Of a stretch of DNA of 64,000 bases, positions 1 through 64,000 are shown piece by piece. The translations under genes were made by a program, and so were the position numbers. How positions within the stretch are numbered: position 1 is the first letter of the stretch; each line of letters opens with the position of its first letter. The DNA comes from Candidatus Kerfeldbacteria bacterium (GTDB lineage Bacteria > Patescibacteriota > Patescibacteriia > UBA9570 > XYC2-FULL-38-9). The stretch is taken from assembly GCA_043813585.1 (NCBI GenBank), contig JBDRKW010000020.1, positions 1,185 through 65,184 of the forward strand, written 5' to 3'. The notes under the pieces are model-generated. The model saw only the letters and a program-made list of their open reading frames with translations. It did not search any database and was not told the DNA's origin.

Positions 1-1
1 C

Positions 2-223
2 CACACCGACAGCTACGTGTGGGTGACGGGTCCGGATCGGTTCATGTATGACCTCGAGGCGTACGAGGTCCTGGTGGATCCGGGCGAGGCGATCTTCGTC
101 TTCCGGTTCCTGGATGGGACCACGGTGGAGCTCGTGCAGGTGGACGTCGTCACCCACCTGACCGACTGTACGTGGTGCGACCCGAACGGGTTCCACGACG
201 TGCAGATCCACGACGCCGAGTAG
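2..223 (+). CDS. 3' fragment of an acidic secreted (lipo)protein paralog; its start lies upstream of the window
   Basis: The in-frame ORF runs off the 5' edge. Its C-terminus (DLEAYEVLVDPGE..FVFRFLDGTTVELVQVDVVTHLTDCTW) resembles the C-terminal domains of the two downstream paralogs (GDLEAYEACVPNG..WRWLDGTWFEVYTVDVQTDMY). Its GC and codon bias match theirs. Confidence 0.6.
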   Translation, partial: HTDSYVWVTGPDRFMYDLEAYEVLVDPGEAIFVFRFLDGTTVELVQVDVVTHLTDCTWCDPNGFHDVQIHDAE

Positions 224-485
224 ACGGCGTCAACAACGAACACGGACCAATCTGCCCATGACACGGGTGGTGCGGTCCTCTTTTTTTACTGAAATACCGG
301 TGGGTCTTGACCAATCCGCCGGCGTTTACTAAGATTCAATGTCCCTTCAAAACAGCGGATGCAAAGCCACATTATGGCGGGAAAAAGCCTTAGGTTCGCA
401 ACGAACATAGTGCGTTTTCCCTTCATGGCAATAGCCAAGCGGTCCACTTAACGGATCCGAAGGGAGTGGTCGGAAGGAGACAACG

Positions 486-1130
486 ATGACCACCCGCTCT
501 TACTTGATGTCCCTCTTCGCGCTGCTCCTCATCGGAGCGGTGCCGCTGTTCACCTCTTCCTGCGTGCAGGACATCCCGCCGAGCGCCCAGTCGGACGACG
601 ATGCGGCCGATGATGATGCCGCAGATGACGACGCCAGCGACGACGACGCGGCCGGGGATGACGACATGGTCAACCCGCTCGACCAGGACGGCGACGGCTA
701 CATGGTCATGAACGACTGTGATGACGCGGATCCGGACGTCCACCCCGGCGCCGACGAGGTCCTGGGCGACAACGTCGACAATGACTGCGACGGTGAGGGC
801 GCGTGCCAGGAGGTCATTCCGTACGACCTCTGCCCGCCCGACGACGACTGCATCACGGTCGCCGGCCTGGTGCACGCCGCGCCCGGGTACTACCTGTACG
901 TCGCCGACCTCGAACAGATGTTCGGCGGCGAGTGCTACGAGGTGGAGATCCCGCGTGGGACCTCGCTCTGGGTGTGGCGGATCGTCGACTTCGGCACGTG
1001 GGTCGAGACCTACAACGCCGGGTACGACACCGACATGTACCAGTGCGACGACGCCGACCCGCCCGAGGGCTACGACGTCTGTCCCACCGGCGAGTGGGAC
1101 GAGCTCTGGTTCCACGCAGCCGCGATCTGA
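486..1130 (+). CDS. secreted acidic lipoprotein-like protein with a MopE-like putative metal-binding motif and a Trp-rich C-terminal domain
   Basis: An AGGAG RBS sits about 7 nt upstream of the ATG. The protein has an N-terminal hydrophobic signal with a lipobox-like FTSSC. It continues with a poly-acidic tract (DDDAADDDAADDDASDDD), then DQDGDGY..DCDD..PG..E..DNDCDGEG (the pattern of the Pfam MopE-type metal-binding motif). The C-terminal domain is conserved with the downstream paralog. Confidence 0.8.
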   Translation: MTTRSYLMSLFALLLIGAVPLFTSSCVQDIPPSAQSDDDAADDDAADDDASDDDAAGDDDMVNPLDQDGDGYMVMNDCDDADPDVHPGADEVLGDNVDNDCDGEGACQEVIPYDLCPPDDDCITVAGLVHAAPGYYLYVADLEQMFGGECYEVEIPRGTSLWVWRIVDFGTWVETYNAGYDTDMYQCDDADPPEGYDVCPTGEWDELWFHAAAI

Positions 1131-1263
1131 CCGTTCGGCCCTGTTCTACTGCAATCTCTGCACTAGGACCGGGCCTTCTTTTTTTACTAGATAATGGGCT
1201 AAAATTAGCGTTTTAGGCGTTTTTCGTAAGAAGTGGGTGATTATGCCGTATTTTAATTTACCC

Positions 1264-1291
1264 TTGACAAAACTGTATTTTTTGCTATAAT
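1264..1291 (+). promoter_or_regulatory. sigma70-like promoter (TTGACA-N16-TATAAT) upstream of the second acidic lipoprotein gene
   Basis: TTGACA is at about 1264-1269 and TATAAT at about 1286-1291, in the AT-rich intergenic region between the paralogs. Confidence 0.5.
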
Positions 1292-1460
1292 GGCGGGTCA
1301 ATTTTACGAGGAAGTAGAGTTGGCAATAGTGCTGCCAGAATGATTATGTGGCGGGAGAGTATCCTATTTTTTACTTAAAAAATAGCGTGTTCTCTCTTCA
1401 CATGAAGGGGCCTCAGTCAAAAGGTCCTGTGAAGGGATGGTCAAACCAATGGAGGACACC

Positions 1461-2276
1461 ATGACCAATAGCAGCGTTTTCTTCCTGTACTTCAGCCTAT
1501 CGCTGTCCGCCCTCCTCTTCGGAGGGGTGGTCGGGAGCGGATGTGTCTCGGACAACGAGGTCAAGGCCTCGGACGACGACTCCGCGGACGACGACGACTC
1601 CGCCGGGGACGACGACTCCGCCGGGGACGACGACTCCGCCGGGGACGACGACTCGTCCGACGACGACACCACCGGGGACGACGACTCCGCCGGGGACGAC
1701 GACTCGTCCGACGACGACACCACCGGCGACGACGACTCGTCCGACGACGACTCGTCCGACGACGACACCACCGGCGACGACGACTCGTCCGACGACGACA
1801 CCACCGGCGACGACGACACCACCGGGGATGACGACGATTCGACGCCCCCCGTGGACGCGGACGGCGACGGCTACACCGCCGACGTCGACTGCGACGACGG
1901 CAACGCCGAGGTCAACCCTGGCGCGCTGGAGGCGTCCAACGGCGTGGACGACGACTGCGACGGCAGCGTCGATGAGGTGGGCTACGTCCACTACATCGAC
2001 TTCTGCGGTGGCAGCCCCGACTGCTTTACGGCAGCCGCGCTCGTCCACACCCCGACGTACGTGTACATCACGGGCGTGGGGTTCATCGGGGATCTCGAGG
2101 CCTACGAGGCCTGTGTCCCCAACGGCACCGCGTTGGCCGTCTGGCGCTGGCTGGACGGCACCTGGTTCGAGGTCTACACGGTCGACGTGCAGACCGACAT
2201 GTACCCCGTCACCGACATCGACCCGGCCGACTACGGCTGGGACGAGGCCTGGTGGCACGCGGAAGCCATGCCCTAG
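1461..2276 (+). CDS. secreted acidic lipoprotein-like protein paralog with a long Asp-rich repeat tract, a MopE-like motif and a Trp-rich C-terminal domain
   Basis: The start was chosen at the ATG at 1461 because GGAGG lies 5 nt upstream; the track ORF starts at 1437. The signal peptide has a lipobox-like VGSGC. About 12 heptad repeats follow (DDDSAGD, DDDSSDD, DDDTTGD). The motif DADGDGY..DCDD..NPGA..E..DDDCDGS is present. The C-terminus (WRWLDGTWFEVYTVDVQTDMY..WDEAWWHAEA) is homologous to the upstream paralog. Confidence 0.8.
   Translation: MTNSSVFFLYFSLSLSALLFGGVVGSGCVSDNEVKASDDDSADDDDSAGDDDSAGDDDSAGDDDSSDDDTTGDDDSAGDDDSSDDDTTGDDDSSDDDSSDDDTTGDDDSSDDDTTGDDDTTGDDDDSTPPVDADGDGYTADVDCDDGNAEVNPGALEASNGVDDDCDGSVDEVGYVHYIDFCGGSPDCFTAAALVHTPTYVYITGVGFIGDLEAYEACVPNGTALAVWRWLDGTWFEVYTVDVQTDMYPVTDIDPADYGWDEAWWHAEAMP
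1580..1830 (+). repeat. in-frame tandem 21-bp repeat array encoding D-D-D-S/T-A/S/T-G/D-D heptads
   Basis: Near-identical 21-nt units (gacgacgactccgccggggac and variants) are repeated about 12 times inside the CDS. Confidence 0.85.
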
Positions 2277-2362
2277 TCGTCAGGGCGACCGGCGCATCAG
2301 CGGCATATCTGATGCACCATCAGAACGATCCGCCGCCTACCAGCGGCGCTCAAGTACGATGG

Positions 2363-2404
2363 ACGGGCCGGATCTCTCACCAGATTCCGGCCCGTTCTTT
2401 TTTT
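2363..2404 (+). terminator. rho-independent terminator after the acidic lipoprotein gene
   Basis: A perfect 10-bp stem ACGGGCCGGA...TCCGGCCCGT is followed by TCTTTTTTT. Confidence 0.7.
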
Positions 2405-2456
2405 ACGAAAAACGCGAACACGTGTAGAATACATGCGCAGGCAGCTTTCCGCTGCA

Positions 2457-2485
2457 TTGACAAAACGCAAAAAAACATGTAGAAT
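2457..2485 (+). promoter_or_regulatory. sigma70-like promoter (TTGACA-N17-TAGAAT) for the radical SAM gene
   Basis: TTGACA is at about 2457-2462 and TAGAAT at about 2480-2485, roughly 28 nt upstream of the ATG at 2513. Confidence 0.5.
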
Positions 2486-2512
2486 CCACGGTTTGATACT
2501 AACCATTCCACC

Positions 2513-3541
2513 ATGCCTACAGAGAACAACCCCACAACCACAACCAACGCGCCGCTGCCGGTCGATGCCGTCATCGGCATTACCTATAACTGCAACTCCA
2601 AATGCGTGATGTGCGACATCTGGCAGATGAAGCCGCAGGAAGAGATGACCTTGGCAGATTTTGCCAAAATCCCGACCACGCTCAAAGACGTGAACATCTC
2701 GGGTGGCGAACCGTTTTTGCACAAAGATATTGTCGGCATCATTAAAACCGTGCATGAACGCGTACCCAACGCGCGCATTGTCATCTCCACCAACGGGTTT
2801 GCCACCAAGCTGATCGAAATGCGCATGAAGGAGATCGTGAAGTTCATGCCGAATATCCGCATCAGCATCAGCATCGATGGCATGGAGAAGATGCACGACG
2901 AGATCCGCCGCATCCCGAACGGATTCCAGAAAGCGATGGCCACGCTCGACATGCTCAAGAACATGGGCGTGACCGACATCCGGCTGGCATTTACCGTGAG
3001 CACCATCAACGTTGCAGACCTGCCGAAAGTATACGACCTGGCAAACAAGAAAGGCGTGCAGTTCACCATGGCGTTTGCGCAAAGTTCGGATTTTTACTTT
3101 GGCGGGAAGCAAAACTACGAAAACCCGGACCCGAAACTGCTCAAGCAGGGGTTTCAATACGTCGTTACCTCTGAACTCAAATCGCCCGAACCGAAGCGCT
3201 GGGCGCGTGCGTATTTTGAACATGGCCTCTACCAGTTTGCCACCACCGGTAAGCAGCCGCTGGCCGCAAAACCGGGCACGGACTTTTTCTACCTGGACCC
3301 GACCGGCATCATCTACCCGTCGGTCGTGCATTTCCACAGCATGGGGAATATCAAGGACTATGACACCTTTGAAGAACTCTGGAATGCCGGACAAGCCGAA
3401 GAAGCGCGCGCAGAGGTTGAAAAAGACAAGAAACAATACTGGATGATCTGCACTGCACGGTCGGCAATCCGCCGGCATCCGCTGCAGGTTGGAAAATGGA
3501 TACTCAGGAACAAGCTGATGCCGGGCAACGTCTTAAAATAA
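2513..3541 (+). CDS. radical SAM domain protein
   Basis: A CX3CX2C motif (YNCNSKCVMCDIW) lies near the N-terminus, followed by a glycine-rich SAM-binding segment (NISGGEPF). The gene sits at the head of the glycan cluster. Confidence 0.75.
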   Translation: MPTENNPTTTTNAPLPVDAVIGITYNCNSKCVMCDIWQMKPQEEMTLADFAKIPTTLKDVNISGGEPFLHKDIVGIIKTVHERVPNARIVISTNGFATKLIEMRMKEIVKFMPNIRISISIDGMEKMHDEIRRIPNGFQKAMATLDMLKNMGVTDIRLAFTVSTINVADLPKVYDLANKKGVQFTMAFAQSSDFYFGGKQNYENPDPKLLKQGFQYVVTSELKSPEPKRWARAYFEHGLYQFATTGKQPLAAKPGTDFFYLDPTGIIYPSVVHFHSMGNIKDYDTFEELWNAGQAEEARAEVEKDKKQYWMICTARSAIRRHPLQVGKWILRNKLMPGNVLK

Positions 3542-3562
3542 CCCTGTCGGCAGAGCATCACC

Positions 3563-4969
3563 ATGATCATAAAAAACATAACAATATACCAGCCCGGCCG
3601 TCCGAGGGACCTCGCCATTATCGCGACCATCTTCTGGCTGGGCGGAATCGGCGCGCTCGCGTTCATCAACCCGCTCTACATGGTGTTTGCCGTTCTCGGC
3701 ACGGCAGCGGTTCTTGTATTCGGCGCCCGGCCTGTGGCTGCGCTCTATGCCATGGCTGCCTCGTACCCCTTCATCCAGCTGGAGATCGTCTACGGCGCCT
3801 TCAACGCGCCGATCGTAGACGTGATCGCCATACTGGCGCTGGCGGCATGGGCGTTCCGCATCCTCTGGTTTCTCATGGTGGACCGGGAGCGGTTGAAAGA
3901 GCTGCGGTTTCCGCTGGTCTGGTTTTACGCGGCATGGGTGATCATCGCCGCATTATCGCTCATTAACACCTGGGACATCGCGCTGAGCTTCAAATACCTT
4001 CTGCGGCCGCTCGCGTTTTTCTACCTGGCCTACGTGTTTGTCACAGTCAACACGATCCTGAACACCAAAACGCTGTGGCGCGTGCTATTCGTTTTATATA
4101 TTGTAGGCATTGCGGTGGCGCTCTACGGCCTGTACGGCTTCTTGACCGTGGACGTCAACTCCTTCCTGGACCGCCGCGTGGTCCCGCTGCCGATTTTCGG
4201 CATGAACCCGCTGGGTGGAAACCAAAATATCATTGCAGACGTGATGGTGACCACCATCCCGATCGGGTTTTTCCTGATGCTTCATATCCGCGGCACCAAG
4301 CGGCAGAAGATGCTGTTTCTGGGCCTGCTGCTGCTGATCGGCGTGAACCTGATGACTTTTTCCCGCAGCGGGTGGCTGGCGCTCATTGTCATGCTCGGCA
4401 CGCTGCTGGTGCTTCAGTACCGCCACTTCCTGAAAAACATTGCGCGCTATACGGTCATCGCATGCATTGTTGCGCTGCCGCTGTTCGGCTACATGTTCCT
4501 GTTTTCTACGCAGGAGCAGGTGCAGAGCTCGAACGTCAACCGCCTGATGCTTAACGACATTGCGCTTGAAATGGTGACCGAATATCCGCTGCTGGGGCAG
4601 GGGGCAGGCACGTTTGTTACGCGCGTAGAGAGCAACCCGCTCTATATCAGGGAATTCGGCGCGCCACTGGATGCGCACGGGTTCATTCAAAAAGTCGCAG
4701 GCGAACTGGGCCTGCTCGGGCTGGCGGCGTACCTGGCGTTCATCGGGGCGGTGCTTTGGTTCATTTACAAGGAATACAGGCGCCATGACCGCGCGGACAA
4801 CTGGTCGTATCTTTTGGCATCGCTGTTGGTGATGGTTGTCGGAACGGTATTTTTCCAGCTGTTCCAAACCTCTTATTTTGTGGCGAAGCTGTGGTTCCCG
4901 GTCGGCGTCGCGATCGCGGCCGTCTACCTGGCGCGGAGGAATACGAAACTTGATATGTCCGGCGTATGA
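3563..4969 (+). CDS. O-antigen ligase/Wzy-like polytopic membrane protein
   Basis: The protein has about 10-12 predicted TM helices and a Wzy_C-like segment (NLMTFSRSGWLALIVML). It is embedded among glycosyltransferase genes. Confidence 0.6.
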   Translation: MIIKNITIYQPGRPRDLAIIATIFWLGGIGALAFINPLYMVFAVLGTAAVLVFGARPVAALYAMAASYPFIQLEIVYGAFNAPIVDVIAILALAAWAFRILWFLMVDRERLKELRFPLVWFYAAWVIIAALSLINTWDIALSFKYLLRPLAFFYLAYVFVTVNTILNTKTLWRVLFVLYIVGIAVALYGLYGFLTVDVNSFLDRRVVPLPIFGMNPLGGNQNIIADVMVTTIPIGFFLMLHIRGTKRQKMLFLGLLLLIGVNLMTFSRSGWLALIVMLGTLLVLQYRHFLKNIARYTVIACIVALPLFGYMFLFSTQEQVQSSNVNRLMLNDIALEMVTEYPLLGQGAGTFVTRVESNPLYIREFGAPLDAHGFIQKVAGELGLLGLAAYLAFIGAVLWFIYKEYRRHDRADNWSYLLASLLVMVVGTVFFQLFQTSYFVAKLWFPVGVAIAAVYLARRNTKLDMSGV

Positions 4970-6045
4970 ACAAGAGAATTGTTCACATTATCGACAGCCT
5001 CGAAATAGGCGGCGCTGAATGGATCATGGCCGAGCTGGCAACAGGCATGGACCGGTCGGTGTTTGATGTTGAAGTGATATGCCTGACGCAGCCAAAGTCC
5101 AGGGTCATCATGGAGTACCTGAAAAAAGGCGGGGTGCCGGTGCGGATTATCGAGAAGAAGAACAAGCTCGGCATCGGCATGTTCGAGCACCTGACAGATT
5201 TATTGCAGAAAGAACACCCGGAGATCGTCCACACCCACCTGTTTGCCGCCGACGTCTGGGGCGGGATGGCCGCATCTTCTGCGCATGTGCCGGTGATTAT
5301 CTCCACGGAACACGGCGTGAATAAGGATTTCGGCTGGATGAAAAACCGCCTGAAGTGCTGGGTAAACGGCAAACGCGATGCGATCGTAGCAGTATCGGAA
5401 AGCGTGCGGGCGTACGCGCTGGATGCGTGTTCAACAAACACGCCCGACAAAGTGAAGCTCATCCCGAACGGTATTAATATGAAGCGCTTCTACCGCGAAG
5501 CACGCAAGCGTCCCGCGAAAACGCCGGTTATTGCGGTTGTGGGGCGCCTGGAACCGGTCAAAGGGCATGCAGAGCTGCTGGCCGCGCTGCCAAAGGTGAA
5601 AAATGATTACCGTTTGCGCATTGTGGGCAGCGGTTCGCTGCGCGAGAAACTGGAACAGCAGGTAGCAGACCTCGGCCTGCAGGGCCGCGTCACCTTTGAA
5701 AACGCGCGCGAGGATGTGGAGCAGGTCTACGCAGAAGCGGATATTGTGGCGGTGCCGTCATGGTGGGAAGGCCTCGGACTGGTCGCGATTGAGGCGCTTG
5801 CAAGCGGATGTGCAGTGCTGGCCTCTAATGTGGAAGGGCTGCACGACGTGGTGCACGATGAAGAAACCGGCCTGCTGGTGGACATGAACGATCCGGACGC
5901 AGTTGCCTCAAAGCTGGATCGGTTGCTCGAAGACGCGGATTTGCGGTTTGCGCTCACAACAAAAGGCCAACAGCATGTGAAAACGCTTTACAGCCTTGAT
6001 GCGATGGTGGGCGCCTATACAACCCTGTATAATGAGCTGACATGA
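4966..6045 (+). CDS. glycosyltransferase, family 4 (GT-B fold)
   Basis: The C-terminal motif EGLGLVAIEALASGCAVLAS is typical of GT4 donor-binding domains. There is a 4-nt ATGA overlap with the upstream gene. Confidence 0.85.
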   Translation: MNKRIVHIIDSLEIGGAEWIMAELATGMDRSVFDVEVICLTQPKSRVIMEYLKKGGVPVRIIEKKNKLGIGMFEHLTDLLQKEHPEIVHTHLFAADVWGGMAASSAHVPVIISTEHGVNKDFGWMKNRLKCWVNGKRDAIVAVSESVRAYALDACSTNTPDKVKLIPNGINMKRFYREARKRPAKTPVIAVVGRLEPVKGHAELLAALPKVKNDYRLRIVGSGSLREKLEQQVADLGLQGRVTFENAREDVEQVYAEADIVAVPSWWEGLGLVAIEALASGCAVLASNVEGLHDVVHDEETGLLVDMNDPDAVASKLDRLLEDADLRFALTTKGQQHVKTLYSLDAMVGAYTTLYNELT

Positions 6046-7241
6046 AAATACTCCAGGTCAACAAGTTTTTCTATGTGAAAGGCGGGTCAGAGCGCTATTT
6101 CTTTGACGTGAGCAGCGCGCTTGAAGAAGCCGGCCATGAGATCGTCCATTTTTCCATGCAGGATGACCGCAACGAGGAGTCGCCGTACGAAGAATACTTT
6201 ATCCGGAACATCGACTTCACCGGAAAGAAATCCATCAAGAGGGGGGTGCACTATATCTATTCGCTGGAAGCGTCGGAAATGATCAAGCGTCTGGTGAAAA
6301 AAACAAAACCGGACGTGGCGCACCTGCATAACATCGCGCATCAGCTGACGCCGTCGGTCATTGTGATGCTGCAGCAGCAGCAGATCCCCATCGTGCAGAC
6401 GCTCCACGACTACCAACTGATCTGCCCGAACTACCAGATGTTTACGCAAGGGTCGCCGTGCGAGCGGTGCAAGAAACACAAATACTGGAACGCGATCACG
6501 CATACATGCGTTCAGGACTCCAAAGCATCGTCCGCGCTTTCTGCGTTTGAGATGACCTTCCATAACCAGATACTCAAGTCCTACGAATGGGGCGTGAACC
6601 GGTATATCGCGCCGTCCAAGTTCCTCTACACGAAATTGCTGGAATGGGGGATCCGCAAGTCGCAGATCGCCTACCTGCCGCATTTTGTGGAGCGGGAACG
6701 CGATGCAAACATCAGGAAGAAGAACCAGGTCCTGTACGTCGGCCGCCTGTCAAAAGAAAAAGGCGTGCACGTTCTGGTTGATGCGGCAAAAGAACTTCCG
6801 GATGTTGAGGTATTGATAGCAGGCGAGGGTGAGGAGCGCGAAGCAATCGAAGCGAAGATCAAAAAAGACAAACTGAAGAACTGCAAGCTGCTCGGGTATA
6901 AAGTGAAGGATGAACTGGACTGGCTGGTGCAGGAATCGAAAGCAGTCATCGTGCCGTCGCTGTGGTGGGAAAACGCACCCCTGGCCGTGTATGAAGCGCT
7001 GGCGCTGGGAACGCCGGTGATAGGGTCGAATTTCGGCGGATTGGTTGAACTGATCCAGAACGGCAAGAATGGCTATACATTCGAACCGGGCAACCCCGCA
7101 GACCTTGCCAAAAAGGTAGAAATGTTGTTAAATAATGGGTCGATCAAAACCGGAAATAACCGGTTCGGCAGGGAGGAGCATCTACGGAAGTTGGTACGAA
7201 TCTATGAAACAGCCCAGGATCGCACAGCCCCGAAACTCTAA
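6042..7241 (+). CDS. glycosyltransferase, family 4 (GT-B fold)
   Basis: The protein has a GT4 motif (WENAPLAVYEALALGTPVIGSNFGGLVELI). It overlaps the upstream gene by ATGA. Confidence 0.85.
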   Translation: MKILQVNKFFYVKGGSERYFFDVSSALEEAGHEIVHFSMQDDRNEESPYEEYFIRNIDFTGKKSIKRGVHYIYSLEASEMIKRLVKKTKPDVAHLHNIAHQLTPSVIVMLQQQQIPIVQTLHDYQLICPNYQMFTQGSPCERCKKHKYWNAITHTCVQDSKASSALSAFEMTFHNQILKSYEWGVNRYIAPSKFLYTKLLEWGIRKSQIAYLPHFVERERDANIRKKNQVLYVGRLSKEKGVHVLVDAAKELPDVEVLIAGEGEEREAIEAKIKKDKLKNCKLLGYKVKDELDWLVQESKAVIVPSLWWENAPLAVYEALALGTPVIGSNFGGLVELIQNGKNGYTFEPGNPADLAKKVEMLLNNGSIKTGNNRFGREEHLRKLVRIYETAQDRTAPKL

Positions 7242-9285
7242 CCGCTCCATAGGAAGCGTTGTTGCTGTATGCATTTGTGCAGCAGCATTTTTTGGAATGA
7301 GCGCTTTTCCGGCTGCTGCTGCGCGGCCTGATGATGCGCCGAAAATCGTGAACTGGAATTTTTCCTGGGGGGTTGAATCCAAGGAGCAAGCCGAAGAGCT
7401 GGCGCAGTGGGACGTTTTGATTATTGATATTGAAGCTGCGCTCTATACGCCGAAGCGGCTGGAATACATCAAAGAGCTGAATCCAAATATCAAGCTGCTC
7501 GCGTATGTTTCCATATCGGATATCCGCAAGGACGCGCACACGCTGGACGCGGGAACATCTCGACGGTACCTCGGAACCATTCTCCAGGAGCACCCTGACT
7601 GGATCCTGCGCGACACCGGCGGCAACCCGGTGGAGTGGTGGCCTGGCAATTACATCTGCAACCTCTCCAACAAGGCGCCTGTGCATGACGGCGCCAGGAT
7701 CAATGACATCTTTGCGCGGTTTGTCCGCGACTGGGTCATAAAGGAAAAAATCTGGGACGGCGTGTTTATTGACAACCTCTATGAAGGCATCTCGTTTGCG
7801 GGCGCGCAAATAGACCTGGACCAGGACGGCGTGGCAGAGTCGGCAGCCGACGTGAACGCGAAATGGCGAAAAGGCGTGCGCTCGTCACTCAAGCAGATAA
7901 AAACCTACGCGCGCAACAACCGGAAGAAGTTCATCATCACCGGAAATGGCGGTGCATTGTATGACGAGCAGGTTAATGGCATCGGGCTGGAACATTTTCC
8001 AAAAACCACCTACGGCAAATGGACGAAATCCATGAAGAAATATTACTTCATCATGGAAAATGGCGTGCCGGCCCAGTACGCGTTCATCAACACAAACTCA
8101 AGTAACAAAGACGGTAGGACGCAGTACAAGAAATTCCGCTACGGACTGATGTCGTCGCTTCTTAACGACGGGTATTACAGTTTTGACAAAGGCGACCTAA
8201 GCCACGCGGAACAGTGGTGGTACGATGAATACGAAGTGTCGCTCGGCGACCCGGTCAGCGGCGCGTATAACCTGCTGCGGCCGGATGACCCGACTGCGCT
8301 GCGCAAAGGGGTGTGGCGGCGCGATTTTGAAAACGCAAGCGTGTTTGTGAACTCAACAAGCGAGAAGCAGACGATTACGCTGAACATGGGGTATGAGAAA
8401 ATCCACGGAACCCAGGCGGTAGATGTGAACTCCGGCGAAAACGTCGGTAGCATTACGATTAACGCTCATGACGGCATCATACTGCTGCGACGCCTGACGC
8501 AGGTGCGCGACGCAACGTTCATAAACGGCGCGTTCTCAAAAGTGTTCGGCTATAAGGGCCGGCAGCAGCGCAACAGCTTCTTTGCATACGACGGAAGTTT
8601 TGCCGGCGGAACGCAGATCCATAAAATTTCGCGCAACGGGAAGACGGTTGTCGCGGACAACACCTGGGTGCGGGTGTACGACAGCCGGAATAACCAGATT
8701 GCCGCCTTTGCGCCGTACGGCGACGGATACGCCGGCGGGGTGAATATCGCCGTGGGCGCGCTGTACGGCGGAAAGAAAAAATATGTCGTAACCGGGAATA
8801 AAACCGGCACAGCGTTTGTGCGCATCTGGGATTTGAAAGGGAACCTGGTCCACAGCGGCTGCGTTCCGTACGGTTCGTTTGCCGGCGGAGTGAATGTGGG
8901 CGTTGGCAACCTCAGCGGCAACAAGCAGCTGGAGATTGTAGTTGCGGCCGGCTATGGCGGCGGTCCGCACATTCGGGTACTGGATAATCATTGCAACCTG
9001 ATCAATCCGGGCTTTTTCGCGTTCCCCAGCGAATGGCGCATTGGCGTGAATATTGCGGTCGGCGACCTGGACGGAAACGGCACGGCTGAAATCATCGCGG
9101 CGCCCGGTCCGGGCGGCGGCCCGCACGTGCGCATCTTCGATAATAACGGGACGCTGTTGTCACCTGGCTTTTTCGCGTATGATGAATCTGACCGGAGCGG
9201 CGTACTCGTGACGACCGCGGATATTGACGGGGACGGGGACGACGAGATCGTGACGAACAGTTTCTCTATCTTTAACCAGCTGTAA
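7204..9285 (+). CDS. secreted protein with a glycoside-hydrolase-like TIM-barrel domain (tentatively GH114/GHL-type) and C-terminal FG-GAP/beta-propeller repeats
   Basis: The start was re-assigned to MKQPR at 7204 (track 7135), giving a signal peptide (..AAFFGMSAFPAAAARP). The C-terminal half has repeated FG-GAP-like units (GDLDGNGTAEIIAAPGPGGGPHVRIFD; GNKQLEIVVAAGYGGGPHIRVLD). The GH assignment of the N-terminal domain is tentative. Confidence 0.55.
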   Translation: MKQPRIAQPRNSNRSIGSVVAVCICAAAFFGMSAFPAAAARPDDAPKIVNWNFSWGVESKEQAEELAQWDVLIIDIEAALYTPKRLEYIKELNPNIKLLAYVSISDIRKDAHTLDAGTSRRYLGTILQEHPDWILRDTGGNPVEWWPGNYICNLSNKAPVHDGARINDIFARFVRDWVIKEKIWDGVFIDNLYEGISFAGAQIDLDQDGVAESAADVNAKWRKGVRSSLKQIKTYARNNRKKFIITGNGGALYDEQVNGIGLEHFPKTTYGKWTKSMKKYYFIMENGVPAQYAFINTNSSNKDGRTQYKKFRYGLMSSLLNDGYYSFDKGDLSHAEQWWYDEYEVSLGDPVSGAYNLLRPDDPTALRKGVWRRDFENASVFVNSTSEKQTITLNMGYEKIHGTQAVDVNSGENVGSITINAHDGIILLRRLTQVRDATFINGAFSKVFGYKGRQQRNSFFAYDGSFAGGTQIHKISRNGKTVVADNTWVRVYDSRNNQIAAFAPYGDGYAGGVNIAVGALYGGKKKYVVTGNKTGTAFVRIWDLKGNLVHSGCVPYGSFAGGVNVGVGNLSGNKQLEIVVAAGYGGGPHIRVLDNHCNLINPGFFAFPSEWRIGVNIAVGDLDGNGTAEIIAAPGPGGGPHVRIFDNNGTLLSPGFFAYDESDRSGVLVTTADIDGDGDDEIVTNSFSIFNQL

Positions 9286-9286
9286 T

Positions 9287-11125
9287 ATGCGCATGGAACA
9301 GCCACAACTTCCGTTCCACCACCGGCATTTCCCGCACTTCATCAAGTGGGGGAAGGCGTTCGGGTGGAAATTTGCGCACCTCTACCTGCCGTTCGTCATC
9401 CATTACATGACGGACAAGTATGAGGACAGGCGCCACCACGTTGTCATCGATACGATCTATGCCGTCATTACCTTTGTTCTTGTGGCAGCCAATATCGGGC
9501 TGGGTGTATGGTATTTGAACTATTTTACGCCGGCGGACCTCGACGTGCGCGTCTTCACTGCCGCAGAGGTCGTGAGCGGGGAGCCCACCGACGTCGTGGT
9601 TTCATATGTGAACGGCGGTCAGGTTATTGAGAATGTAAAAATCGATGTTTATCTGCCGGAGGGATTTGTTCCGGCAGCGCAAAACAACGCGCCGCTTCAT
9701 GCGGAGCTCGGAACCATGGATAAGGGTGATACGGGCCGGATAGACCTGAGCGGAGTTGTCTTTGGAAGTATCGGCAAGAGCTACGAAGTCCGCGTGCTGA
9801 CGACCTATACCTCGATCGGCCGGGAATGGCATGAGGTGACGGAGTACACCTTCATTGTGGTTGATTCTTCGCTTGTCGTGTCGGTGGAGTTTCCGGAAAC
9901 GGTCGCCTACGGCATGCCGGTGCAGGGCGTCATTACGTACAACAACAAGAGCCGCATCAGCCGCAAAGATACGCAATTTGAGTTCCGGCTGCCTTCGCAG
10001 TTTGTACTGACATCCATCACCCATAAGAAGCACGAGTTATATTATGATGCAGGAAGCAATTCCGTGAGCCTGCCGCTTATCAAGGGCAACAGCAAAGGCA
10101 CAATTCTGGTGAACGGTTATTTCCGCCAGGTCTATGGCGAAGATGAATCGGGCGACCAGTCAATTGAACTGGGTGTGTCCGTCACCAGCGGCATCGAGAG
10201 CGACCTGATAGAAACGATCGAACCGTTCTTTGAAGGCCAGAGCGGCGACAGTCTTGCAGTCGTTGAACCGCGGGTCTTTTTGGGGATGACGGGATCTTCT
10301 GCTTTGGATTTTGGCGAGACCGGGGTGTACACCGTATCTGTCCGCAACAGGGGGGATTGGGACATGGATAATGTGCAGCTTGTCGCAGACGTTATTGGTG
10401 CGGCTATGGTGCCGTCCGGTGCCACCGCAACACTGACGTCGCCTTCAGGCACGATCTACCATAGCGTGCCGTCTGCTGGTTCGCGTATTACGTTGCCGGT
10501 TATCAGTTCATTGAAGAAAGGGGAGGCGGCAACGATGACGCTTCGTATTCCAACCCAGGTTGTCGACGGGCAGCAGATAACGTCAGCCGTCACCGTTTCC
10601 GGGCAGGCGCATTCGCCGGATATTGATACGAATATTCCGATCGCGTCCGTGTCGGCAGAAACGCGCTTTAATTCAAGAACCGCATTTGCCGGCTACACAA
10701 TTTACTTTGGCCCGAACAATGAGCAGATCGGCTACGGCCCGTACCCGCCGCAGGCATGGCAGACAACAGCGCTGCGTGCGGCGTTCTCGCTGCAGAACCT
10801 GAACAACCGGCTGGAGAACGTCACCATCCGCACCACACTGCCTTCGCAGGTGGAATGGACCGGCTTCTTCAGCGTGACTGCGGGAACGACGCTGCATTGG
10901 GATCCGGCAGGCCGCACCGTTACGTGGAACATACCGGGCCTGGAACCGCAGCAGTCATCATACGGCGCCCAGTTTGAAGTCCGCTTTACGCCCAACCATG
11001 AACAGGTCGGTTTGCAGCCGTGGATCGTTGGCCAGTCGACACTCACGGCAACAGACAGCTTCACAGGGAAAGGAATTTCCCGGTATTTGGGACCAGTGGT
11101 GATTCCTGTTGCTGTAGTGGAATAA
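9287..11125 (+). CDS. membrane-anchored surface protein with repeated beta-sandwich (DUF11/CARDB-like) domains
   Basis: The protein has a single N-terminal TM helix (VITFVLVAANIGLGVWYL). Segments of about 100 aa recur, rich in T/S/V (e.g. GVYTVSVRNRGDWDMDNVQLVADV). No catalytic motif was recognised. Confidence 0.5.
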   Translation: MRMEQPQLPFHHRHFPHFIKWGKAFGWKFAHLYLPFVIHYMTDKYEDRRHHVVIDTIYAVITFVLVAANIGLGVWYLNYFTPADLDVRVFTAAEVVSGEPTDVVVSYVNGGQVIENVKIDVYLPEGFVPAAQNNAPLHAELGTMDKGDTGRIDLSGVVFGSIGKSYEVRVLTTYTSIGREWHEVTEYTFIVVDSSLVVSVEFPETVAYGMPVQGVITYNNKSRISRKDTQFEFRLPSQFVLTSITHKKHELYYDAGSNSVSLPLIKGNSKGTILVNGYFRQVYGEDESGDQSIELGVSVTSGIESDLIETIEPFFEGQSGDSLAVVEPRVFLGMTGSSALDFGETGVYTVSVRNRGDWDMDNVQLVADVIGAAMVPSGATATLTSPSGTIYHSVPSAGSRITLPVISSLKKGEAATMTLRIPTQVVDGQQITSAVTVSGQAHSPDIDTNIPIASVSAETRFNSRTAFAGYTIYFGPNNEQIGYGPYPPQAWQTTALRAAFSLQNLNNRLENVTIRTTLPSQVEWTGFFSVTAGTTLHWDPAGRTVTWNIPGLEPQQSSYGAQFEVRFTPNHEQVGLQPWIVGQSTLTATDSFTGKGISRYLGPVVIPVAVVE

Positions 11126-11142
11126 ACTGGGATAAAAAATAT

Positions 11143-11172
11143 AATACCGCTAATATTAGCGGTATTTTTAAT
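11143..11172 (+). terminator. rho-independent terminator after the surface protein gene
   Basis: A perfect 24-nt palindrome AATACCGCTAAT|ATTAGCGGTATT is followed by TTTTAATATTTT. Confidence 0.7.
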
Positions 11173-11226
11173 ATTTTGAGCTCATTTTGGACTGTTTTTA
11201 TTGCACTATTGTCCCACCGGCTCCTA

Positions 11227-11255
11227 TTGACAAAAACGTGATTCTATGCTAATTT
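11227..11255 (+). promoter_or_regulatory. candidate promoter (TTGACA-N17-TAATTT)
   Basis: A -35 consensus hexamer is present, but the -10 is weak. It lies about 90 nt upstream of the GT4 gene at 11348. Confidence 0.3.
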
Positions 11256-11347
11256 GTACGGTCTTGCTTATTGGGCAGACACTCGGGCGATGAATGCTAA
11301 AGCGCCTGAATGAACACATACACTTTATCTAACGAGAACCCACGCAT

Positions 11348-12517
11348 ATGAAAGTCGCAATGCTAGGACACAAAGGAATCCCTGCCACCTATGGTGGTGT
11401 GGAGGTCCACGTTGACCATCTCAGTCAGCGTCTTTCGGATATGGGGTACGAAGTGTTGGCCTATGCCCGTCCGTATTATGTAAAGAAGGACGTTGCAGAA
11501 CGGTTCAATAAGCAGAATAAGAATATTCGCGTTATCACGGTGCCGACCGTCAAGTCGAAGCACCTGGATACGATTGTCCATACCTTCCTGTCAACGCTGC
11601 ATGCAATGAAAGAGAACGTGGATGTGTACCACTTCCACAGCGTCGGCCCGTCGCTTCTGGCGTGGCTGCCGCGGCTGTTCCGTCCGCATGCCCGCGTTGT
11701 GTGTACGTTCCATAGCCCGGACCGTCTCCACCAGAAATGGGGAACGTTTGCCCGGACCGTACTAACTATCGGCGAACGCACCAGCCTTATCTTTGCGCAT
11801 AAGACCATCACTGTTTCACGCGACCTGCAGCGGTACTGCCGCGAGCGGTACTTTAAGCAGGCGGTCTACATTCCGAACGGCGTGGACGAGGTGCAGAACG
11901 TGAAGCCGTCGCTGATCTCTGCCGAGTACGGACTGAATGAAAAAGATTATATCGTGGTTGTCTCGCGCCTCGTGCGCCATAAAGGCATCCATTTCCTCAT
12001 CAAGGCGTTCAAGCAGCAGAATACGGAAAAGAAACTGGTGATTGTCGGCGACTCGGCCTATACGGACGATTACGTCGCTGAACTGAAACAGCTGGCCGGC
12101 AACGACTCGCGAATCATCTTCACCGGCTTCCAGTCGGGGAAGATGCTGACCGAACTGTTCTCGAATGCCTACCTGTATGTCCAGCCGTCAGAGTCCGAAG
12201 GGCTCTGCGTGGCGGTTCTGGAGGCGGGAAGCTACGGCCTGCCCGTGCTTGCCAGCGATATCCCGAGCAACGCAGAGGTTGTACTGGACCGCGGATTCAT
12301 GTTTGAAAACGCAAGCGTCCAGGACCTCTCGGAAAAGCTCGGATATGTGCTGAACCATCCGGAAGAGGCCGAAGAGGCCGGCAAGCAGCTGCGCGCGCAT
12401 GTTGCGGAAAAATACAACTGGGATCGCATCAGCAAGGAAACAACCCTTGTTTACGAAAGCGCAACCCCGAGCGTGATTGGCGCAGAAGCCGAAGAGGTGG
12501 CAGAATCAAACGCATAA
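11348..12517 (+). CDS. glycosyltransferase, family 4 (GT-B fold)
   Basis: The protein has a GT4 motif (ESEGLCVAVLEAGSYGLPVLASDIPSNAEVV). Confidence 0.85.
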   Translation: MKVAMLGHKGIPATYGGVEVHVDHLSQRLSDMGYEVLAYARPYYVKKDVAERFNKQNKNIRVITVPTVKSKHLDTIVHTFLSTLHAMKENVDVYHFHSVGPSLLAWLPRLFRPHARVVCTFHSPDRLHQKWGTFARTVLTIGERTSLIFAHKTITVSRDLQRYCRERYFKQAVYIPNGVDEVQNVKPSLISAEYGLNEKDYIVVVSRLVRHKGIHFLIKAFKQQNTEKKLVIVGDSAYTDDYVAELKQLAGNDSRIIFTGFQSGKMLTELFSNAYLYVQPSESEGLCVAVLEAGSYGLPVLASDIPSNAEVVLDRGFMFENASVQDLSEKLGYVLNHPEEAEEAGKQLRAHVAEKYNWDRISKETTLVYESATPSVIGAEAEEVAESNA

Positions 12518-12531
12518 ATAAATAGAGCGGA

Positions 12532-12563
12532 CCGTCGGTCGAAATGACCGGCGGTTTTCGTTT
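12532..12563 (+). terminator. rho-independent terminator
   Basis: A 9-bp stem CCGTCGGTC-gaaat-GACCGGCGG (with one G-U pair) is followed by TTTTCGTTT. Confidence 0.55.
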
Positions 12564-12606
12564 ACAGCAACCGGAGAATCTGGTAGAGTAATCACGATTT
12601 ACACTT

Positions 12607-13029
12607 ATGAAGAAAGCGTTTTTCCAGCTTATTCGGTTTGGCGTCGTTGGTACCGCCAACACCGCCATTGATGCCTTAGTCTATGTCGCCCTCACCCGCT
12701 CGGTCGGTTTTTTTGAGCAACACTATTTATGGGCCGCGGTCATCGCATTTATCGTTTCCGGGATAAACAGTTTTTTCTGGAACAAGAAATGGACATTCAA
12801 AGACCGGGTGAAATACACAAACAGAAAACTGCTGAAATTTTATATCGCCGCAGGCGTTGCGCTTGCCGTGAACGCCTTCTTTCTGTGGTTTTTTGTTCAG
12901 CTTGGCGTGTGGGATGTGGCGGCGAAGGTCATTGGCGGTGTTTGTGCCGGGCTCGTTAACTTCAGCCTGCAAAAATTTTGGACCTTTCCAGCAGTTGTAA
13001 AAAAGGATGAAAATAAGTATAATGATTGA
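12607..13029 (+). CDS. GtrA-family membrane protein (polyprenol-phosphate-sugar translocation accessory)
   Basis: The protein is 140 aa with 4 TM helices and the GtrA-like N-terminus FGVVGTANTAIDALVYVAL. It is immediately followed by, and overlaps, a GT2 polyprenol-phosphate glycosyltransferase gene; this is the classic GtrA/GtrB arrangement. Confidence 0.7.
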   Translation: MKKAFFQLIRFGVVGTANTAIDALVYVALTRSVGFFEQHYLWAAVIAFIVSGINSFFWNKKWTFKDRVKYTNRKLLKFYIAAGVALAVNAFFLWFFVQLGVWDVAAKVIGGVCAGLVNFSLQKFWTFPAVVKKDENKYND

Positions 13030-13735
13030 AGATCTTTCAATAATCATACCTGCGTACAACGAGGAGAAGCGCATCATGCCAACACTGCGCAAACTCCGCG
13101 AGTTTACTGACGAAAGCGGCATTGATACGGAGATTATCGTGGTGAATGACGGGTCGACTGACCGGACATCTGCGGTAATACGATCGCTAAACATGCCGTT
13201 GGTCCGCGTTGTGGAGCTTCCGAAAAACAGCGGCAAGTTCGCTGCGGTGAAACGCGGTTTTGAGGAAGCGGAAAAGTCGTGGGTGCTGCTGTACGACGCT
13301 GACGGTGCCGCGCCGATTTCTGCGCTTAAAACAGTGGAACCGCACACGGAAGAAGCGGAATGCGTCATCGGATCGCGTGCGATGGCTTCGTCAAAGATCA
13401 TGCAGACCCAGAAATGGTGGCGGACCGCTCTTGGCCGCATCGGAAACCGCGTTATCCGCGCGTTCACCGGACTGCCGTATGCAGACACGCAGTGCGGGTT
13501 CAAGCTCATTCGTTCTGATCTTGCCAAGCGGGCTGCCGATGTCATGTCTATTGACGGGTTTGCCGGCGATGTTGAACTGCTGCACATTATCAGGCTGCAC
13601 GGCGGGAGAGTGAGGGAAGTCGGCATCGAGTGGCACGATGTCCCGGTCAGCACGGTCACGTTTACGGATTATTTCAAGACGCTCGGAGAACTGCTTCGCA
13701 TAAAACGAAATATAAAAAAAGAAATTTACAAATAG
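13007..13735 (+). CDS. glycosyltransferase family 2, dolichol/polyprenol-phosphate sugar synthase-like
   Basis: The N-terminus reads LSIIIPAYNEEKRI...VVNDGSTDRT (GT2 DxD region). The protein is 242 aa and soluble, as in DPM1-like enzymes. Confidence 0.8.
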   Translation: MKISIMIEDLSIIIPAYNEEKRIMPTLRKLREFTDESGIDTEIIVVNDGSTDRTSAVIRSLNMPLVRVVELPKNSGKFAAVKRGFEEAEKSWVLLYDADGAAPISALKTVEPHTEEAECVIGSRAMASSKIMQTQKWWRTALGRIGNRVIRAFTGLPYADTQCGFKLIRSDLAKRAADVMSIDGFAGDVELLHIIRLHGGRVREVGIEWHDVPVSTVTFTDYFKTLGELLRIKRNIKKEIYK

Positions 13736-13738
13736 CAT

Positions 13739-14800
13739 ATGCAAACACGAGATGTCATATTTGAAAAAAGGAACGTACTTGTCATCGGAGGCGCGGGATT
13801 TATAGGGTCGCACCTGTGTGATGAGCTGATAAAGACATCAAAGGTGATCTGCCTGGACAATTATGCCAGCGGCAGCGTGGCGAACATCTCGCACATTCTG
13901 CAGAACCCGAATTTCATTTTCCTGCGCCATGATATTACGAAGCCCATTGACCTGGCGTCATTTAAAGAGCTTGAACTCTTTCAGATCAAATTCCAGGGCA
14001 TCCAGGAGGTCTATTACCTGGCGTGTCCGACCGTGCAGAAAGGATTTGAAGAATTTATGGTGGATACGGCAAAGGCAAATTCAGTCGGCGTGGTAAATGC
14101 GCTGGGCATTGCGCGCAAGTATAATGCGAAATTTTTGTTTACGTCGACGCGGTCCGTATATGGCGATCCGCTGGAAGGCCAGGACTCGTTCCAGGAAGAT
14201 TACTGGGGGTTTGTCGACGCGCTGAGCGACCGTGCGTGCTATAACGAAGGAAAGCGGTTCGCAGAAACGCTGGTGATGACGTACAACCGCACCTATAACA
14301 TGAATACGAAAATTGCGCGCATATTCAACACGTACGGGCCGCGCATGCTGCTGCAGTCCGGCCGCATGATTCCCGATTTTGTCGAAGCGGCGATTGAAAA
14401 CCAGGACCTTGAGATTTACGGAGACGGTTCTGCCGAAGACAGCTATTGTTATGTGGATGACATGATCCAGGGTATTGTCGAGCTAATGAACAGCGACGTT
14501 AACGACCCGGTTAACCTTGGCGACCCGCAGCCGTTTAAAATTATTGATATCGCAAAAAAAATCACAGAGCTGGTGGGCTCAAAATCGAATACTGTATTTG
14601 CGGAAGAGTTAACAGGCCTGGTGCGGTTCGCCCCGCCCGATATTGAGCGGGCAAAGAAGTACCTGGGATGGTTTCCGGTAACGGAGCTGGAAACAGGGTT
14701 GCAGCGCACGGTGGAAGACATGCAGGGTTCGCGCGTGCTGTCGTACCAGTCCATTAAGCAGGCGGGACAGGCAGAAGATACGCAACAGTCGGAAATATGA
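13739..14800 (+). CDS. uxs: UDP-glucuronate decarboxylase (UDP-xylose synthase), extended SDR
   Basis: The protein has a Rossmann motif GGAGFIGSHLCDEL and the UXS-type catalytic motif YNEGKRFAETL. ugd lies 1 kb downstream. Confidence 0.75.
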   Translation: MQTRDVIFEKRNVLVIGGAGFIGSHLCDELIKTSKVICLDNYASGSVANISHILQNPNFIFLRHDITKPIDLASFKELELFQIKFQGIQEVYYLACPTVQKGFEEFMVDTAKANSVGVVNALGIARKYNAKFLFTSTRSVYGDPLEGQDSFQEDYWGFVDALSDRACYNEGKRFAETLVMTYNRTYNMNTKIARIFNTYGPRMLLQSGRMIPDFVEAAIENQDLEIYGDGSAEDSYCYVDDMIQGIVELMNSDVNDPVNLGDPQPFKIIDIAKKITELVGSKSNTVFAEELTGLVRFAPPDIERAKKYLGWFPVTELETGLQRTVEDMQGSRVLSYQSIKQAGQAEDTQQSEI

Positions 14801-15744
14801 ACATACTCGTTACCGGAGGGGCAGGGTTTATCGGTTCGCATCTTGTTGATGCGCTGGTCAAGAACGGATCCCACAACGTCACGGTTGTCGATGATTTGTC
14901 GTACGGGCACAAGGAGTTCCTTCCCAAGGAGGCGGCGTTCATCAAGGCAAGCATCACCAGCACGAAGATTGAAAAGATCATCGGAAAAGGCAAGTTCGAC
15001 GCAATCTACCATTGCGCCGCGCAAAAAGGGGTCCGGCCGTCGCTGGAGAACCCGTTATTTGACGCTGAACAAAATGTTATTGGATTGCTTCGTTTGATGG
15101 AAGCGGCGCACACGCACGGCGTACGATCGGTGGTATTCACCTCTTCCGGCGGAACGGTGTACGGAGACGCGGAACAGATCCCAACGCCGGAATCGGCTCC
15201 GTTGAACCCGGAAAGCCCGTATGCCATCACGAAAGTTGCCGGCGAGCAGTATTTGAAATTCTATGCAAAGCGATATCAGATGAACTGCGTTTCGCTCCGG
15301 CTGGCGAATGTGTATGGCCCGCGCCAGGACCCGAAAGGGGAAGCCGGCGTTGTGGCGATTTTCTTCAATGCAGTGTTAAACGAACAGCCGATCACTATTT
15401 TTGGCGACGGTAAGCAGACGCGCGATTATATTTACGTCGATGACGTGATCAGCGCATTTCTTGCGGTACAGGCAAAACTGGAGCAGGGTTCAGTTTCCGG
15501 CGAGTATAATGTCGGGACAGGTGTTGAAACCGACGTCAACCGGATCGCGGCAGTAGTACAGGAAGCAGTGGGCGCAACAACTGAGCTCGTGTATGCAGAC
15601 GCGGTTCCGGGCGAGATTCGCAGGAGCGCATTGCTGGCCGGTGCCTTTGCGAGCGACTTTGCGTGGAAGGCAGAAACAACAGTTGAAAACGGCGTAAAAA
15701 AAAGCTACCAATGGTTCAACGAGCAGCACACAGCCGGGAGTTGA
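14797..15744 (+). CDS. NAD-dependent nucleotide-sugar epimerase (GalE-like, extended SDR)
   Basis: The protein has GGAGFIGSHLVDALV and a YxxxK motif (YAITKVAGEQY). There is a 4-nt overlap with the upstream gene. Confidence 0.8.
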   Translation: MNILVTGGAGFIGSHLVDALVKNGSHNVTVVDDLSYGHKEFLPKEAAFIKASITSTKIEKIIGKGKFDAIYHCAAQKGVRPSLENPLFDAEQNVIGLLRLMEAAHTHGVRSVVFTSSGGTVYGDAEQIPTPESAPLNPESPYAITKVAGEQYLKFYAKRYQMNCVSLRLANVYGPRQDPKGEAGVVAIFFNAVLNEQPITIFGDGKQTRDYIYVDDVISAFLAVQAKLEQGSVSGEYNVGTGVETDVNRIAAVVQEAVGATTELVYADAVPGEIRRSALLAGAFASDFAWKAETTVENGVKKSYQWFNEQHTAGS

Positions 15745-15854
15745 CTTTAGAGTGCAAATACAGTACCGTAATACTGCAAAAAAGGTTAAAAAATTGGGAT
15801 ATTCCCGTATTTTTTTGCGAAAAACGCGTTAGATAAAAAAATGAATATCAGGAT

Positions 15855-17162
15855 ATGAATATCGTAGTTGTAGGAACAGGATACGTCGGTCTCGTGTCAG
15901 GCACCTGCCTGTCGGAAGTGGGCAATGACGTAACATGTGTCGACATCGATGAGGAGAAAATCAGGAAATTGGAACAGGGGGAAATTCCGATTTACGAACC
16001 GGGCCTTTCGGCCATGGTTACAAGCAACGTAAAAGCTGGGAGACTTAAATTTACGTCATCTTTGGTCAGCGTATTGGATGACGCGGAAGCGGTCTTTATC
16101 GCGGTCGGTACGCCGTCGCGCGAAGACGGCCACGCTGATTTGCAGTATGTCTATGCGGTTGCCGAACAGATAGGGAAAAATATCAAGAACTACAAGGTGA
16201 TCGTCAACAAAAGCACCGTTCCGGTCGGGACGGGCGTGGAGGTTGAGGACATTATCAAGAAATATTATTCCGGAGAGTTCGACGTCGTATCGTGCCCGGA
16301 GTTTTTGCGCGAAGGGTCAGCAGTGGAAGATTTCATGAAGCCGGACCGCGTCGTGCTCGGCGTGCGGACGGACAAGGCGGCGAAAATCATGCTGGACGTC
16401 TTCCGCGGCATCCGCGGCGAGAAGCTGGTGACCACGGTGGAAAGTTCCGAGCTGATTAAATACGCATCAAACGCGTTCCTCGCGACCAAGATTTCATTTG
16501 TGAACGAGATTGCGCATATTTGCGAACGCTCTGGCGCCGACATTGAAGAAGTCGCCTACGGCGTCGGCCTGGACAAGCGCATCGGGCCGCGGTTTCTGAA
16601 GGCCGGCATCGGCTGGGGCGGTTCCTGCTTTCCAAAGGACGTCGAGGCGCTCGACCAGATGGCCGGCATATACGGGTATGACTTCAAGCTGCTCAAGGCA
16701 GTCATTGAGGTGAACAACCACCAGCGTGCTCATATGGTGGACCTGATCAAGAAGCACTTTGGCGGTTCTATCCAGGGCAAGACCATCGGCGTGCTTGGCC
16801 TGGCGTTCAAGAGCGACACGGACGATGTTCGCGAGTCGGCGGCGCTGGATATCATCAAGCTGCTGCGCAATGAAGGCGCGCACATCAAGGCGTTTGACTT
16901 TGAAGCGACAGAAACGGCAAAGAAAGTCCTTGGTAACGGCGAGATCGAATATATGCAGGACCCGTATGAAGTGACGACAGGCGCTGATGCGCTGTTGATA
17001 GCCACAGAATGGCCGCAGTTTGCCGAGTTGGACTGGGACAAGGTCAAAGCCGGTTTGAACGCTCCTGTCCTGTTTGACGGCCGCAACCTCCTGAACCCGA
17101 AACGGATGCGGGAGCAGGGCTTTACCTACTATTGCATCGGCCGGGCAAGCGGCGCGCACTAA
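15855..17162 (+). CDS. ugd: UDP-glucose 6-dehydrogenase
   Basis: The N-terminus VVGTGYVGLVSGTCLSEVG is NAD-binding, and the catalytic Cys region GGSCFPKD is present. The length is typical. Confidence 0.9.
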   Translation: MNIVVVGTGYVGLVSGTCLSEVGNDVTCVDIDEEKIRKLEQGEIPIYEPGLSAMVTSNVKAGRLKFTSSLVSVLDDAEAVFIAVGTPSREDGHADLQYVYAVAEQIGKNIKNYKVIVNKSTVPVGTGVEVEDIIKKYYSGEFDVVSCPEFLREGSAVEDFMKPDRVVLGVRTDKAAKIMLDVFRGIRGEKLVTTVESSELIKYASNAFLATKISFVNEIAHICERSGADIEEVAYGVGLDKRIGPRFLKAGIGWGGSCFPKDVEALDQMAGIYGYDFKLLKAVIEVNNHQRAHMVDLIKKHFGGSIQGKTIGVLGLAFKSDTDDVRESAALDIIKLLRNEGAHIKAFDFEATETAKKVLGNGEIEYMQDPYEVTTGADALLIATEWPQFAELDWDKVKAGLNAPVLFDGRNLLNPKRMREQGFTYYCIGRASGAH

Positions 17163-17167
17163 CCGAC

Positions 17168-18130
17168 ATGAAAAAACTCATCGTCACCATACCGGTTTAT
17201 AATGAAGAGGAGAACATCGCAGATGTCATCCGCGAGATTCCGCGCGAGATCCAGGGGGTCGGCAGCGTGGAGGTGTTGGTATACGATGACGGGTCAACAG
17301 ACAGAACGCGGGAAGCCGCTCGTGCGGCGGGCGCGACCCATGTGGTCGGGCGATCAACGAATAAAGGGCTGGCCATCACGTTTAAAGAGGCGTTATGGGC
17401 GGCGCTGGAGCGCGGAGCGGACATTATCGTGAACACGGACGGGGACAACCACTATAACCAGTCCCGCATCCCGGACCTGGTCAAGCCGATTCTGGAAGGC
17501 CATGCCGACATTACAATCGGTTCGCGCAAGGTAAACGACCTGGAAGAGATGCCATTTTGGAACAAGCATCTGAACCGGATCGGGAGCTATGTCGTAACAA
17601 AATGGATCGGCCTGCCAAATCTTGATGTCTCCACCGGATTCCGCGGGTATTCCAAGGATGCGGCGCTCAAGCTGGGCGTCTATTCGCTCCATACCTACGT
17701 GCACACGACGCTCTTGTCTGCGCAGGACCTGAACCTCACCATAACCGAAGTGCCGATCAAGGCGCGTGCGGTATCGCGCGAATCGCGGCTGATCAAGAGT
17801 ATCCCAAACCACCTGTGGAAAGCGGGCATTAACATCATCCGCAATATCGTGCTGTTCCGGCCGCTGCGGTTTTTCGGCGTTATCGCGTTTGTGCTGTTCC
17901 TCATCGGCGCATTGCCGGTGGGGCGGTTCCTCTATTATTATGCGATCGGCAATGGCGGCGGGCATATCCAGTCGCTCGTTCTTGCGGGTGTCCTGATTAT
18001 TTTAAGCTTTAACAGCCTGATGCTCGGCCTGCTCGGTTCATCAATCGGCTGGTCGCGGAAAGTCACCGAAGAGACGCTGTATTTTTTAAAAAAGAGGGAG
18101 ATAGAAAAAAAGAATCAACAAACCGAATAA
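17168..18130 (+). CDS. glycosyltransferase family 2, polyprenol-phosphate sugar transferase (GtrB/ArnC-like) with C-terminal TM helices
   Basis: The start was re-assigned to MKKLIV (track 17132 overlaps ugd). The protein has IPVYNEEENI..VYDDGSTDRT and two C-terminal TM helices (FFGVIAFVLFLIGALPV; LVLAGVLIILSF). Confidence 0.8.
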   Translation: MKKLIVTIPVYNEEENIADVIREIPREIQGVGSVEVLVYDDGSTDRTREAARAAGATHVVGRSTNKGLAITFKEALWAALERGADIIVNTDGDNHYNQSRIPDLVKPILEGHADITIGSRKVNDLEEMPFWNKHLNRIGSYVVTKWIGLPNLDVSTGFRGYSKDAALKLGVYSLHTYVHTTLLSAQDLNLTITEVPIKARAVSRESRLIKSIPNHLWKAGINIIRNIVLFRPLRFFGVIAFVLFLIGALPVGRFLYYYAIGNGGGHIQSLVLAGVLIILSFNSLMLGLLGSSIGWSRKVTEETLYFLKKREIEKKNQQTE

Positions 18131-18142
18131 ATATAAACACGC

Positions 18143-19300
18143 ATGATTGCACCGCATGGAAACAAACTGGTAGAACGCGTTCTGCCGGAAGACAAGATTG
18201 AAGAAGTTAAAAAAGAGGCCGCGTCGCTCGTCAGCATTACGCTCAATGAGGAGCAGATTAAAGATGTGAAAAATATCGCGCGCGGCGTTTTGAGCCCCCT
18301 GACCGGGTTTATGAACCGGGCGGATTTTGAGGGCGTTGTTGACAACATGAAGCTGGCAAGCGGCATTACCTGGTCGATCCCGTTCGTGCTGCATATTTCC
18401 GAAGAGGAGGCAGCCAAGATGAAGAGCGGCGACCGAATTGCGCTGGTGGGCGGAGACGGTGAGCTGGTTGCGCTGATGACGATCGGCGACATTTACGATT
18501 TTGACGTCGAGCACGTGGCAGAGAAGGTATTCGGCACGGCTGACAACGAGCACCCCGGCGTGGCGCGGTGGCGCAAAATCAGCGGACGCAAACTGGTGGG
18601 CGGCGACATTGACCTGGTCGACAACTCGAAAGAGCCGTTCTATGACTATAACCTGGATCCGGCTGAAACGCGGTACCTGTTCAAGCAATACGGGTGGAAC
18701 ACGGTTGCCGGGTTTCAGACGCGCAACACGCCGCATCGCGCGCACGAGTATTTGCAGCGGTGTGCGCTCGAGCTGGTGGACGGCCTCTTCATCAACCCGA
18801 TCATCGGCGAAAAAAAAGCCGGCGATTTCCAGGATGACCTCATTATCAAGACATACGACTACCTTATCAAGAACTTCTTTCCGAAAGAACGCGCCACCTT
18901 TTCGATTTTGCCGGCACGCATGAACTACGCCGGCCCGCGCGAGGCAATCCTGCACGCTATCATCCGCAAGAACTTCGGCTGTACGCATTTTGTCGTCGGC
19001 CGCGACCATGCAGGCGTCGGCAATTACTACGGTTCCTACGACGCGCAGGAAATTTTCGACCAGATCGAGGATATCGGGATTGAAATTATGAAGTTCGAAC
19101 ATTCGTTTTTATGCAAGAAATGCGACACGATGGCGACCACGAAAACGTGCGGCCATACGGACGCCGACCGCGTCTGCCCGTCGGGGTCGCTGATACGCGA
19201 ACTGCTCTCTGCCGGAAAGCCGGTTCCGGAAGATATCATGCGCAAGGAGATTGTTGACCTGCTTCTCGCGGAAAAAAATCTATTCGTTACGGAAGACTAG
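18143..19300 (+). CDS. sat: sulfate adenylyltransferase (ATP sulfurylase)
   Basis: The protein has the GFQTRNTPHRAHEYL (QTRN and HRAH) motifs of ATP sulfurylase. It is 385 aa. Confidence 0.9.
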   Translation: MIAPHGNKLVERVLPEDKIEEVKKEAASLVSITLNEEQIKDVKNIARGVLSPLTGFMNRADFEGVVDNMKLASGITWSIPFVLHISEEEAAKMKSGDRIALVGGDGELVALMTIGDIYDFDVEHVAEKVFGTADNEHPGVARWRKISGRKLVGGDIDLVDNSKEPFYDYNLDPAETRYLFKQYGWNTVAGFQTRNTPHRAHEYLQRCALELVDGLFINPIIGEKKAGDFQDDLIIKTYDYLIKNFFPKERATFSILPARMNYAGPREAILHAIIRKNFGCTHFVVGRDHAGVGNYYGSYDAQEIFDQIEDIGIEIMKFEHSFLCKKCDTMATTKTCGHTDADRVCPSGSLIRELLSAGKPVPEDIMRKEIVDLLLAEKNLFVTED

Positions 19301-19301
19301 G

Positions 19302-20321
19302 ATGCTTGAGATGGTGGATTTCAAAACGCACATCAAAGATGTCGCGCCGGCATCCGTGCTTATCATCCACCACTGGGACGCTGACGGTTTGAGCTGCACC
19401 GCGTTGCTGCTGAACTGGCTGGCGGAGCATGCGCCTGAAACAACCGTGCAGACCATGTACCCGCAGATCAACAACTATTTCCTGACCGAGAGCGAGTATG
19501 AATCCATCCGCGACGGCGGGTATGACGGTATCGTCTGTGCTGACCTGAATTTTTCCGTTGACGTCATCGAAGCGCTGGAGCAGATCGCATCGCCGGTATT
19601 TGTTTTTGACCATCATTCCCAGACAGAAGGCATAAACCGTCCCGGCATCCAGGACACATCGTATCCCGGCTGTTCCGCCCTGGTGCACGAATATTTATTC
19701 GGCGGAGAACCGTCGCTCCTTGGGGTTCTCGGAATGGTTGGCGATATGGAAGAGCGGCTGAAAGAACGCGCAGGCCACTACGAGGCGGTCGAGGCGGTCA
19801 TGGAGAAAGAATCGCTTTCGTTTAAGGATATTCACCACATGACGAGGCTCATTGATACGTCGTATATTATTAAGGACGAGGACGCCATCGCGCATGCGAT
19901 TGAGGTATTGCGAAAAGATCCGAAGGACGCGCTTACCGATGAACAGATGATCGCAAACGAGCAGCGCATTGCGGATGAGTTGGAGCGCGAAAGCGGCAAA
20001 GAGCTGGAGCGGGTGACGGACAAAGTGCTGTTCCTGCCGATTGAATCGGAGATGAGTCTGATTTCGGCAATCACGCGCACGCAGTCGCGCAAGCATCCGG
20101 AAGCGGTGATTGTCACCGAACAGCGGCGCGGAGATGATGCGAGTTTTTATGTGCGAAGGAAAGACGCGGAGATCGACCTGGGCTGCGTGGCAGAGCTGGC
20201 GAAAGGAAAAGGATATGTTGCCGGAGGAAAGCCGGAAGTGACAGGAATTGTTCTGCCGGCCGCTGATCTGGACGGGTTCCGCAGCGAAGTGTTTGAATTG
20301 TTAAAACAGGAGCTTGAGTAG
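19302..20321 (+). CDS. DHH-family phosphoesterase, candidate 3'-phosphoadenosine-5'-phosphate (pAp) phosphatase/nanoRNase (NrnA-like)
   Basis: The start was re-assigned to the ATG directly after the sat stop. The protein has DHH motifs (HHWDADG; FDHHSQ) and a DHHA1-like C-terminus. Its position between sat and cysC suggests pAp recycling. Confidence 0.6.
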   Translation: MLEMVDFKTHIKDVAPASVLIIHHWDADGLSCTALLLNWLAEHAPETTVQTMYPQINNYFLTESEYESIRDGGYDGIVCADLNFSVDVIEALEQIASPVFVFDHHSQTEGINRPGIQDTSYPGCSALVHEYLFGGEPSLLGVLGMVGDMEERLKERAGHYEAVEAVMEKESLSFKDIHHMTRLIDTSYIIKDEDAIAHAIEVLRKDPKDALTDEQMIANEQRIADELERESGKELERVTDKVLFLPIESEMSLISAITRTQSRKHPEAVIVTEQRRGDDASFYVRRKDAEIDLGCVAELAKGKGYVAGGKPEVTGIVLPAADLDGFRSEVFELLKQELE

Positions 20322-21714
20322 TATGAATAACAGGAAGGTCATCGTCATCGGACTGGATTGCGGAACGCCACAGCTTATTTTTGATCAGTATAAAAAAGAC
20401 CTGCCGAATATTTCGGCGATGATGGAGCAGGGAACGTGGGGCAGGCTCAAAAGCACCATACCGCCGATTACCATTCCGGCGTGGGCATGCATGACCACAT
20501 CAAAAACACCGGGCGACCTGGGAGTGTACGGGTTCCGTTCGCGGACGCCAGGCGCGCCGTATGACGCCATGGATATTGCGCACGCGGGCCTTATTAAAGA
20601 AAAACGCATCTGGGATTACCTGGGTGACGCCGGCAAGAAGGTCGGCATGCTCGGGGTGCCGCAGACCTATCCTGTGAAGCCGGTGAACGGCATGATGGTA
20701 TCGAGCTTCATGACACCGAGCACAAAGGAAGAGTTCGCCTACCCGGCAGAATTAAAACAGGAGATCCTCGACATGGTCGCGCCGGATGATTACATTTTTG
20801 ACTTTGCAAACCGGTCCGCAGAACCGCCGGAACAAGTGCTGGAAAAAATCTACACCATGACCGACCAGCGGCAGAAGATCTTCAAGCACTGGATACGGAA
20901 CAAGGAGTGGGACTTCCTCATGATGGTGGAGATGGGCGTGGACCGCATCCACCACTACCTGTGGCAGTACATGGATCCCACGCACAAGGATTATGAAGCC
21001 GGCAACCCTTTCGAAAACAAGATCCGCGAATACTACATGCACATCGACGCGTTCATCGGAGAGGTGCGCGAAATGGCGCCGGCCGACACCGTGATCTACG
21101 TCGTTTCCGACCACGGAGCAAAACGGATGGATGGCATGTTTGTCATCAACGAATGGCTGATTGAAAACGGCTACCTGGTGCTGAAAGAATTCCCGAAGGA
21201 ACCGACAAGCATCAACGCATGTGACGTGGACTGGAGCAAAACGAAGGCATGGGCCTGGGGCGGATTTTACGGGCGCCTGTTTTTGAACATTAAAGGACGC
21301 GAACAGCAGGGCATTGTTGATCCGGCAGACGCGGATGCGCTACTAGACGAACTGCGCTCAAAACTGATGGAAGTGAAGGGTCCAAACGGAGAAGAAATGA
21401 AGCATCTTCTCGTCAAACCGGGCGAATTGTATGCGGATGGGCGTGGCGATTCGCCAGACCTCATGATTTTCTGGGGCGACCTCTACTACAAACTGGCGGG
21501 CACGCTCGGGTACAACTCCTTGTATATCGAAAAGGACGACCGGGGCCTTGATTTCGGCGTCCACGACTGGTATGGTGTGTACTTGCGGCATGATCCGAAG
21601 GCCAAGGGATTGGGCGAAAAAGACGGCCTCAGCATCCTGGACATCACTCCAACCTGGCTGAACGACTTTGGCATGGATGTGCCCGGCGATATGAGAGGAA
21701 CAATTATTGAATAA
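20314..21714 (+). CDS. alkaline-phosphatase-superfamily protein, type I phosphodiesterase/nucleotide pyrophosphatase family
   Basis: The N-terminus [29 protein letters not shown] carries the metal-binding D and the T/S nucleophile typical of PF01663-type enzymes. Confidence 0.65.
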
Positions 21715-22336
21715 TATGAAACAGAAAGCGACAAACATTACATGGCATGAGGGCGACGTCACAAAGGAAGACCGGGAGAAGCTGCTCGGCCAAAAGGGCG
21801 TGGTGATATGGTTCACCGGCCTTTCAGGATCGGGCAAGTCAACGCTGGCAGTTGAGGTAGAGAAAAAATTGTTTACACAGGGCCGTGCGTGTTATCGTCT
21901 TGATGGCGACAACGTCCGCCACGGGATCAACAAAGACCTTGGTTTTTCAGATGAAGACCGCACGGAAAACATCCGCCGCATCGGCGAGGTGGCAAAACTG
22001 TTCGCCGACGCCGGCATCATTGTGATGACATCATTCATCTCTCCGTTCCGGGCTGACCGCGACATTGTTCGCGCGCTTTTGCCGGAAGGGGAATTTATTG
22101 AAGCGTACGTGCAATGTTCGCTTGAAGAATGCGAACGGCGCGACCCCAAAGGGCTCTATAAGAAAGCGCGTGCGGGCGAGATTCCCGATTTTACCGGCAT
22201 TGATTCGGCATATGAGGAACCGATGGACCCGGAGATTGTTGTGGCGACGGATAAAATGGGCATTGAAGAAGCGACCGATTTCCTATTAAAGGAGCTCGGA
22301 CGCCTAGGAGTACTCAATGGCGAAGTTCAACAATAG
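21707..22336 (+). CDS. cysC: adenylylsulfate (APS) kinase
   Basis: The protein has the P-loop [16 protein letters not shown], is 209 aa, and has a conserved APS-kinase core (DGDNVRHG..). Confidence 0.9.
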
Positions 22337-24053
22337 AGCAAAGGCGTTTGTTTTCAGCCTGATTATCTGCGCAGCGCTTGCGGTTGGTTTTGGCGTCATT
22401 TATTTCAACGACAGCGCCTGGGGTACCTGGGGCGATGACTCTGCCGGCTATATTTTCCTGGCCGGGCGCATGTGGGAAGGGGAGCCACTAGTGTACCTGG
22501 ATGAACTGGCAGCCAAAGGGCTGGAGTTTTTCGGCGACGAGAAGTTGGCGCGCTGGCTGACGCCGACGCACCACCAGTTTATTAACACCCGTGGCGTGAT
22601 CGCTTCAAAATACCCCGTTGGTGCACCGATGCTCCTGCTGGTCGGAGCGGCGCTTACAGGCAAGAGCGAAGGGTTTTATCTGGTAACGCCTGCACTGGCA
22701 GCCGCAAACCTTGTATTGTTCTATTTTCTGGCCGTTCTCGTCATACCCAGGCATCGGTACCGCCATTTTATCGGCTTGCTGTCTGCCGGAATGCTGGGAT
22801 TATCGGAACTGTATTACAACTACGCCATTGCGCAGCCGATGCGCGAGATCCCGTCCGTGACATTCCTACTGCTGATCGCCATCTTATTGCTGCGCGGCAT
22901 CCGGTTGCTGAAAAATACAGAACGTAAAAAGGCCGCAACGCCGTTTTATTTCATTTTCGCCGCCGGCTTGGCATTTGGCATGGCGTTCAATATCAGGGAG
23001 ACGAGCGCGCTCATCCTGCCCGGAGCCGCATTGTATGTCCTGTTGGCGCTGTGGCCGAAAAAAGAATCCACGCAGAAGTACATCAAGCAGCTGGCGCTGG
23101 TCGGGTTGTCATTTTTTATCGCGGCCGCGGTTGCCGTGATCCCCACAGCGCTGAATTCGTACAATATTTCACAGGACAAGGAGGTCTTCAAGGCCCGCGA
23201 CACAAGCAATGTGGTCGTACTGCCGAATATCGGCCATGTCGAATCATTAAGCGTGCAGAACCTGTTCGACAACCAGGGCAAGTTCCGCCCCGGCACCGGC
23301 TCGCTGCCGCACTATTGGGGCGTGATGCAGGATGTTGTTCCTGTCCCGTACTTCTTGGTGTTTGTCGCGCTTGGTATCTTTTTCTTGTGGAAGGAATCCA
23401 GGCCGAAAACGGCGCTCCTGGTCGGCTGGGCCGTCGGCATTCTTATCATCTTTTCCATTTGGGTGAACCCGTACTCGCGCTACATTATACCGATGTTCCC
23501 ACCGATGATATTCCTGGGCGTATACGGCTTGTTCGGTTTTTTCCAGGAGCTCGTGCCGAAATTGATTAAGAAACGATGGGCAATGACCATCCTTGCGCTG
23601 GGCGTGTCAGCCACCTTTTTGGTGGCCTACCAGCCGGTGTTTGCGGACGTGAAAGAAAATCTTAAAATCGATGTCCATCGGTATAAAGCGATATCTCACA
23701 AGGATTTGGAAACGTTAATCGATCTGGGCGACGAGCTGGTGCTTTCCGACCAGCCGGTGCTGATGTTTTCCGGCGTCTGGCAGTACGGAACGAGCGAAAC
23801 GCTGGAAGCTCATACCGGTTTAAAGACCGTCCGCTTTCCGCTGGAACAGCGGTTTGATTTTAACGAAGGCCGGGTAAACGAATTCTTCGTTTCAATGCTT
23901 TCGGACGGGTACACGCTCTATGTCTGGGTGGACGAAACATCCTCGCCAGAGCTGTTTACATGGCTTGAGATGTATGATACGAATCTCGTGGACACGCTGG
24001 ACTTCACCTTCCAGCCGCAGGTCCGCATTTACGAGGTCAGAGCTCAACGATAG
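22317..24053 (+). CDS. GT-C family membrane glycosyltransferase (ArnT/PMT-like)
   Basis: The protein has more than 10 TM helices and a DD motif in the first extracytoplasmic loop ([10 protein letters not shown]). It has a C-terminal soluble domain of about 130 aa. Confidence 0.6.
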
Positions 24054-24058
24054 CCGCT

Positions 24059-24739
24059 ATGCATGAAATAAAGAAAATTGCAGACGTCAAACCGTTCCAG
24101 AAACCGCAGGACTCTGTTTTTTCAATGCTATTCACAAGAAGACTTTCCCGCATCCTGACGTTCATCCTGGTCAAGGCGGATAAGGGCGTAACGCCCAACA
24201 AGGTTTCGACTTTTTCATTCCTGCTCGCGGTCATCGCGTGCGTGCTATTTGTATATGAAGATTATTGGGCGCGGTTTGCCGGCGTTATCCTACTGCAGCT
24301 CAGCTTCGCGTTTGATTGTTCGGACGGCGAGATCGCGCGCATCAAGAACATGAGTTCCAAATTCGGGGCGTGGCTGGATTCTGTCTACGACCGCATCAAA
24401 GAGGTGCTCATGTTTGCGTCCATGACGCTGTACTGGTTCCTGTACGAGGAGCGCGCGGTGTGGGTGCTCCTGGTCGGCTTTTTTGCAATCATCGGTTTGC
24501 TGCTTGTTTCTTACCTGCGCGAAGCGAAGAGAAGCTCCTGGCCGTCGAACCGCGTATCCGAACTGTTTATTGCAAAAGATATCTACGTCGGCACCGTGGA
24601 TGTCACGATCTACCTGGTCAGCTTTGCCGTGCTGTTTAACTTTCAAGTCTACATCCTGACGGTATTTTTACTTGTCAGCATACCGTTGCTGGCCAAGCAG
24701 TTCCTTTCTGCCTACCGGCTTTCGAAAAAAGAAATATAA
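24059..24739 (+). CDS. CDP-alcohol phosphatidyltransferase family protein
   Basis: The protein has the signature DCSDGEIAR..G.WLDSVYDRIKE (D-G-x2-A-R...D-x3-D) and multiple TM helices. Confidence 0.8.
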   Translation: MHEIKKIADVKPFQKPQDSVFSMLFTRRLSRILTFILVKADKGVTPNKVSTFSFLLAVIACVLFVYEDYWARFAGVILLQLSFAFDCSDGEIARIKNMSSKFGAWLDSVYDRIKEVLMFASMTLYWFLYEERAVWVLLVGFFAIIGLLLVSYLREAKRSSWPSNRVSELFIAKDIYVGTVDVTIYLVSFAVLFNFQVYILTVFLLVSIPLLAKQFLSAYRLSKKEI

Positions 24740-24740
24740 A

Positions 24741-24770
24741 ATGCCGCATGAAGCGGCATTTTTCTTATTT
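24741..24770. terminator. bidirectional rho-independent terminator between convergent genes
   Basis: A hairpin ATGCCGC-atgaa-GCGGCAT is flanked by an A-run on one side and TTTTTCTTATTT on the other. Confidence 0.7.
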
Positions 24771-24778
24771 GAGGCGCT

Positions 24779-26404
24779 CTAGAGTTTAATGCTGCCGAGC
24801 GCGCTTTTGATTGAGTCGCGCTCCGACTCCTTTTCTTCTTGTTTGCGCGAAACCGGGCCGATCTCTACCGGCTTCTTTTTGGCATCAGAATCTTCCGTAA
24901 ACAACGCCTTGGAAACGCGGCCGTCGCAGTCAGAAGGAACCGGCAGGCCGAACAGGTGAAGGATAATCGGCGTAATGTCCTGCATCTTCAAATTTTTGAC
25001 CTCGGCGTTGGTTTCAAAGTCCGGGCCGTAGGCCATGAACACGCCGTATTTGCCGTGCTTGTTGCTGACCTCTTCGCCAAACAGGGAGCCGGAATGGAAA
25101 TGGCCGGTGAGCCAGTACTGGTCCAGTTCAAAGAAGATATCCGGCGCCTGGTCAGGCGCATCGCCGCCGTACACCTCGTCGCGCGTCATGACCTTTTTCA
25201 CGACAGGAACGCCCTGCGGGTCCTTGAGGTTGCGGAGCTTATCGATAATTTCGGTTCGCAGCGGCAGGTATTCAGCGCTGGAGACCGTACCGTCCGTGTA
25301 GACCCAGTCCTTGTTGATATAGGCATTGGTGATATAGGCGCCTTTCGGAAAGCAAACGTTCGTTTCGTTGAAATCGATGCCCACGTTCACTTTGATATGG
25401 ACGGGGAAGTATTTCTTCACGATATGGTGGTAGCTCCATTTTGCCGCGCGCTCGGCAACGGGAATCTTCGACAGCGCGTTAATGGCTCCGGTCCCGATAT
25501 TCAGCTTCTTCTTTTTTGCGCGCAGCGTGTCTGTTTCTTTTGCGCGCCTCGTCACCGCGCCGCGGAAGTCGTCGCCCTGCTTGTTTGTCTTCAAATAGCC
25601 CTGCTGTTCAAGCCATCGGTTCAAGTAGAAGATCTTATCAAACGCCGCAAATCCGTGGTCGGAGAGTACAATCAGGTTCGCATCTTCGGGAAGGTTATCT
25701 ACAAACCATTTCAGGTGTTCGTCTATCTTTTCAAAGACGCGGCGGGGGGATTCAGCTTGCTGCTCTTCCAGCTCCTTGAACGCCATGTGTGAAATCCAGT
25801 CGGAATGCGAGAAGAGGTAGAAGAAAAAATCCCACGGCTTCTTTTTGAAGATCGCTTTCACTGCCTCGACCTGCTCTTCCATATGGTTCAATAGGTCTTC
25901 CGTATATTCATCCTGCCGCGACGTGATGCGTAGGCTCTCATCCGGCGTGAGCCGCCATTTCTTCAGCTCCGGGAACTCTTCAACGAGCGATGCGGGATAG
26001 ATGAACTGGTCGCCCTGCGTGAGCAAGCTGGTGATGGTCGGCGTATCCTTCAGTTTCGGCGGCCAGGTAGCAGGCAGGTTCAGCAGAATGGACTTGAGCC
26101 CGCGTTCATGCAACAGCTCATAGATCGTCTTATCCTTGATGTCTTTACTCGTCACGAACTTCATGTTGCCGAGCGAATCAGTCGGAAGCATAAAATCAAA
26201 TACGCCGTGCTTGCCCGGATGCTTGCCGGTGGCAAAGGTCGTCCACGCGGTCGCGGTCATGTTCGGGATGGTCGATTCCAAATCGCCGGACACGCCCTGC
26301 TCCATGAGCTTTTTCACGGTCGGCATGTATCCCTTGTCTGCAAGCGGCTTCAACAATTTCCATGTGGCGCCGTCAAGGCCAATGGCAACAATTTTCCTGT
26401 TCAT
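24779..26404 (-). CDS. alkaline-phosphatase-superfamily protein, type I phosphodiesterase/nucleotide pyrophosphatase family (paralog of 20314-21714)
   Basis: The N-terminus KIVAIGLDGATWKLL..TIPNMTATAWTTFATGK matches that family. The protein is 541 aa. Confidence 0.65.
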   Translation of the reverse strand: MNRKIVAIGLDGATWKLLKPLADKGYMPTVKKLMEQGVSGDLESTIPNMTATAWTTFATGKHPGKHGVFDFMLPTDSLGNMKFVTSKDIKDKTIYELLHERGLKSILLNLPATWPPKLKDTPTITSLLTQGDQFIYPASLVEEFPELKKWRLTPDESLRITSRQDEYTEDLLNHMEEQVEAVKAIFKKKPWDFFFYLFSHSDWISHMAFKELEEQQAESPRRVFEKIDEHLKWFVDNLPEDANLIVLSDHGFAAFDKIFYLNRWLEQQGYLKTNKQGDDFRGAVTRRAKETDTLRAKKKKLNIGTGAINALSKIPVAERAAKWSYHHIVKKYFPVHIKVNVGIDFNETNVCFPKGAYITNAYINKDWVYTDGTVSSAEYLPLRTEIIDKLRNLKDPQGVPVVKKVMTRDEVYGGDAPDQAPDIFFELDQYWLTGHFHSGSLFGEEVSNKHGKYGVFMAYGPDFETNAEVKNLKMQDITPIILHLFGLPVPSDCDGRVSKALFTEDSDAKKKPVEIGPVSRKQEEKESERDSIKSALGSIKL

Positions 26405-26435
26405 ACTATCAGTTAATGTCCGCTTAACCTCTCCC

Positions 26436-26519
26436 GTGCATTTCCATCGCGTGCTATTCTCGTCTTCGCTCGACGCACGCTACATGGAAATGCACTCGCG
26501 AGGATTCGCGGACAGTATT
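26436..26519. repeat. structured inverted-repeat element, copy 1 (12-bp outer stem, 6-bp inner stem, 20-nt loop, conserved 3' tail)
   Basis: The outer stem is GTGCATTTCCAT...ATGGAAATGCAC. The conserved core is cgcgtgctattctcgtcttcgctcgacgcacgctac, and the tail is tcgcgaggattcgcgga. The same core, with a different but perfectly complementary stem, occurs at about 53803-53885. Confidence 0.7.
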
Positions 26520-26524
26520 TTTTA

Positions 26525-26737
26525 TTAATCAAGGTAACCGAGGTCTTCCAGCCGCTTCTTGACGGCTTCCTCCTGTTCCTTGGTGTAGGTCGGTTCTGCG
26601 GCCGGTTCATTGCCGGTCTGCTTAATGACCTCCTCCAGTACATAGTTCACGTACGCTTCGACAGAATCGAATTCGTCGGATGCGTTGACGCGCTCTTCGA
26701 GTTTCTTTGTAAGGTCGTCGTTCAGGTTAATCTGCAT
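26525..26737 (-). CDS. small ribbon-helix-helix (CopG/Arc-like) DNA-binding protein candidate
   Basis: The protein is 70 aa. Its N-terminus MQINLNDDLTKKLEER fits a beta-strand-helix RHH pattern, and it has an acidic C-terminus. No cognate toxin gene was seen. Confidence 0.4.
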   Translation of the reverse strand: MQINLNDDLTKKLEERVNASDEFDSVEAYVNYVLEEVIKQTGNEPAAEPTYTKEQEEAVKKRLEDLGYLD

Positions 26738-27491
26738 GGTTTTGGTTTACTTGTTTTTTATCGTATCGATGGAACATCCGGTAGGCAAGTACGGCGGATG
26801 ATAGTGCGTAAAAAGTTTCCAGAACAGCATAAACGATCACCCCGACATGCGCAAGATTCAGCAGGCCGAACACCGTAAAGAGCAGTACGCGATCCGAAAG
26901 CTTGAACAGCACCGAGTGTTTCAGCGTCCGCATCAGCTGGCTGCCCGAATCGGATGCAATAGGCGAGTGCGCGGCATCTTTTTGGCCTTCCTGTTCCAGT
27001 TTGAAGTTGTCGCGGTTCAGCGCGGTGATGTTGCGCATAAACTGGAAGGTGATTGCCGCAAATGCCGCAATAAATATCCACCAGATCTGCTTGTCGGAAA
27101 CAATAAATGCGCCGTAGGCAAATCCAAACAGGACGGCGGCGTCCTTGAGTTTGTCGCTATGGTAGTCAAACCAGTGGCCCATTTTTGACTGCAGCCCTTT
27201 CAGCCGCGACAGCTGCCCGTCGCAGCAGTCGAATATGAATGAAACATGCAGGGTTATTATGCCGGCAACCAGGTATTCATAGGTCCCCACGGAAAAAAGG
27301 TACGCCGCGCCCAGGCCGAGCACGAGCGACGCTGCGGTAAAGTGGTTCGGCTTCAGCGGCAAACGCCGTGTTGCGCGCACAATCAGGTTTGCAACCTGCG
27401 CAGAAAAGTAATACGCAAGAACACCGTCCTCCTTTTTGATGACGCTTCTTGGATTGATGGGAGTTTGCGCCCGGTTATCCATTGTCTGCAT
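26727..27491 (-). CDS. CDP-alcohol phosphatidyltransferase family protein
   Basis: The protein has the signature DCCDGQLSRLKGLQSKMGHWFDYHSDKLKD and is a polytopic membrane protein. Confidence 0.8.
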   Translation of the reverse strand: MQTMDNRAQTPINPRSVIKKEDGVLAYYFSAQVANLIVRATRRLPLKPNHFTAASLVLGLGAAYLFSVGTYEYLVAGIITLHVSFIFDCCDGQLSRLKGLQSKMGHWFDYHSDKLKDAAVLFGFAYGAFIVSDKQIWWIFIAAFAAITFQFMRNITALNRDNFKLEQEGQKDAAHSPIASDSGSQLMRTLKHSVLFKLSDRVLLFTVFGLLNLAHVGVIVYAVLETFYALSSAVLAYRMFHRYDKKQVNQNHAD

Positions 27492-28551
27492 TCTTGATTG
27501 CTTGGTTGAGCTCCGCCACGCGCTGCTCCGCCTCTTTCTTATTCATATTCAGCTTCTCCAATATTGTATACCGCTCCGGGCGCGTCTCCGGTGCCTTGAG
27601 CAGCACCTCGACGAACTGTTCATCCGACAAGCCGAGCTTTGAATGGTGTGCCGGCATATCGACCGCGTGCAAAAAATTCAGAAATTCTGCTATCGGCTCG
27701 TCGCGCAGGAATGCGGCAACAAGCGTGCCGTAGCAGACCTGAAGCCCGTGGAGCGAGCTGCCGGGATATAACAAGTCGATCGCGTGCGAGATCTCATGCT
27801 CTGCTCCGGAACAGGGACGGGAATTGCCGGCAATGTTCATGGCGATACCCGAAAGGATCAGGCCGTGCACCAGTTTTTCTAAAAAGTCCCCGCTCCGAAG
27901 ATCAATAGAGGACCCTCTGCAGGTGTCAAAAATGAGCTCTGCGCTGGAATACGCCATTGAAGCGGCAAAGTCATCCATGCGCTCTTTCCCTTGTGCATAG
28001 GCGAGTTTCCAATCCGCGATTGCGGAATAATTCGATACCAGATCGCCGATGCCCGCTTTGATATTATTGACCGGCGCAGTGGTGAGGAGCTTCGTATCAA
28101 CAAGGATGCCGATCGGCATGTTCACGCCAATGCTTTCCGTTTTCCCTTGCTCATTCACGAGTACGGCAACAGGGGAGCAGATACCGTCATTGGACGGCGA
28201 GGTCGGTATGGAAATATAGTTCACGCCCGCTTTGGTTGCGGCATACTTGCCGAGGTCAATGACGCGGCCGCCGCCGATGCTGACCACGAGGTCGTTGCCT
28301 TTGTCGCGGATTTCCGCGGCAAGGTTGTTGCCCTCTTCAATGGAGCTTTCCGAAAACAGGACGGTTGCCGGGTCGCCGAGCGCATGGACCGCATCATTGC
28401 CGCCGAGTTCAAGGATATGTTCTTCGGAAATGACCAGCGGCTTCTGGAAATGCAGGTGATGCTCGTCCAAAATCGAACGGATCATCGAAAGCGAACCGGT
28501 TTCGATCTTGATAAACAGCGGAATCTGGATTGTACGGAGAATCGTTGCCAT
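27475..28551 (-). CDS. glycerol-1-phosphate dehydrogenase (G1PDH/AraM/EgsA family; DHQS-like Fe-ADH superfamily)
   Basis: The protein has GGGRVIDLGKYAA (the NAD(P)-binding GGG motif), IPTSPSNDGICSP (the G1PDH-type PTxxSxDGxxSP substrate/metal motif) and SGAEHEISH (a metal-binding His pair). It is 358 aa. Confidence 0.65.
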   Translation of the reverse strand: MATILRTIQIPLFIKIETGSLSMIRSILDEHHLHFQKPLVISEEHILELGGNDAVHALGDPATVLFSESSIEEGNNLAAEIRDKGNDLVVSIGGGRVIDLGKYAATKAGVNYISIPTSPSNDGICSPVAVLVNEQGKTESIGVNMPIGILVDTKLLTTAPVNNIKAGIGDLVSNYSAIADWKLAYAQGKERMDDFAASMAYSSAELIFDTCRGSSIDLRSGDFLEKLVHGLILSGIAMNIAGNSRPCSGAEHEISHAIDLLYPGSSLHGLQVCYGTLVAAFLRDEPIAEFLNFLHAVDMPAHHSKLGLSDEQFVEVLLKAPETRPERYTILEKLNMNKKEAEQRVAELNQAIKNADNG

Positions 28552-29282
28552 TAGAAATCGTTGATCAGCGAATTGGCTCGCTTTAAATCCTCATGCGTAT
28601 CAATTTCCATGCAGGGCATGCCGTTGGTCGACAGCGGCTTTACGACAACGCCATGGTCTTCAATCATGCGCTGGATGCCGTCTTCATAATATAGTGAATC
28701 ATCGTCAGAGATCGTCTTGTCGAGAGCATCGAGCAGCTGGTCCTTGATATCTTTCGTCAGCTTCATGACGCCGATATACTCGCCGTGCGACTCATCGGGC
28801 GAAAGGCTCTTATGGATATGGGCGATCGATTCCTCTTCATTGGTGATGACTTTCATCTCTTCGTCTCCCAGCTCCTTCACGTCGTCCACCACCATCGCAT
28901 TGCCGTATTCAGATTCGATCAGCCGGCGCAAAATATCAGCATGGAAAATCGTGTCAGAATTAATCAGGATAAAGTCCTCGTCAAACACCTCGTGCGCGCA
29001 TCGCATCGAAACAATGTTGCCGGCCGCATCAAACTTGTCGTTATAGATCAGGTTGATATTGATGTCAGGGTATTTCTTTTGGTACTCGGTCGCAAATTCT
29101 TCAATAGCAGGATGCCCGTGGCCGGTGACAATATCAAAATGGTCCAGCCCGGCCTCGCGCGCTGTATCCAAAATATGGTCAAGAATGGTCTTTTCACCGA
29201 TTCGAAGAAGGGTCTTTGGGATGTCCTTGGTGAGCGGGAGCAGCCGCTTGGCGCTGCCGGCCGCCATGATTATTGTTCTCAT
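28551..29282 (-). CDS. sugar/alcohol-phosphate nucleotidyltransferase (NTP_transferase family)
   Basis: The N-terminus is IMAAGSAKRLLPLTKDIPKTLL (GxGxRLxPLT). The protein is 243 aa. It overlaps the G1PDH gene by 1 nt. Confidence 0.75.
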   Translation of the reverse strand: MRTIIMAAGSAKRLLPLTKDIPKTLLRIGEKTILDHILDTAREAGLDHFDIVTGHGHPAIEEFATEYQKKYPDININLIYNDKFDAAGNIVSMRCAHEVFDEDFILINSDTIFHADILRRLIESEYGNAMVVDDVKELGDEEMKVITNEEESIAHIHKSLSPDESHGEYIGVMKLTKDIKDQLLDALDKTISDDDSLYYEDGIQRMIEDHGVVVKPLSTNGMPCMEIDTHEDLKRANSLINDF

Positions 29283-30724
29283 GAGCTTTTCTTGCTTAAC
29301 GCCTCCTTAAGGATGTTTTTGTCATACGGCGTAAAAAAGCGGAACAACCAGAGCAATCCGGTGTATGCCGCCATGCCGAAAATCACGAGGACTATAACAT
29401 GAACGTACGGTTTTATCAAGGCCAGTAAACCGAGCATTCCGGCGGTTGCAAGGAAGACGGGAATGAACGAACGCATACTTGCAAACAGCGATTCCCGCAG
29501 GTAGCGTCCTGACAGGTAAATATACGAACCGGCGATAAGGCATTCAGTGATAAGGGTTGCAATTGCAGCGCCCCGGGCGCCGTATTTTGAAATAAGATAT
29601 ATATCAAGAACGATGTTGACGCCCACTGAAGCGATCTGGATGCCCGCGCGCAGGCCCTGGCGGTCAGTAGTAGTCATGGAATTGCCCTGGCTGATGCCGA
29701 AGAACCGAATCGCCATGAACCATCCCATGATTTGCAGCACGACCACGGACGCAAGATATTCTTCCCCATAGACGAATCCGGTGATTTCCGGCGCCAATAA
29801 CCACAACCCGACTCCCGCCGGCAGGCCGAATGCGGCAAGGTACCGCCAGATCGTGCGGTTGATGCGCTTGTATTTTTCAATATTATCCCTGCTGTAGCGG
29901 TACATGATCGGCATCGTGACCTGGAAGACCATGAGCGGGATGAACAAAAATGCGGATACCAGCTTTGCAGATGCGGAATAGATGCCCACTTCGGTCTTGT
30001 CGCGCATGATCGAGAGGATGATCTGGTCGATCTGGAAGTAGAGCATGAAGAACATGTTGTACAGGGTGAACACGTACGACTGTTTTATCATGGGCCAGAT
30101 CTGGCGCGCGGAAAATGCCGGCCGGACGAATTTGAACGTATAGAGCAGAAGCGCTATGACGATAAACACGTCGATCCACAAGCGGGAATGGGCGATTGCC
30201 AGCAGGCCGGTGTCCTTATCGGCGACTGCATAGATAATCCACGCCGTTATCAGGAAATAGAGCACGCCATTGAGGATCTCGAGTAGCGCAACCGTTTTCA
30301 GCTGAAGGAACACGCGGAAGATGCCGCGCGCGACCTTGCGGAATTCGAACGCAAGTCCGGCCGCGCCGAGGACCGCCATGAGCGTGATAGTGGTAGCGTC
30401 GTAGTGCAGCCCAAACCCAATGCCGATAATGGCGGCATATAATACGAGCGAACAAAGCACTTCAACAACAAGCGTATTGCCGAAATAGACCGCCATCTTT
30501 TTTTCGTCGCGCGCCGCCTCGCGCACGATCAGCGTGCTCATCCCGATGTCATTCAGCGCCAAAAATGCGTTTGCCCATGCAAGCGCCGTTTCGAACATGC
30601 CGAACCGGTCCACGCCAAGGTAGCGCGCCGCATAGATCATGACCGCGGCCGTCAGGAAGCGGAACACAACGCGCGCGACCATGAGGTACGAAACATTCTT
30701 AAAGACCTTTTTTGTAAGGCTCAT
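29279..30724 (-). CDS. polysaccharide/oligosaccharide flippase (Wzx-like, MOP superfamily)
   Basis: The protein is 481 aa with about 12-14 TM helices, as in the polysaccharide-biosynthesis-protein family. It overlaps its neighbours by 4 nt. Confidence 0.7.
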   Translation of the reverse strand: MSLTKKVFKNVSYLMVARVVFRFLTAAVMIYAARYLGVDRFGMFETALAWANAFLALNDIGMSTLIVREAARDEKKMAVYFGNTLVVEVLCSLVLYAAIIGIGFGLHYDATTITLMAVLGAAGLAFEFRKVARGIFRVFLQLKTVALLEILNGVLYFLITAWIIYAVADKDTGLLAIAHSRLWIDVFIVIALLLYTFKFVRPAFSARQIWPMIKQSYVFTLYNMFFMLYFQIDQIILSIMRDKTEVGIYSASAKLVSAFLFIPLMVFQVTMPIMYRYSRDNIEKYKRINRTIWRYLAAFGLPAGVGLWLLAPEITGFVYGEEYLASVVVLQIMGWFMAIRFFGISQGNSMTTTDRQGLRAGIQIASVGVNIVLDIYLISKYGARGAAIATLITECLIAGSYIYLSGRYLRESLFASMRSFIPVFLATAGMLGLLALIKPYVHVIVLVIFGMAAYTGLLWLFRFFTPYDKNILKEALSKKSS

Positions 30725-31803
30725 TAATATTTGAGTAGTGAATCGAATACGGACCGGTATGATTCAGCGACGTCGTCCCATCGGAAATGGCTGACAGTGT
30801 ATTCCCGCGCGCGCTGTCCGAATGCGCGGCGCTCTTCCACATCTGCCGCCCATTCGCGCAGTACCGCAGCAAACTGTTCCGGCTGTTCCGCATCTACGAG
30901 CCTGCCGTTTTGTCCGTCGTAAATCGCGTCAGTGATCCCTTCAAGCCGGGAGGCCACAACAGGAAGGCCGGCTGCTGCCGCTTCCACTGCAACAAAGCCG
31001 AAACCCTCGACATCGTCCTTCTCGTCAATATTCGGCATCACGAATGCGTCAGCTCCGGAGTATAAGTTTGTGAGTAATTCGTTATCAATGCCGCCCAGCA
31101 GCGTAACTGACTGTTGCAGTTTTGTTTCCTCTATTGCCCGTTCGATCGATTCGCGCTCCGGACCGTCAGATGCAATGACAAACAGTGGAGAGAGATTATC
31201 AAGCAGCGGCATTACCGACCGGACAAACCATTCAATGCCCTTCCGCCGCACCAGGCGCCCGACAGAAAGAATAATAAACTGGTTGTCGCAGCCGTCATCC
31301 GTGCTCATCATCCTGCAGAGCGCGCTGCGCGCTTCATTCCGGTCGCGCATCTGCGGTGGGGTGACGCCATGGGGAATGCACTTAATTTTTTCTTCGGGAA
31401 CGCCTCGCTCCATTAACAGCGAACGCGTGTTTTCGCTTACGCAGACAAACCGGTCCACTGAAGGCAGGGAAGCATTGATCATCCATGTGTACAACGGCCC
31501 CATTTTTTTATAGGTGAGTTCAAGTCCGTGAACGGTGGCAACCACCGGTCTTGGGGTGAACACCTTTAGTATTCGTGCAACCGGTGCAAGGACCAGGTCG
31601 CCCAAGTGGTACGCGTCCGCTTTTTTACGGAGCCCGATCGCCTTAATCGCTAGCAGGGGGATAACCCATATGATGTCTGCCTGGCGCTTCCCGCGTGCAA
31701 TAACAGTTTTTTCATCGCTAAAATGGCGTATCAGCTCGTAGCTAAACGTCTCCATGCCGCCCTTTTGAGGCGGGTATTTGCGGGTGAGAAAAACGATATG
31801 CAT
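30724..31803 (-). CDS. glycosyltransferase, family 4 (GT-B fold)
   Basis: The protein has an N-terminal GT4 domain (IVFLTRKYPPQKGGMETF) and a C-terminal motif EGFGFVAVEAAAAGLPVVAS. Confidence 0.85.
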   Translation of the reverse strand: MHIVFLTRKYPPQKGGMETFSYELIRHFSDEKTVIARGKRQADIIWVIPLLAIKAIGLRKKADAYHLGDLVLAPVARILKVFTPRPVVATVHGLELTYKKMGPLYTWMINASLPSVDRFVCVSENTRSLLMERGVPEEKIKCIPHGVTPPQMRDRNEARSALCRMMSTDDGCDNQFIILSVGRLVRRKGIEWFVRSVMPLLDNLSPLFVIASDGPERESIERAIEETKLQQSVTLLGGIDNELLTNLYSGADAFVMPNIDEKDDVEGFGFVAVEAAAAGLPVVASRLEGITDAIYDGQNGRLVDAEQPEQFAAVLREWAADVEERRAFGQRAREYTVSHFRWDDVAESYRSVFDSLLKY

Positions 31804-31821
31804 ATGCGGTCTATCCGTGAA

Positions 31822-31849
31822 ATTCTACCAAAAATCGCCAAAAATTCAA
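31822..31849 (-). promoter_or_regulatory. sigma70-like promoter on the minus strand (TTGAAT-N16-TGgTAGAAT) for the GT4/flippase/NTase/G1PDH operon
   Basis: The reverse complement of 31822-31849 reads TTGAAT..16 nt..TAGAAT with a TG at the extended -10 position, about 20 nt upstream of the ATG at 31803. Confidence 0.5.
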
Positions 31850-31921
31850 GTGTAGGGGGATCATGCAAGTGAAGTGGCTGCTGTCTTGAGAAACCGGAGA
31901 TCATCTGCTACACTATGTCTG

Positions 31922-33988
31922 ATGAAATTCAAGGAACTATCCTACAACATCAGTATAGCGGCAGCCGTTGTCAGTGCCATTGCCCTGGCTTGGTTGGCGC
32001 TTTTTCCGACCCCGTTAGACCTGTTTTCATGGACCGTACCCGCCTGGCTGCTTGTGGCATTCCTCGCCGCACTTTGTTCCGGAAGCATAGGGCTGGTGGC
32101 GCGGCAATCGGACCGCCGTTTTGGTTTTCTCCTCGCGTTGCATATTGTCCCTGCGCTCAGCATCAGCCAGGCCAGGGGGATGCTCAGCCCTGGAACCGAC
32201 GGCCAGGAGCTCGTGCTGAGCGTGCTGTGGGCTGTTGCGGTGGTGGAGCTGGCGTACGAAGCGCGCCCGCAGTTGTTTGAAGGCCTTACTTGGAAAGCGC
32301 TGACCGCGTTTGCCGTATCGCTAACAGTCATCTGGAGTGTGTTTGTCCATCTTGCGAGGTTCAATGCCGACTCCATACTCATTAACGGATTCCTGGTGCT
32401 TGCCTGGGCTGCCGTTGTCCGCTGGATGCCCGATAGGGGCGAAGGAAAAGATAATAAAAAACAATTCATCCATTTGGTCTGGACTGCGTGCATCGGGATC
32501 ATCGTCTTATGGGGCGCATGGCTGCGCATTGCGGCGGTGGATACGTTCGCATTCCAGAATGACGAGTACTACCACGTTGAAGCGGCTGCCGGCTACCTTG
32601 AAACAGGGGAATACAAATTATGGAATTTCGTTTTCAATGAGCCGGAGGAGGAATACGATCGCGCATGGGTCTACACATGGCAGGTTGCGCAAAGCTTTAA
32701 ATTATTCGGCTTTTCAGAAGTAAGCGGACGCCTGCCGACGCTGTTATGGGGGCTGTTTTTTCTGGCGCTGGTGCCGCTGTTGGCCTATTCATGGACACGA
32801 TCACGAGGTGTGGCATTCTTGGCAACCGCAATCGCGGCATTTGATAACGGATTCGTATGGGCATGTACCTACTCGCGCATGTATACCATGCTCCAGGTGC
32901 TCATACTGGCGGGCGTGTGGTGTTTCTGGATGGCGCTGCGCAATGTCAAGCGCAAGCGGCCCTGGACGCGATGGCTCTGGCTTGCCGCAGCCGTTCTACT
33001 TGTTCTGGCAGCTGCGTACATTCATGCAAGCGGCCTCCTCATCTTCGGGGGCATGGCCGTAGCGATATGGCTGTTATATTTCTTCAACAGAACAAACACA
33101 TGGTACAGATTGTTGTCCATTCTTTTTATCGCGGGCTCGTTTGCGGCAATTCTTTACAGCAAACTCCAGTCGCAGATTTGGCTGAATCTCATCACTGTAC
33201 GCAAAGAAGCGGCCGTGCAGTATCTCGCGTATCCGTTCCAGGACCTGGTCATCACCATACTCGGCATGATCCTGTTTATCGTGGCATTCATTGCGTACAA
33301 AAAAGAGAAGCTCCCGACATGGCTTATCATCGCCGGTTCCACAACAATCCCAGCAGTGATCTATTTCACCTACTTTGCCGGAAGGTATGGCGCCAGAAAA
33401 TACAGCCTCTTTTTCCTTGTCTTCATCTACATCGCAATCGCATGGGTATGGAATCGGGTACTGCGTCAGTGGACCGCACATTCATGGAAACGATTGGTTA
33501 TTGGTACGTTCATTACAGTATGGGTATTTGTTCCGATTTCCATCCCGGGCGTGGAGGGATCGTTCGTGACGCGGACGGCGCGTGCCGACCTGACCTATAG
33601 AGATGTAGGCCTGCATGATTACAAAATCGCCTATGCAGCTGTTCAGGAAGAGGCGAAGACAGATGACGCCATCGTCATTCTTGCGCCGCGGTCCTATTAC
33701 CTCTACCGGACGGATGTTGATTATTTCATCATGCCGGTGAACAACGCCATGACAGTGGAGATGCTCGAAGAGGTGATGACGCAGAAAGCACGCGGCTGGG
33801 TTATTTGGCCGCGGTTCAAGGAGTTTCACCTCTCCAGGAAATTCACCAATTATGTCAAAGACAACCTGCACCCCTTTGAAGGCACAAAAGGAACGCAGGT
33901 TCGCGTCTATTACTGGGACCGCGTCCAGGACGCGCTCGATCAGATTGATCAGATTAAAGAGCTGGAATCGGAACGCACTGAAGAATAG
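31922..33988 (+). CDS. GT-C family membrane glycosyltransferase (ArnT/PMT/GT39-like)
   Basis: The start was tentatively set at the ATG at 31922; the track has a GTG at 31874. The protein has more than 12 TM helices and a DE motif in the first periplasmic loop (AFQNDEYYHVEAAAGY). A large C-terminal soluble domain follows. Confidence 0.65.
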   Translation: MKFKELSYNISIAAAVVSAIALAWLALFPTPLDLFSWTVPAWLLVAFLAALCSGSIGLVARQSDRRFGFLLALHIVPALSISQARGMLSPGTDGQELVLSVLWAVAVVELAYEARPQLFEGLTWKALTAFAVSLTVIWSVFVHLARFNADSILINGFLVLAWAAVVRWMPDRGEGKDNKKQFIHLVWTACIGIIVLWGAWLRIAAVDTFAFQNDEYYHVEAAAGYLETGEYKLWNFVFNEPEEEYDRAWVYTWQVAQSFKLFGFSEVSGRLPTLLWGLFFLALVPLLAYSWTRSRGVAFLATAIAAFDNGFVWACTYSRMYTMLQVLILAGVWCFWMALRNVKRKRPWTRWLWLAAAVLLVLAAAYIHASGLLIFGGMAVAIWLLYFFNRTNTWYRLLSILFIAGSFAAILYSKLQSQIWLNLITVRKEAAVQYLAYPFQDLVITILGMILFIVAFIAYKKEKLPTWLIIAGSTTIPAVIYFTYFAGRYGARKYSLFFLVFIYIAIAWVWNRVLRQWTAHSWKRLVIGTFITVWVFVPISIPGVEGSFVTRTARADLTYRDVGLHDYKIAYAAVQEEAKTDDAIVILAPRSYYLYRTDVDYFIMPVNNAMTVEMLEEVMTQKARGWVIWPRFKEFHLSRKFTNYVKDNLHPFEGTKGTQVRVYYWDRVQDALDQIDQIKELESERTEE

Positions 33989-35103
33989 AGTGCAAGATAT
34001 TGGTCAGCTACAGCCTTCCATGACAATGAGCGCGCTGCTGCAAGGCCTTTTTTTGAAAGCTCGGTCCGCAGATCAGGATTTTCAATAAGGCGCACGAGCG
34101 CAGATGCAATTACTGAGGACGATGCGGTTTCAACGATAATTCCGCAGTCCCCGACTAATTCTCGTGCTCCGGTATTTGTCGTTATGACGGGCACGCCGCT
34201 TGCCATTGCTTCCAGCACAACATTGCCCAGCGCTTCAGTGAGTGACGGCAGAACAATTACGTCTGACTGGCGGTAGAGCGCCGGCAGCTGATCATAGGCG
34301 ACGTTGCCATGGAATATCACCGATCCTTCAATGCCGAGGGTTTGGACTTGTATCTGTAACTTTTCTTTATCCGGACCGTCACCTGCAATATGCAGCCGAC
34401 TGTTGGGATGCTGCGCTGCAACAGAAGCAAATGCATCCAGTAAGTAGCGTAAACCCTTGCGTTCAACCAAACGGCCGACGTAGAGAATGTTGAAATCGTT
34501 CTTATTCAAGATTGGCCGTTGTGTCATTTGGAACGTGGCACCATCTACGCCGTTTCTGATAATTGAAATCTTCTGTTGCGGAGCGGTCTTGACGGCAAGG
34601 GTGCACAAGCTCTCACTGACCGCAGTAACAGCTTCTGCAGACCGCCAAACCCGGCGGCTCAACCGACGGAAGAGCAGCCGGTCGGGCAACCGAAAGCGAT
34701 CGTTATAGAACGGCACATCGCTTCCCCGGAGAGAAACGATATACGGCAAACCGAGCTTCATTGCGATATACCCGCACGGTATGCCAAAAAAGGCATGCAC
34801 AAGGTCATACTGCCGTTCACGCACTAGCGCTGAACAGTAACGATGCGCCTTGTATGAATAGGCAAGCAGATCCCGGTTGCTTTGGTAATGGAGGCTGCCT
34901 CGTTTTCCAATATCGAGATAGTGTATCGTAATGAATCTGCCCAGATTTTCTGTTTTGAAGTGACCAGTAGAGGAGGTAACGAGATCAACGGTAAGTTCCG
35001 GGTGTGATGCGTATTCCTTCAGTAAAAAATGGTTCGCGGTCGCCGCGCCGCCCCCGAGTGGAGGGTATTCGTAATTAAGAAAGAGGAGAGACAGCGGGCG
35101 CAT
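33949..35103 (-). CDS. glycosyltransferase, family 4 (GT-B fold)
   Basis: The N-terminus LNYEYPPLGGGAATANHF is paralogous to the product of 37145-38278. The C-terminus reads PSLTEALGNVVLEAMASGVPVITTN. Confidence 0.8.
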   Translation of the reverse strand: MRPLSLLFLNYEYPPLGGGAATANHFLLKEYASHPELTVDLVTSSTGHFKTENLGRFITIHYLDIGKRGSLHYQSNRDLLAYSYKAHRYCSALVRERQYDLVHAFFGIPCGYIAMKLGLPYIVSLRGSDVPFYNDRFRLPDRLLFRRLSRRVWRSAEAVTAVSESLCTLAVKTAPQQKISIIRNGVDGATFQMTQRPILNKNDFNILYVGRLVERKGLRYLLDAFASVAAQHPNSRLHIAGDGPDKEKLQIQVQTLGIEGSVIFHGNVAYDQLPALYRQSDVIVLPSLTEALGNVVLEAMASGVPVITTNTGARELVGDCGIIVETASSSVIASALVRLIENPDLRTELSKKGLAAARSLSWKAVADQYLALYSSVRSDSSSLI

Positions 35104-35112
35104 ACACAAAGT

Positions 35113-36165
35113 TCACGTTGATTTCAAATATGCACGCACCTCGACACTCGGATCGCGGGTAAACCGTTTCATGCTGTCCTTCATGTCGCTTTTTTTACGC
35201 GTTGAGTAGATCACGCGGCGTTTGCGGAGCATTGTTGGCGCAAGCAGGAACGCTGCCCCGTAGCCTCGCATTGCCGTGAGAATCATCATCGGCTTGCTCA
35301 GTTTTCTGCTGTGTGCGGCGTTGGCGCCGGCGCTTTTCTTTCTATTTCCTGCATACTGCATATACGCAAAAAAACGGCGATAGAGCAGGGCGATTTTTTT
35401 CAGAAGAACCGTCCAAGGGAAGAGCTTTATAGCGATTAGTAGCTGGTTGCGCGTGATATAATAGGTTTTAAACGCAGACATGGCGCCGGAGGATTGCGAA
35501 TGGAAGTGGTACACGACCGATTTCGGCTCATACATCACGTTCCAGCCGTACAGATGCGCGCGCATTCCCCATTCCGCGTCTTCCCCGTATGAAAAAAGCG
35601 TTTCGTCAAACGCGCCGCACTCTTCAATAACTTCGCGGCGGACGATAAAGGAAGCGCCGCACGGAGCGAATACTTCATTTGCCTCATTCATTTCATCCGG
35701 CTTCATACCGGTTCCGCGGTGGAATCCGCCCAGGTCCGGAGCGGAGAACATGCCGGTGGACTGGATAACCGGAGGGTTGTCAAAGAGGATTTTCGACGTG
35801 ACCATTCCGGTTTTCTCATTCGCTTCAAGGCGCTGCACCAGGTGATGCAGCCAGTTCGGCCTGATCTCCGTATCAATATTGAGGCAGGCGATATATCGTA
35901 TGTGCGGGTTCCTTAATGCCGACTCAAACCCGATATTATTCCCGCGTGCAAACCCGGTATTCTCCTTCAGCGGAATGAGCTGTACATCAGGATATTTCGA
36001 CCGGATGAATTCCAACGATCCGTCAGTCGAGCCGTTATCAACAATCACAACAGTGAACGGAGTGCCGGCGTTTTTATACAGTGCATCAATGCAGGATTGG
36101 AGGAATTTCCTGCCGTTCCAGTTCACTAGAATGACCGCTGTTTCGGCCGCTTGTTGCGTTTTCAT
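35113..36165 (-). CDS. glycosyltransferase, family 2 (WbbL/rhamnosyltransferase-like)
   Basis: The start was re-assigned to MKTQQ, giving an ATGA overlap with the upstream sulfotransferase. The protein has VILVNWNGRKFL..VVIVDNGSTDGS (GT2) and a DxD-type GED/DAE region. Confidence 0.75.
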   Translation of the reverse strand: MKTQQAAETAVILVNWNGRKFLQSCIDALYKNAGTPFTVVIVDNGSTDGSLEFIRSKYPDVQLIPLKENTGFARGNNIGFESALRNPHIRYIACLNIDTEIRPNWLHHLVQRLEANEKTGMVTSKILFDNPPVIQSTGMFSAPDLGGFHRGTGMKPDEMNEANEVFAPCGASFIVRREVIEECGAFDETLFSYGEDAEWGMRAHLYGWNVMYEPKSVVYHFHSQSSGAMSAFKTYYITRNQLLIAIKLFPWTVLLKKIALLYRRFFAYMQYAGNRKKSAGANAAHSRKLSKPMMILTAMRGYGAAFLLAPTMLRKRRVIYSTRKKSDMKDSMKRFTRDPSVEVRAYLKST

Positions 36166-37037
36166 GACAATGTAGATTTTCTGAGCCAGAACCACTGGAT
36201 CGGATAGATGAGGATGGCTGCGATTGCACGTTTCCATAACGGTTGCTCTGTTTTCCACGTTTCGTCGCAGCGGATGCCGGAAAATGCTTTCCGCCGCTCC
36301 GGCAGCGCCAGCCGGTTGCCGCCGATATTATGGTAGTCATCCATCGTTCTCACGCGCTCGGCATAATCAGCGGGTATTTCAATATTCAGGAAGCGCGCAA
36401 TCGATTCCAGATGGGCCTTCGGTTCCCGGCAAAACTTCTCATAATGAATAAACAGCGTGGGCACGCCGGACTTGCGCACGTAACGCATGATGAGAAAATT
36501 CATCAGCAACCACTTGCCCAGTGAAAGGAAGTAGCTCTTGCGCGGCCCCTGCTTGCCCGAATTGAACGAATTGGCCACCGCGCGCGCGTCGCGGATGACG
36601 AAAATGTTCGTGACCTTCAGGGACGGGTCTGAATGGAGCTCCGCCAGCCGCCCAACCTCTTTGGAAGAATCCAGGAAATATTTGACGCCGGAAGTGCATT
36701 TGCCGGACAGTTCGGAAAGCAGCGCGGCGTTGTCGGATGTATGCGCAAAGCGAAGGTTGCGGTACAGGGGATTGAGCGCGTAATGCAAAATCTTCAGGTA
36801 GTCGCGGACATTCATCCTGTTCTCTATATGGAATTGTTTCTGGTTTGCCGCCGCATCAGACCAGAACGGACATACAGTCATCGCTCTGCCGCAGCTGCAG
36901 GGCACGCCTTCCTCGGCCATGGCATTGAACTTATACATTTCGCCGACGCTGCAGACGCTTGTGCTGCTTGAGATCACCAAATCGAGCAGGGTGGACCCGC
37001 TCCTGCCGATGCCTGAAATATAGATTATTTCGTTCAT
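36162..37037 (-). CDS. PAPS-dependent sulfotransferase
   Basis: The protein has a 5'-phosphosulfate-binding P-loop ISGIGRSGSTLL and a 3'-phosphate-binding region IRDARAVANS. It is 291 aa. Confidence 0.7.
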   Translation of the reverse strand: MNEIIYISGIGRSGSTLLDLVISSSTSVCSVGEMYKFNAMAEEGVPCSCGRAMTVCPFWSDAAANQKQFHIENRMNVRDYLKILHYALNPLYRNLRFAHTSDNAALLSELSGKCTSGVKYFLDSSKEVGRLAELHSDPSLKVTNIFVIRDARAVANSFNSGKQGPRKSYFLSLGKWLLMNFLIMRYVRKSGVPTLFIHYEKFCREPKAHLESIARFLNIEIPADYAERVRTMDDYHNIGGNRLALPERRKAFSGIRCDETWKTEQPLWKRAIAAILIYPIQWFWLRKSTLS

Positions 37038-37061
37038 GCGTTTGTCGTAAAAAGCGTCCAG

Positions 37062-37090
37062 ATTATACTAGATAATAACTCTAATATCAA
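37062..37090 (-). promoter_or_regulatory. sigma70-like promoter on the minus strand (TTGATA-N17-TATAAT) for the sulfotransferase/GT2/GT4 transcription unit
   Basis: The reverse complement reads TTGATA..17 nt..TATAAT and ends about 25 nt upstream of the ATG at 37037. Confidence 0.55.
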
Positions 37091-37094
37091 GGAA

Positions 37095-37123
37095 TTGACG
37101 GTATTATAGGCCTTCTATAGAAT
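37095..37123 (+). promoter_or_regulatory. sigma70-like promoter (TTGACG-N17-TAGAAT), divergent from the one above
   Basis: TTGACG is at 37095-37100 and TAGAAT at 37118-37123. The predicted TSS lies just upstream of the ATG at 37145, giving a short leader. Confidence 0.55.
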
Positions 37124-37144
37124 GAAGTGCGAACAACCGCAATC

Positions 37145-38278
37145 ATGAAGATATTAATAGTCAATTACGAATTCCCGCCGCTTGGCGGCGGCGGCGGAGT
37201 GGCGGCCAAGGATTTGGCGCGCGGTTTTATGAAAAACGGCCATAGCGTGGATTACCTGACCACGCGGTTTAAGGATGCACGCCGGACAGAAACCGTTGAC
37301 GGCATCCGCGTGCATCGCGTTCGTGTGCTTGGACGCCGGCACCAGTCCCACGCCTCGTTGCCTTCGCTCCTTTCCTTTCCGTTTTGCGCTCTATGGAAAG
37401 GCATCCGGCTGTGCCGCACGCACCGGTACGATCTGATAAATACCCATTTTGTCATCCCGTCCGGTCCGCTCGGCTGGTTGTTATCCGTACTGTTCCGAAT
37501 CCCGAATATCCTGACCGTTCACGGGGGAGATATTTATGATCCCACAAAATCGCTGTCGCCGCACCGCCATTGGGGGTTGCGCGCGGTCGTCCGGTTCCTC
37601 CTGAACCGCGCTGATGTCGTCACTGCGCAGTCCTCGAATACGAAGGAAAATACGCTGGAGTATTACAGGCCGCGGAAGCAGATACAGGTGATTCCGCTGG
37701 CGTACGAAACAATACCGTATGCACCGGTGCCGCGCACAGAGCTGGAGCTTGACCCTAAAGCGTTCGTCCTTGCCGGCATGGGCCGCATGGTCAAGAGAAA
37801 ACGCTTTGCGGATATCGTGAGGGCGCTGCAATTGCTGCCGGAACAGGTGCGCGCCGTAATTATCGGCAAGGGCCCGGAATCGGAAGCGATCAAATCGCTG
37901 GCCCGGGAGATGGACGTGGCCGACCGGCTGCTGCTGCCCGGGTTTGTCAGCCAGGAGCGGAAGATGCAGCTGCTTAATGCATCGGACGCCTTTGTCCTCA
38001 GTTCCGAACACGAAGGGTTTGGCATCGTATTGCAGGAAGCGATGCAGGCCGGGTTGCCGATTATCGCAACGAACAACGGCGGCCAGACCGATCTGATTAC
38101 ACAGTCAAAGAACGGCTACCTCTACAAACCTGGCGACGTACAGGCGCTCGTCGAATCGATCCGTGCGCTGATGGCGAACGCGGATCTTCGGCGGGAGATG
38201 GCAGAGGAAAACAAACAACGTGTCAGGGAGTTTTCACCCGAAAGCATTGCGCAGCGGTATCTGGAACTGCTCGGTTAG
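37145..38278 (+). CDS. glycosyltransferase, family 4 (GT-B fold)
   Basis: The start was re-assigned to MKILIV, downstream of the predicted promoter. The N-terminus is NYEFPPLGGGGGVAAKDLA, and the C-terminus reads SSEHEGFGIVLQEAMQAGLPIIATNNGG. Confidence 0.8.
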   Translation: MKILIVNYEFPPLGGGGGVAAKDLARGFMKNGHSVDYLTTRFKDARRTETVDGIRVHRVRVLGRRHQSHASLPSLLSFPFCALWKGIRLCRTHRYDLINTHFVIPSGPLGWLLSVLFRIPNILTVHGGDIYDPTKSLSPHRHWGLRAVVRFLLNRADVVTAQSSNTKENTLEYYRPRKQIQVIPLAYETIPYAPVPRTELELDPKAFVLAGMGRMVKRKRFADIVRALQLLPEQVRAVIIGKGPESEAIKSLAREMDVADRLLLPGFVSQERKMQLLNASDAFVLSSEHEGFGIVLQEAMQAGLPIIATNNGGQTDLITQSKNGYLYKPGDVQALVESIRALMANADLRREMAEENKQRVREFSPESIAQRYLELLG

Positions 38279-39141
38279 AACGACCAGCTGTCGATTGTCC
38301 GGCCAAGCAGGTGTTCCAGCTGCCGTTTGTCGGCCGTAAAGCGGGAGACAAGCTCATTCCTGGTCGAAGATGCGACCTCATAGTGGGATGTGTCAGGAGC
38401 CAGGTACAGCCGTTCCAACAGCTGCTTTGCCGTCGTGTGCGACAGCTTGCGGACCAGCCATAAGCCGGCGGCAGAACGTTTGATCATATTTTTTGCGTTG
38501 CGGGCGGTTTCGCGCTTCACGGCCTGTTTGGCATTCACTTTCCTGTGCAGCGCTTCAGGAGGGAAAGACGAATCAACACCCAGGAACGAATAGACGCCCC
38601 CGATAACGCGTTCCGGGTCCTCTTTCAGATCTTCAAACAGCACCACCTTGATTTGTTCAGCCGGGAACAGGTCATAATATCGTTTCAGCTGCTCATAATA
38701 AAAACCTCGCTCGATGAATTCCGGGAATTTCTTCGAAGCCTCTTCAAATGTGTCTGGGACCGGGATGAGCTTGCGCGTATGGGCGTATTGCGACAAGGCG
38801 CGGTAGACCGGGTCGCGCAGGATCGCGATGATTTTCACCGACGGGCTGTATTCATGGATCAATTTGGCCGATTCGGGATCATAGATATAATGCGTGCTGA
38901 ATTCGCCCAGTAACTGGCCCGGCTTTGCGCCTGCAAACTGTTGTTTGTATTCATCAAAACCGCTATACTGCCGTTGACGCGTTGCCGGACAGTGCTTGAT
39001 GCGGTTCCAATAATCCAGCTCCTTCTTCTTCGGAACATAAATCTGCGGGTGTTCCATCAGGCATTCCGCAAGCCAGGTCGTGCCGGCTTTTTGCGCGCCG
39101 ATGCCGATGAAGTCAATTGTGAACGGGCGTTGTGCGCTCAT
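38275..39141 (-). CDS. PAPS-dependent sulfotransferase (Sulfotransfer_1/3-like)
   Basis: The protein has the 5'-PSB motif FIGIGAQKAGTTWL (PKxGTTW-type) and the 3'-PB motif ILRDPVYRALSQY (RDPxxRxxS). Confidence 0.8.
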   Translation of the reverse strand: MSAQRPFTIDFIGIGAQKAGTTWLAECLMEHPQIYVPKKKELDYWNRIKHCPATRQRQYSGFDEYKQQFAGAKPGQLLGEFSTHYIYDPESAKLIHEYSPSVKIIAILRDPVYRALSQYAHTRKLIPVPDTFEEASKKFPEFIERGFYYEQLKRYYDLFPAEQIKVVLFEDLKEDPERVIGGVYSFLGVDSSFPPEALHRKVNAKQAVKRETARNAKNMIKRSAAGLWLVRKLSHTTAKQLLERLYLAPDTSHYEVASSTRNELVSRFTADKRQLEHLLGRTIDSWSF

Positions 39142-39146
39142 TTTCT

Positions 39147-40628
39147 ATGAAAGACGTAAAAAAATTATTGATAAAGGGGTCGCTTGCCGTGTTCGCGGGC
39201 TACGTTGGTTTTAAGGCCATCGACCTCCTCATGAAGATCCTGGTCGGCCGGTTGTTCGGGGAGGAGACACTGGGCCTCTTCAACCTGTTCATCAGCCTGT
39301 TTTTTGTCCTGTCCCCGCTGGCCCTGATCGGCATGCACATGGGTACGAAACGCTATATTGCAGAAGCGCACCCGCAAAACAAGGACATTGTAGTCCAAAT
39401 CGTGAAAAAATCAACTGCGTTTATCGCTGCGAACGCAGTCATCATCTCCTGCCTGCTCTTCGCCGGCAGTTCGTTTATTGCGCGGTTCCTACTGAAGAAC
39501 CCGGATCACGGAACGATCATCCGGTGGTTTGCGGTCGGCCTGCCGTTCTACGCGCTGATCATGATGTTTACGCATTATCTGGAGGGGATGAATATCGTGC
39601 GATACACGGTGTGGTATGAAAAGATCATCCGGCCGCTGGTTCCGATGGCCGGCGTGGCAGCTGTCGCCGTATTTAGCATGGATATCCGCTGGCTCTATAT
39701 ATTTTACAATGCAGGGCTCGCGCTTACCGCCATGCTGTTTATCATCGAGCTTCGCCGCCGCGGGTTGTTTATGCGCATGGCCGGGTCGGCAGCAGGCGTA
39801 TCGCTGAAAAAAATGCTGTCGTATTCCTGGCCGCTGATGTTCCACAGCATGCTGTATATCCTGCTGGCGCAGTCGAGCCTGTTCGTCATCCAGTATTTCA
39901 TGGGGGAAAAGGACGTGGGTCTGTATTCCGCAGCCGCCGAAAACGCCAAGCTGATCCCGTTTTTCCAGGCATCGCTCGCTCCGCTGTTCTTTACCATCAC
40001 GTCGCGGATGAATGCGTCGAAGCAAAAGGAAGAAGCGAAGTCGCTATACCTGTTCTCCAGCAACGCAGTGTTCGTCATTACACTTCCGGTGGTCATTATT
40101 TTTTTCCTGTTCGCGCGGGACGTCCTGTACGTCACGTTCGGCAGCGCCTTCACGTCAACAGTTTTCCTGCTCCAGGTACTGGCGGTCGGATACATGGTGG
40201 ATGTAATCATCGGACCGGTTGACCTGTTTCTGAATTCGCTCGACAAGACGCGCCTGGTCATGATGAATTCGCTCATTGCGCTCACCATCGGGATCGTCCT
40301 GAGCATTATCCTTGTCCCGCGAATCGGGCTGACCGGCGCGGCCGTCTCGACTGCGCTCGCGATCGCCCTGCAGAACGTCATCGGCGGAATCGAGCTGTGG
40401 TGGATCCGCAGGCTGAACGTCTTTACCAGACAAAAAATAGTTGCCTTAAGCACGGCTGTCGGCCTGTCTCTTCTGACGCTGCTTATCCTTCCGCAGCTTC
40501 CGGATGAACTCTGGATCCGTACGGCGACGGCGCTGGCAGTCCTTGCATGCTATGCGGCGGTGCTCCACCGCTTTATCAGGTCCGCGCTGCGTTCGGCGTT
40601 CGGCGCGGTCATGAACCGTTCTGCCTAG
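39147..40628 (+). CDS. polysaccharide/oligosaccharide flippase (Wzx-like, MOP superfamily)
   Basis: The protein has about 12-14 TM helices. The start was placed at MKDVKK to avoid a head-to-head overlap with the divergent sulfotransferase; the track has 39132. Confidence 0.65.
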   Translation: MKDVKKLLIKGSLAVFAGYVGFKAIDLLMKILVGRLFGEETLGLFNLFISLFFVLSPLALIGMHMGTKRYIAEAHPQNKDIVVQIVKKSTAFIAANAVIISCLLFAGSSFIARFLLKNPDHGTIIRWFAVGLPFYALIMMFTHYLEGMNIVRYTVWYEKIIRPLVPMAGVAAVAVFSMDIRWLYIFYNAGLALTAMLFIIELRRRGLFMRMAGSAAGVSLKKMLSYSWPLMFHSMLYILLAQSSLFVIQYFMGEKDVGLYSAAAENAKLIPFFQASLAPLFFTITSRMNASKQKEEAKSLYLFSSNAVFVITLPVVIIFFLFARDVLYVTFGSAFTSTVFLLQVLAVGYMVDVIIGPVDLFLNSLDKTRLVMMNSLIALTIGIVLSIILVPRIGLTGAAVSTALAIALQNVIGGIELWWIRRLNVFTRQKIVALSTAVGLSLLTLLILPQLPDELWIRTATALAVLACYAAVLHRFIRSALRSAFGAVMNRSA

Positions 40629-42963
40629 AAAGGTAGTCGTTGTGGATGTAGATTTTAACCTTGCCGATGTTTTGAATCAGCGAATAGTCCGCCTCTAGAA
40701 TAGATTCCAATTCGGCGTTCTGGCCGTTCTTTTTCGACTGGAAAAATGTCCGGAAGGTCATACGCGCGCTTCCCATGATGAATTTCGGCTTTTTTTTGCG
40801 GATGAGCTGCGCGTAATCGACAGCGCCGTACTGGATGTAACCGCCAAAGGTGTCAAGACGGTCATCCCAGAACGCGGGACGCCGCAAATCGATGCGGTAG
40901 ATCCATGGCGTGCCAACCTTCAGCAGGTTTTCATTGGTGATCATTGACGCCAGCACATAGTCGCCGGTGAAGAAGGTGTCATCCGGCTCCAGCTCAATAC
41001 TGTCCACGACGCGCTGCAGGTTTTTGTAGGTATAGAGCGTATAGTCGGTCGGATAAAAATTACTTACGAAGTTGGCGATAAACAGCGAAACCACGATAAT
41101 GCCGAAGACGCTGTACCGGATCGCCTTCCTGAACGTCCTCGTCGACTGTACGACGGCAAACAGGACGAGCGGAAAGAGATACAAAATGTACTTGAAGCGG
41201 GACGGCATAAAGACCGCGCCGTACATCATCCCAAGCAGAAAGGTATTTGTCGAGAAGAGGATAATCTCCGTCTTCCGGTCGATGGCCGCATCGCGAATGT
41301 CGCGGGCAATCAGAATGGCCAAAATAATACTGACAATGATGCAGCCGGCAATGCTGACGTGGAGGAACGGGTGGACATCGCGGAAAAAGCCGCTGGAGCC
41401 GAACTGGACGGCAAACACGATGAAATAAAAGGCGATAAACAGGAACAGAACCCCGTACCCCAAAAGCGCGCTCCGCTTCAGGAGGTAGATGTAATTCAGG
41501 AGCGATATGCTGATGAACACGAAAAGCGATTCCATCAGCAGCGGCCAGAATTTATTGATCTCGCCGGACGACAGGAAGCTCCCGAACACGATAACGAAAA
41601 ACAGCGCAATGGACGCGGCGTTCGCCGCGACGAATAGATTCGCGTCAAGCCACCGGATCAGCGTTTTTATGCGCCGAATAGCGAGCAGTCCGAGCCATCC
41701 GGCTGCCAAAGAGGCGCCAAGGCCTGCATACAGCCATATGACTTTTTTCAGAACAAGGACATACACATGTTCAAAGGTCGACTGCATGCCGAACACGAGC
41801 CAGAACAGCGCGATCGGAAGAAAACTGACGACATACGCCGTGACAAGCTCTTTGCTGATGCGTTTGTGTTGGAGTACGAATACCACGATAAGGAAAACCA
41901 GAAACGCCTGTGAAGCCTTATAGATGAGAATGGAAGAGCCGATCAGCAGGCCGATAACGGCCCATTGGCGGAGGCGGGTTCTCGGCAGGGTCAGCAGTTC
42001 AATGCCGTATGCAGTCATGCCGATCACAAACGGGAACCACACGATATTAAACAGTCCCCAGGTGGAGCGCATAAATACCCCGCTGAACAGGACCAGGATA
42101 AGCACGGTCGCAAGAGCGGCTTGTGAGGAAAAAAGCCTCCGGATGAATGCATACGACACGGTCAGAATCAGAAATTGCATAGCGACGACAAAGAGCCGCA
42201 AACCCAGCAGCGGGTCAGAGAAGAGGAATGAAACCGGATAATACATATAGATGGCCAGGGGCTCCCGATACCAAAAATCCTTATACATCACCAGCCCCTC
42301 ATTAAGCATTTTGATGACATATAGCGTATTTCCCTCATCCGTGCCGATGCCGGTTGAATAAATGCTGAATACCTGGTAGCTGATGAAGATGCCGATCAGT
42401 CCGAGCAGGATGAGTACATGGGGCCACCCGACCGAATCTTTCCAGCACAGAAGGTCGGATACCGGCTTAAGGCGGGATAACATGGGCAGATGCAGCTTCA
42501 CCCGCTGCCGCTGTTCTGACGACGTCGCTATGTCGCGCGCGCGGGAATTTTCAAAGAGAGTCCATTTTCGAAGCGCGTCGTCAATAGTGCGCAGGCTTTG
42601 TATGAACGATTCACGGACCTGATAGCTCATCACAGCAAGCAGAGCAATGTAAAACGGGAATTGAAAGTTGTAGAGTTTCGGGTTGTGGATTTCGGCAAGC
42701 GCCGCAATGATCGAGAACAGCCAAAGAATAATGACTGCCGCGAACCAGCGTCGCTCATGGTAGAGCCCGTGGGCGCTGAATGTCCGGTTCAACAGCAGGG
42801 ATTCAAAAAAGAACAGGCCGATGAGAAATGGGTCAAGATACGAATAGGCGGGAGATTCAGGCGGCAGGAATATCCATGCGACAAAAACGGCCACGCTCAG
42901 CGCCAGCGGGATCCACGTCATCTTATAATAAACGGTTCGGCTTCTTGATTGGTGCGCGGGCAT
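40609..42963 (-). CDS. GT-C family membrane glycosyltransferase (ArnT/PMT-like), large
   Basis: The protein has more than 13 TM helices and a DE motif in an early loop (GIGTDEGNTLYVIKMLNEG). A C-terminal soluble domain of about 180 aa follows. The start is uncertain; candidates are 43017, 42963 and 42921. Confidence 0.6.
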   Translation of the reverse strand: MPAHQSRSRTVYYKMTWIPLALSVAVFVAWIFLPPESPAYSYLDPFLIGLFFFESLLLNRTFSAHGLYHERRWFAAVIILWLFSIIAALAEIHNPKLYNFQFPFYIALLAVMSYQVRESFIQSLRTIDDALRKWTLFENSRARDIATSSEQRQRVKLHLPMLSRLKPVSDLLCWKDSVGWPHVLILLGLIGIFISYQVFSIYSTGIGTDEGNTLYVIKMLNEGLVMYKDFWYREPLAIYMYYPVSFLFSDPLLGLRLFVVAMQFLILTVSYAFIRRLFSSQAALATVLILVLFSGVFMRSTWGLFNIVWFPFVIGMTAYGIELLTLPRTRLRQWAVIGLLIGSSILIYKASQAFLVFLIVVFVLQHKRISKELVTAYVVSFLPIALFWLVFGMQSTFEHVYVLVLKKVIWLYAGLGASLAAGWLGLLAIRRIKTLIRWLDANLFVAANAASIALFFVIVFGSFLSSGEINKFWPLLMESLFVFISISLLNYIYLLKRSALLGYGVLFLFIAFYFIVFAVQFGSSGFFRDVHPFLHVSIAGCIIVSIILAILIARDIRDAAIDRKTEIILFSTNTFLLGMMYGAVFMPSRFKYILYLFPLVLFAVVQSTRTFRKAIRYSVFGIIVVSLFIANFVSNFYPTDYTLYTYKNLQRVVDSIELEPDDTFFTGDYVLASMITNENLLKVGTPWIYRIDLRRPAFWDDRLDTFGGYIQYGAVDYAQLIRKKKPKFIMGSARMTFRTFFQSKKNGQNAELESILEADYSLIQNIGKVKIYIHNDYLSRQNGS

Positions 42964-43064
42964 TCGGATAATGGGAAGTAACCCTAAAATGGTACTTGAA
43001 CCGGGGCACTGCGTCAACGTCAGTTGGAATGCGCGCGCTCAATCTGTTATAATTAGTAGCTGTT

Positions 43065-45089
43065 ATGGAATATTCAAACGCTTCTCTATCAATCAGCTCG
43101 CGGGTCTTGCCCGGCGTCATCGCCTATATCTGTTTTTTTGCGGCTGCAACGCTCGCGTGCGCCCTGTATTTCAGCATGAAAGGGCAGCTGTTTTCCAGCG
43201 GAATTTTGTATTACCAAATTTCGGCGTTTCTGGATTGGTTCACCCCGTCCATTACCTATTTATTTATCGGATGCTCCTGTATCATAGCCGCAAGCGCAGT
43301 GTATGCGTCATTGCTTCGTCTGGGTGCGGATTCATGGTTATCATGGACCTTCGGGATTTTGTATGCGCTGGCGCCGGTAATGATGCAGGATGCGTTTTCC
43401 CTTCCCGCATCCATGTTTTTCATGATCGGCTTCCCGGTTTCATTTTTTTTGATTATATCAGCGATACATTCCTGGTACGGGATCGCTTTTTCCATCATCT
43501 GGGCAATGGCCTGGACAATTGTGCTGCCGGTCGGGGGCGTTGCGCTGATACTGACAATCGCATCCGGGTATTGGTGGTTTGACCTCGTGCTTTCGGACCA
43601 GAAAGGAACGAGGCTGAACAGGTTTTTTACGACCGTATCGTTGGTTGGGTCCTATATCGTGTTCATTGTGCTTGCAATCATGCTTTCGCGGTTTGTCGCG
43701 CCAGTGCTGGAACGTTTTAATATTAACGCCTACGACCGCCTCATTGAGGTCGCCAAACACGCGTCCGTTGATTTTAGCTGGGCGCTGGACTTTCCTTTGA
43801 GCGCCCTTTTTTCAATTTATTTCCCGGTTGAACCGACAAGCGTTCCGGAATACTCAATTCCCGCCTTTGCAATGCTGTTAGCGCTCGCACTGTACGCCTG
43901 GCTGTCAAAAAAGTATATCAGCGGTATTTTTTCACGGGCCATGCTCGTGTGGACCGGCCTTGTTTCCTTGCTCTGCCTCGTGGTCAGCCTCGGTCCTCTC
44001 TTGAAATTCGGCTCGCAAATTGTAGAACCGTACATCCCGCTTCCCGGCGCATTTTTGATTTGGTTCAGCAGCTTTGAAAAAGCGCCGTATTATTTCATTC
44101 TCCCTGCGCTTTTTTTCGCCCTCCTTGCGGCCGGCATGCTTATATCGAGCTATGTCAGGAAACACCAGTATAAGTATTTTACGGCAGTTATTACGGTGGG
44201 GTTCATATTTTTCATCGGCCAGTACGCGACCGGTGCGGTTCCGCGGACCTACCTGTACATGGGCCAGGATTACAGCGGGATCACCGAACGCCCGCAGTCA
44301 ACCCAGGTCTTTGAAATCCATTCGGGGTATATTCTGGAGAGCTATTTGCGCTACCAACGCGCGGCCCAGCACGGCCAGCTGGTGGTAGACGACTCGTCGG
44401 AATTCGGCCAGCAGATATACCACATCATCGCCACCAGCGGCGTCCCGTTCATTCCGCAGCAGAACGCAAACGCGACCGGCGCCATATTATCGTATTATAA
44501 TATCCATTACGTTGACCTGATCAAACAGACGGTCAAGCCGGGAAAGAAAAAGCTGATTGACGCCGCAGAGAACCTTGAGGCGTACGAGGCAATCCCGTTC
44601 GCGCAATTACTCAACAGCAACCACGCGTTCGTTCCGCTGGCGAAGGATGAATACCACAATCTCTACGCGGTTCAGTTTTCGGAGCTGCCGGAAGCCCATA
44701 TCAGCTTTACCCAGACCTCGCCGCCGACCGCACGCGTCAAGATCGACGAGTCCAGCGAGGCGCAGGAATTCAAGTATATCCAGTTCATCAGCGGTGGGAA
44801 GCTCAATTATATGAATTTTACGCAGGACCGGCAGCAGGCGGAAGTCCGCATCAACTACAGCAGCAAGCGGTTCATACAGCTCCACGTCATGTTTGACAAC
44901 CAGCTCGTCAAGATGTTCACGATTCCGAAAAAGACAAACAACGCGCAACTCGAATTCACGCTCGAAAACATTGAGCCGGGCGAGCACAGTATTGAATTTG
45001 TCATACTAAAGAGAAAAGGAGCCGTACTCGACAACATCAATACAAAAAGCGGACTTCGGGTCCGCTCGCTGGAGTATTCATTAGATTAA
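43065..45089 (+). CDS. polytopic membrane protein with a C-terminal soluble domain, possibly GT-C/YfhO-like
   Basis: The N-terminal 400 aa hold about 10 TM helices, and a soluble C-terminal region of about 250 aa follows. No DD/DE motif was recognised. A candidate TTGGAA-N18-TATAAT promoter ends about 10 nt upstream, which suggests a very short leader. Confidence 0.45.
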   Translation: MEYSNASLSISSRVLPGVIAYICFFAAATLACALYFSMKGQLFSSGILYYQISAFLDWFTPSITYLFIGCSCIIAASAVYASLLRLGADSWLSWTFGILYALAPVMMQDAFSLPASMFFMIGFPVSFFLIISAIHSWYGIAFSIIWAMAWTIVLPVGGVALILTIASGYWWFDLVLSDQKGTRLNRFFTTVSLVGSYIVFIVLAIMLSRFVAPVLERFNINAYDRLIEVAKHASVDFSWALDFPLSALFSIYFPVEPTSVPEYSIPAFAMLLALALYAWLSKKYISGIFSRAMLVWTGLVSLLCLVVSLGPLLKFGSQIVEPYIPLPGAFLIWFSSFEKAPYYFILPALFFALLAAGMLISSYVRKHQYKYFTAVITVGFIFFIGQYATGAVPRTYLYMGQDYSGITERPQSTQVFEIHSGYILESYLRYQRAAQHGQLVVDDSSEFGQQIYHIIATSGVPFIPQQNANATGAILSYYNIHYVDLIKQTVKPGKKKLIDAAENLEAYEAIPFAQLLNSNHAFVPLAKDEYHNLYAVQFSELPEAHISFTQTSPPTARVKIDESSEAQEFKYIQFISGGKLNYMNFTQDRQQAEVRINYSSKRFIQLHVMFDNQLVKMFTIPKKTNNAQLEFTLENIEPGEHSIEFVILKRKGAVLDNINTKSGLRVRSLEYSLD

Positions 45090-46033
45090 CTGGCGTCGTC
45101 TGGAGCCGATGTTTTGGAAATACGCTTAATGCTGTAGGGCATGTGCTTTTTTCTGTGATACGTTCGTATGCCGATGTCGGCAAGGATACCGGAGACGAAA
45201 AATTGCACGCCCAGTACAACGCAGAGCACTGCCACGAGCGGGAGGTTGGAATTTGCGAGTCCCTGAGCGAGGAAGAACCAGCGCACGGCCAGAAACGCGG
45301 CCAACGCGACGCCGCAAAAAATCAGGATCATGCCGAGTCCGCCAAACAGGTGGAGCGGGCGGGCGGAATACCGGCGCCAGAACCAGACGGCAAGCATGTC
45401 AATAAAGCCTTTGACAACGCGCTTCCAGTTGTATTTCGTGGTGCCGTGCCGGCGCGCGCGGTGCTCAACAACAGCTTCGCCAACCGTGAACCCGGACCAT
45501 CCGAGCACGGCAGGGATAAACCGGTGCATTTCGCCGAACAGGTCAACATCTTCAAAACATTCCCTCCGGTATATTTTCAGTGAACAGCCGGAATCATGGA
45601 TATGGTCTTTTACCAACAGGTTTCTCATTCTGTACGCGCCTCGGGAAACAATGCGCTTGAAGAACGGGTCCTGGCGGTGTTTCCGCCAGCCGCTGACAAT
45701 ATCAAAATCACCCTGTTTCTGGACCTCGATCAGTTTTGGTATCTCCGACGGCGGATTTTGACCGTCTCCGTCCAGCGTGATGAAGAACTCACCGGCTGCG
45801 TGCTTGAACGCCGCATCCATTGCCGCGGTTTGCCCGAAGTTCTTCCGCATCTGGATGATGGTGAGCGGTGATAGGGTGCGCATGACCTCCACAGTGTTAT
45901 CGTCGCTTCCGTCATCGATAAAAATGATTTCATATGGTTCGCCGATGGAGTTCATCGTCTCCGTGATTTCCCGGTGAAGGGGAGCAATGTTTTCCGATTC
46001 GTTGTAGACCGGAACAATAATGGAATATTTCAT
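45086..46033 (-). CDS. glycosyltransferase family 2, polyprenol-phosphate sugar transferase (GtrB/ArnC/DPM-synthase-like) with C-terminal TM helices
   Basis: The start was re-assigned to MKYSIIVPV. The protein has VPVYNESENI..IIFIDDGSDDNT and two C-terminal TM helices (LGMILIFCGVALAAFLAV; LPLVAVLCVVLGVQFFVSGIL). Confidence 0.8.
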   Translation of the reverse strand: MKYSIIVPVYNESENIAPLHREITETMNSIGEPYEIIFIDDGSDDNTVEVMRTLSPLTIIQMRKNFGQTAAMDAAFKHAAGEFFITLDGDGQNPPSEIPKLIEVQKQGDFDIVSGWRKHRQDPFFKRIVSRGAYRMRNLLVKDHIHDSGCSLKIYRRECFEDVDLFGEMHRFIPAVLGWSGFTVGEAVVEHRARRHGTTKYNWKRVVKGFIDMLAVWFWRRYSARPLHLFGGLGMILIFCGVALAAFLAVRWFFLAQGLANSNLPLVAVLCVVLGVQFFVSGILADIGIRTYHRKKHMPYSIKRISKTSAPDDAS

Positions 46034-46034
46034 A

Positions 46035-46997
46035 TTAGAATGGGCTATTTTGGCGTTGTTTTTTATACCAGGCAATAAATTTGGTTAGGCCGGCTTCCAG
46101 ATCGGTGGTCGGCTCCCAGCCCAGCAGCTTTTTTGCCTTGGAAACATCGGCAAACGTTTTTTTTACGTCGCCGGGCTGCAGCGGGTGCTCTTCGATTACG
46201 GCTTTTTTATCGCATACCTTTTCAAACATGGCAATATAATCATTCAGCGTCACCGAGTTCGAATTGCCGAGGTTGATGATCTCATAGCTGAGCTTTTTCC
46301 CGATGCACGCAATTACGCCGTCTGCGATGTCATCGATATAGGTGAAGTCGCGCTCCATAGATCCGTCGCCGTACCGGCGAACCGGTTTTCCGTTGAGCAC
46401 CATGTCGGCAAACAGGTACGGGGACATGTCCGGGCGGCCGCGCTCGCCATAGACGGTGAAAAAGCGGAGGCCGATGCAGTTCATGCCATACAGGTGATGG
46501 TAGGTATACGCGATCAGTTCGCAGGATTTTTTTGATGCCGCATACGGGGAGATCGGATGGTCGACCGGATCGCTTTCAGAAAACGGCGTTTTTTCCTGAT
46601 TACCGTACACTGATGAAGAAGAGGCGAAGATGAAATCATGCACGCCGAACTCTTTCGCCAGTTCAAGCAGGTTGTAGGTCCCTTCGATATTCACTTTCTG
46701 CGCTGTCAGCGGATGCTCGATGGAAACACGGACGCCGGCCTGCGCGGCCAGATGAATAATCACGTCGATATCATTGTTTAGGAATAGTTTCCGCAGTTCA
46801 TCAAGATCGGTAATGTCCGTGCGACTGAGCAGGTACCGCGGATTATCCAGATGGTGGGCGATATTGTATTCCTTGAACGCGGGATTGTAGTAATCAGAAA
46901 AATTATCAACGGCAATGACCGTATGATCCAGATTAATGAGCCGGTCTGCCACGTGCGAGCCGATAAAGCCCGCGGCACCTGTAACTAATACATTCAT
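46035..46997 (-). CDS. NAD-dependent nucleotide-sugar epimerase (extended SDR, UDP-GlcA/UDP-Glc 4-epimerase-like)
   Basis: The protein has GAAGFIGSHVADRL and a YAASKKSCE (YxxxK) motif. Confidence 0.8.
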   Translation of the reverse strand: MNVLVTGAAGFIGSHVADRLINLDHTVIAVDNFSDYYNPAFKEYNIAHHLDNPRYLLSRTDITDLDELRKLFLNNDIDVIIHLAAQAGVRVSIEHPLTAQKVNIEGTYNLLELAKEFGVHDFIFASSSSVYGNQEKTPFSESDPVDHPISPYAASKKSCELIAYTYHHLYGMNCIGLRFFTVYGERGRPDMSPYLFADMVLNGKPVRRYGDGSMERDFTYIDDIADGVIACIGKKLSYEIINLGNSNSVTLNDYIAMFEKVCDKKAVIEEHPLQPGDVKKTFADVSKAKKLLGWEPTTDLEAGLTKFIAWYKKQRQNSPF

Positions 46998-47063
46998 GAA
47001 AAACGCCGTTTTACCAATAAAAGCAGCGGTTACTATACCATAGATCGCTCCACAGTCAATGAG

Positions 47064-47092
47064 TTGAACAGTGGCGAAAGGCCTGATATACT
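47064..47092 (+). promoter_or_regulatory. sigma70-like promoter (TTGAAC-N17-TATACT)
   Basis: The hexamers are at 47064-47069 and 47087-47092, 10 nt upstream of the ATG at 47102. Confidence 0.5.
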
Positions 47093-47101
47093 GATTGCGC
47101 T

Positions 47102-48580
47102 ATGAAATGGGAATTTTCGGTTGTACCAGTGGCAAAAGCGATTCTGTTCGCTCTGCCGTTTGTCGTACTTATCTGGCTTCTGGGCCAGTATTTTTCTTTT
47201 TTCGGCGAGTTGAGCGTGACTCATGATTTCAGGTATAAGTCGCCGGTGATCGGCGAATTCCAGCCGGTTGGACGCGCGTTGGACCGCGAGAAAAATTTGA
47301 AAACAGGGGATGCGGTGCAGCGCATTGTCGGCGATCCGGTTTATTTTTCGGCAACAGTGCCGCGGTCGTTTGATTCTGTTGATCTTGAGCTCGGCTACGC
47401 CAACCCGGATCAGCAGCTCATTGAACTGGGCATTGTCACCAGCGAAGAGCCGTGGAACGTTCGCCTGTACCAGTTCGAGAATAAAGTTATCGATGAGGCA
47501 ATGGCGGAGTGGGAGTCAGTCGAAAGCAACGGCACTGTTCTGCTGCAGCGCGAACCGACATTTGGATCTGTTGAAGAATTCACAGCCAACCTTCCGCTTG
47601 AGAAGCGTATAGGAACGCAAAACGTTACTCTGGAGTATGAATACCGCGATGATTTGTATGAAGTTCAGGAGGAAGATCTGCTGATTGACCGAATGCTGCG
47701 CGGCCGCCACGAGTTTTTGGTGTACGGCGGGGGAGAGGATATTCACATCGAATTCGACATCGCCGATCTCAATACTGAAGACGGCGAGGATCCGGTGAAG
47801 ATTGAAATCCATAAGGACGGCGTACTGATCCATGAAGAGCTGCTGCCGGACGACGGCGTCACCGACGCAAGTTCCGGCGTTTTGCCGGTGCGGACGTTGG
47901 CGGTGAATATTCCTGCGCCCGGCGAAGGGCTGTTCCGCATTGTCGCATCAGTGAACAACGACATTGTCATCAAGCAAATCCGAACCCGCCAGCACAAATT
48001 TGTCATGAACAAGAATGCATACATCATCAATAACGCAGAATACGATGAGCTCGGCAGTTTCAATACCGATCCGACGTCGCTGGTGTTCCAGGGCCGCAAG
48101 CTGATGCTGCGCACGGAACATTCAACCGGCGTGCAGACAGCGGAGATTGACGGCAGCCCATTTGCAGTCGAAGAGGTGAATACCCCATTCTGGTGGGACC
48201 AAGACGAGCCGAAGCAGTGTCATTCACTTACTCTGCCGAAAAACGATCTCGTTTTGTCGACAACCGGCGTATTCGCGTTTTCTCCGGAAAGTTTCTTTGA
48301 TCCGGATTATTTCATTGACGAGGTTGATGAAACTACTTCAATTGACGATTTTGATTACATTATCGTGCGCGACTATCTTTCCCCGGCAACCGACGCTGAA
48401 GGAATGCGGCAGTCGGTTCATATCCCGCTGGATGGCGTTGCCGGCGACAGGAAAGAGCTGCTGTTCGTTCTATCGGCACCGGGGATAGAGCGCAACCATT
48501 ACACGCTCCAGCTGCACGAAATTAACCTGCTGTTCCACCGCGAGCCGCTCACGACGCGAATAACTGATTTCTTCAAATAG
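47102..48580 (+). CDS. hypothetical membrane-anchored extracytoplasmic protein
   Basis: The protein has an N-terminal TM helix (AILFALPFVVLIWLLG) and a 460-aa domain with no recognised motif. It sits at the distal edge of the glycosylation island. Confidence 0.5.
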   Translation: MKWEFSVVPVAKAILFALPFVVLIWLLGQYFSFFGELSVTHDFRYKSPVIGEFQPVGRALDREKNLKTGDAVQRIVGDPVYFSATVPRSFDSVDLELGYANPDQQLIELGIVTSEEPWNVRLYQFENKVIDEAMAEWESVESNGTVLLQREPTFGSVEEFTANLPLEKRIGTQNVTLEYEYRDDLYEVQEEDLLIDRMLRGRHEFLVYGGGEDIHIEFDIADLNTEDGEDPVKIEIHKDGVLIHEELLPDDGVTDASSGVLPVRTLAVNIPAPGEGLFRIVASVNNDIVIKQIRTRQHKFVMNKNAYIINNAEYDELGSFNTDPTSLVFQGRKLMLRTEHSTGVQTAEIDGSPFAVEEVNTPFWWDQDEPKQCHSLTLPKNDLVLSTTGVFAFSPESFFDPDYFIDEVDETTSIDDFDYIIVRDYLSPATDAEGMRQSVHIPLDGVAGDRKELLFVLSAPGIERNHYTLQLHEINLLFHREPLTTRITDFFK

Positions 48581-48582
48581 GA

Positions 48583-48813
48583 ATGAGTACTCTCAAGAAA
48601 CAATGCATTTTTTACACCGAACAGCTGCTGCCGTTTGCGTTCAGGCTGCTCCTGGTGTGGTATGTTATTGCAGTATTGCTGGAAGTCATATTTCCCGGTT
48701 TCATATCGCTGTCGATCAACCTTGATCTATTTCTTTGGATTGTTATAATTGTTGCGGTTTTTTCTTTTAGTTTAGAACGTCGAATCCGCGCTAACCAGAA
48801 TAGGCAAACATGA
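48583..48813 (+). CDS. small hypothetical membrane protein (2 TM)
   Basis: The ORF is 76 aa, with hydrophobic segments FAFRLLLVWYVIAVLL and LFLWIVIIVAVFSF. It is tightly packed between neighbouring genes. Confidence 0.35.
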   Translation: MSTLKKQCIFYTEQLLPFAFRLLLVWYVIAVLLEVIFPGFISLSINLDLFLWIVIIVAVFSFSLERRIRANQNRQT

Positions 48814-49883
48814 AAGCTTTGATCACTGCCGGAGGCCATGGCACGCGACTGCGTCCCATCACGTACTCCATGAATAAGCACCTGATTCCGATCGCGAACA
48901 AGCCGATGATTGTTCATGCACTCGAAAAGGTTGCAGAGGCGGGGATTAAGGAAGCCGCGATCAATGTCAACGAAGGAGACCATTCGATCCAGGAGGCGGT
49001 CGGCGACGGATCGCGCTGGGGCCTTAAAATTACCTGCATTGAACAGGTCGGTGGAGCGCTCGGACTCGGACATATCATAAAGAACGCGCAGGACTGGCTT
49101 GGTGATGATGATTTTGTTTTTTATCTCGGGGATAACATTATTTTAGGTTCAATAAAACCGTTTGTGGAAAATTTTAAAGCAAGCAAGGCAAACGGATATC
49201 TTGCGCTGTCAAAAGTGCCTGATCCAGAACGGTTTGGCGTGCCGGAGATCAACGAAAACGGTGAAATTGTCCGCGTGCTCGAAAAACCGGAGAACCCGCC
49301 GAGCGATTTTGCCGTCACAGGCATCTACTGCTACGACAAGAGCGTGCATGACGCGGTGAACAATACGAAACCGAGTGCGCGCGGCGAGCTGGAGATTTCT
49401 GACGTGCATACCTATATGATTGAAAACGGCGGTACGCTAAAATACGAGGTCGTGGAAGGCTGGTGGAAAGATACCGGAAAGCCAAGCGATCTTATTGAAG
49501 GGAACGCGCTCATGCTGGATACGCTGAATGCAAGCAATGAAGCCCGAACAGTTGACGATCGAGTTGTAATCGAAGGCGACGTTGAGATTATGGAAGGCGC
49601 GCAGCTCCTGGGCAGCACCTATTTGAAAGGACCGGTCAGCATCGGCCGCGGTGCAATCATCCGCGATAGCAGGATTTTACCGCATACGTCGGTCGGCCAT
49701 AACACGGAAGTGAGCGGGGCAGAGATCGAACGTGCTATTATAATGGACGAAGCGGACATCGACTGCGACAAGCGCATTGTCGACAGCATCATCGGCCATA
49801 ACGCGACGATCACGAACGCCCACGACACCAAGCCGAACGGCCATCGGATGATTATCGGCGAGAATGCCCAAGTAGAACTGTAA
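48810..49883 (+). CDS. rmlA: glucose-1-phosphate thymidylyltransferase, long form with a C-terminal left-handed beta-helix
   Basis: The N-terminus is ALITAGGHGTRLRPITYSMNKHLIPIANKPMI. The protein is 357 aa with C-terminal hexapeptide repeats. rmlC, rmlB and rmlD are nearby. Confidence 0.75.
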   Translation: MKALITAGGHGTRLRPITYSMNKHLIPIANKPMIVHALEKVAEAGIKEAAINVNEGDHSIQEAVGDGSRWGLKITCIEQVGGALGLGHIIKNAQDWLGDDDFVFYLGDNIILGSIKPFVENFKASKANGYLALSKVPDPERFGVPEINENGEIVRVLEKPENPPSDFAVTGIYCYDKSVHDAVNNTKPSARGELEISDVHTYMIENGGTLKYEVVEGWWKDTGKPSDLIEGNALMLDTLNASNEARTVDDRVVIEGDVEIMEGAQLLGSTYLKGPVSIGRGAIIRDSRILPHTSVGHNTEVSGAEIERAIIMDEADIDCDKRIVDSIIGHNATITNAHDTKPNGHRMIIGENAQVEL

Positions 49884-49898
49884 ATTAAACATATTTCC

Positions 49899-50843
49899 AT
49901 GAACATCGTACTCACAGGATCACTGGCCATCGACCGTATTATGAGTTTTCCGGGCCATTTTAAGGAGCATATCCTGCCGGACAGCATCCACGCCATCAAC
50001 GTATCGTTTAATATTGACCGGCTGGAGGAAAAGCGCGGCGGAACTGCGGGAAATATCGCGTATACATTAAAATTGCTGGATAAGAAGCCGAAGATTGTTG
50101 CGGCTGCAGGGAACGACTTCAACTTGTATATGGACTATATGAAAGGCCTGGGTCAGGATGTAAGCGGCATCGAAGAGCAGGAAGACCTGACTACAGCCAG
50201 CGCCTATATCATGACAGACCGCGACGACAACCAGATTACCGCGTTTTTCATGGGAGCGATGGCGCGCGAGACGCATTTTGACATGACCACGCTGAACAAG
50301 AAAGATTCTATCGTCATGCTGTCGCCGGGGAACAAAAGTGATATGCTCAGGTATTCAGCAGAATGCAAAATAGCCGGTGTGAAATACGTGTTTGATCCGG
50401 GCCAGACGCTGCCGTTTATAGAACCGGATGAAATCAAAACGCTATTGGACGGCTCGTATATGATGATGGTGAATGATTATGAACTGCAGATGATCATGAA
50501 GCGTACCGGGCTTAGCCGCGGCGATGTGGAGTCAATGACCGAAATGCTCGTCGTTACGCTTGGAAAAGAAGGATCAACCATCACGACGAACAATATCACA
50601 GTTGAAGTCCCTGTCTGCAAGGTGGAGGATATGAAAGACCCGACCGGAGCAGGCGACGCCTACCGCGCGGGATTCCTGACTGGCCTGGACAACAACCTGG
50701 ACCTGGACGTGGTCGGCCGCGTTGCGGCAACGACAGCAGCATATGCGTGCGAGCACTACGGCACCCAGGAGCATAATTTCTCATTAGATGAATTCTGTGC
50801 ACGGTTTAAAAAGAATTTTTCTCAATCGTGTCCAATAATATAA
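49899..50843 (+). CDS. PfkB-family carbohydrate/nucleoside kinase (candidate adenosine kinase)
   Basis: The C-terminal motif DPTGAGDAYRAGFLTG is the PfkB anion-hole/catalytic Asp. The adjacent ahcY suggests an adenosine substrate. Confidence 0.7.
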   Translation: MNIVLTGSLAIDRIMSFPGHFKEHILPDSIHAINVSFNIDRLEEKRGGTAGNIAYTLKLLDKKPKIVAAAGNDFNLYMDYMKGLGQDVSGIEEQEDLTTASAYIMTDRDDNQITAFFMGAMARETHFDMTTLNKKDSIVMLSPGNKSDMLRYSAECKIAGVKYVFDPGQTLPFIEPDEIKTLLDGSYMMMVNDYELQMIMKRTGLSRGDVESMTEMLVVTLGKEGSTITTNNITVEVPVCKVEDMKDPTGAGDAYRAGFLTGLDNNLDLDVVGRVAATTAAYACEHYGTQEHNFSLDEFCARFKKNFSQSCPII

Positions 50844-50865
50844 ATAAATAATTTTAACTTACAGC

Positions 50866-52122
50866 ATGAAGTACGATGTGAAAGATTTAAAGCTCGCCCC
50901 GCTCGGCAAACAAAAGATTGAGTGGGCCGAGTCGCAGATGGATGTCCTCCGCGGTATCCGCAACCGTTTTATCAAACAGAAGCCGCTGAAAGGGGTGCGC
51001 ATTGCCGCATGTCTTCATGTGACGACTGAAACAGCCGTTTTGGCGCAGACTCTAAAAGCAGGCGGCGCAGATGTAACGCTTGTTGCGTCAAATCCGCTAA
51101 GCACGCAGGACGAGACTGCTGCCGCGCTGGTGAAGCACTATGGAATTTCGGTTAATGCCATTCGGGGTGAAGACCGCGTGACGTATTACAAACACCTCAA
51201 CATGGCCATAGACAAGAAGCCGCACATCACCATGGATGACGGTGCAGATTTAGTGTCGCTTCTGCATGGCAAACGCAAGAAAGATTCAGGAGAGGTATGG
51301 GGTTCCACCGAAGAGACAACCACCGGAGTCATCCGCCTGAAAGCGATGGAACGCGAAGGCAAGCTGCTGTTCCCGGCTATCGCGGTAAATGATTCCAAGA
51401 CCAAGCATTTCTTTGATAACCGTTACGGAACCGGCCAATCTACGATTGACGGCATCATCCGCGCAACCAACATGCTTCTGGCTGGAAAGAATATCGTTAT
51501 CGCCGGATATGGCTGGTGCGGCCGCGGCGTGGCCAACCGCGCACGCGGCATGGGAGCGCGCGTTGTCGTCACGGAAGTGGATCCAATGGTTGCCCTTGAG
51601 GCGATCATGGACGGCTTTACCGTCATGCCGATGATTAAGGCGTGCGTTCATGCAGACGTCATTGTTACGCTGACGGGCAATATGCACGTTATCGACAGGC
51701 AGCACTTCCTGAAGATGAAAGACGGCTGCGTTGTGGCAAATTCCGGTCACTTTGATATCGAAATCAACCTTGTTGCATTGAAAAAACTTTCAGTATCCAA
51801 ACGGGAAGTCCGCCCATTCACGGTCGAATACAAGCTGAAGAGCGGCAAGAAGGTCCGTGTACTGGGCGACGGCCGGCTGATCAACCTTGCCTCTGCCGAG
51901 GGACACCCGGCTTCCGTTATGGACATGAGCTTCGCAAACCAGGCGCTTGCTGCAGAATATATTGCAAAGAACCATGAATCCATGGTACCAAAGGTCTATT
52001 CATTGCCTGAAGAAATGGATAATAAGATTGCGGAGCTGAAGCTCAGGAGCATGAAGATCACGCTCGATACGCTGACGCCAGAACAGCAGGAATACCTTTC
52101 ATCTTGGCAGGTAGGAACATAA
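50866..52122 (+). CDS. ahcY: S-adenosyl-L-homocysteine hydrolase
   Basis: The protein is 418 aa with an NAD-binding GYGWCGRGVANRARGMGARVVVTEVDP and a conserved N-terminus (LGKQKIEWAESQM). Confidence 0.9.
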   Translation: MKYDVKDLKLAPLGKQKIEWAESQMDVLRGIRNRFIKQKPLKGVRIAACLHVTTETAVLAQTLKAGGADVTLVASNPLSTQDETAAALVKHYGISVNAIRGEDRVTYYKHLNMAIDKKPHITMDDGADLVSLLHGKRKKDSGEVWGSTEETTTGVIRLKAMEREGKLLFPAIAVNDSKTKHFFDNRYGTGQSTIDGIIRATNMLLAGKNIVIAGYGWCGRGVANRARGMGARVVVTEVDPMVALEAIMDGFTVMPMIKACVHADVIVTLTGNMHVIDRQHFLKMKDGCVVANSGHFDIEINLVALKKLSVSKREVRPFTVEYKLKSGKKVRVLGDGRLINLASAEGHPASVMDMSFANQALAAEYIAKNHESMVPKVYSLPEEMDNKIAELKLRSMKITLDTLTPEQQEYLSSWQVGT

Positions 52123-52140
52123 ATCGCTTAACACACCATT

Positions 52141-52695
52141 ATGAAACCGCTGTCACAAGACGACATAGCAAAAGAGGTTCGTAAGGACTACAACGTTCAG
52201 GATTATTCCAAGAAACCTGTTATTGAAGGAGTTGAGCTGAACAAGCTGCAGTCGTTTAGTGATGACGGCGGTTACTTTGTTGAGCTATCACGTTTCGTCA
52301 ACGAACGGCTAAAGGAGTTTCAGGATTTCTCAATCGAGCAGATGAATTTCTCGCAGATGCTGCCGGGCGTAGTGAAAGCCGCGCACCTGCATCTGAAACA
52401 GGAAGACATCTGGTTTGTACCGCTTTCTGATCGATTACTCGTCGGCCTGATGGACTGCCGTGAAGACTCACCAACTAAGGGTGAAAAAATGCGATTTGTC
52501 ATGGGTGGCGGCAGGGCTGAATTGCTCTATATCCCGCGCGGCGTTGCGCATGGTGCTGCAAACCTGTGGGACAAGCCGGCACATGTCATCTATTTCGTGA
52601 ACAATCCATTTGATCCGGATCCGGAAAAGACAGACGAAGGACGTCTGCCGTGGGACACATTTGGCGAAGGGTTTTGGGAATTATCCAAGGAATAG
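52141..52695 (+). CDS. rmlC: dTDP-4-dehydrorhamnose 3,5-epimerase-like cupin
   Basis: The protein is 184 aa with a cupin fold pattern (FSDDGGYFVELSR). It lies directly upstream of rmlB. Confidence 0.65.
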   Translation: MKPLSQDDIAKEVRKDYNVQDYSKKPVIEGVELNKLQSFSDDGGYFVELSRFVNERLKEFQDFSIEQMNFSQMLPGVVKAAHLHLKQEDIWFVPLSDRLLVGLMDCREDSPTKGEKMRFVMGGGRAELLYIPRGVAHGAANLWDKPAHVIYFVNNPFDPDPEKTDEGRLPWDTFGEGFWELSKE

Positions 52696-52775
52696 TGCAT
52701 CAGGAGCATTGACGAATCACGTGAAATCAATACAATAAGGGCTGGCAATCAGCCCTTATTTTGTAACAATTACAG

Positions 52776-53783
52776 ATGAATATTCTTCTTACAGGCGGAG
52801 CCGGTTTCATGGGTTCCAATATGGTGCATTATTTACTGAGGCAATACCCGGAGTACAAGGTATTGAATTTTGATAAATTGACTTACGCTGGCAATCCGGC
52901 AAATGTGAAGAATATCGAAAAAAACCCCAACTACACCTTTATGCAGGGCGACATCGCAGACGAAGAAGGGGTGAACAAGGCCTTTGAAGAATTCAAGCCT
53001 GATGTGGTCATTAATTATGCGGCAGAAACGCATGTGGATCGTTCCATTCTGGACCCGAAAGCATTCCTGATGACCGATATTATCGGCACGTACACGCTGC
53101 TGGAAGCGATGCGCAAATACGGAACAAAGAAGATGGTGCAGATCTCTACCGACGAGGTGTTCGGGTCAATCGAGGAAGGAGCGTTTACGGAAACAAGTCC
53201 GTTTGAACCGAATAGTCCATACTCAGCGTCCAAAGCAGGAGGAGACCATCTTTGTCGTGCCTATTGGGTGACGTTTGAAACGCCGGTGGTCGTGACGCAC
53301 AGCTGCAACTTTTACGGTCCAAATCAATACCCTGAAAAGCTGATCCCGCTGTTCATCACGAATCTTATAGAGGGCAAGAAAGTTCCGGTATACGCAAAAG
53401 GGGAGAATGTCCGCGAGTGGATCTTTACCGAAGACCATTGCCGCGCGGTCGACCGTATTTTGCACGATGGTAAGCCGGGCGATGTCTACAACATCGGTAC
53501 CGGCAAAGAGCTGACCAATATGGAGATTACAAACATGATTCTGAAGGCGCTTGGTGTTGGTGAAGAGATGATCGAGTACGTTAAAGACCGTCCCGGCCAC
53601 GATTTCCGCTACGCCATCGACTGCAGCAAGCTTACGAATGATCTGGGCTGGAAACCGTCTGTCGAATTTGAAGAAGGCCTGCAGCAGACGATCGACTGGT
53701 ACAAGAACAACGAAGACTGGTGGAAGCCGCTCAAATCCGGCGAGTACATGGAGTACTACAAGAAGCAATACCAAGACCGTTAA
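52776..53783 (+). CDS. rmlB: dTDP-glucose 4,6-dehydratase
   Basis: The protein has GGAGFMGSNMVHYLL and YSASKAGGDHL (the YxxxK of RmlB). It is 335 aa. Confidence 0.85.
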   Translation: MNILLTGGAGFMGSNMVHYLLRQYPEYKVLNFDKLTYAGNPANVKNIEKNPNYTFMQGDIADEEGVNKAFEEFKPDVVINYAAETHVDRSILDPKAFLMTDIIGTYTLLEAMRKYGTKKMVQISTDEVFGSIEEGAFTETSPFEPNSPYSASKAGGDHLCRAYWVTFETPVVVTHSCNFYGPNQYPEKLIPLFITNLIEGKKVPVYAKGENVREWIFTEDHCRAVDRILHDGKPGDVYNIGTGKELTNMEITNMILKALGVGEEMIEYVKDRPGHDFRYAIDCSKLTNDLGWKPSVEFEEGLQQTIDWYKNNEDWWKPLKSGEYMEYYKKQYQDR

Positions 53784-53802
53784 TATTCGTTCGCTTCATC
53801 CC

Positions 53803-53885
53803 TTCAGAATGTTTGCACCGCGTGCTATTCTCGACTCCGCTCGACGCACGCTACGTGCAAACATTCTCGCAGGGATTCGCGAATG
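53803..53885. repeat. structured inverted-repeat element, copy 2
   Basis: The outer stem is GAATGTTTGCAC...GTGCAAACATTC, a different sequence from copy 1 but also perfectly complementary. The core matches copy 1 at 34 of 36 positions. A second long hairpin (CGTATTGCTCG...GAGCAATACG) follows at about 53890-53960. Confidence 0.7.
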
Positions 53886-53978
53886 CCCGTAAGCGTATTG
53901 CTCGTACGAGCGATTGGCCCGCCAGGGTTGTCAGCGAGTGAGCAATACGCGTAGGGCATACGCAACTAACACGATAAT

Positions 53979-54836
53979 ATGATTAAGACTCCAATAGTCA
54001 TAACAGGCGCGAAAGGGATGCTGGGGCAGGATCTGGCACGGGTTTTTGCTGAATTCAGTCCTATTCCGTTGGATCGTGAAGAGTTGGATATTACGGATGC
54101 GGAGGCAGTGAAGAAAAAGTTCGAAGAGTTGAAGCCGGGAACGGTGATCAACGCGGCAGCATATAATGCAGTTGATGAAGCGGAAAATGATGGGGGAAAG
54201 CGGCTGGCAGACCTGGTCAATGCGAACGGACCGAAGAATCTTGCGGAGGCGTGTAAAACAATAGGCGCAACATTCGTGCATTACAGTACGGATTATGTTT
54301 TTGATGGTGAGAACCAGGCAGGATATACGGAAGACGATGAACCAAAGCCTCAAAGTGCCTATGCTTTATCCAAGCGACTTGGAGAAGTGCACGCATTAGA
54401 GACAGAAGGAAATGTGTATATCGTCCGAACTTGTAAGTTATTCGGAAAACCTGGAGTGAGTGAAGCGGCTAAGGAGAGTTTTATTGAGCTGATGCTCCGT
54501 CTGGCACAAGAGAAAGATGAACTGCAAGTGGTTGACGAGGAACTCGCGTCACCGACTTACACGCCAGACCTGGCGCAGCAGACAAAAGTATTACTGGAAG
54601 GGGATTATGAACCAGGGATTTACCATATTACGAACTCCGGTGCCTGCACTTGGTATAGGTTTGCCCAGGAAATATTCGAACAGTCGGGTATCGAGATTAA
54701 ACTTAAGAAAGTTAAAGCAGAGGATTTCCCGAGGCCGGCGGCACGTCCAAAATATTCCATTTTGCTGAATACAAAACTGCCTCGCATGCGTTCATGGGAG
54801 CAGGCATTGGCTGATTATCTTAAGCAGCGCAATTAA
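53979..54836 (+). CDS. rmlD: dTDP-4-dehydrorhamnose reductase
   Basis: The N-terminus is ITGAKGMLGQDL. The protein is 285 aa with a YxxxK motif (YALSKRLGE). Confidence 0.8.
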   Translation: MIKTPIVITGAKGMLGQDLARVFAEFSPIPLDREELDITDAEAVKKKFEELKPGTVINAAAYNAVDEAENDGGKRLADLVNANGPKNLAEACKTIGATFVHYSTDYVFDGENQAGYTEDDEPKPQSAYALSKRLGEVHALETEGNVYIVRTCKLFGKPGVSEAAKESFIELMLRLAQEKDELQVVDEELASPTYTPDLAQQTKVLLEGDYEPGIYHITNSGACTWYRFAQEIFEQSGIEIKLKKVKAEDFPRPAARPKYSILLNTKLPRMRSWEQALADYLKQRN

Positions 54837-55744
54837 TCGATGTCGAGGTCGTAATAGATTCCGTCAGAAGCAAACGTCACTTTGCTTCCATTTGATGCAA
54901 CAGAGATGTCTGATGGTGACGGCAATTCGCTTAATTGCCAGATTTGCCGCGAACCGCGAGGGTCAATTTCAATAACAAACAATCCATTCTTGTCGCTGTA
55001 AACGACATATCCGCCGTCTGGGTGCCAGGAAACATCGAGAATCGGAGTGCTCTGTCGGTTCAGCAGGATAAATTCACCTGTTCCGCTATTAAGTACCCAT
55101 AACTCTACACCGACAGCATAGGTCAATGCATCATCTTTATTCCATACTGCAGCAGTAACCACCCCGTTAATTCGATGCTTATCATCAAAGTCGTTGAGTG
55201 ACGGCACGATGTAGGAAGATTTCTGCATCTCATCAACAATCAGATCCATCGGGCCTTCCTGCACCATCAGCTCTTTTGGCGCGTCCCACCCAAGATCACG
55301 GTAGTATGTACGGTACTCCTGGCTCAACGCAACAAAGTCCAGGACTACAGATGACGGAGCGGCATCGCGCTGGCGCGGCGTATGCTCGCCAAATAAGACG
55401 ATATCCGGGAATATAACAGATCGTGTCGCATCAAAGTTCAGTGCTTTTTTCCATGAGCGGTAGCCTTCCTTCCGTATTTCAATGGAATATTCGCCGGGGA
55501 GTAACGTTTCAATAAACGGCGTCGTACTACTCTGAGGCTCCCCATTCAAGATGACAATGGCATCCTTTGGTTCAGTATGGAGTGCGAGCGCAGAAGTCCC
55601 GATAACAGAGTTGGTTTGCGAATCAAACCGGTATCCGGCCGTGTATGCGATTAAAAAAATGGCGATCGGCAGGGAAATAATAACAAAAAACCAAAATAAC
55701 ACTGATCGGCGTCGCTGTTTGGCGGATTGACTGGACTGAACCAT
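54833..55744 (-). CDS. membrane-anchored PEGA-domain protein with a beta-propeller-like C-terminal region
   Basis: The protein has an N-terminal TM helix (VLFWFFVIISLPIAIFLIAY) and a PEGA-like segment (LHTEPKDAIVILNGEPQSSTTPFIETLLPGEYSIEIRKEGYRSW). TolB/WD-like repeats follow downstream. Confidence 0.55.
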   Translation of the reverse strand: MVQSSQSAKQRRRSVLFWFFVIISLPIAIFLIAYTAGYRFDSQTNSVIGTSALALHTEPKDAIVILNGEPQSSTTPFIETLLPGEYSIEIRKEGYRSWKKALNFDATRSVIFPDIVLFGEHTPRQRDAAPSSVVLDFVALSQEYRTYYRDLGWDAPKELMVQEGPMDLIVDEMQKSSYIVPSLNDFDDKHRINGVVTAAVWNKDDALTYAVGVELWVLNSGTGEFILLNRQSTPILDVSWHPDGGYVVYSDKNGLFVIEIDPRGSRQIWQLSELPSPSDISVASNGSKVTFASDGIYYDLDID

Positions 55745-55778
55745 TTGAGTATAGTAATGAAGTTATCAATTCTATGTT

Positions 55779-57053
55779 ATGGATACATTTGTCATCAACG
55801 GAGGCACACAGCTAAAAGGTGAATTGCGCGTAAACGGGGCAAAAAACCACGCGTTGAAGTTGATTCCCGCAGCTTTTCTGACAGCTGAGGAAACAATTAT
55901 TCAGAATGTGCCGAACATCGAAGATGTGGCACGAATGCTAGAAATTGTAGAGAAGATCGGCGGCACGGTCAAGCATCAGGATGAGCACACGGTTGCACTT
56001 ACGCCGCCGCGGGAATTTGACGGGAGGCTGCCTGAAGACCTCGTTCCAACGCTGCGCGCATCCATTGTGTTGCTTGGTCCGGTGCTTGCGCGGTATGACG
56101 CAGTGCGTCTGCCGCTGCCTGGCGGCGATAATATCGGCAAACGGCCGATTAATTTCTTTTTAGATGGGTTTGAGGCGCTTGGCGCAACTGTTAAGGAGGA
56201 AAAAGAGACATATGTATTCACTGCGCCTAACGGATTGCAGGGAGCAACGATTGTCTTTCCGCGAATTACCGTAACAGGGACAGAAACATTGATGATGGCT
56301 GCTACTCTGGCAACAGGAACGACTATTCTGCGCAATGCAGCCTGCGAGCCGGAGATAGAAGCTCTGGCAGAATATTTAAACAGCGTCGGAGCCGATATTT
56401 CCGGCGGAGGAACGCATACCATCACCATAAACGGCACCGACAGGATCAGCGGCGGAACTGCCACCGTTATTCCCGATAGGATCGAAGCCGGCTCATTCGT
56501 GCTCATGGCAGCTGCTACGCGAAGCAAATTAACAATAACCAATTGCGATCCGACGCATCTGGAAATCCCGCTTGCGCTTCTGAACGAAATGGGAATACAA
56601 ACGGAGACAACTGCAGAGTCGATTGCAATTACGAACATTGCAGATACTATCCAGCCGCTTGACCTGGTAACGCATGAATACCCCGGCTTTCCGACAGACC
56701 TGCAGGCTCCGATGGCCGTTCTGCTCACGCAGGCAACCGGTGAGAGTAATGTGCGCGAGACGATATACGATGGCCGTCTGCTCTATGTAGACATGCTCAA
56801 TAGCATGGGCACGAATATTAAAATGATTGACCCGTATCGCGCGACTATTACCGGTCCAACACCGCTTCACGGCATGAATGTCGCCAGCCCGGATATTCGA
56901 GCCGGCATTGCCATGGTTATTGCGGGGCTGCTTGCAGAAGGAACTACAACGATTGATCACATTTATCAAATTGACAGAGGATATGAAACCATCGAGAAGC
57001 GACTACAGTCCGTCGGTGCGCAAATCAAGCGTGTCGGGCAGGAGTATGTATAA
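55779..57053 (+). CDS. murA: UDP-N-acetylglucosamine 1-carboxyvinyltransferase
   Basis: The N-terminus FVINGGTQLKGELRVNGAKN is conserved, the length is 424 aa, and the active-site region LPGGDNIGKRPI is present. Confidence 0.9.
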   Translation: MDTFVINGGTQLKGELRVNGAKNHALKLIPAAFLTAEETIIQNVPNIEDVARMLEIVEKIGGTVKHQDEHTVALTPPREFDGRLPEDLVPTLRASIVLLGPVLARYDAVRLPLPGGDNIGKRPINFFLDGFEALGATVKEEKETYVFTAPNGLQGATIVFPRITVTGTETLMMAATLATGTTILRNAACEPEIEALAEYLNSVGADISGGGTHTITINGTDRISGGTATVIPDRIEAGSFVLMAAATRSKLTITNCDPTHLEIPLALLNEMGIQTETTAESIAITNIADTIQPLDLVTHEYPGFPTDLQAPMAVLLTQATGESNVRETIYDGRLLYVDMLNSMGTNIKMIDPYRATITGPTPLHGMNVASPDIRAGIAMVIAGLLAEGTTTIDHIYQIDRGYETIEKRLQSVGAQIKRVGQEYV

Positions 57054-58356
57054 TTCGGCGCAGGGGACCCCGCAGCCATCACGGACGCTGTTTATAACAG
57101 TGGTTATGATTATCGTATTAATTGTCGGAGTTGGTATTGGCTATGGAATGTCCTCATATGACTTCTCAACTAACGGTTCAGGCAGATTCCTTGGTTTGGA
57201 CCGTGGAACTGACCACAGCTCTGAAGAAGCCAATTTTAGATTATTTTGGGATGTCTGGGACGAAGTTGTCCAGCGTCATGTCGACCAGCCGGTAAACCAG
57301 GCCGATATGTTGTACGGTGCGATCGCAGGCATGGTTGCAGGTGTTGGTGATCCTTATTCTAGCTATTTTGATCCGGAGCAGTCAGAAAAATTCCTAAGCG
57401 AGATCAACGGAAGTTTCGAAGGTATTGGCGCAGAAATCGGAATCAAGGACGATGTATTAACAGTAATCGCGCCGCTGCCCGGCTCTCCCGCCGAACTAGC
57501 CGGACTGATGGCAGGCGATAGAATACTGGCTATAGACGGCCTTGATACCACATTCATGTCCCTGAACCTTGCGGTGCAGACGATCCGGGGAGAGCAGGGA
57601 ACGACTGTCATGCTCACTATCGAACGCAAAGGTGAAGACAAACCATTAGATATTGAAATCACGCGCAACGTGATCCAGATCGTCAGCGTTGAATGGGAAA
57701 TGATTGAACAGGATGATGCGCGCATAGCGATGATAACGGTTTCGCATTTTAACAGCGATACTGCTGCAGCGTTTAAAGAAGCTGTCAATGAAGTGATTCT
57801 TCAGCAGCCGGACGGCCTTATTCTGGATTTGCGCAATAACGTGGGCGGGTTTCTGGATGCCTCAATCCAGATAGCATCACAATTCATAGAAGAAGGCAAT
57901 GTGGTCGTGTATGAGCAGGATAGCCAGAATGAACTCAAACCATATTTTGCAGAAGGGGTATCTCCGCTGAATAGTATCAACACAGTTGTCATGATTAATG
58001 GCGGGTCGGCTTCTGCGTCAGAGATTCTTGCCGGAGCGTTGCAGGACTATGAGCATGCGATTTTGGTGGGAACAACATCGTTCGGAAAAGGAACAGTGCA
58101 GGATTTTCAAACCTTTGAAGATGGATCATCTCTTAAACTGACCGTTTCCCGCTGGCTGACCCCGTATGAAAATCTTATCGAAGAAATTGGCATTGCTCCG
58201 GATTATTATGTAGATCGTACGGCCGAGGATTTCTCTCTGGATCTCGACCCGCAGCTTGACGCAGCCGTTCTCTATTTCTCTGACGTTGTGGCATTCACAG
58301 CGAGCACGCCAACAGAAGTTCCGGAAGAGGAAACTAGCGAAGATAACAACAATTAA
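57046..58356 (+). CDS. carboxyl-terminal processing protease (S41 family) with a PDZ domain
   Basis: The start was re-assigned to MYNSAQ; there is an SD-like GGCAGGAG and an 8-nt overlap with the murA end. The protein has an N-terminal TM segment, a PDZ segment (GSPAELAGLMAGDRILAIDG) and the S41 catalytic region (TTSFGKGTVQ). Confidence 0.8.
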   Translation: MYNSAQGTPQPSRTLFITVVMIIVLIVGVGIGYGMSSYDFSTNGSGRFLGLDRGTDHSSEEANFRLFWDVWDEVVQRHVDQPVNQADMLYGAIAGMVAGVGDPYSSYFDPEQSEKFLSEINGSFEGIGAEIGIKDDVLTVIAPLPGSPAELAGLMAGDRILAIDGLDTTFMSLNLAVQTIRGEQGTTVMLTIERKGEDKPLDIEITRNVIQIVSVEWEMIEQDDARIAMITVSHFNSDTAAAFKEAVNEVILQQPDGLILDLRNNVGGFLDASIQIASQFIEEGNVVVYEQDSQNELKPYFAEGVSPLNSINTVVMINGGSASASEILAGALQDYEHAILVGTTSFGKGTVQDFQTFEDGSSLKLTVSRWLTPYENLIEEIGIAPDYYVDRTAEDFSLDLDPQLDAAVLYFSDVVAFTASTPTEVPEEETSEDNNN

Positions 58357-58371
58357 TAACTGAACACGCAT

Positions 58372-58794
58372 ATGAAAGTTATCATGAACGACACCGGAGA
58401 GGTTACAAACGTTGCCGAGGGGCATGCGCGCAACTATCTCCTACCCAAGAAACTGGCAGTCATCGCAACAGACGCGGCAATAAAGGAAGCTGAGCGAACG
58501 CAGGCGGAAAAAAAGACAAAGGAACAAGCAACGCAGTCAGAGTTAACAGAAGCTGCAGAGAAGATCAATGGCCAGACACTATCCCTTAAAGCGCAGGCAA
58601 ATGAAGACGGCACGCTCTTTGGGGCTGTTCAGGAATCTGCTATAATCGACTTATTGAAGGAGCAAGGACATGTTGTCGAAGCGAATTGGCTATCAATAGC
58701 GGAACCGGTAAAAAAGACCGGTAAGCATGAAATAACAGTCACATTCCCTAACGGCGCATCAGCGACCTTCACGCTAAGCGTTTCAAACGAATAA
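58372..58794 (+). CDS. rplI: 50S ribosomal protein L9
   Basis: The N-terminus is MKVIMNDTGEVTNVAEGHARNYLLPKKLA. The protein is 140 aa. Confidence 0.85.
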   Translation: MKVIMNDTGEVTNVAEGHARNYLLPKKLAVIATDAAIKEAERTQAEKKTKEQATQSELTEAAEKINGQTLSLKAQANEDGTLFGAVQESAIIDLLKEQGHVVEANWLSIAEPVKKTGKHEITVTFPNGASATFTLSVSNE

Positions 58795-58798
58795 ACAT

Positions 58799-60505
58799 AT
58801 GGTAAAAAATCCAAAATACATTTTTGTTGTTGGCGGCGTAATGTCAGGCGTGGGCAAAGGCGTTTCCACTGCATCGATTGCGATGATTCTCAAGTCAAAG
58901 GGGTATACCGTCACTGCGATAAAGTCGGATGCGTATATTAACGTGGACGCCGGCACAATGAATCCCACGGAGCACGGCGAGGTGTTTGTGACTGATGACG
59001 GCGATGAGACTGACCAGGATATCGGCAACTACGAGCGCTTTATTGAACAGAATATTACGTCGGAAAATTACATGACAACAGGCCGCGTCTACCAGACCGT
59101 CATCGACCGCGAGCGAAATCTCGAATATAACGGCAAATGCGTTGAAGTCGTGCCGCACATACCGGAAGAGATCATTCGCCGCATTAAGCTGGCTCAGCGC
59201 AAGAATAAGGCGGAGATATGCGTGATAGAGATTGGCGGCACAGTCGGCGAGTACCAAAACATTTTATTCCTGGAAGCTGCGCGCATGCTAAAGAGCAAGA
59301 ACCCGGATGATGTCGCTTTTGTATTGGTCAGCTATCTCCCGATTCCGTCGCACCTGGGAGAGATGAAAACCAAGCCGACGCAGCATGCAGTGCGGCTTAT
59401 GAACGAAGCCGGCCTGCAGCCTGATTTTATTATTGCGAGAGGGGAACAGGCGCTGGACACAGTGCGCAAGAAAAAGCTGGCGCAGTTCTGCAGCGTTGAC
59501 CCCGGCCATCTCATTTCCGCACCGGACGCGGATTCCATTTATGAAGTTCCCGCGATTTTTGAGAAGCAGCAGCTCGGCAATGAGCTTCTCGATGCTCTTA
59601 TGTTGAAGCCGAAAAAAATCGATCCGAAAAAAAACCGCGTGAACGAAATGAAAAAATTGGTCCGCACCATTAAAGGGGTAAACAAAAAAGTGCGCATTGC
59701 GGTTGTCGGCAAATATTTTCATATTGGCGAGTATGTACTGTCAGATTCGTACATTTCGGTTATCGAAGCGCTGAAACATGCATCCTGGCATTTCAAGCAT
59801 GAGCCTGAGCTTGAATGGCTGGATTCCGAAGTTTATGAAAAAGACAAACGCAAACTGAAAGAGCTGTCCAAGTTCGACGGCGTGCTCATTCCGGGCGGTT
59901 TTGGGTCGCGCGGAGTCGAAGGAAAAATGCTCGCGATCCAGTACGTGCGCGAGAATAAAATTCCATACTTCGGCCTGTGCTACGGCATGCAGCTGGCATC
60001 GATTGAAGTTGCGCGCAATGTCGCCGGCCTGAAAGGCGCAAACACTGTAGAGATCGACGAAGATCCGAAGCATCCAATAATCATCGTCAACCCGAACCAG
60101 AAAAAAAATATCCAGGAAAAACACTTCGGCGGAACGCTCCGTCTTGGCGCATATGATTGCGCGCTGCTCAAAGGCTCCAAAGCACGGGCTGCATACGGGA
60201 AAGACAGGATTTCAGAGCGCCACCGCCATCGGTATGAATTCAACAACAAGTATCTTGATCGGCTGAAGAAAGCCGGCTTGATCGTCTCCGGTGTTAATCC
60301 GCAGCAGGACCTTGCAGAAATTGTAGAGCTTAAGGGTCATCCTTGGTTTGTCGGCACGCAGTTCCATCCGGAGTTCCTGTCCCGTCCGCTGGATCCGCAT
60401 CCTTTGTTCAAAGGATTTATTAAGGCTTCAATCGCCAATCATGAGTTGTCTGCAAAGAAGCCGGCGCCAAAGAAGAAGCGCAAAACGACAGCCAAGAAGA
60501 AATAA
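58799..60505 (+). CDS. pyrG: CTP synthase
   Basis: The N-terminus is KYIFVVGGVMSGVGKGV. The glutamine amidotransferase region is GLCYGMQLA..HPEF. The protein is 568 aa. Confidence 0.9.
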   Translation: MVKNPKYIFVVGGVMSGVGKGVSTASIAMILKSKGYTVTAIKSDAYINVDAGTMNPTEHGEVFVTDDGDETDQDIGNYERFIEQNITSENYMTTGRVYQTVIDRERNLEYNGKCVEVVPHIPEEIIRRIKLAQRKNKAEICVIEIGGTVGEYQNILFLEAARMLKSKNPDDVAFVLVSYLPIPSHLGEMKTKPTQHAVRLMNEAGLQPDFIIARGEQALDTVRKKKLAQFCSVDPGHLISAPDADSIYEVPAIFEKQQLGNELLDALMLKPKKIDPKKNRVNEMKKLVRTIKGVNKKVRIAVVGKYFHIGEYVLSDSYISVIEALKHASWHFKHEPELEWLDSEVYEKDKRKLKELSKFDGVLIPGGFGSRGVEGKMLAIQYVRENKIPYFGLCYGMQLASIEVARNVAGLKGANTVEIDEDPKHPIIIVNPNQKKNIQEKHFGGTLRLGAYDCALLKGSKARAAYGKDRISERHRHRYEFNNKYLDRLKKAGLIVSGVNPQQDLAEIVELKGHPWFVGTQFHPEFLSRPLDPHPLFKGFIKASIANHELSAKKPAPKKKRKTTAKKK

Positions 60506-60510
60506 ACTAA

Positions 60511-60540
60511 AAACCGCGCATCAAGCGCGGTTTTTGAACT
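60511..60540. terminator. bidirectional rho-independent terminator between pyrG and rpmA
   Basis: The sequence is AAAAACCGCGC-atcaa-GCGCGGTTTTT. Confidence 0.75.
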
Positions 60541-60548
60541 ATTGAGTA

Positions 60549-60827
60549 TTACGCTTCAACAACAGAGACAACCTTCACCTGTTTGAGCTTTCCGGTAAAC
60601 CGGCTCATTTTTTTTGCGGTAAATTTCACAATACCTTTTCTGGTTGCACAGATCGTATCGTCTTTGCAGAGGTTTGTGCCCGGGCCGGGCCGGAATTTCG
60701 TACCGCGTTGGCGAATAATAATATTTCCGGGGATCACGGTTTGACCGCCGAACTTCTTCACACCAAGACGTTTTGATGCTGAATCGCGGCCGAGGTTTGT
60801 CGATCCGCCTGCTTTTGTATGCGCCAT
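60549..60827 (-). CDS. rpmA: 50S ribosomal protein L27
   Basis: The protein reads [37 protein letters not shown]. Confidence 0.9.
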
Positions 60828-60882
60828 ATCGTTATACTATGAATTTCAAGCAGAATGATACTACCAAGCAGCCAGAAAAACG

Positions 60883-62409
60883 TCAAGGTTGTGAGCGGCG
60901 TGCGATTCGAACTGCCTCTTCTATGCTTGTCAGGCCGTGCTTCGCCTTTAAAAGCGCATCTTCAGCTACGGTACGTCGATCCGGTTCATCCACAAGCGTT
61001 GCATGCTCTGATACTGCAAATACGCCCAAAGAACCGTAATATCCGGTATTTTCGCACCGCGCGCACCCTGATCCCGTGTAAAACACCAAATCGTTCAGCG
61101 TCTGTTCATGAGAAAGCTCTCCGCAATCGCGCAGCAGCTGCTTTAACTGCCGTCTTCCGTATGCCTTTTCAAGCGCTGAAATCTGCTCAGCTGAAGGATG
61201 AATGGAAATTCGGCATTCTTCGCAAACTGCGCGCACCAGCCGCTGGCTAACAGTCAGATGCAACGCCGCATTAATCATCTCTGCGGTTGCACCATTGTCT
61301 TCCAGCGTAAAGAATGCTTCATTGCCGTTCGGTTGCTCCATGCCTGCGACCACTAATCCGGAATGCACCGCATATTGAAGCACCCGCACCATCGCTTTTG
61401 GGTCGCGAAGCGGATCGATCACAATAATGTCCTGATCCTGGTCCAATGCCGTTGCCGCAGCCGCCTCCTCGCTCAAACCGCCGGGCTGGCTGATCTGCAC
61501 CTGTGTCGCGCCTCCAAGCCGGGCCTCCGCATAATGCTCCAGCACGGTAATGGCGACGGACGGCGATGTCATTATCCGCACCATGGTATACAGCGTCGTT
61601 GTCACGCCTGAACCAGCCGGTCCTGTGACGATAATCATTCCGTCAGGCCGCTCAAGCGCCTGCTCGACTGCGCATGCCTGCCGTTCTGACATACCAAGTT
61701 GTTGCAATGACTGGAAGCTGCGCGAACCGTATTCAATTTTCAATACAGCCGACTCCATTGGGCCGGAACCATATACTGAAAGGCGCATATTAACCGTTTT
61801 GCCGGCTAATGTCGTGTCGAATACTGCCGTTTGCGTCGCGGAAGAGCTGTTCAGCGGCAAGCGTGCGAGCGATTTAAGGTGGCCAAGCAATATCGCGTGA
61901 ATAGAGATAGGAAGCCTCGTTACGTCAAACAACTCACCTTGTATCCGGTAACGGACATGGATAGTGTCCTCGTTTGGTTCAATATGAATCGAAGATGCGT
62001 TGCGAAAAATTCCATACGCGAATAAATCGTCAATTAATCCCTGAATAGCCCCTTCAGCTACAATTCGCTGTAATTCAGTTAAGCCGGTGGAGGAGTTAAG
62101 ATCAAGTGGGGACCCGCTAAGATCGCGCGCTGCGTGGTCAAGTGCTGAATAGTAGCTGTTTCGCAGGCGCTCCAGATGCGGACGCGGCGCATGGATAAAC
62201 TCCGGTTTCAGCCCGGTCCGTTCCTGGAGAAAATCACCGTGTACCATCGTCTCCGGGTTTTCAGTGGCCACCACAACCCGTTTTCTCTTGTTATCAACGT
62301 CTACTACGACAAAGTCGTCCGTATGCAGGAGTGAAAACTGCGCTTCACCCGTCAACATGTTCTCTGACGGGTAGTCGTCAATTGAAAATTCTTTTTTCTT
62401 CTCTGCCAT
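60883..62409 (-). CDS. GspE/PilB-family (type II secretion/type IV pilus) ATPase homologue with degenerate catalytic motifs
   Basis: The start was re-assigned to MAEKKK; the track start is a TTG. The protein has a GspE N-domain-like N-terminus, a Walker A region VTGPAGSGVTTTL (Val in place of the invariant Lys) and a C-terminal tetracysteine motif CEEC...CARC. DIIVIDPLRD and VVAGMEQPN replace the usual Glu- and His-containing boxes. Confidence 0.6.
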   Translation of the reverse strand: MAEKKKEFSIDDYPSENMLTGEAQFSLLHTDDFVVVDVDNKRKRVVVATENPETMVHGDFLQERTGLKPEFIHAPRPHLERLRNSYYSALDHAARDLSGSPLDLNSSTGLTELQRIVAEGAIQGLIDDLFAYGIFRNASSIHIEPNEDTIHVRYRIQGELFDVTRLPISIHAILLGHLKSLARLPLNSSSATQTAVFDTTLAGKTVNMRLSVYGSGPMESAVLKIEYGSRSFQSLQQLGMSERQACAVEQALERPDGMIIVTGPAGSGVTTTLYTMVRIMTSPSVAITVLEHYAEARLGGATQVQISQPGGLSEEAAAATALDQDQDIIVIDPLRDPKAMVRVLQYAVHSGLVVAGMEQPNGNEAFFTLEDNGATAEMINAALHLTVSQRLVRAVCEECRISIHPSAEQISALEKAYGRRQLKQLLRDCGELSHEQTLNDLVFYTGSGCARCENTGYYGSLGVFAVSEHATLVDEPDRRTVAEDALLKAKHGLTSIEEAVRIARRSQP

Positions 62410-62497
62410 GGAAACAGCATACCATTGAACAAAGGAGAAATAAAGGTTAGCCATATCGCATGGACGGGCAGGAAATTCTGTGATATAACAGGTCAAT

Positions 62498-62845
62498 ATG
62501 AAATTAAAACTGATCTCATTTGATCGCGTTTCAGCCGTTCTGCTGGCCGTGGCCTTGGTGTTGAACGCAGGAGCATGGGCCGTTATTCTGTGGAAGCTGC
62601 CGTATACCAGCGACCCCGTGTTTCTTCACTATAATATCTATTTCGGCATTGATCTTACTGGCAGCTGGTATGAATTGCTTTGGATACCCGGCTCCGGATT
62701 GGCTGCACTCGTAATAAATTCGGTTATCATCGTATTAAACAAACGTATGGATGCTGTGGTCAGAATCAGCAGCATGGCTGTAACAGCCTCATTTCAGGCC
62801 ATCCTGCTACTTGCATCTGTGCTCGTAGTATTGTTAAATAAATAG
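62498..62845 (+). CDS. small hypothetical membrane protein (3-4 TM)
   Basis: The ORF is 115 aa with hydrophobic helices. It lies 2 nt upstream of mraY. Confidence 0.4.
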   Translation: MKLKLISFDRVSAVLLAVALVLNAGAWAVILWKLPYTSDPVFLHYNIYFGIDLTGSWYELLWIPGSGLAALVINSVIIVLNKRMDAVVRISSMAVTASFQAILLLASVLVVLLNK

Positions 62846-62846
62846 T

Positions 62847-63911
62847 ATGGAACTGACATCGATCGCTGTTGTCAAAATATTATTTTTATTTGCGCTGGCT
62901 TTTGTCGTTACATCTGTGTTAACGCCTGTCCTGACGCATTTTTTATATAAATACAAGCTTGGCAAGAGTATCCGGGACGACAATAATAAAACACCGGTAT
63001 TTTCAAAATTACACAAGCACAAAGAGGGGGTACCAACGATGGGAGGCGTACTGATATGGGGTGCGGTTCTGATATTAATTGTCATATTCTATTATTTGCC
63101 AAAGATCATGCCCGGCATTGTTCCGCCGGATTTCAATTTTTTGTCGCGGCCGGAAACATTGCTGCCGCTGGGAGCACTGCTGGCGTCAGCTGCCGTAGGC
63201 CTGATAGATGATATATTCAACGTAAAAAAACTCGGGGTAAACGGAGGCGGACTAACCATGAAGTATCGATTGATGGTATATACCGGCATTGCAATGGTCG
63301 CGGCATACTGGTTTTTCGTCAAACTCGATTGGTCGATCGTGAATGTTCCGTTTTATGGAGCTGTTGATATCGGGTTCTGGGCGATCCCATTTATTATCAT
63401 AGTTATCGTAGCAACATCCTTTTCAGTAAATGAAACAGACGGTCTGGACGGTCTGGCCGGAGGCGTATTGCTGTCCGCGTTTGCTGCGTATGTCGGAATC
63501 GCGTACCTGCTCGGCCGTTATGACCTGGCAACATTCTGTGCGGTCATCTGCGGGGCACTGCTGGCGTTCCTGTGGTTTAATATCCATCCTGCGCGGTTTA
63601 TCATGGGCGATACCGGGTCAATGTCGTTGGGAGTTACTCTTGGAATAGTCGCAATTTTAACGAATACCGTATGGCTGTTGCCGCTTATCGGCTTCATCCT
63701 GGTTATGGAATCCGGTTCGGTAATCCTGCAAATGTGTTCAAAAACACTGCGGAAAGGAAAAAAGCTCTTCTTATCATCGCCGATTCATCATCATTTTGAA
63801 GCAATCGGGTGGGAAGAGCCGAAGATTGTAATGCGGTTCTGGATCATCTCCGCCGTCATGACGGTGATGGGTATGGTGTTCTTTCTTATTGACCGGAACC
63901 TTGCCGGTTAG
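62847..63911 (+). CDS. mraY: phospho-N-acetylmuramoyl-pentapeptide transferase
   Basis: The protein has GVPTMGGVLIW, DDIFNVKKLG and MGDTGSMSLG signatures and a 10-TM topology. Confidence 0.85.
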   Translation: MELTSIAVVKILFLFALAFVVTSVLTPVLTHFLYKYKLGKSIRDDNNKTPVFSKLHKHKEGVPTMGGVLIWGAVLILIVIFYYLPKIMPGIVPPDFNFLSRPETLLPLGALLASAAVGLIDDIFNVKKLGVNGGGLTMKYRLMVYTGIAMVAAYWFFVKLDWSIVNVPFYGAVDIGFWAIPFIIIVIVATSFSVNETDGLDGLAGGVLLSAFAAYVGIAYLLGRYDLATFCAVICGALLAFLWFNIHPARFIMGDTGSMSLGVTLGIVAILTNTVWLLPLIGFILVMESGSVILQMCSKTLRKGKKLFLSSPIHHHFEAIGWEEPKIVMRFWIISAVMTVMGMVFFLIDRNLAG

Positions 63912-64000
63912 CTAATACGAGCTCTGGCTGCTGAGGAATGGAATGATTGTAAACACCAGCATCGCTGCAATCGCGATAATACTGATACCGATCCATACCT

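Follow-up and report, generated by a model that had tools for sequence, protein, structure and literature searches.

The window, a 64,000-nt stretch of DNA from a Candidatus Kerfeldbacteria bacterium (CPR), opens at positions 1-2404 with an array of three neighbouring plus-strand paralogues, g1 to g3, whose genes and protein segments are as follows:

2-226, plus strand: g1, 3' end of about 73 codons (2-223) and the stop (224-226), cut by the window edge
486-1130, plus strand: g2, encoding a 214-aa lipoprotein-type precursor
486-563, plus strand: g2 signal peptide and lipobox (Cys26 codon 561-563)
564-680, plus strand: g2 acidic linker
681-794, plus strand: g2 PF11617 module
795-1127, plus strand: g2 C-terminal domain
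1461-2276, plus strand: g3, encoding a 271-aa lipoprotein-type precursor, in an ORF from 1437 with alternative starts at 1437 and 1449
1542-1544, plus strand: g3 lipobox Cys28 codon
1545-1853, plus strand: g3 tandem-repeat acidic Ser/Thr linker
1854-1964, plus strand: g3 PF11617 module
1965-2273, plus strand: g3 C-terminal domain

The ORFs lie where an earlier note on this DNA had placed three consecutive plus-strand paralogues, and pairwise BLASTP gives similarity far beyond chance between g2 and g3 (44% identity, E = 4e-45), g1 and g3 (38%, E = 4e-44) and g1 and g2 (33%, E = 1e-20). They are real coding genes, with a plus-frame GC3 of 0.90-0.94 and NCBI products for two of them: the g2 product from Met8 is MFH1426539.1 (P0001, Candidatus Kerfeldbacteria), and the g1 translation is identical to the C-terminus of P0006, a 468-aa protein annotated as 'partial' from a 351-kb source contig. 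The sequence AGGAGA lies 6 nt 5' of the g2 ATG at 486, and the best Shine-Dalgarno sequence of g3 precedes the ATG at 1461, which yields the 271-aa product. The portion of g1 in the window comprises the shared C-terminal domain only, and the fuller product P0006 carries at least seven PF11617 modules ahead of that domain, a lower bound since the record is partial and its N-terminus absent. The single architecture previously described for all three genes thus applies to g2 and g3 and not to g1.

Lipoprotein signal peptides were sought with a PROSITE PS51257-type pattern: within the first ~35 residues, a hydrophobic h-region and then [LIVMFWSTAG]2-[LIVMFYSTAGCQ]-[AGS]-C. This regular expression matches g2 (Cys26, FTSSC), g3 (Cys28 counted from the ATG at 1461, VGSGC) and P0028 (Cys17), the homologue from the related locus L001, in agreement at the pattern level with the lipoprotein assignment made earlier for the array. 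The g2 lipobox has Thr at -3, and g3 started at 1461 has an n-region without a basic residue. The N-termini of island proteins from the related loci L012 and L083 (see below) can be read as lipobox-like too, and neither Lgt nor LspA is encoded within the window. The linkers of g2 and g3 are poly-acidic, that of g3 consisting of 15.6 copies of an 18-nt unit (1571-1835), and the g3 precursor has a net charge of -80. The C-terminal domain measures 111 aa in g2, where it contains 5 Trp, and 103 aa in g3, where it contains 6. When 1.84 billion representatives were searched with a profile, full-length matches came only from P0001, P0006 and P0028, and within the searches run the domain is confined to this genome and one related metagenome contig. 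It has no Pfam or NCBIfam match, is predicted by AlphaFold to be all-beta (pLDDT 59), and its model has no Foldseek match with E below 0.28. This agrees with the earlier description of a Trp-rich domain without a recognised fold; 'no known fold' is a weak statement here because the structure models are of low confidence. Pfam and NCBIfam detected no S-layer or SLH domains in the array proteins.

The putative metal-binding motif family PF11617 (Cu-binding_MopE) has a gathering cut-off of 27 bits, and the HMM search that had been proposed as a check places g2 (34.7 bits), the g3 segment with its low-complexity linker removed (43.6 bits) and P0006 (140.2 bits in 7 stretches) above it; P0028 scores 52.1 bits. 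Full-length g3 gives no match, probably because of the linker. The module consists of two DxDxDG loops and one Cys pair, with no conserved His or Met. Searches for Dx[DN]xDG likewise count two loops per module, namely 2 in g2 (0.13 in shuffled sequences) and 11 in P0006, where shuffling gives 1.25 on average and 6 at most. This combination of paired loops and Cys points to Ca2+, and the module is expected to bind a hard cation of this kind, its two Cys probably forming a disulfide. Thrombospondin type-3 repeats (TSP_3, PF02412) were not matched by g2 at E <= 1 or by the g3 segment at E <= 0.1; a related island protein of locus L010 carries such repeats instead (31.6 bits).

Could these be copper-handling proteins analogous to MopE and CorA? 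The name of the Pfam family suggests it, as does a match to MopE* (2vov_A, E = 1e-3), the sole match in a PDB sequence search. However, this match spans only residues 1-46 of MopE*, a stretch that is unseen in the crystal, where Gly47 is the visible N-terminus (PMC3423442); the motif has no solved structure. The Cu(I) site of MopE consists of Kyn130, His132 and His203 in its core (PMC3423442) and CorA binds Cu through Kyn62, His64 and His114 (PMC3912023), whereas the matched motif lies away from these MopE residues, shows no similarity to the copper-binding core, and has no conserved His or Met of its own. We therefore abandon the copper-binding claim of the earlier note and regard a copper-handling role as very improbable. 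Membership of MopE/CorA was also rejected, as the array proteins share no homology with the beta-sandwich core and its Trp(Kyn)/His/His Cu(I) site. Calcium stabilises both MopE and CorA (PMC3423442, PMC3912023).

The expression signals in and beyond the spacers are the following:

244-288, plus strand: terminator-like hairpin (244-278) and U-run after g1 (fold z -0.8, weak alone)
307-335, plus strand: promoter-like site upstream of g2, TTGACC-17-TAAGAT (9/12, consensus match only)
1137-1185, plus strand: intrinsic terminator after g2, hairpin 1137-1175, then TTCTTTTTTT
1264-1291, plus strand: promoter-like site 1 upstream of g3, TTGACA-16-TATAAT (12/12), with TG (extended -10)
1320-1347, plus strand: promoter-like site 2 upstream of g3 (9/12)
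2361-2406, plus strand: strong intrinsic terminator after g3, hairpin 2361-2397, then T7
2457-2485, plus strand: promoter-like site of the downstream glycan cluster, TTGACA-17-TAGAAT (11/12)

Seven promoter-like sites were found against 0.9 expected. The g2 terminator folds at -23.1 kcal/mol (z -4.5), and 0 of 200 shuffled sequences fold as well; the g1 terminator-like tail, TCTTTTTTTAC, is the same as the tails after g2 and g3. The terminators had been missed by a pattern scan because their stems are long or bulged. The 12/12 site and the three hairpin/U7 terminators, one after each gene, uphold the earlier view that the spacers carry promoters and terminators. The spacers are not unusually AT-rich as had been stated, since their 42-53% GC is near the host intergenic mean of 43%. 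Taken together, g1, g2 and g3 are predicted to be separate transcription units, each with a promoter-like site and a terminator, and the hexamer positions imply a g3 5' UTR of roughly 110-165 nt.

The coding regions are indeed GC-rich, at 63.5-68.0% where the remainder of the window has 52.2%, and the GC3 comparison that had been called for gives 0.92 (g1), 0.90 (g2) and 0.94 (g3) against 0.634 +/- 0.068 (maximum 0.776) in the 48 other ORFs. GC3 is uniform from the first codons and reaches 0.79-0.98 in every gene segment, with neither the signal peptide nor the non-repetitive C-terminal domain an exception, and therefore the acidic repeats, one of two causes put forward earlier, are not what makes these genes GC-rich. 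The excess is confined to coding sequence, the spacers being host-like. Codon choice itself is altered: Glu flips from GAA (59% in the host) to GAG (92% against 41%), the preferred codons of Ala, Thr and Pro change, there is a bias towards GCC, ACC, GTC and CTC, two-fold families strongly favour the codon that ends in C, and ENC falls to 34-35 from 47. Array RSCU correlates 0.95 with ordinary genes of non-CPR genomes of 72-73% GC, those in which the closest MopE-repeat proteins occur, and only 0.64 with the flank of the window itself. Given this foreign-looking usage, the genes may be of old foreign origin.

Immediately downstream of the array lies a trio of genes:

2513-3541, plus strand: radical-SAM gene (Pfam; below cut-off for every NCBIfam family), 70% identical to its L001 orthologue
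3563-4969, plus strand: Wzy_C-domain membrane protein of the O-antigen ligase, polymerase or O-oligosaccharyltransferase family (PF04932, 57.3 bits)
4966-6045, plus strand: GT4 glycosyltransferase, third member of the trio (Pfam), conserved in relatives

With the radical-SAM gene as anchor for recovering related loci, and hence present in every one of them by construction, we found GC-rich secreted Cys/Asp-rich genes in nine CPR lineages of Kerfeld- and Magasanikbacteria (the window, L001, L002, L003, L083/L082, L084, L009, L010 and L012), each time next to a Wzy_C / radical-SAM / GT4 trio; the radical-SAM gene accompanies Wzy_C and GC-rich secreted-protein genes in L001-L003, L009, L010, L012, L083 and L084. 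This island lies directly upstream of the trio on the same strand, with the order of the trio permuted between lineages. Its GC is 0.63-0.72 and its GC3 0.76-1.00, against 0.32-0.59 and 0.22-0.77 in the flanks. Collinear counterparts recur at the same position in genomes whose flanking orthologues are 47-76% identical, and for L001 and L083 identity is 27-33% in the island counterparts and 50-76% in the flanking genes. The contig ends inside the island in 6 of the 9 lineages, and the island is absent from the sequence at hand in L004 (10 kb upstream), L005, L006, L008 and L011. The array makes up the proximal part of a conserved secreted/lipoprotein gene island, and its GC richness is a conserved, coding-confined property of the whole island.

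The second cause put forward earlier was that the genes had recently been acquired horizontally, from a GC-rich donor, and had then duplicated locally. The codon usage and its RSCU correlation would agree with such an origin, as would a Myxococcota-like domain repertoire (MopE motif, Dicty_CTDC Cys repeats, TSP_3, ASH/Ig plus MopE). However, the best non-CPR identity is 46-53% and within repeats only, and a search of 5.8 billion proteins yielded no donor above about 51% identity; the C-terminal domain was not found outside the clade; the paralogues are just 33-44% identical; the island is kept in collinear position where flanks have diverged; and the spacers are host-like in GC, with promoters of the same type as in the neighbouring host cluster. 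The GC richness is neither a by-product of acidic repeats nor a sign of recent acquisition, which we judge quite improbable. Extreme codon bias from translational or mRNA-level selection on very highly expressed surface proteins would explain why the excess is confined to coding sequence and C-ending codons are preferred, and the consensus promoter with extended -10, the strong Shine-Dalgarno sequence and terminators, the separate units and the apparently long 5' UTRs resemble those of S-layer or major-lipoprotein genes. Yet host usage is not intensified here but changed, as the Glu, Ala, Thr and Pro codons show; in L009 and L010 GC-ending codons are rare in the flanks (GC3 0.22-0.30) and the island nevertheless has a GC3 of 0.80-0.85; and the bias extends to island genes of L083 that are neither repetitive nor Cys-rich, such as one for a coiled-coil membrane protein. 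Selection of this kind is unlikely to be the cause.

Alternatively, old foreign or native genes may have been kept GC-rich by a locus-specific process: the island could be a recombination hotspot where diversifying selection acts and gene conversion is GC-biased, or its alleles could be replaced time and again from a GC-rich pool that CPR strains share. Island GC is near-constant across flanks of very different GC, the divergence rate of island proteins is two to three times that of flank proteins while GC3 has not ameliorated, and contig ends inside the island are expected of strain-variable or repetitive regions, although repeats or GC-dependent coverage could by themselves produce such ends. 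Antigenic-variation loci offer a further likeness, with a GC content markedly above that of the genome in, for example, Borrelia vls. On the other hand, no tracts of gene conversion were seen between the paralogues of the window, each gene forms a whole unit with expression signals and not a silent cassette, and we know of no documented case in bacteria of GC-biased conversion strong enough to give GC3 values up to 1.00. We hold this process to be possible but doubtful. None of the explanations tested here accounts for the GC3 of the array and island. We offer with similar caution the conjecture of a vertically inherited island whose fast-evolving surface-protein coding sequences are held at ~66% GC by a locus-specific force while the host drifts between 32 and 59%; gene conversion biased towards GC in a recombination hotspot, or selection acting directly on synonymous sites, could supply that force. 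If true, CPR bacteria would have a kind of genomic compartment not described before, and the array would be its visible edge.

The large glycosylation island noted earlier does adjoin the array, starting with the trio (2513-6045) and extending over the downstream 50 kb with GT2 and GT4 glycosyltransferases, rmlABCD, flippases and sulfation genes. The Wzy_C gene, in its conserved neighbourhood, has only sub-threshold NCBIfam matches. The Pfam domain PglL_A is specific to PglL-type protein O-glycosylation ligases, and the Pfam search of the window did not detect it. A PMT-family GT-C gene scores above cut-off, the PMT-like genes lying 20-30 kb from the array. Among S-layer O-oligosaccharyltransferases, WsaB and WsfB carry Wzy_C, and sgsE is close to the slg cluster (PMC2943079). 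That the array encodes cell-surface proteins or glycan acceptors, as had been suggested, stays plausible given the secreted genes beside the trio in nine lineages. As the likeliest functional link, we tentatively suggest that array proteins and glycan machinery build the same cell-surface layer, with the linkers as candidate O-glycosylation sites. Wzy_C proteins may instead be polymerases or ligases for non-protein acceptors, and the neighbourhood could be inherited synteny without functional coupling.

We propose, with a probability of about 0.6, that the array encodes calcium-stabilised surface lipoproteins, separately transcribed, in a conserved island beside the glycan trio. On this proposal g1-g3 would be hyper-acidic cell-surface proteins of a single-membrane Kerfeldbacteria cell, g2 and g3 being exported through their lipobox signal peptides and anchored by the N-terminal Cys, as the sequence pattern suggests. 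A flexible poly-Asp/Ser/Thr/Ala linker would keep the rest of the protein off the membrane; one small module (DxDxDG ... C-D-D ... PG ... DxDxDG and a second Cys), a predicted Ca2+ binder, would follow; and the lineage-specific, fast-evolving, all-beta C-terminal domain of ~105 aa would be the exposed working end, with a probable role in binding. The acidic Ser/Thr/Ala-rich linkers may be O-glycosylated by the Wzy_C-family or PMT-like enzymes.

Among known systems, the PF11617/MopE-related proteins of GC-rich bacteria (many of them named as MYXO-CTERM or as Myxococcota/Deltaproteobacteria) have the same ~38-aa Asp/Cys module, in tandem in g1, and share the ASH/Ig plus MopE x4 architecture with island proteins of L001 and L083. 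Here, in contrast, the host belongs to the CPR with flanks of 32-59% GC and genes of ~66%, g2 and g3 each place just one module after their poly-Asp linker, no match to the C-terminal domain was found beyond this clade, and there is no MYXO-CTERM sorting signal. MopE and CorA of methanotrophs (PDB 2VOV) are secreted surface proteins too, and MopE* has one N-terminal copy of the motif, but the array proteins lack homology to the copper-binding beta core and its Kyn/His/His site. DxDxDG calcium-binding loops and thrombospondin type-3 repeats are small repeated extracellular modules. Such modules pair Asp-rich DxDxDG loops with Cys, as the array module does, and TSP_3 occurs in the equivalent L010 gene; g2 and g3 do not score on PF02412, and their Ca2+ binding is predicted.

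Lipoproteins of Actinobacteria undergo PMT-dependent O-mannosylation. In them a Ser/Thr(/Pro)-rich linker comes after the lipobox, as in g3, P0028 has DTGTPDTDTPDTDTT, and the glycan island likewise holds a PMT-family GT-C gene; array linkers differ in being Asp-dominated, with the PMT-like genes at a distance. Borrelia vls-type loci are also tandem surface lipoprotein genes with GC far above the genome, but the array has neither silent cassettes nor high-identity repeats between copies. Cassette-type antigenic variation was rejected on the identity of the copies (33-44%) and because each has a promoter-like site, signal peptide and terminator (the g1 N-terminus lying outside the window). Also rejected was a diversity-generating retroelement target: no TR/VR-like repeat involves 1-2404, and no reverse-transcriptase domain occurs among the window's ORFs. 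In Geobacillus stearothermophilus, the separately transcribed surface gene sgsE likewise adjoins rmlABCD, glycosyltransferases, transport genes and a Wzy_C enzyme in slg (PMC2943079), and the Wzy_C protein of S-layer systems is a protein O-oligosaccharyltransferase (PMC2943079). Here too Wzy_C (3563-4969), GT4, rmlABCD and flippases adjoin the array, an adjacency kept in nine lineages. Unlike S-layer glycoproteins, the array proteins are small lipoproteins that are probably not self-assembling, and their glycosylation is putative; slg clusters are lower in GC than their genomes, whereas the protein genes here are much GC-richer. The proteins themselves are fairly ordinary; what stands out is their gene island, which remains at ~66% GC in relatives whose flanks run from 32 to 59% GC.

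The noteworthy part of this locus is a conserved GC anomaly, confined to coding sequence, of an island of secreted and lipoprotein-type genes upstream of a radical-SAM, Wzy_C and GT4 trio; judged by sequence, the proteins themselves would be further PF11617-motif surface lipoproteins. The observation made in the earlier note is confirmed and its interpretation partly supported. The three consecutive plus-strand genes that it placed at 1-2404 (g1 to g3) are indeed paralogues, with identities of 44% between g2 and g3 (E 4e-45), 38% between g1 and g3 (E 4e-44) and 33% between g1 and g2 (E 1e-20). The features are as follows.

2-223 (stop 224-226), plus strand: g1, ORF cut at the window edge
244-278, plus strand: hairpin and U7 tract ending g1, by folding
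486-1130, plus strand: g2, 214 aa, AGGAGA 6 nt ahead of the ATG
681-794, plus strand: the one module of g2, DxDGDGY..DCDD..PG..E..D(D/N)DCDG, by sequence pattern
1137-1175, plus strand: hairpin and U7 tract ending g2, by folding
1264-1291, plus strand: perfect TTGACA-16-(TG)TATAAT, by consensus match
1437-2276, plus strand: ORF of g3, start taken as ATG 1461 (271 aa), GGAGGA 6 nt ahead
1854-1964, plus strand: the one module of g3, same sequence pattern
2361-2397, plus strand: hairpin and U7 tract ending g3, by folding

The predicted signal peptide with a lipobox-like Cys is matched in g2 and g3, where a PROSITE-type lipobox pattern ends a hydrophobic segment at Cys26 and Cys28, respectively, and is followed by a poly-acidic linker, the module and a C-terminal domain of 103-111 aa with 5-6 Trp. 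The g3 linker is built from an 18-nt unit, repeated 15.6 times, whose translations are DDDS(A/S)G and DDDTTG. The net charge amounts to -50 in g2 and -80 in g3, and basic residues number just one to three. From Met8, g2 corresponds to MFH1426539.1 on a 351-kb contig of a Candidatus Kerfeldbacteria MAG. The same contig encodes a 468-aa protein labelled 'partial' (P0006) whose C-terminus is exactly that of g1; the source contig itself stops within g1. P0006 carries at least 7 PF11617 modules (140 bits) and therefore g1 differs in architecture, so that the single architecture claimed for all three genes stands for g2 and g3 only. Antisense ORFs at 423-1115 (minus strand, 230 aa) and 1497-2258 (minus strand, 253 aa) overlie g2 and g3 and were rejected as genes, being an automatic product of sense-strand NNS codons, which leave the matching antisense frame without stop codons.

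Each of the three genes looks like its own transcription unit, given the sequence signals around it. The spacers had been described as AT-rich with promoters and terminators; promoter-like sites (7 observed vs 0.9 expected) and terminators are present, but spacer GC (0.42-0.53) is near the host intergenic mean of 0.43. GGCGGG follows every -10-like hexamer of the array spacers (373-381, 1289-1297 and 1347-1355), and across the window this combination is not enriched (14 matches vs 14.6 expected). The array spacers have no significant repeats in common, no Rfam family reached its gathering score in the window, and an RNA search of 1-2600 returned miRNA matches by chance only.

The GC richness of the coding regions relative to the rest of the window is borne out by GC3 values of 0.92 (g1), 0.90 (g2) and 0.94 (g3) against 0.634 +/- 0.068 (maximum 0.776) in 48 other window ORFs. 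One explanation offered for it was codon bias arising from the acidic repeats. However, GC3 is high in every segment (signal peptide 0.79-0.89, linker 0.82-0.98, module 0.87-0.97, C-terminal domain 0.93-0.96) and uniform along g1-g3 in 20-codon windows, and therefore the repeats are not the cause. Nor is the host's own codon preference simply exaggerated: for Glu, GAA (59% in the host) gives way to GAG (92% in the array), C-ending codons gain for Ala, Thr, Val, Leu and Pro, and ENC is 34-35 in the array vs 47 in the host. For a diversity-generating retroelement (DGR) or for cassette conversion we found neither supporting repeats nor a reverse transcriptase.

The same composition recurs beside related trios. 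On JGI contig L001, which encodes a homologue of the array proteins (P0028), five genes of GC3 0.92-1.00 precede radical-SAM, Wzy_C and GT4 genes in the order seen at 2513-6045 of the window, and the radical-SAM proteins are 70% identical. Our search of GTDB genomes and JGI metagenomes with the radical-SAM protein as anchor recovered this arrangement in Kerfeldbacteria-like loci (L002, L003, L083, which equals L082, and L084) and in Magasanikbacteria (L009, L010, L012). Over nine lineages, GC is 0.63-0.72 in island genes and 0.32-0.59 in flanking genes, and GC3 is 0.76-1.00 and 0.22-0.77, respectively. Among 136 loci with radical-SAM relatives, such blocks are essentially confined to this CPR group; a GC-rich block by a distant relative in L104 holds gmd/fcl sugar genes and was set aside as a different phenomenon. 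The order of the trio is permuted among lineages, so its adjacency to the island is more than frozen synteny, and the L012 island is flanked on both sides by low-GC DNA, which excludes a chimeric assembly. Our search of the open-access literature turned up no account of islands like these in CPR bacteria.

Where the N-terminus can be read, most island products are of secreted or lipoprotein type; they carry Cys/Asp modules of the MopE, Dicty_CTDC or TSP_3 kind with varied C-terminal domains. The L083 island spans at least 9.7 kb and includes non-Cys-rich genes. Islands extend beyond the MopE genes in L083 (1-9700), L001 (1-6900) and L012 (500-7000); L083 encodes a 601-aa coiled-coil membrane protein, a 333-aa lipoprotein and a 571-aa secreted protein with an L001 counterpart, all with GC3 of 0.87-0.95. 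L002 (CAYFNF010000002.1) and L003 (CAZMTW010000006.1) are titled 'uncultured Gammaproteobacteria', a label that looks doubtful given radical-SAM proteins 68-75% identical to the Kerfeldbacteria one and the same neighbours.

The other explanation offered, recent acquisition, is contradicted: no donor was found, the island keeps its position, its counterparts are collinear and its spacers are host-like. It is plausible that the genes came long ago from Myxococcota-like bacteria. The nearest non-CPR relatives of the g1 repeat array (45-53% identical) lie in uniformly 62-73% GC genomes, and the RSCU of the window island correlates at 0.95 with ordinary genes of two of these genomes (L163, L164; 72-73% GC), at 0.96 with other CPR islands and at 0.64 with the window's own flank, although an identical pattern is expected from any GC-driven process. 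BLAST matches between island proteins and non-CPR MopE proteins are dominated by repeats, so monophyly is not readable from them. Positional island counterparts of L001 and L083 share 27-33% identity, compared with 50-76% for flanking proteins. The island is fast-evolving and must have reached saturation at synonymous sites, but its GC3 shows no shift toward that of the host. This lack of amelioration could stem from biased gene conversion at a recombination hotspot, from selection acting on synonymous sites or from repeated allele replacement; L082 and L083, with one difference in 8,128 nt, are uninformative for the mutation spectrum.

In small CPR genomes of widely differing GC, from two phylum-level lineages, the genes of the island thus individually keep the codon usage of a GC-rich genome, although their spacers are host-like and the proteins diverge rapidly. 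This bears on whether mutation bias, biased gene conversion or selection sets bacterial synonymous GC, and on how the surface with which episymbiotic CPR cells meet their hosts is built and varied. The contig stops within the island in six of the nine lineages (L001, L002, L003, L009, L010 and the window's own contig), and in L003 it further contains a run of N; these islands seem to cause breaks in assemblies, owing to repeats, to variation among strains or to coverage that depends on GC. Binning by composition would probably be inclined to drop or misplace them as well, and CPR surface proteomes may therefore be systematically under-recovered.

The C-terminal domain is a clade-restricted orphan, a point to correct in annotation. 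With the domain as query, a profile search covering 1.84 billion representative proteins found full-length relatives only in P0001 (the g2 product), P0006 and P0028. Exact-sequence look-ups of g2, P0001 and P0006 returned no contigs. Neither Pfam nor NCBIfam matched it, pattern scans of GTDB genomes and JGI metagenomes and a word-seeded search with a four-sequence alignment returned no relatives, and a viral-contig scan found the motif only (residues 3-53). Its AlphaFold model, of low to moderate confidence (pLDDT 59), shows eight beta strands and gave no Foldseek match below E 0.28, in keeping with the earlier view that the fold is not a recognised one. P0007, P0009 and other weak profile matches were rejected as BNR_4-type propeller repeats, because only a 'G-x-A-x-A-V-W-x-x-x-D-G-T' hairpin is in common.

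The MopE-like motif scores above the PF11617 cut-off of 27 bits in all three proteins, as anticipated (g2 34.7 bits; g3 43.6 with its linker removed; P0006, for g1, 140). Each module has one Cys pair together with two Dx[DN]xDG loops, a pattern known from the calcium loops of EF-hand-like and thrombospondin type-3 repeats; in P0006 there are 11 loops of this kind vs 1.25 expected from shuffles. Because of this pattern, and of TSP_3 repeats in the equivalent island gene of L010, we infer that the module may bind Ca2+. A copper site, as the family name would suggest, is not upheld. The sole PDB match of the motif is residues 1-46 of MopE* (2vov_A), whereas the crystal begins at Gly47 and the Cu(I) ligands Kyn130, His132 and His203 lie in its core (PMC3423442); the window's proteins have no similarity to this core. 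In CorA the ligands are Kyn62, His64 and His114 (PMC3912023). The family name misleads as to function, and annotations should not take the PF11617 motif for a copper site.

The large glycosylation island expected next to the array fills the rest of the window with many GT2 and GT4 glycosyltransferases, rmlABCD, UDP-glucose dehydrogenase, two flippases and CDP-alcohol transferases. ATP sulfurylase, APS kinase and two sulfotransferases (18143-22336 and 36162-39141) lie within it, which suggests a sulfated surface glycan in this CPR bacterium. A large PMT-family GT-C membrane protein at 31874-33988 (PF02366, 27.2 bits vs a cut-off of 22.7) and a second PMT/PMT_2-like one at 22317-24053, slightly under its cut-off, are possible protein or lipid O-glycosyltransferases. 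Near the window end, 60883-62496 (minus strand) encodes a T2SSE-family ATPase of type IV pilus or type II secretion type. A ~100-nt intergenic element occurs twice (26417-26514 and 53788-53885, 76% identical), each copy forming one long hairpin (z -6.5 and -6.7) with a conserved apical part and compensatory stem changes (GCATTTCCAT/ATGGAAATGC vs ATGTTTGCAC/GTGCAAACAT); neither copy matched Rfam.

Finally, Ser/Thr/Ala-rich linkers directly after the lipobox, such as that of P0028 (DTGTPDTDTPDTDTT), would be candidate glycan acceptor sites, a tentative role to which we give somewhat less than even odds. It is plausible because PglL, PilO, WsaB and WsfB, which are protein O-oligosaccharyltransferases, belong to the Wzy_C-domain proteins, and because the S-layer gene sgsE is likewise a near neighbour of its slg glycosylation cluster (PMC2943079).

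Follow-up and report, generated by a model that had tools for sequence, protein, structure and literature searches.

A surface-glycan locus of Candidatus Kerfeldbacteria with a probable PAPS cycle of its own for glycan sulfation

What role do sulfate-activation genes play inside a glycosyltransferase operon of a bacterium with a small genome? The question is raised by a metagenome-assembled genome of Candidatus Kerfeldbacteria (CPR/Patescibacteria), from which 64 kb of a 351-kb contig, referred to here as the window, was analysed. Enzyme families, catalytic and PAPS-binding residues, cytoplasmic location, operon packing and synteny were established by sequence or structure comparison, and the region is probably a surface-glycan locus with its own cytoplasmic PAPS cycle feeding glycan sulfation. 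Searches of window ORFs with Pfam and NCBIfam profiles recovered every gene named in the first-pass annotation at its position, but that gene list was incomplete, as it lacked an alkaline-phosphatase-superfamily gene (AP1) and a gene encoding a 70-aa protein (Table 1).

Table 1. Features of the glycan locus, in window coordinates.
Feature	Coordinates	Strand	Basis or remark
Two SDR nucleotide-sugar epimerase/dehydratase genes	13739-14800, 14797-15744	+	Pfam Epimerase, GDP_Man_Dehyd; operon start
UDP-glucose/GDP-mannose 6-dehydrogenase, nucleotide-uronic acid maker	15855..17162	+	All three UDPG_MGDP_dh domains
GT2a, polyprenyl-phosphate glycosyltransferase (DPMS/ArnC-like)	17132..18130	+	Pfam Glycos_transf_2
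sat, ATP sulfurylase (sulfate + ATP -> APS + PPi)	18143..19300	+	Pfam ATP-sulfurylase + PUA_2
DHH/DHHA1 phosphoesterase, MtPAPP family, candidate PAP phosphatase	ORF 19251-20321, likely start ATG 19302	+	Pfam DHH 32 bits
AP1, soluble alkaline-phosphatase-superfamily enzyme (NPP-like, COG3379)	20314..21714, likely start ATG 20323	+	Pfam Phosphodiest 157 bits
cysC, APS kinase (APS + ATP -> PAPS + ADP)	ORF 21707-22336, likely start ATG 21716	+	
GT-C1, PMT_2-like, 10 predicted TM helices	22317-24053	+	Pfam, TM prediction
CDP-alcohol phosphatidyltransferase 1	24059-24739	+	Pfam; last gene of plus-strand operon
AP2, paralogue of AP1	24779-26404	-	Convergent operon 24779..29282
70-aa protein, ribbon-helix-helix look by eye	26528-26737	-	Convergent operon 24779..29282
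CDP-alcohol phosphatidyltransferase 2	26727-27491	-	Convergent operon 24779..29282
G1P-dehydrogenase-like Fe-ADH_2	27475-28551	-	Convergent operon 24779..29282
NTP transferase	28551-29282	-	Convergent operon 24779..29282
Wzx1 flippase	29279-30724	-	
GT4a	30724-31803	-	
GT-C2, PMT-like, 12 predicted TM helices	31874..33988	+	
GT4b	33949-35109	-	Co-oriented, downstream of ST1
GT2b	35113-36258	-	Co-oriented, downstream of ST1
ST1, PAPS-dependent sulfotransferase, Sulfotransfer_3 type, cytoplasmic	36162..37037	-	35.5 bits vs cut-off 27
GT4c	37127..38278	+	Domain search
ST2, PAPS-dependent sulfotransferase, Sulfotransfer_1 type, cytoplasmic	38275..39141	-	82 bits
Wzx2 flippase	39132-40628	+	Part of conserved ST module
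GT-C3	40609-43017	-	Part of conserved ST module

Genes from 13739 to 24739 lie on one strand and either overlap or are separated by 1-12 nt, with one 110-nt gap (15744/15855) as the sole exception, an arrangement consistent with a single operon. The cassette formed by sat, DHH, AP1 and cysC (18143-22336) is packed with overlaps or 1-nt gaps between neighbours, which bears out the earlier description of PAPS-donor genes embedded in a co-directional glycosyltransferase operon. Its surroundings recur in related loci, as the SDR gene pair occupies an identical position in L002 and L003, the 6-dehydrogenase gene also precedes the cassette in L001-L003, L009, L011 and L012, and the block of GT-C1 and the first CDP-alcohol phosphatidyltransferase lies immediately 3' of cysC in CPR relatives too. 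Gene order in the convergent operon is likewise identical in L002 and L003. GT2a has two predicted C-terminal transmembrane helices. Among solved structures it came closest to Dol-P-Man synthase (5MLZ) and to ArnC (9BHC), and the match with ArnC spans nearly the full length.

Both activation enzymes scored well above their family cut-offs. sat matched NCBIfam NF003166 with 503 bits (cut-off 387) and carries the motifs QTRNTPHRAH (HxxH) and GRDHAG, while cysC reached 238 bits with Pfam APS_kinase and 306 bits with NF003013 (cut-off 163) and retains the P-loop GLSGSGKST and LDGDNVR. The DHH protein had been annotated as an NrnA-like candidate PAP phosphatase, of which the phosphatase candidacy was upheld and the NrnA-like assignment was not. 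Its sole match among PDB sequences was 8A8K (E 1.9e-15, full length), and Foldseek comparison of its AF2 model (pLDDT 95.7) also ranked 8A8K best (E 8.5e-24, TM 0.72-0.77), with NrnA reaching only 1e-11 to 1e-13. All Mn ligands of the 8A8K family are kept, and H24, D26, D28, D81, D103-H104-H105 and D148 were invariant across 37 homologues; on sequence, Mn ligands and fold the NrnA assignment was therefore ruled out, and the protein is unrelated to CysQ. 8A8K is MtPAPP of Methanothermococcus thermolithotrophicus, a proven PAP-specific Mn phosphatase whose non-canonical family has been reported in 168 archaea and until now was described from archaea only (PMC10322725). By homology, the window protein is a member of this family of non-canonical PAP phosphatases, here in a bacterium.

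AP1 (463-466 aa), whose gene lies between DHH and cysC, was shown by neighbourhood comparison to accompany sulfate-activation genes widely. Across many phyla it adjoins sat and APS kinase, mostly positioned between both; of 58 loci that could be evaluated, 45 have one or both on the strand of AP1 and no more than 3 kb away, and 12 loci encode an AP1-sat fusion, with fusions occurring in Chloroflexota. AP1 is the best-conserved gene of the cassette, and its catalytic Thr53 and the metal ligands of its bimetal site are invariant among homologues. The AF2 model (pLDDT 92) adopts an ENPP/PhnA-like fold. AP1 shares this fold, the Thr nucleophile in TxP and six metal ligands with ENPP1/3/5/6, Xanthomonas NPP and PhnA, at only 12-14% identity and a TM of about 0.6. 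Unlike these enzymes, AP1 is cytoplasmic and linked or fused to ATP sulfurylase.

The claim that the window encodes two PAPS-type sulfotransferases passed both HMM and motif checks, with both PAPS-binding motifs conserved in each protein (GIGRSGST and IRDARAVANS in ST1; KAGTTW and RDPVYRALS in ST2). In the ST1 family G11, S13-T16, R149, D150 and S157 are conserved and the 5'-PSB and 3'-PB residues are near-invariant, and its profile matched the CurM sulfotransferase (1.9e-12) as well as tyrosylprotein sulfotransferases. ST2 resembles carbohydrate O-sulfotransferases, matching 3RNL (1e-29) and then heparan-sulfate 3-O- and N-sulfotransferases, and its Lys, catalytic Glu and Arg/Ser positions align with those of solved enzymes. 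Neither transmembrane segments nor signal sequences were predicted for ST1, ST2, AP1 or DHH. The GT4, GT2 and Wzx genes described around both sulfotransferases were confirmed by domain search.

A distance of 14-17 kb separates ST1 and ST2 from cysC, their transcription units differ in orientation, and in three CPR relatives no canonical sulfotransferase was seen up to 10 kb from the core cassette; the link between cassette and sulfotransferases is consequently based on synteny in L088, L006 and L171 and not on adjacency. ST1 and ST2 homologues are adjacent in L088, in an island of the same type, where homologues of Wzx1 (59% identity) and GT4a (56%) are located a few kb away. In L006/L007 the immediate neighbours of a Wzx2-ST2-GT2b-ST1-GT4b module are PAPS-supply genes of a non-homologous type, CysQ, CysN/C and CysD; GT2b (43%) and GT4b (36%) homologues flank the sulfotransferases in L006, and Wzx2 (33%) and GT-C3 (30%) are also represented in L006/L007. 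L171 has three ST2-like genes in a glycan cluster adjoining a fused sat-APS kinase. These associations of the module with CysDN-C and CysQ, and of the ST2 family with fused sat-cysC, support glycan sulfation. The cassette itself occurs in the same glycan setting on at least seven Patescibacteria contigs; the suggested comparative check found sat, DHH and cysC together with the same glycosyltransferase genes in these bacteria, whose DHH proteins are only 31-52% identical. Among metagenome DHH cassettes a sulfotransferase was present in 15 of 27 evaluable loci.

The presence of PAPS-making and PAPS-recycling genes and two sulfotransferases in a sugar cluster makes it most likely that a surface glycan is decorated with sulfate. 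This reading, put forward in the first-pass annotation as a sulfated glycoconjugate pathway, is supported by the sulfotransferase profiles and motifs, the homology of DHH to 8A8K, synteny and the lack of reductive genes in the window, and all the computational checks suggested there spoke for it. In the scheme that we infer, including its acceptor, the order of steps and the arrival of sulfate on the glycan, sat would produce APS and cysC PAPS, while GT4b, GT2b and GT4c would build a lipid-linked (undecaprenyl-type) oligosaccharide at the cytoplasmic face, whose sugar residues soluble ST1 and ST2 would sulfate. Wzx2 would then flip the sulfated product, and GT-C enzymes may append sugars outside from polyprenyl-phosphate donors. 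The by-product PAP, which would inhibit the sulfotransferases if uncleared, would be converted to AMP and Pi by the MtPAPP-type enzyme. AP1 would be an obligatory fourth member of the cassette, possibly removing PPi to pull sat, acting as a second PAP/nucleotide hydrolase or serving as a non-canonical PAPS-using transferase.

Alternatively, the cassette could serve assimilatory sulfate reduction, its position among glycosyltransferase genes being incidental. The sole characterised member of the MtPAPP family does act in that process (PMC10322725), and as our view covers part of the genome, cysH/sir, a sulfate transporter and other PAPS consumers may lie elsewhere in it. Within the 64-kb window, however, no PAPS_reduct or NIR_SIR domain was found in ORFs of at least 180 aa, in agreement with the earlier statement that PAPS/APS reductase and sulfite reductase are absent, and no sulfate transporter was visible. 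Among genes that recurrently neighbour AP1 in 80 loci, 12 clusters were inspected by eye through representative sequences and contained no PAPS or sulfite reductase, nor were these reductases recurrent neighbours in about 170 related loci. Next to DHH in 80 metagenome loci, the only queried sulfur genes present were activation genes and sulfotransferases, and none was of the CysD/PAPS_reduct type; neighbouring genes encode sulfotransferases, nucleotidyltransferases and sugar-nucleotide enzymes. Amino-acid biosynthesis is usually missing in CPR bacteria, and the cassette lies within a tight glycan operon conserved in Patescibacteria. From the genes seen in the window and in related loci, we regard assimilation as very improbable. 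It is distinctly unlikely that ST1 and/or ST2 use PAPS to sulfate something other than a glycan, whether a lipid, a small metabolite or a tyrosine of a secreted peptide (RaxST-like). The ST1 profile is indeed nearest to CurM/OLS acyl-ACP sulfotransferases and tyrosylprotein sulfotransferases (TPST) and not to sugar-acting enzymes, and 3RNL, the best solved relative of ST2, has no assigned substrate; yet the next relatives of ST2 act on heparan sulfate, with the catalytic Glu aligned, and three independent clusters each combine ST1/ST2 homologues with this set of GT2, GT4, Wzx and GT-C genes.

A further possibility is that AP1 itself is the PAPS consumer of the core cassette, an alkaline-phosphatase-fold sulfo- or nucleotidyltransferase whose acceptor, a sugar or polyprenyl-phosphate sugar, would come from the 6-dehydrogenase, the SDR enzymes and GT2a, with ST1 and ST2 as extra, variable consumers. 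This would accord with the intact catalytic Thr and bimetal site, the flanking or fused activation genes and the CPR relatives in which no canonical sulfotransferase is near the cassette. DHH cassettes, moreover, contain either AP1 (6 loci) or a small Sulfotransfer_1 gene (15 loci), the latter between DHH and cysC or just 3' of cysC, and never both, and AP1 loci devoid of sat and cysC occur in an EPS setting beside GDP-mannose dehydratase and GT4. We nevertheless consider this unlikely, as the AP1 fold matches hydrolases, no PAPS-dependent transferase is known in the superfamily, and the mutual exclusivity may reflect lineage and not function. Most data fit simpler roles, namely PPi hydrolysis that pulls sat and sugar nucleotidyltransferases, sat-pyrophosphatase fusions being found in eukaryotes, or PAP/nucleotide hydrolysis.

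Glycan sulfation from a dedicated donor supply has precedents in rhizobial Nod-factor sulfation, where nodP/nodQ provide PAPS for the NodH sulfotransferase, and in mycobacteria, where CysDNC/CysQ occur with Stf0. Both combine, like the window locus, a dedicated PAPS-synthesis set and cytoplasmic PAPS donor with a glycoconjugate sulfotransferase. They employ heterodimeric GTPase-type CysD/CysN(-C) and a CysQ-type phosphatase, whereas the window locus has a homo-oligomeric-type sat, a separate cysC, an MtPAPP-type DHH phosphatase and an extra AP-superfamily enzyme, and its host is a CPR bacterium. The locus also recalls Arn-type lipid-carrier glycosylation (Ugd, ArnA, ArnC, ArnT) and the GtrA/B/V systems, in that downstream of UGDH and SDR genes come an ArnC/DPMS-like GT2, with transmembrane helices at its C-terminus, and a multi-TM GT-C. 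It differs in having no aminotransferase or formyltransferase and in the sulfate-activation genes inserted between GT2 and GT-C.

The synechan xss genes of Synechocystis 6803 likewise form a Wzx/Wzy-type cluster with several glycosyltransferases and two sulfotransferases of different subfamilies, for which sulfation was proposed at the lipid-linked repeat unit (PMC8205485). PAPS and PAPS-supply genes go unmentioned in that study, according to which sulfated EPS are, among bacteria, known from cyanobacteria only (PMC8205485). In the window locus, by contrast, a full donor cycle is embedded. Similar in its enzymes is the ATPS-APSK-PAPP set of M. thermolithotrophicus, with homologous sat, APS kinase and DHH PAP phosphatase families, the last having identical Mn ligands and a matching fold (TM 0.72-0.77) (PMC10322725; 8A8K). 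Those genes feed PAPS reductase and Fsr, while the window set is bacterial, is accompanied by sulfotransferases and no reductase, and corresponds to the hypothetical 'route 1c' of that work (PMC10322725).

The ATP sulfurylase (sat) and APS kinase (cysC) genes were located within a single co-directional gene run, in which the ORF listing showed gaps of 1-12 nt or overlaps between neighbouring genes except for 110 nt at 15744/15855. Gene order in this run was two SDR sugar-nucleotide enzymes, UDP-glucose dehydrogenase (UGDH), the glycosyltransferase GT2a, sat, a DHH-family gene, an alkaline phosphatase (AP) superfamily gene of COG3379 (AP1), cysC, a GT-C glycosyltransferase with 10 TM segments and a CDP-alcohol phosphatidyltransferase. 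GT2a is a GT2 enzyme with two C-terminal TM helices; its closest solved relatives are Dol-P-Man synthase and ArnC. Sat was identified as a homo-oligomeric-type ATP sulfurylase, with Pfam scores of 291.8 and 171.8 bits for its catalytic and N-terminal PUA-like domains, 503.5 bits against NCBIfam NF003166 (curated cut-off 387) and both the QTRNTPHRAH and GRDHAG motifs. CysC was identified as an APS kinase with 306 bits against NF003013 (curated cut-off 163), a GLSGSGKST P-loop and the LDGDNVR motif. Curated cut-offs, canonical motifs and the tight packing of a run that contains glycosyltransferases bore out the first-pass annotation in placing sat and cysC inside a glycan operon; its gene list omitted AP1 and a 70-residue gene on the minus strand. 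GC content was flat across the window (0.50-0.56), which together with the synteny kept in relatives disfavours a horizontally acquired island and makes a resident glycan locus more likely. A tRNA scan across the window found no tRNA.

Positions of the features discussed (window coordinates)
Feature	Position	Strand	Assignment
Co-directional run	13739-24739	+	SDR genes to CDP-alcohol phosphatidyltransferase
GT2	17132-18130	+	ArnC/DPMS-like, C-terminal TM helices
sat	18143-19300	+	ATP sulfurylase
DHH	19302-20321	+	candidate PAP phosphatase
AP1	20314-21714	+	COG3379, AP superfamily
cysC	21707-22336	+	APS kinase
GT-C	22317-24053	+	multi-TM, PMT_2-like
Possible head-group set	24059-29282
AP2	24779-26404	-	AP1 paralogue
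70-aa gene	26528-26737	-
GT-C	31874-33988		multi-TM, PMT_2-like
ST1	36162-37037	-	Sulfotransfer_3, 35.5 bits vs 27
ST1 Cys cluster	~36861-36899	-	residues 47-59
ST2	38275-39141	-	Sulfotransfer_1, 82 bits vs 22
ST2/Wzx2 start overlap	39132-39141	-/+
GT-C	40609-43017		multi-TM, PMT_2-like
GT-C, possible fourth	43065-45089
GT2	45086-46075		ArnC/DPMS-like, C-terminal TM helices
Downstream sugar genes	48810-54836

The DHH protein had been read initially as an NrnA-like candidate pAp phosphatase, of which the pAp phosphatase part stood and the NrnA family assignment did not. Its sole match among all PDB sequences, over the full length, was MtPAPP, the DHH PAP phosphatase of Methanothermococcus thermolithotrophicus (8A8K; E 1.9e-15), and NrnA chains were absent from this search even at E <= 10. 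PMC10322725 describes MtPAPP as a non-canonical PAP phosphatase with Mn-dependent, PAP-specific activity and gives its Mn ligands as His6, Asp8, Asp10, Asp57, His76/His77 and Asp127. All of these ligands aligned with identical residues in the window protein, where they sit in HHWDADG, ADLN, DHH and VGD and are invariant across 37 homologues, as is GGKxEVxG within the C-terminal AGGKxEVxGI common to MtPAPP. The AlphaFold model (pLDDT 95.7) also gave 8A8K as its best Foldseek match (E 8.5e-24, TM 0.72-0.77, two-domain DHH/DHHA1 fold), followed by RecJ-like structures (4.5e-16) and by NrnA and Rv2837c (1e-11 to 1e-13, TM 0.4-0.5). An NrnA-type identity was ruled out by GGK in place of GGGH, by a Pfam scan without a DHHA1 domain match and by the closer relationship to 8A8K; a CysQ-type identity was ruled out by the lack of an Inositol_P (FIG) domain. 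That domain was found in none of the scanned window ORFs, and an analogous cluster on another contig (L006) has CysQ instead. Sequence and Foldseek comparisons therefore placed the protein in the MtPAPP family rather than in either family proposed for checking, and supported its assignment as a candidate PAP phosphatase of MtPAPP type in a bacterium.

An initial contig scan using the single DHH sequence gave no match, and a DHH profile searched against metagenomes gave 80 loci, 27 of which had flanks long enough to evaluate. Sat (or CysD/N) and APS kinase adjoined the DHH gene in 25 of these 27 loci. A Sulfotransfer_1 gene of ~185 residues was present in 15/27 and AP1 in 6/27, with neither in four loci and both together in none (0/27); Thermoplasmata MAGs showed the order small ORF, sat, DHH, sulfotransferase, cysC. 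On this sulfotransferase and AP1 content, the MtPAPP family sits mostly in sulfation rather than reduction cassettes. PMC10322725 reports this family from 168 archaea and asks what these genes do in organisms unable to assimilate sulfate, a question on which their sulfotransferase company bears directly. Our analysis extends this "archaeal" phosphatase family to bacteria and indicates that most of its environmental members accompany sulfotransferases.

Both candidate sulfotransferases of the window, ST1 and ST2, contained the motifs quoted for them in the first-pass annotation exactly and scored above the Pfam gathering scores. The nearest solved relative of ST2 was 3RNL (1e-29), followed by heparan-sulfate 3-O- and N-sulfotransferases, and in the alignment with 3-OST-1 its KAGTTW, RDPVYRALS and GEFSTHY motifs fell on the K, R/S and EKT positions; the Lys that binds PAPS, the position of the Glu base and the Arg/Ser of the 3'-PB motif were all aligned. 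ST1 as a single sequence had no significant match in the PDB. Its family comprised 6,952 representatives, and a 46-sequence profile showed near-invariant GxSGST and RDxR....S motifs (G11, S13, G14, S15, T16, R149, D150 and S157 conserved). This profile matched the PAPS-dependent CurM sulfotransferase (4GBM, 1.9e-12) across the 5'-PSB and 3'-PB motifs, identifying ST1 as a sulfotransferase, with weaker matches (1.9e-12 downward) to OLS sulfotransferase and tyrosylprotein sulfotransferases across both motifs. Absence of PAPS-binding residues, earlier named as evidence against sulfation, was thus seen neither in the ST1 profile nor in the ST2 alignment. No TM segments were predicted in either protein, so both would work in the cytoplasm, with access to PAPS.

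Comparison with related loci showed that Patescibacteria contigs L001-L003 and L009-L012 keep the cassette order although their DHH identity is only 31-52%. Conserved on the plus strand were UGDH, GT2, (a small ORF), sat, DHH, AP1, cysC, GT-C and CDP-alcohol transferase, and on the convergent minus strand AP2, a small ORF, CDP-alcohol transferase, a G1PDH-like gene, an NTP transferase and Wzx. The company of sat, DHH and cysC with glycosyltransferase genes, which the first-pass annotation proposed to check, is accordingly found in these relatives; genes were called in three of them, and in no case did a canonical sulfotransferase lie within 10 kb of the cassette. Contig L088 carries an ST2 homologue (55% identical) directly adjoining an ST1 homologue (47%), followed by GT-C genes, GT4a (56%), the flippase Wzx1 (59%), the NTP transferase (74%) and an Fe-ADH gene, and by these sequence matches is an island of the same type as the window locus. 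In a 33%-GC organism (L006/L007) the order was Wzx2-like, ST2 (47%), GT2b (43%), ST1 (34%) and GT4b-like, and this module was followed by CysQ, CysN/APS kinase and CysD. On contig L171, three ST2-like genes stand in tandem within a glycosyltransferase/methyltransferase cluster, next to a fused sat-APS kinase. ST2-family genes in glycan clusters are therefore repeatedly joined to PAPS-supply genes in three unrelated architectures, and the full ST1/ST2/GT/Wzx module occurs with two of them, sat+cysC+DHH in the window and CysDN-C+CysQ in L006/L007. This recurrent pairing, a theme that seems common in metagenomes (L006/L007, L171), argues more strongly than any other evidence that the PAPS from this locus is meant for ST1/ST2 and a glycan.

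From the enzyme families, catalytic residues, cytoplasmic location and synteny obtained by sequence and structure comparison, we infer a pathway in which UGDH and the SDR enzymes would make a nucleotide sugar that GT2a would load onto polyprenyl phosphate. The GT4 and GT2 enzymes would build a lipid-linked oligosaccharide, ST1 and ST2 would sulfate it with PAPS from sat and cysC, and the DHH protein would remove the resulting PAP. The product would then be exported by the Wzx flippases and finished outside by several GT-C enzymes.

The acceptor of ST1 and ST2 might be something other than a glycan, as the solved relatives of ST1 use acyl-ACP or tyrosine; the GT/Wzx synteny favours a glycan, and we consider a different acceptor unlikely. 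Still less probable is that the cassette serves assimilatory sulfate reduction, the use to which sat-APSK-MtPAPP is put in M. thermolithotrophicus. A scan of all window ORFs of >=180 aa found no PAPS_reduct or sulfite-reductase domain, in agreement with the first-pass annotation, and CysH/sulfite reductase was likewise absent among the inspected recurrent neighbour clusters and queried families in related loci; no reductase was seen near the window cassette or near those of its relatives.

AP1 was the best-conserved cassette gene, with 65-73% identity in the closest Patescibacteria orthologues and 54-60% in more distant ones. Its best matches outside Patescibacteria were 45-50% identical and came from many bacterial and archaeal phyla, and >6,000 homologues were found at E <= 0.001. 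The nucleophile T53 and the metal ligands D15, D210, H214, D266 and H267 were invariant and H417 was present in at least 90% of sequences, in keeping with the Thr/Ser nucleophile and two metal sites of the NPP/AP superfamily; Thr53 lies in PPITxPAW and the protein is predicted to be soluble. The AP1 model (pLDDT 92) gave ENPP and PhnA fold matches at E about 1e-18 to 1e-15, with only distant resemblance to ENPPs, Xanthomonas NPP and PhnA (TM ~0.6, 12-14% identity). Neither AP1 nor GT-C1, the GT-C protein of the co-directional run, matched any PDB sequence, and the paralogue AP2 gave only weak ENPP6 and PhnA matches.

AP1 is flanked by sat and an APS kinase in many bacterial and archaeal phyla. 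Among 80 AP1 loci examined, 58 had flanks of 1.5 kb or more in both directions and were counted; of these, 45 had sat and/or APS kinase on the AP1 strand no more than 3 kb away, and 38 had both. Sat and AP1 were joined in a single ORF in 12 loci from Chloroflexota/Anaerolineae, and these were accepted as fusions because the linker of ~15 residues is clean. A long GDP-mannose dehydratase-AP1 ORF (L074) was rejected as a probable high-GC read-through, because arginine/proline-rich junk separates its two domains. Exceptions were Planctomycetota and Verrucomicrobiota, in which AP1 lies in EPS loci beside GDP-mannose dehydratase, GHMP kinase and GT4 genes. Our literature search found nothing relevant on COG3379 or on an association of the AP superfamily with sat. 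Tied genomically to ATP sulfurylase and APS kinase, and in places fused to the former, this large uncharacterised family offers biochemistry a concrete target.

The most likely of three conceivable roles for AP1 is hydrolysis of PPi, which would pull the unfavourable sat reaction, explain the occurrence of AP1 near sugar nucleotidyltransferases and avoid redundancy with the DHH protein; some eukaryotes have sat fused to a pyrophosphatase. AP1 might also hydrolyse PAP, as a second such enzyme, or nucleotides. That AP1 and the small sulfotransferase exclude each other in the cassette suggests a third role, as a non-canonical PAPS-using transferase that replaces the small sulfotransferase non-orthologously in the sat-PAPP-cysC cassette; this would be the boldest form of a reading in which AP1 is an unrecognised core enzyme of sulfate activation and sulfation. 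We regard this role as a core PAPS consumer as rather doubtful, and it is compatible with glycan sulfation by ST1 and ST2; if true, sat-AP1-cysC would by itself make up a sulfation module of wide distribution (Chloroflexota, Aminicenantes, Patescibacteria, Bathyarchaeia, Asgard archaea and others).

In CPR bacteria, which are ultrasmall episymbionts, the cell surface mediates attachment to the host. This conserved locus of >25 kb gives four genes over to PAPS synthesis and recycling, from which sulfated and hence anionic surface glycans are predicted for the lineage. Dedicated PAPS supply with a sulfotransferase is known for Nod factors and mycobacterial sulfolipids. Sulfated polysaccharides have been described as essentially cyanobacteria-restricted among bacteria, and the Wzx/Wzy cluster for synechan has two sulfotransferases, with PAPS-supply genes unmentioned (PMC8205485). 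The combination at the present locus is set apart by its CPR host, MtPAPP-type phosphatase and obligatory AP-fold partner. Our literature search found nothing relevant on sulfotransferases in Patescibacteria, sat/cysC in CPR, or Kerfeldbacteria.

Several further features of the locus were observed. The possible head-group set comprises a G1P-dehydrogenase-like Fe-ADH_2 protein (283 bits against NF002022, where the cut-off is 413), an NTP transferase, two CDP-alcohol phosphatidyltransferases and soluble AP2; it is kept in L002 and L003 and suggests that a lipid or glycan receives a head group such as CDP-activated glycerol-phosphate or the like. The 70-aa protein has an N-terminus that appears ribbon-helix-helix-like by eye and a conserved C-terminus ending ...EEAVKKRLEDLGYLD. 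Its gene precedes AP2 in the window, homologues precede sat in 18 of the 80 AP1 loci and in most DHH cassettes, and in L087 a 571-aa AP2-like protein carries the C-terminal motif as a fusion at its end. The three large GT-C proteins, possibly four, and the two ArnC/DPMS-like GT2s imply that polyprenyl-phosphate sugars are used heavily on the outer side of the membrane. The glycan genes are followed downstream by a sugar-1-P nucleotidyltransferase, a pfkB kinase, S-adenosylhomocysteine hydrolase and dTDP-rhamnose pathway genes (RmlC-like, RmlB-like and RmlD); the scanned window ORFs included no methyltransferase.

Contigs L008 and L010, binned as 'uncultured Gammaproteobacteria', have a CPR-type DHH-AP1-cysC-GT-C order with AP1 73% and 56% identical, and are probably mis-binned Patescibacteria; a 'Thermoplasmatota' AP1 (P0198) with 71% identity may be mis-binned too. 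ST1 contains a CxCx6C cluster followed by W that is near-invariant in its family (C47, C49, C56, W59) and missing from solved relatives, possibly as an insertion that binds metal. The annotated start of ST2 overlaps that of Wzx2 divergently by 10 nt, and ST2 also runs 4 nt into the end of GT4c; with no room between the genes for a promoter, the true starts may lie further in.

Follow-up and report, generated by a model that had tools for sequence, protein, structure and literature searches.

The window analysed here, a 64,000-nt stretch from a Candidatus Kerfeldbacteria MAG (CPR), is taken up by a large cell-envelope polysaccharide and glycosyltransferase cluster, and two of its operon junctions each hold a copy of the same 98-nt hairpin. 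The first copy, E1, takes up the 120-nt gap that separates a 70-aa RHH-like gene from an alkaline-phosphatase (AP)-family gene, both on the minus strand, leaving 10 nt to the RHH stop codon and 12 nt to the AP start codon. The second, E2, starts 4 nt past the stop codon of rmlB on the plus strand, and is followed by another long hairpin, H2, and then by rmlD. These are the neighbours named in the preliminary description of the locus; they are core rml and phospholipid-headgroup genes, syntenic in relatives. With respect to its host operon, E1 is antisense and E2 is sense. The main features are:

26402-26404, minus strand: start codon of the AP-family gene
26417-26514, plus strand: element copy 1 (E1), a 98-nt hairpin, covariance model (CM) score 114 bits
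26448-26483, plus strand: 36-nt core of E1
26525-26527, minus strand: stop codon of the RHH gene
53788-53885, plus strand: element copy 2 (E2), a 98-nt hairpin, CM score 120 bits
53819-53854, plus strand: 36-nt core of E2
53879-53963, no strand assigned: second long hairpin (H2), abutting E2

Many genes of the window overlap or abut, and within these operons no large intercistronic spacers occur apart from the two hairpin insertions. A Shine-Dalgarno-like motif is almost absent from the 25 nt upstream of 47 predicted starts, where the leaders are A/T-rich. Other intergenic gaps carry ordinary short palindromes (11143-11166, 60509-60535, 52734-52760 and 1346-1403), among them a perfect 12+12 palindrome, AATACCGCTAAT/ATTAGCGGTATT; two 11-bp hairpins flanked by A-runs and T-runs look, in contrast to the element, like bidirectional terminators. 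G+C is about 0.61 at the left of the window and drops to about 0.47 at the right. The 0.61 stretch contains long in-frame tandem repeats with a period of 15/18 nt, rich in GAC (Asp), at 590-665 and 1523-1907, and the neighbouring ORF 486-1130 has a MopE-like metal-binding motif; a very acidic repeat protein is probably encoded here. Cumulative GC skew climbs near-monotonically over positions 1-64000, so no origin or terminus lies inside the window.

The 36-nt core, CGCGTGCTATTCTCGNCTNCGCTCGACGCACGCTAC, occurs exactly twice in the 64-kb window, both times on the plus strand and with 34 of 36 positions identical between the copies, as first reported. The 17-nt tail that had also been called conserved is identical at 14 of 17 positions, and homology is present upstream of the core as well (GTYCGCTTNAYCYCT); a repeat finder aligns the two copies over 93 nt (26418-26510 with 53789-53881) at 76% identity, and recognises in E1 a 34+34-nt inverted repeat surrounding the core. 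The range originally given for E1, 26436-26519, marks a real site, but its left edge falls short of the unit, which runs from 26417 to 26514. E1 ends in TGTCCGCTTAACCTC and GAGGATTCGCGGACA, and E2 in CGTTCGCTTCATCCCT and AGGGATTCGCGAATG; these terminal inverted repeats are conserved between the copies, and together with the small size of the unit they are what one looks for in a MITE. The loop region carries the motif CTCGAC-N4-CTCGAC in E2 and CTCGTC-N4-CTCGAC in E1. A covariance model built from the two copies and run with filters off detected no further copy in the 64-kb window, and the variable 12-mers of the stem have only chance-level matches in nearby or target sequence. Coding sequence contains two other matches to the loop motif (40346 and 59906) as well as an inverted repeat at 8706-8775 whose arms are 36 nt apart; all three are attributed to chance.

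That two such similar segments exist at all might be put down to chance or to a recent segmental duplication of which they are the remnant. Beyond their existence nothing speaks for this, and we consider it effectively refuted: no core match is expected in shuffled sequence (100 shuffles), the changes inside the element are concentrated in stems and compensated, and the flanks beyond the 98-nt unit are unrelated between the copies. The extended flanking identity that the preliminary description had named as the mark of a duplication is thus missing; identity stops at the hairpin borders, so the copies are not a segmental duplication.

Both copies adopt the same fold design, on either strand and as RNA or DNA. 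From the outside inwards it consists of stem P1, an internal loop, P2, a small bulge, P3, bulges of 1 nt on one side and 3 nt on the other, P4 and a 20-nt loop. P1 is a 7-bp stem (TGTCCGC/GCGGACA in E1, CGTTCGC/GCGAATG in E2), P2 has 4-6 bp (CCTC/GAGG in E1, ATCCCT/AGGGAT in E2), P3 is perfect in both copies, with 12 bp in E1 and 13 bp in E2, and P4 is the same 6-bp stem, GCGTGC/GCACGC, in each. The individual stems map as follows:

26417-26423, plus strand: 5' arm of E1 P1 (TGTCCGC), pairing with 26508-26514 (GCGGACA)
26436-26447, plus strand: 5' arm of the variable stem P3 of E1 (GTGCATTTCCAT), pairing perfectly with 26484-26495 (ATGGAAATGCAC)
26449-26454 with 26475-26480: P4 of E1, with the 20-nt loop at 26455-26474 and the 3-nt bulge TAC
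53806-53818, plus strand: 5' arm of the variable stem P3 of E2 (AGAATGTTTGCAC), pairing perfectly with 53855-53867
53820-53825 with 53846-53851: P4 of E2, with the 20-nt loop at 53826-53845

Much of this structure had been anticipated: the core, the inner 6-bp stem with its 20-nt loop and the perfect 12-bp repeats were all correctly described, apart from the thirteenth base pair in E2, but the outer stems P1 and P2 were missed, and the 17-nt tail is the 3' half of these two stems. The folding test proposed at the time gives energies of -48.0 and -48.9 kcal/mol on the plus strand and -52.4 and -49.5 kcal/mol on the minus strand, with z-scores of -5.7 to -7.45; a fold this stable was reached in 0 of 200 shuffles. 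An alternative fold is open to the 3' tail of E1 (26496-26524), a small hairpin, TCGCGA-GGAT-TCGCGG, with a T-run after it; this hairpin is terminator-like on the plus strand only, antisense to the operon, and is not conserved in E2.

The maintenance of pairing, on which the preliminary description had built its case, is supported by the pattern of changes. In a two-row alignment of E1 and E2 comprising 72 pair cells, 95.8% of the cells are paired, and eight pairs have changed on both sides yet still pair (six in P3 and two of the 7 in P1), against 0-1 double-changed pairs in controls in which the 3' partners were slid by 1-3 columns. The stem repeats had been said to differ completely, which goes too far, for the 12 pairs of P3 fall into 6 changed on both sides and 6 identical in both copies. 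All but one of the 50 pairs in P1, P3 and P4 are Watson-Crick (49/50); the exception is a single G-T pair, and there is no mismatch. Such a near-absence of non-Watson-Crick pairs would follow from a need for both strands, or the DNA as such, to fold. Divergence between the copies is sharply uneven, affecting 2 of 36 positions in the core (6%), 12 of 38 in the outer stalk (32%) and 12 of 24 in P3 (50%), and the difference between core and stalk is significant (Fisher p = 0.0003). Ordinary MITEs are best conserved at their termini. The pattern here is the reverse, with a near-invariant centre and arms that drift while staying paired.

H2 bears on how this unevenness might have arisen. Its stems, GCG/CGC, ATGCCC/GGGCAT and an 11-bp GCGTATTGCTC/GAGCAATACGC, follow the same layout as those of the element and enclose a centre of exactly 36 nt whose sequence is different. 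The window contains it once, and relatives lack it. A perfect palindrome, ATTCGCGAAT (53872-53881), is common to the 3' end of E2 and to H2. Homology of H2 to the element is not claimed: the weak CM match (E 0.016) derives from the shared palindrome, and Smith-Waterman scores are no higher than shuffles give. One could nevertheless picture a nested origin, in which the 36-nt core is a younger mini-element, or a converted tract, sitting in the apical loop of older and diverged stalks, with H2 as a stalk bearing a different centre. The divergence figures and the matching layout and centre length of H2 are consistent with such a history, but purifying selection on the core gives the same numbers, no homology between H2 and the stalk could be demonstrated, and loop-only and core patterns recover the core in no other context, whether among 596 Gb of genomes or among the metagenomes. 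We therefore regard a nested origin as quite improbable.

The orientation of the copies is independent of host transcription, in keeping with the earlier leaning towards an element acting at the DNA level. The other half of that proposal, independent transcription, fared less well. A small RNA gene of about 100 nt on the plus strand would account for both copies lying on the same strand, and the one terminator-like call in the region, formed by the tail stem of E1 and the T-run that follows it, is indeed on the plus strand, antisense to the operon. E2 lacks a T-run, however, and a promoter scan, which is a weak test, found no promoter-like site on the plus strand upstream of either copy. The hairpin moreover spans the entire intergenic gap, relatives do not carry it and Rfam offers no match to it, which together make a small RNA gene very improbable. 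Nor does the element look like an intrinsic terminator, a candidate we rejected. It shares with terminators a G+C-containing hairpin after a stop codon, but is far longer than the ordinary terminators of the window (e.g. 60509-60535), and neither site has a U-run after the hairpin in the operon direction. No terminator-like site was found in the operon direction after E1, E2 or H2. Without a sense-direction U-run, transcription would be expected to continue through the hairpins, and folding leaves the start codons downstream of them unpaired.

Comparison with relatives points to insertion of the element at both junctions. The nearest sampled relatives share ~62-71% protein identity, and about 206 kb of orthologous loci were compared. 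At the RHH junction, one relative (L011) has an AP-family paralogue 30 nt after the RHH gene and, following that, the closest AP homologue; the RHH-to-AP gap of a second (L012) is 51 nt; and five others (L013-L017) have a different gene directly after RHH, at a gap of 2 nt. At the rml junction, rmlB and rmlD lie 1 nt apart in three relatives (L019-L021) and overlap by 4 nt in a fourth (L022), while in a fifth (L018) two other genes stand between them. The element is absent from the orthologous junctions in all loci compared, the two-copy covariance model has no match in the roughly 206 kb, and the relatives' loci contain no comparable long hairpin. The flanking genes keep their ancestral ends (RLEDLGYLD*, KKQY.DR* and MI.TP.V). 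Because the junctions are tight in relatives, both copies appear to be lineage-specific insertions between intact genes, adding 98 nt and 188 nt. In principle, the relatives being distant (~70%), loss in all of them is possible instead, but this is less parsimonious.

A conserved cis-regulatory RNA, the first of three options in the preliminary description, should occupy an orthologous position in a fixed orientation; the element is absent from the orthologous junctions, lies in opposite orientations with respect to its two operons, and matches no Rfam family, so this option is disfavoured. In a looser version the hairpin, whatever its origin, would act in cis for the host as an RNase III site, as a barrier to 3' exonucleases, or as a device keeping the upstream stop codon near the downstream start codon where Shine-Dalgarno sequences are lacking. 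The hairpin is very stable on both strands, all of its stem changes are compensated, the downstream start codons are unpaired and there is no sense-strand terminator. Tight coupling may matter where, as in this window, genes lack a Shine-Dalgarno motif, and a useless insert of 100-190 nt would be expected to vanish from a compact genome. Against this, the copies are transcribed in opposite senses and the 36-nt module is accordingly read as two different RNAs, so that a sequence-specific RNA function cannot explain conservation of the core in both copies; the absence from every orthologous junction and from Rfam weighs here too. On balance we hold a host-functional RNA hairpin to be unlikely.

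The case for insertion is strengthened by the repeats that border the rml site, which are listed here with a possible counterpart at E1:

53781-53786, plus strand: left direct repeat TAATAT, whose TAA is the rmlB stop codon; preceded by CGT
53975-53980, plus strand: right direct repeat TAATAT, whose last AT opens the rmlD ATG (53979-53981); preceded by CGA
26413-26417, plus strand: possible left target-site repeat TTAAT of E1, with its partner at 26525-26529; weak, in an AT-rich context

A 188-nt block (53787-53974) comprising E2 plus H2 sits between the two TAATAT repeats, and the repeat can be extended to CGNTAATAT, in which 8 of 9 positions match. Removal of the block and one repeat leaves CGT TAA T ATG, the very TAA-T-ATG junction found in one relative (L019), and the predicted empty-site form at rmlB/rmlD is CGTTAATATGATT. 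Six positions of the repeat match though they are not fixed by the stop and start codons, and we estimate the chance of such a repeat at roughly 1 in 100 to 1 in 1000, boundary choice allowed for. TAATAT is AT-rich and nearly palindromic, and brackets E2 plus H2, not E2 alone. As a flanking direct repeat it is convincing, and it makes a candidate target-site duplication. At E1 our own reading is ambiguous, with the right TTAAT lying 11 nt beyond the hairpin and CAGT as an alternative.

The same repeats help to judge whether the element could be of REP type, moved as single-stranded DNA by an HUH/Y1 enzyme (RAYT or IS200-like), with the core hairpin plus GTAG as the recognised unit and strand bias reflecting the direction of replication. 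On the minus strand the core of both copies reads GTA-GCGTGC..GCACGC, which puts GTAG at the 5' foot of the 6-bp stem, and at 36 nt it is within the 20-40 nt range of REPs. REP families are known to comprise subfamilies with complementary stem changes and conserved unpaired motifs, tags or loops (PMC3733652); the element resembles them in being a stem-loop with a conserved loop, compensatory stem variants and GTAG beside the core hairpin on one strand, in its intergenic position downstream of genes, and in the neighbouring inverted hairpin H2, which recalls REP dimers. Cumulative GC skew is monotonic along the stretch, and the two copies point the same way on it. Several points tell against such an enzyme. 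The minus-strand core reads GTAGCGTGC..GCACGCG, where GTA is unpaired but the final G is base-paired, unlike the tag of REPs, which is unpaired; a loop of 20 nt is atypical, being far larger than most REP loops; the whole unit has 98 nt, not 20-40 nt; and, unlike those of REPINs, the arms are not themselves REP palindromes. HUH transposition leaves no target-site duplication, yet TAATAT at the rml insertion appears to be one. There is no RAYT or other Y1 transposase gene in the window, and two copies are too few to judge an orientation bias. Movement by an HUH/Y1 enzyme is, in our estimation, rather unlikely.

Searches of the window and beyond returned no relative of the element. Rfam, comparison with which had been proposed in the preliminary description, gives no match in the window at gathering thresholds, and at E-value thresholds only sub-threshold, miRNA-like hairpin matches at both sites. 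A pattern restricted to the loop, which avoids missing copies whose stems have covaried, matched 7 sites in 596 Gb of species-representative genomes, 0 of them with the element's context. Three of the 7 are Bacteroidota palindromes (L004 4341-4400, L006 3064-3109 and L007 928-947) made of inverted copies of GTCA(G/A)GTCGAGCGNAGTCGAGA, apparently an abundant Bacteroidota repeat; it has 16 nt in common with the E2 loop, with no sign of homology. When the core was used as a pattern with a variable gap, JGI metagenomes gave only 3 chance matches, no copy was found in viral contigs, phage records or plasmid records, and the translation of one frame open across both copies matched nothing among 5.8 billion and 1.84 billion proteins. 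No transposase, RAYT, Y1 or other partner gene, and no integrase, was seen in the 64-kb window (30 ORFs were compared with Pfam, and synteny with relatives covers most others). Limited literature searches found no small interspersed repeats described in CPR/Patescibacteria, and the main text of a 2024 MITE survey of 183,232 genomes does not mention the group. Either the family is confined to a poorly sampled lineage, or its core differs elsewhere.

Among described repeats, the closest parallels are the Correia elements of Neisseria, the enterobacterial ERIC/IRU and the pneumococcal RUP. The element is similar to them in size (about 100-190 nt) and in being a near-complete imperfect palindrome; like them it lies between co-transcribed genes, in either orientation, at an AT-rich target and with a duplication-like repeat at one site, and its expected fate in mRNA is likewise a long double-stranded hairpin. 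For two of these families the consequences have been documented, as RNase III cleavage at Correia hairpins and as effects of ERIC on transcript levels (PMC10969869). The element differs from all three in sharing no sequence similarity with them, in having no parent IS or transposase in the 64-kb window, in being most conserved at its centre, not its termini, and in the two copies seen.

Integron attC sites are also imperfect palindromes of about 60-140 nt, located between genes, with bulged bases and with structure conserved over sequence in part of the stem. Their consensus boxes are R'' (RYYYAAC) and R' (GTTRRRY). This candidate was rejected, as both boxes are absent from the ends of the element, which are TGTCCGC/GCGGACA and CGTTCGC/GCGAATG. 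Further differences from attC are that its centre is conserved, not variable, that it flanks core operon genes and not cassettes, that its orientation relative to the genes differs, and that no integrase was found in the window.

Overall, we believe that the element is best explained as a new family of small, non-autonomous palindromic insertion elements of the MITE/ERIC/Correia/REP kind, co-transcribed within operons, and we put the probability of this reading at roughly 55%. The family has so far been seen only in one Candidatus Kerfeldbacteria lineage, as two copies in one MAG. Its observed support consists of dispersed copies, unrelated flanks, insertion at junctions that relatives keep tight, terminal inverted repeats, a flanking direct repeat, an orientation unrelated to host transcription and maintained pairing. 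Of the options raised in the preliminary description, the REP/MITE-like palindromic unit thus fits best, while the cis-regulatory RNA and the small RNA, for which the promoter scans give no support, are disfavoured.

The general course of events for such an insertion element can be outlined. Copies were inserted close to stop codons, at AT-rich positions in two tightly packed operon junctions. They would have been moved in trans by a transposase or recombinase encoded elsewhere in the genome. What this enzyme recognises would be the invariant 36-nt apical module, the semi-conserved termini (GTYCGC..CCYC and its complement), or the two together. The 6-bp (or 8/9) direct repeat at the rml site speaks for a DDE-type mechanism with staggered cuts. 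Once inserted, the element would be transcribed as part of the operon mRNA and fold at about -48 kcal/mol in either orientation, with the downstream start codon presumably left unpaired. Pairing would be kept either as the folded form is the substrate for mobilisation, or as only strongly self-folding inserts are tolerated. By analogy with Correia and ERIC, RNase III could cut these hairpins and so give the flanking cistrons stabilities independent of each other.

Regardless of how the element moves, the conserved centre calls for an explanation of its own. We know of no MITE or REP described as having a constant head on a stalk of fixed length that covaries freely. The head may be a site for the mobilising enzyme, a site for a host factor, or younger than the stalk, through nested insertion or gene conversion. 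The more specific proposal, that the invariant 36-nt apical module is a sequence-specific recognition site for a putative CPR protein, whether mobilising enzyme or host factor, is a speculative one to which we give rather little credence; on such a reading the element might be a mini-element with the loops of other palindromes as its targets. Even so, the combination of a near-fixed 36-nt head with freely covarying stems suggests a specific binding partner.

Two copies in one MAG are a lead and not a general result. If the insertion-element reading holds, the element would serve as a marker for strain typing and for dating insertions. The genomes of CPR/Patescibacteria are tiny and tightly packed, and a self-folding insert placed exactly between translationally coupled genes, leaving them intact, would show how these genomes tolerate mobile DNA.
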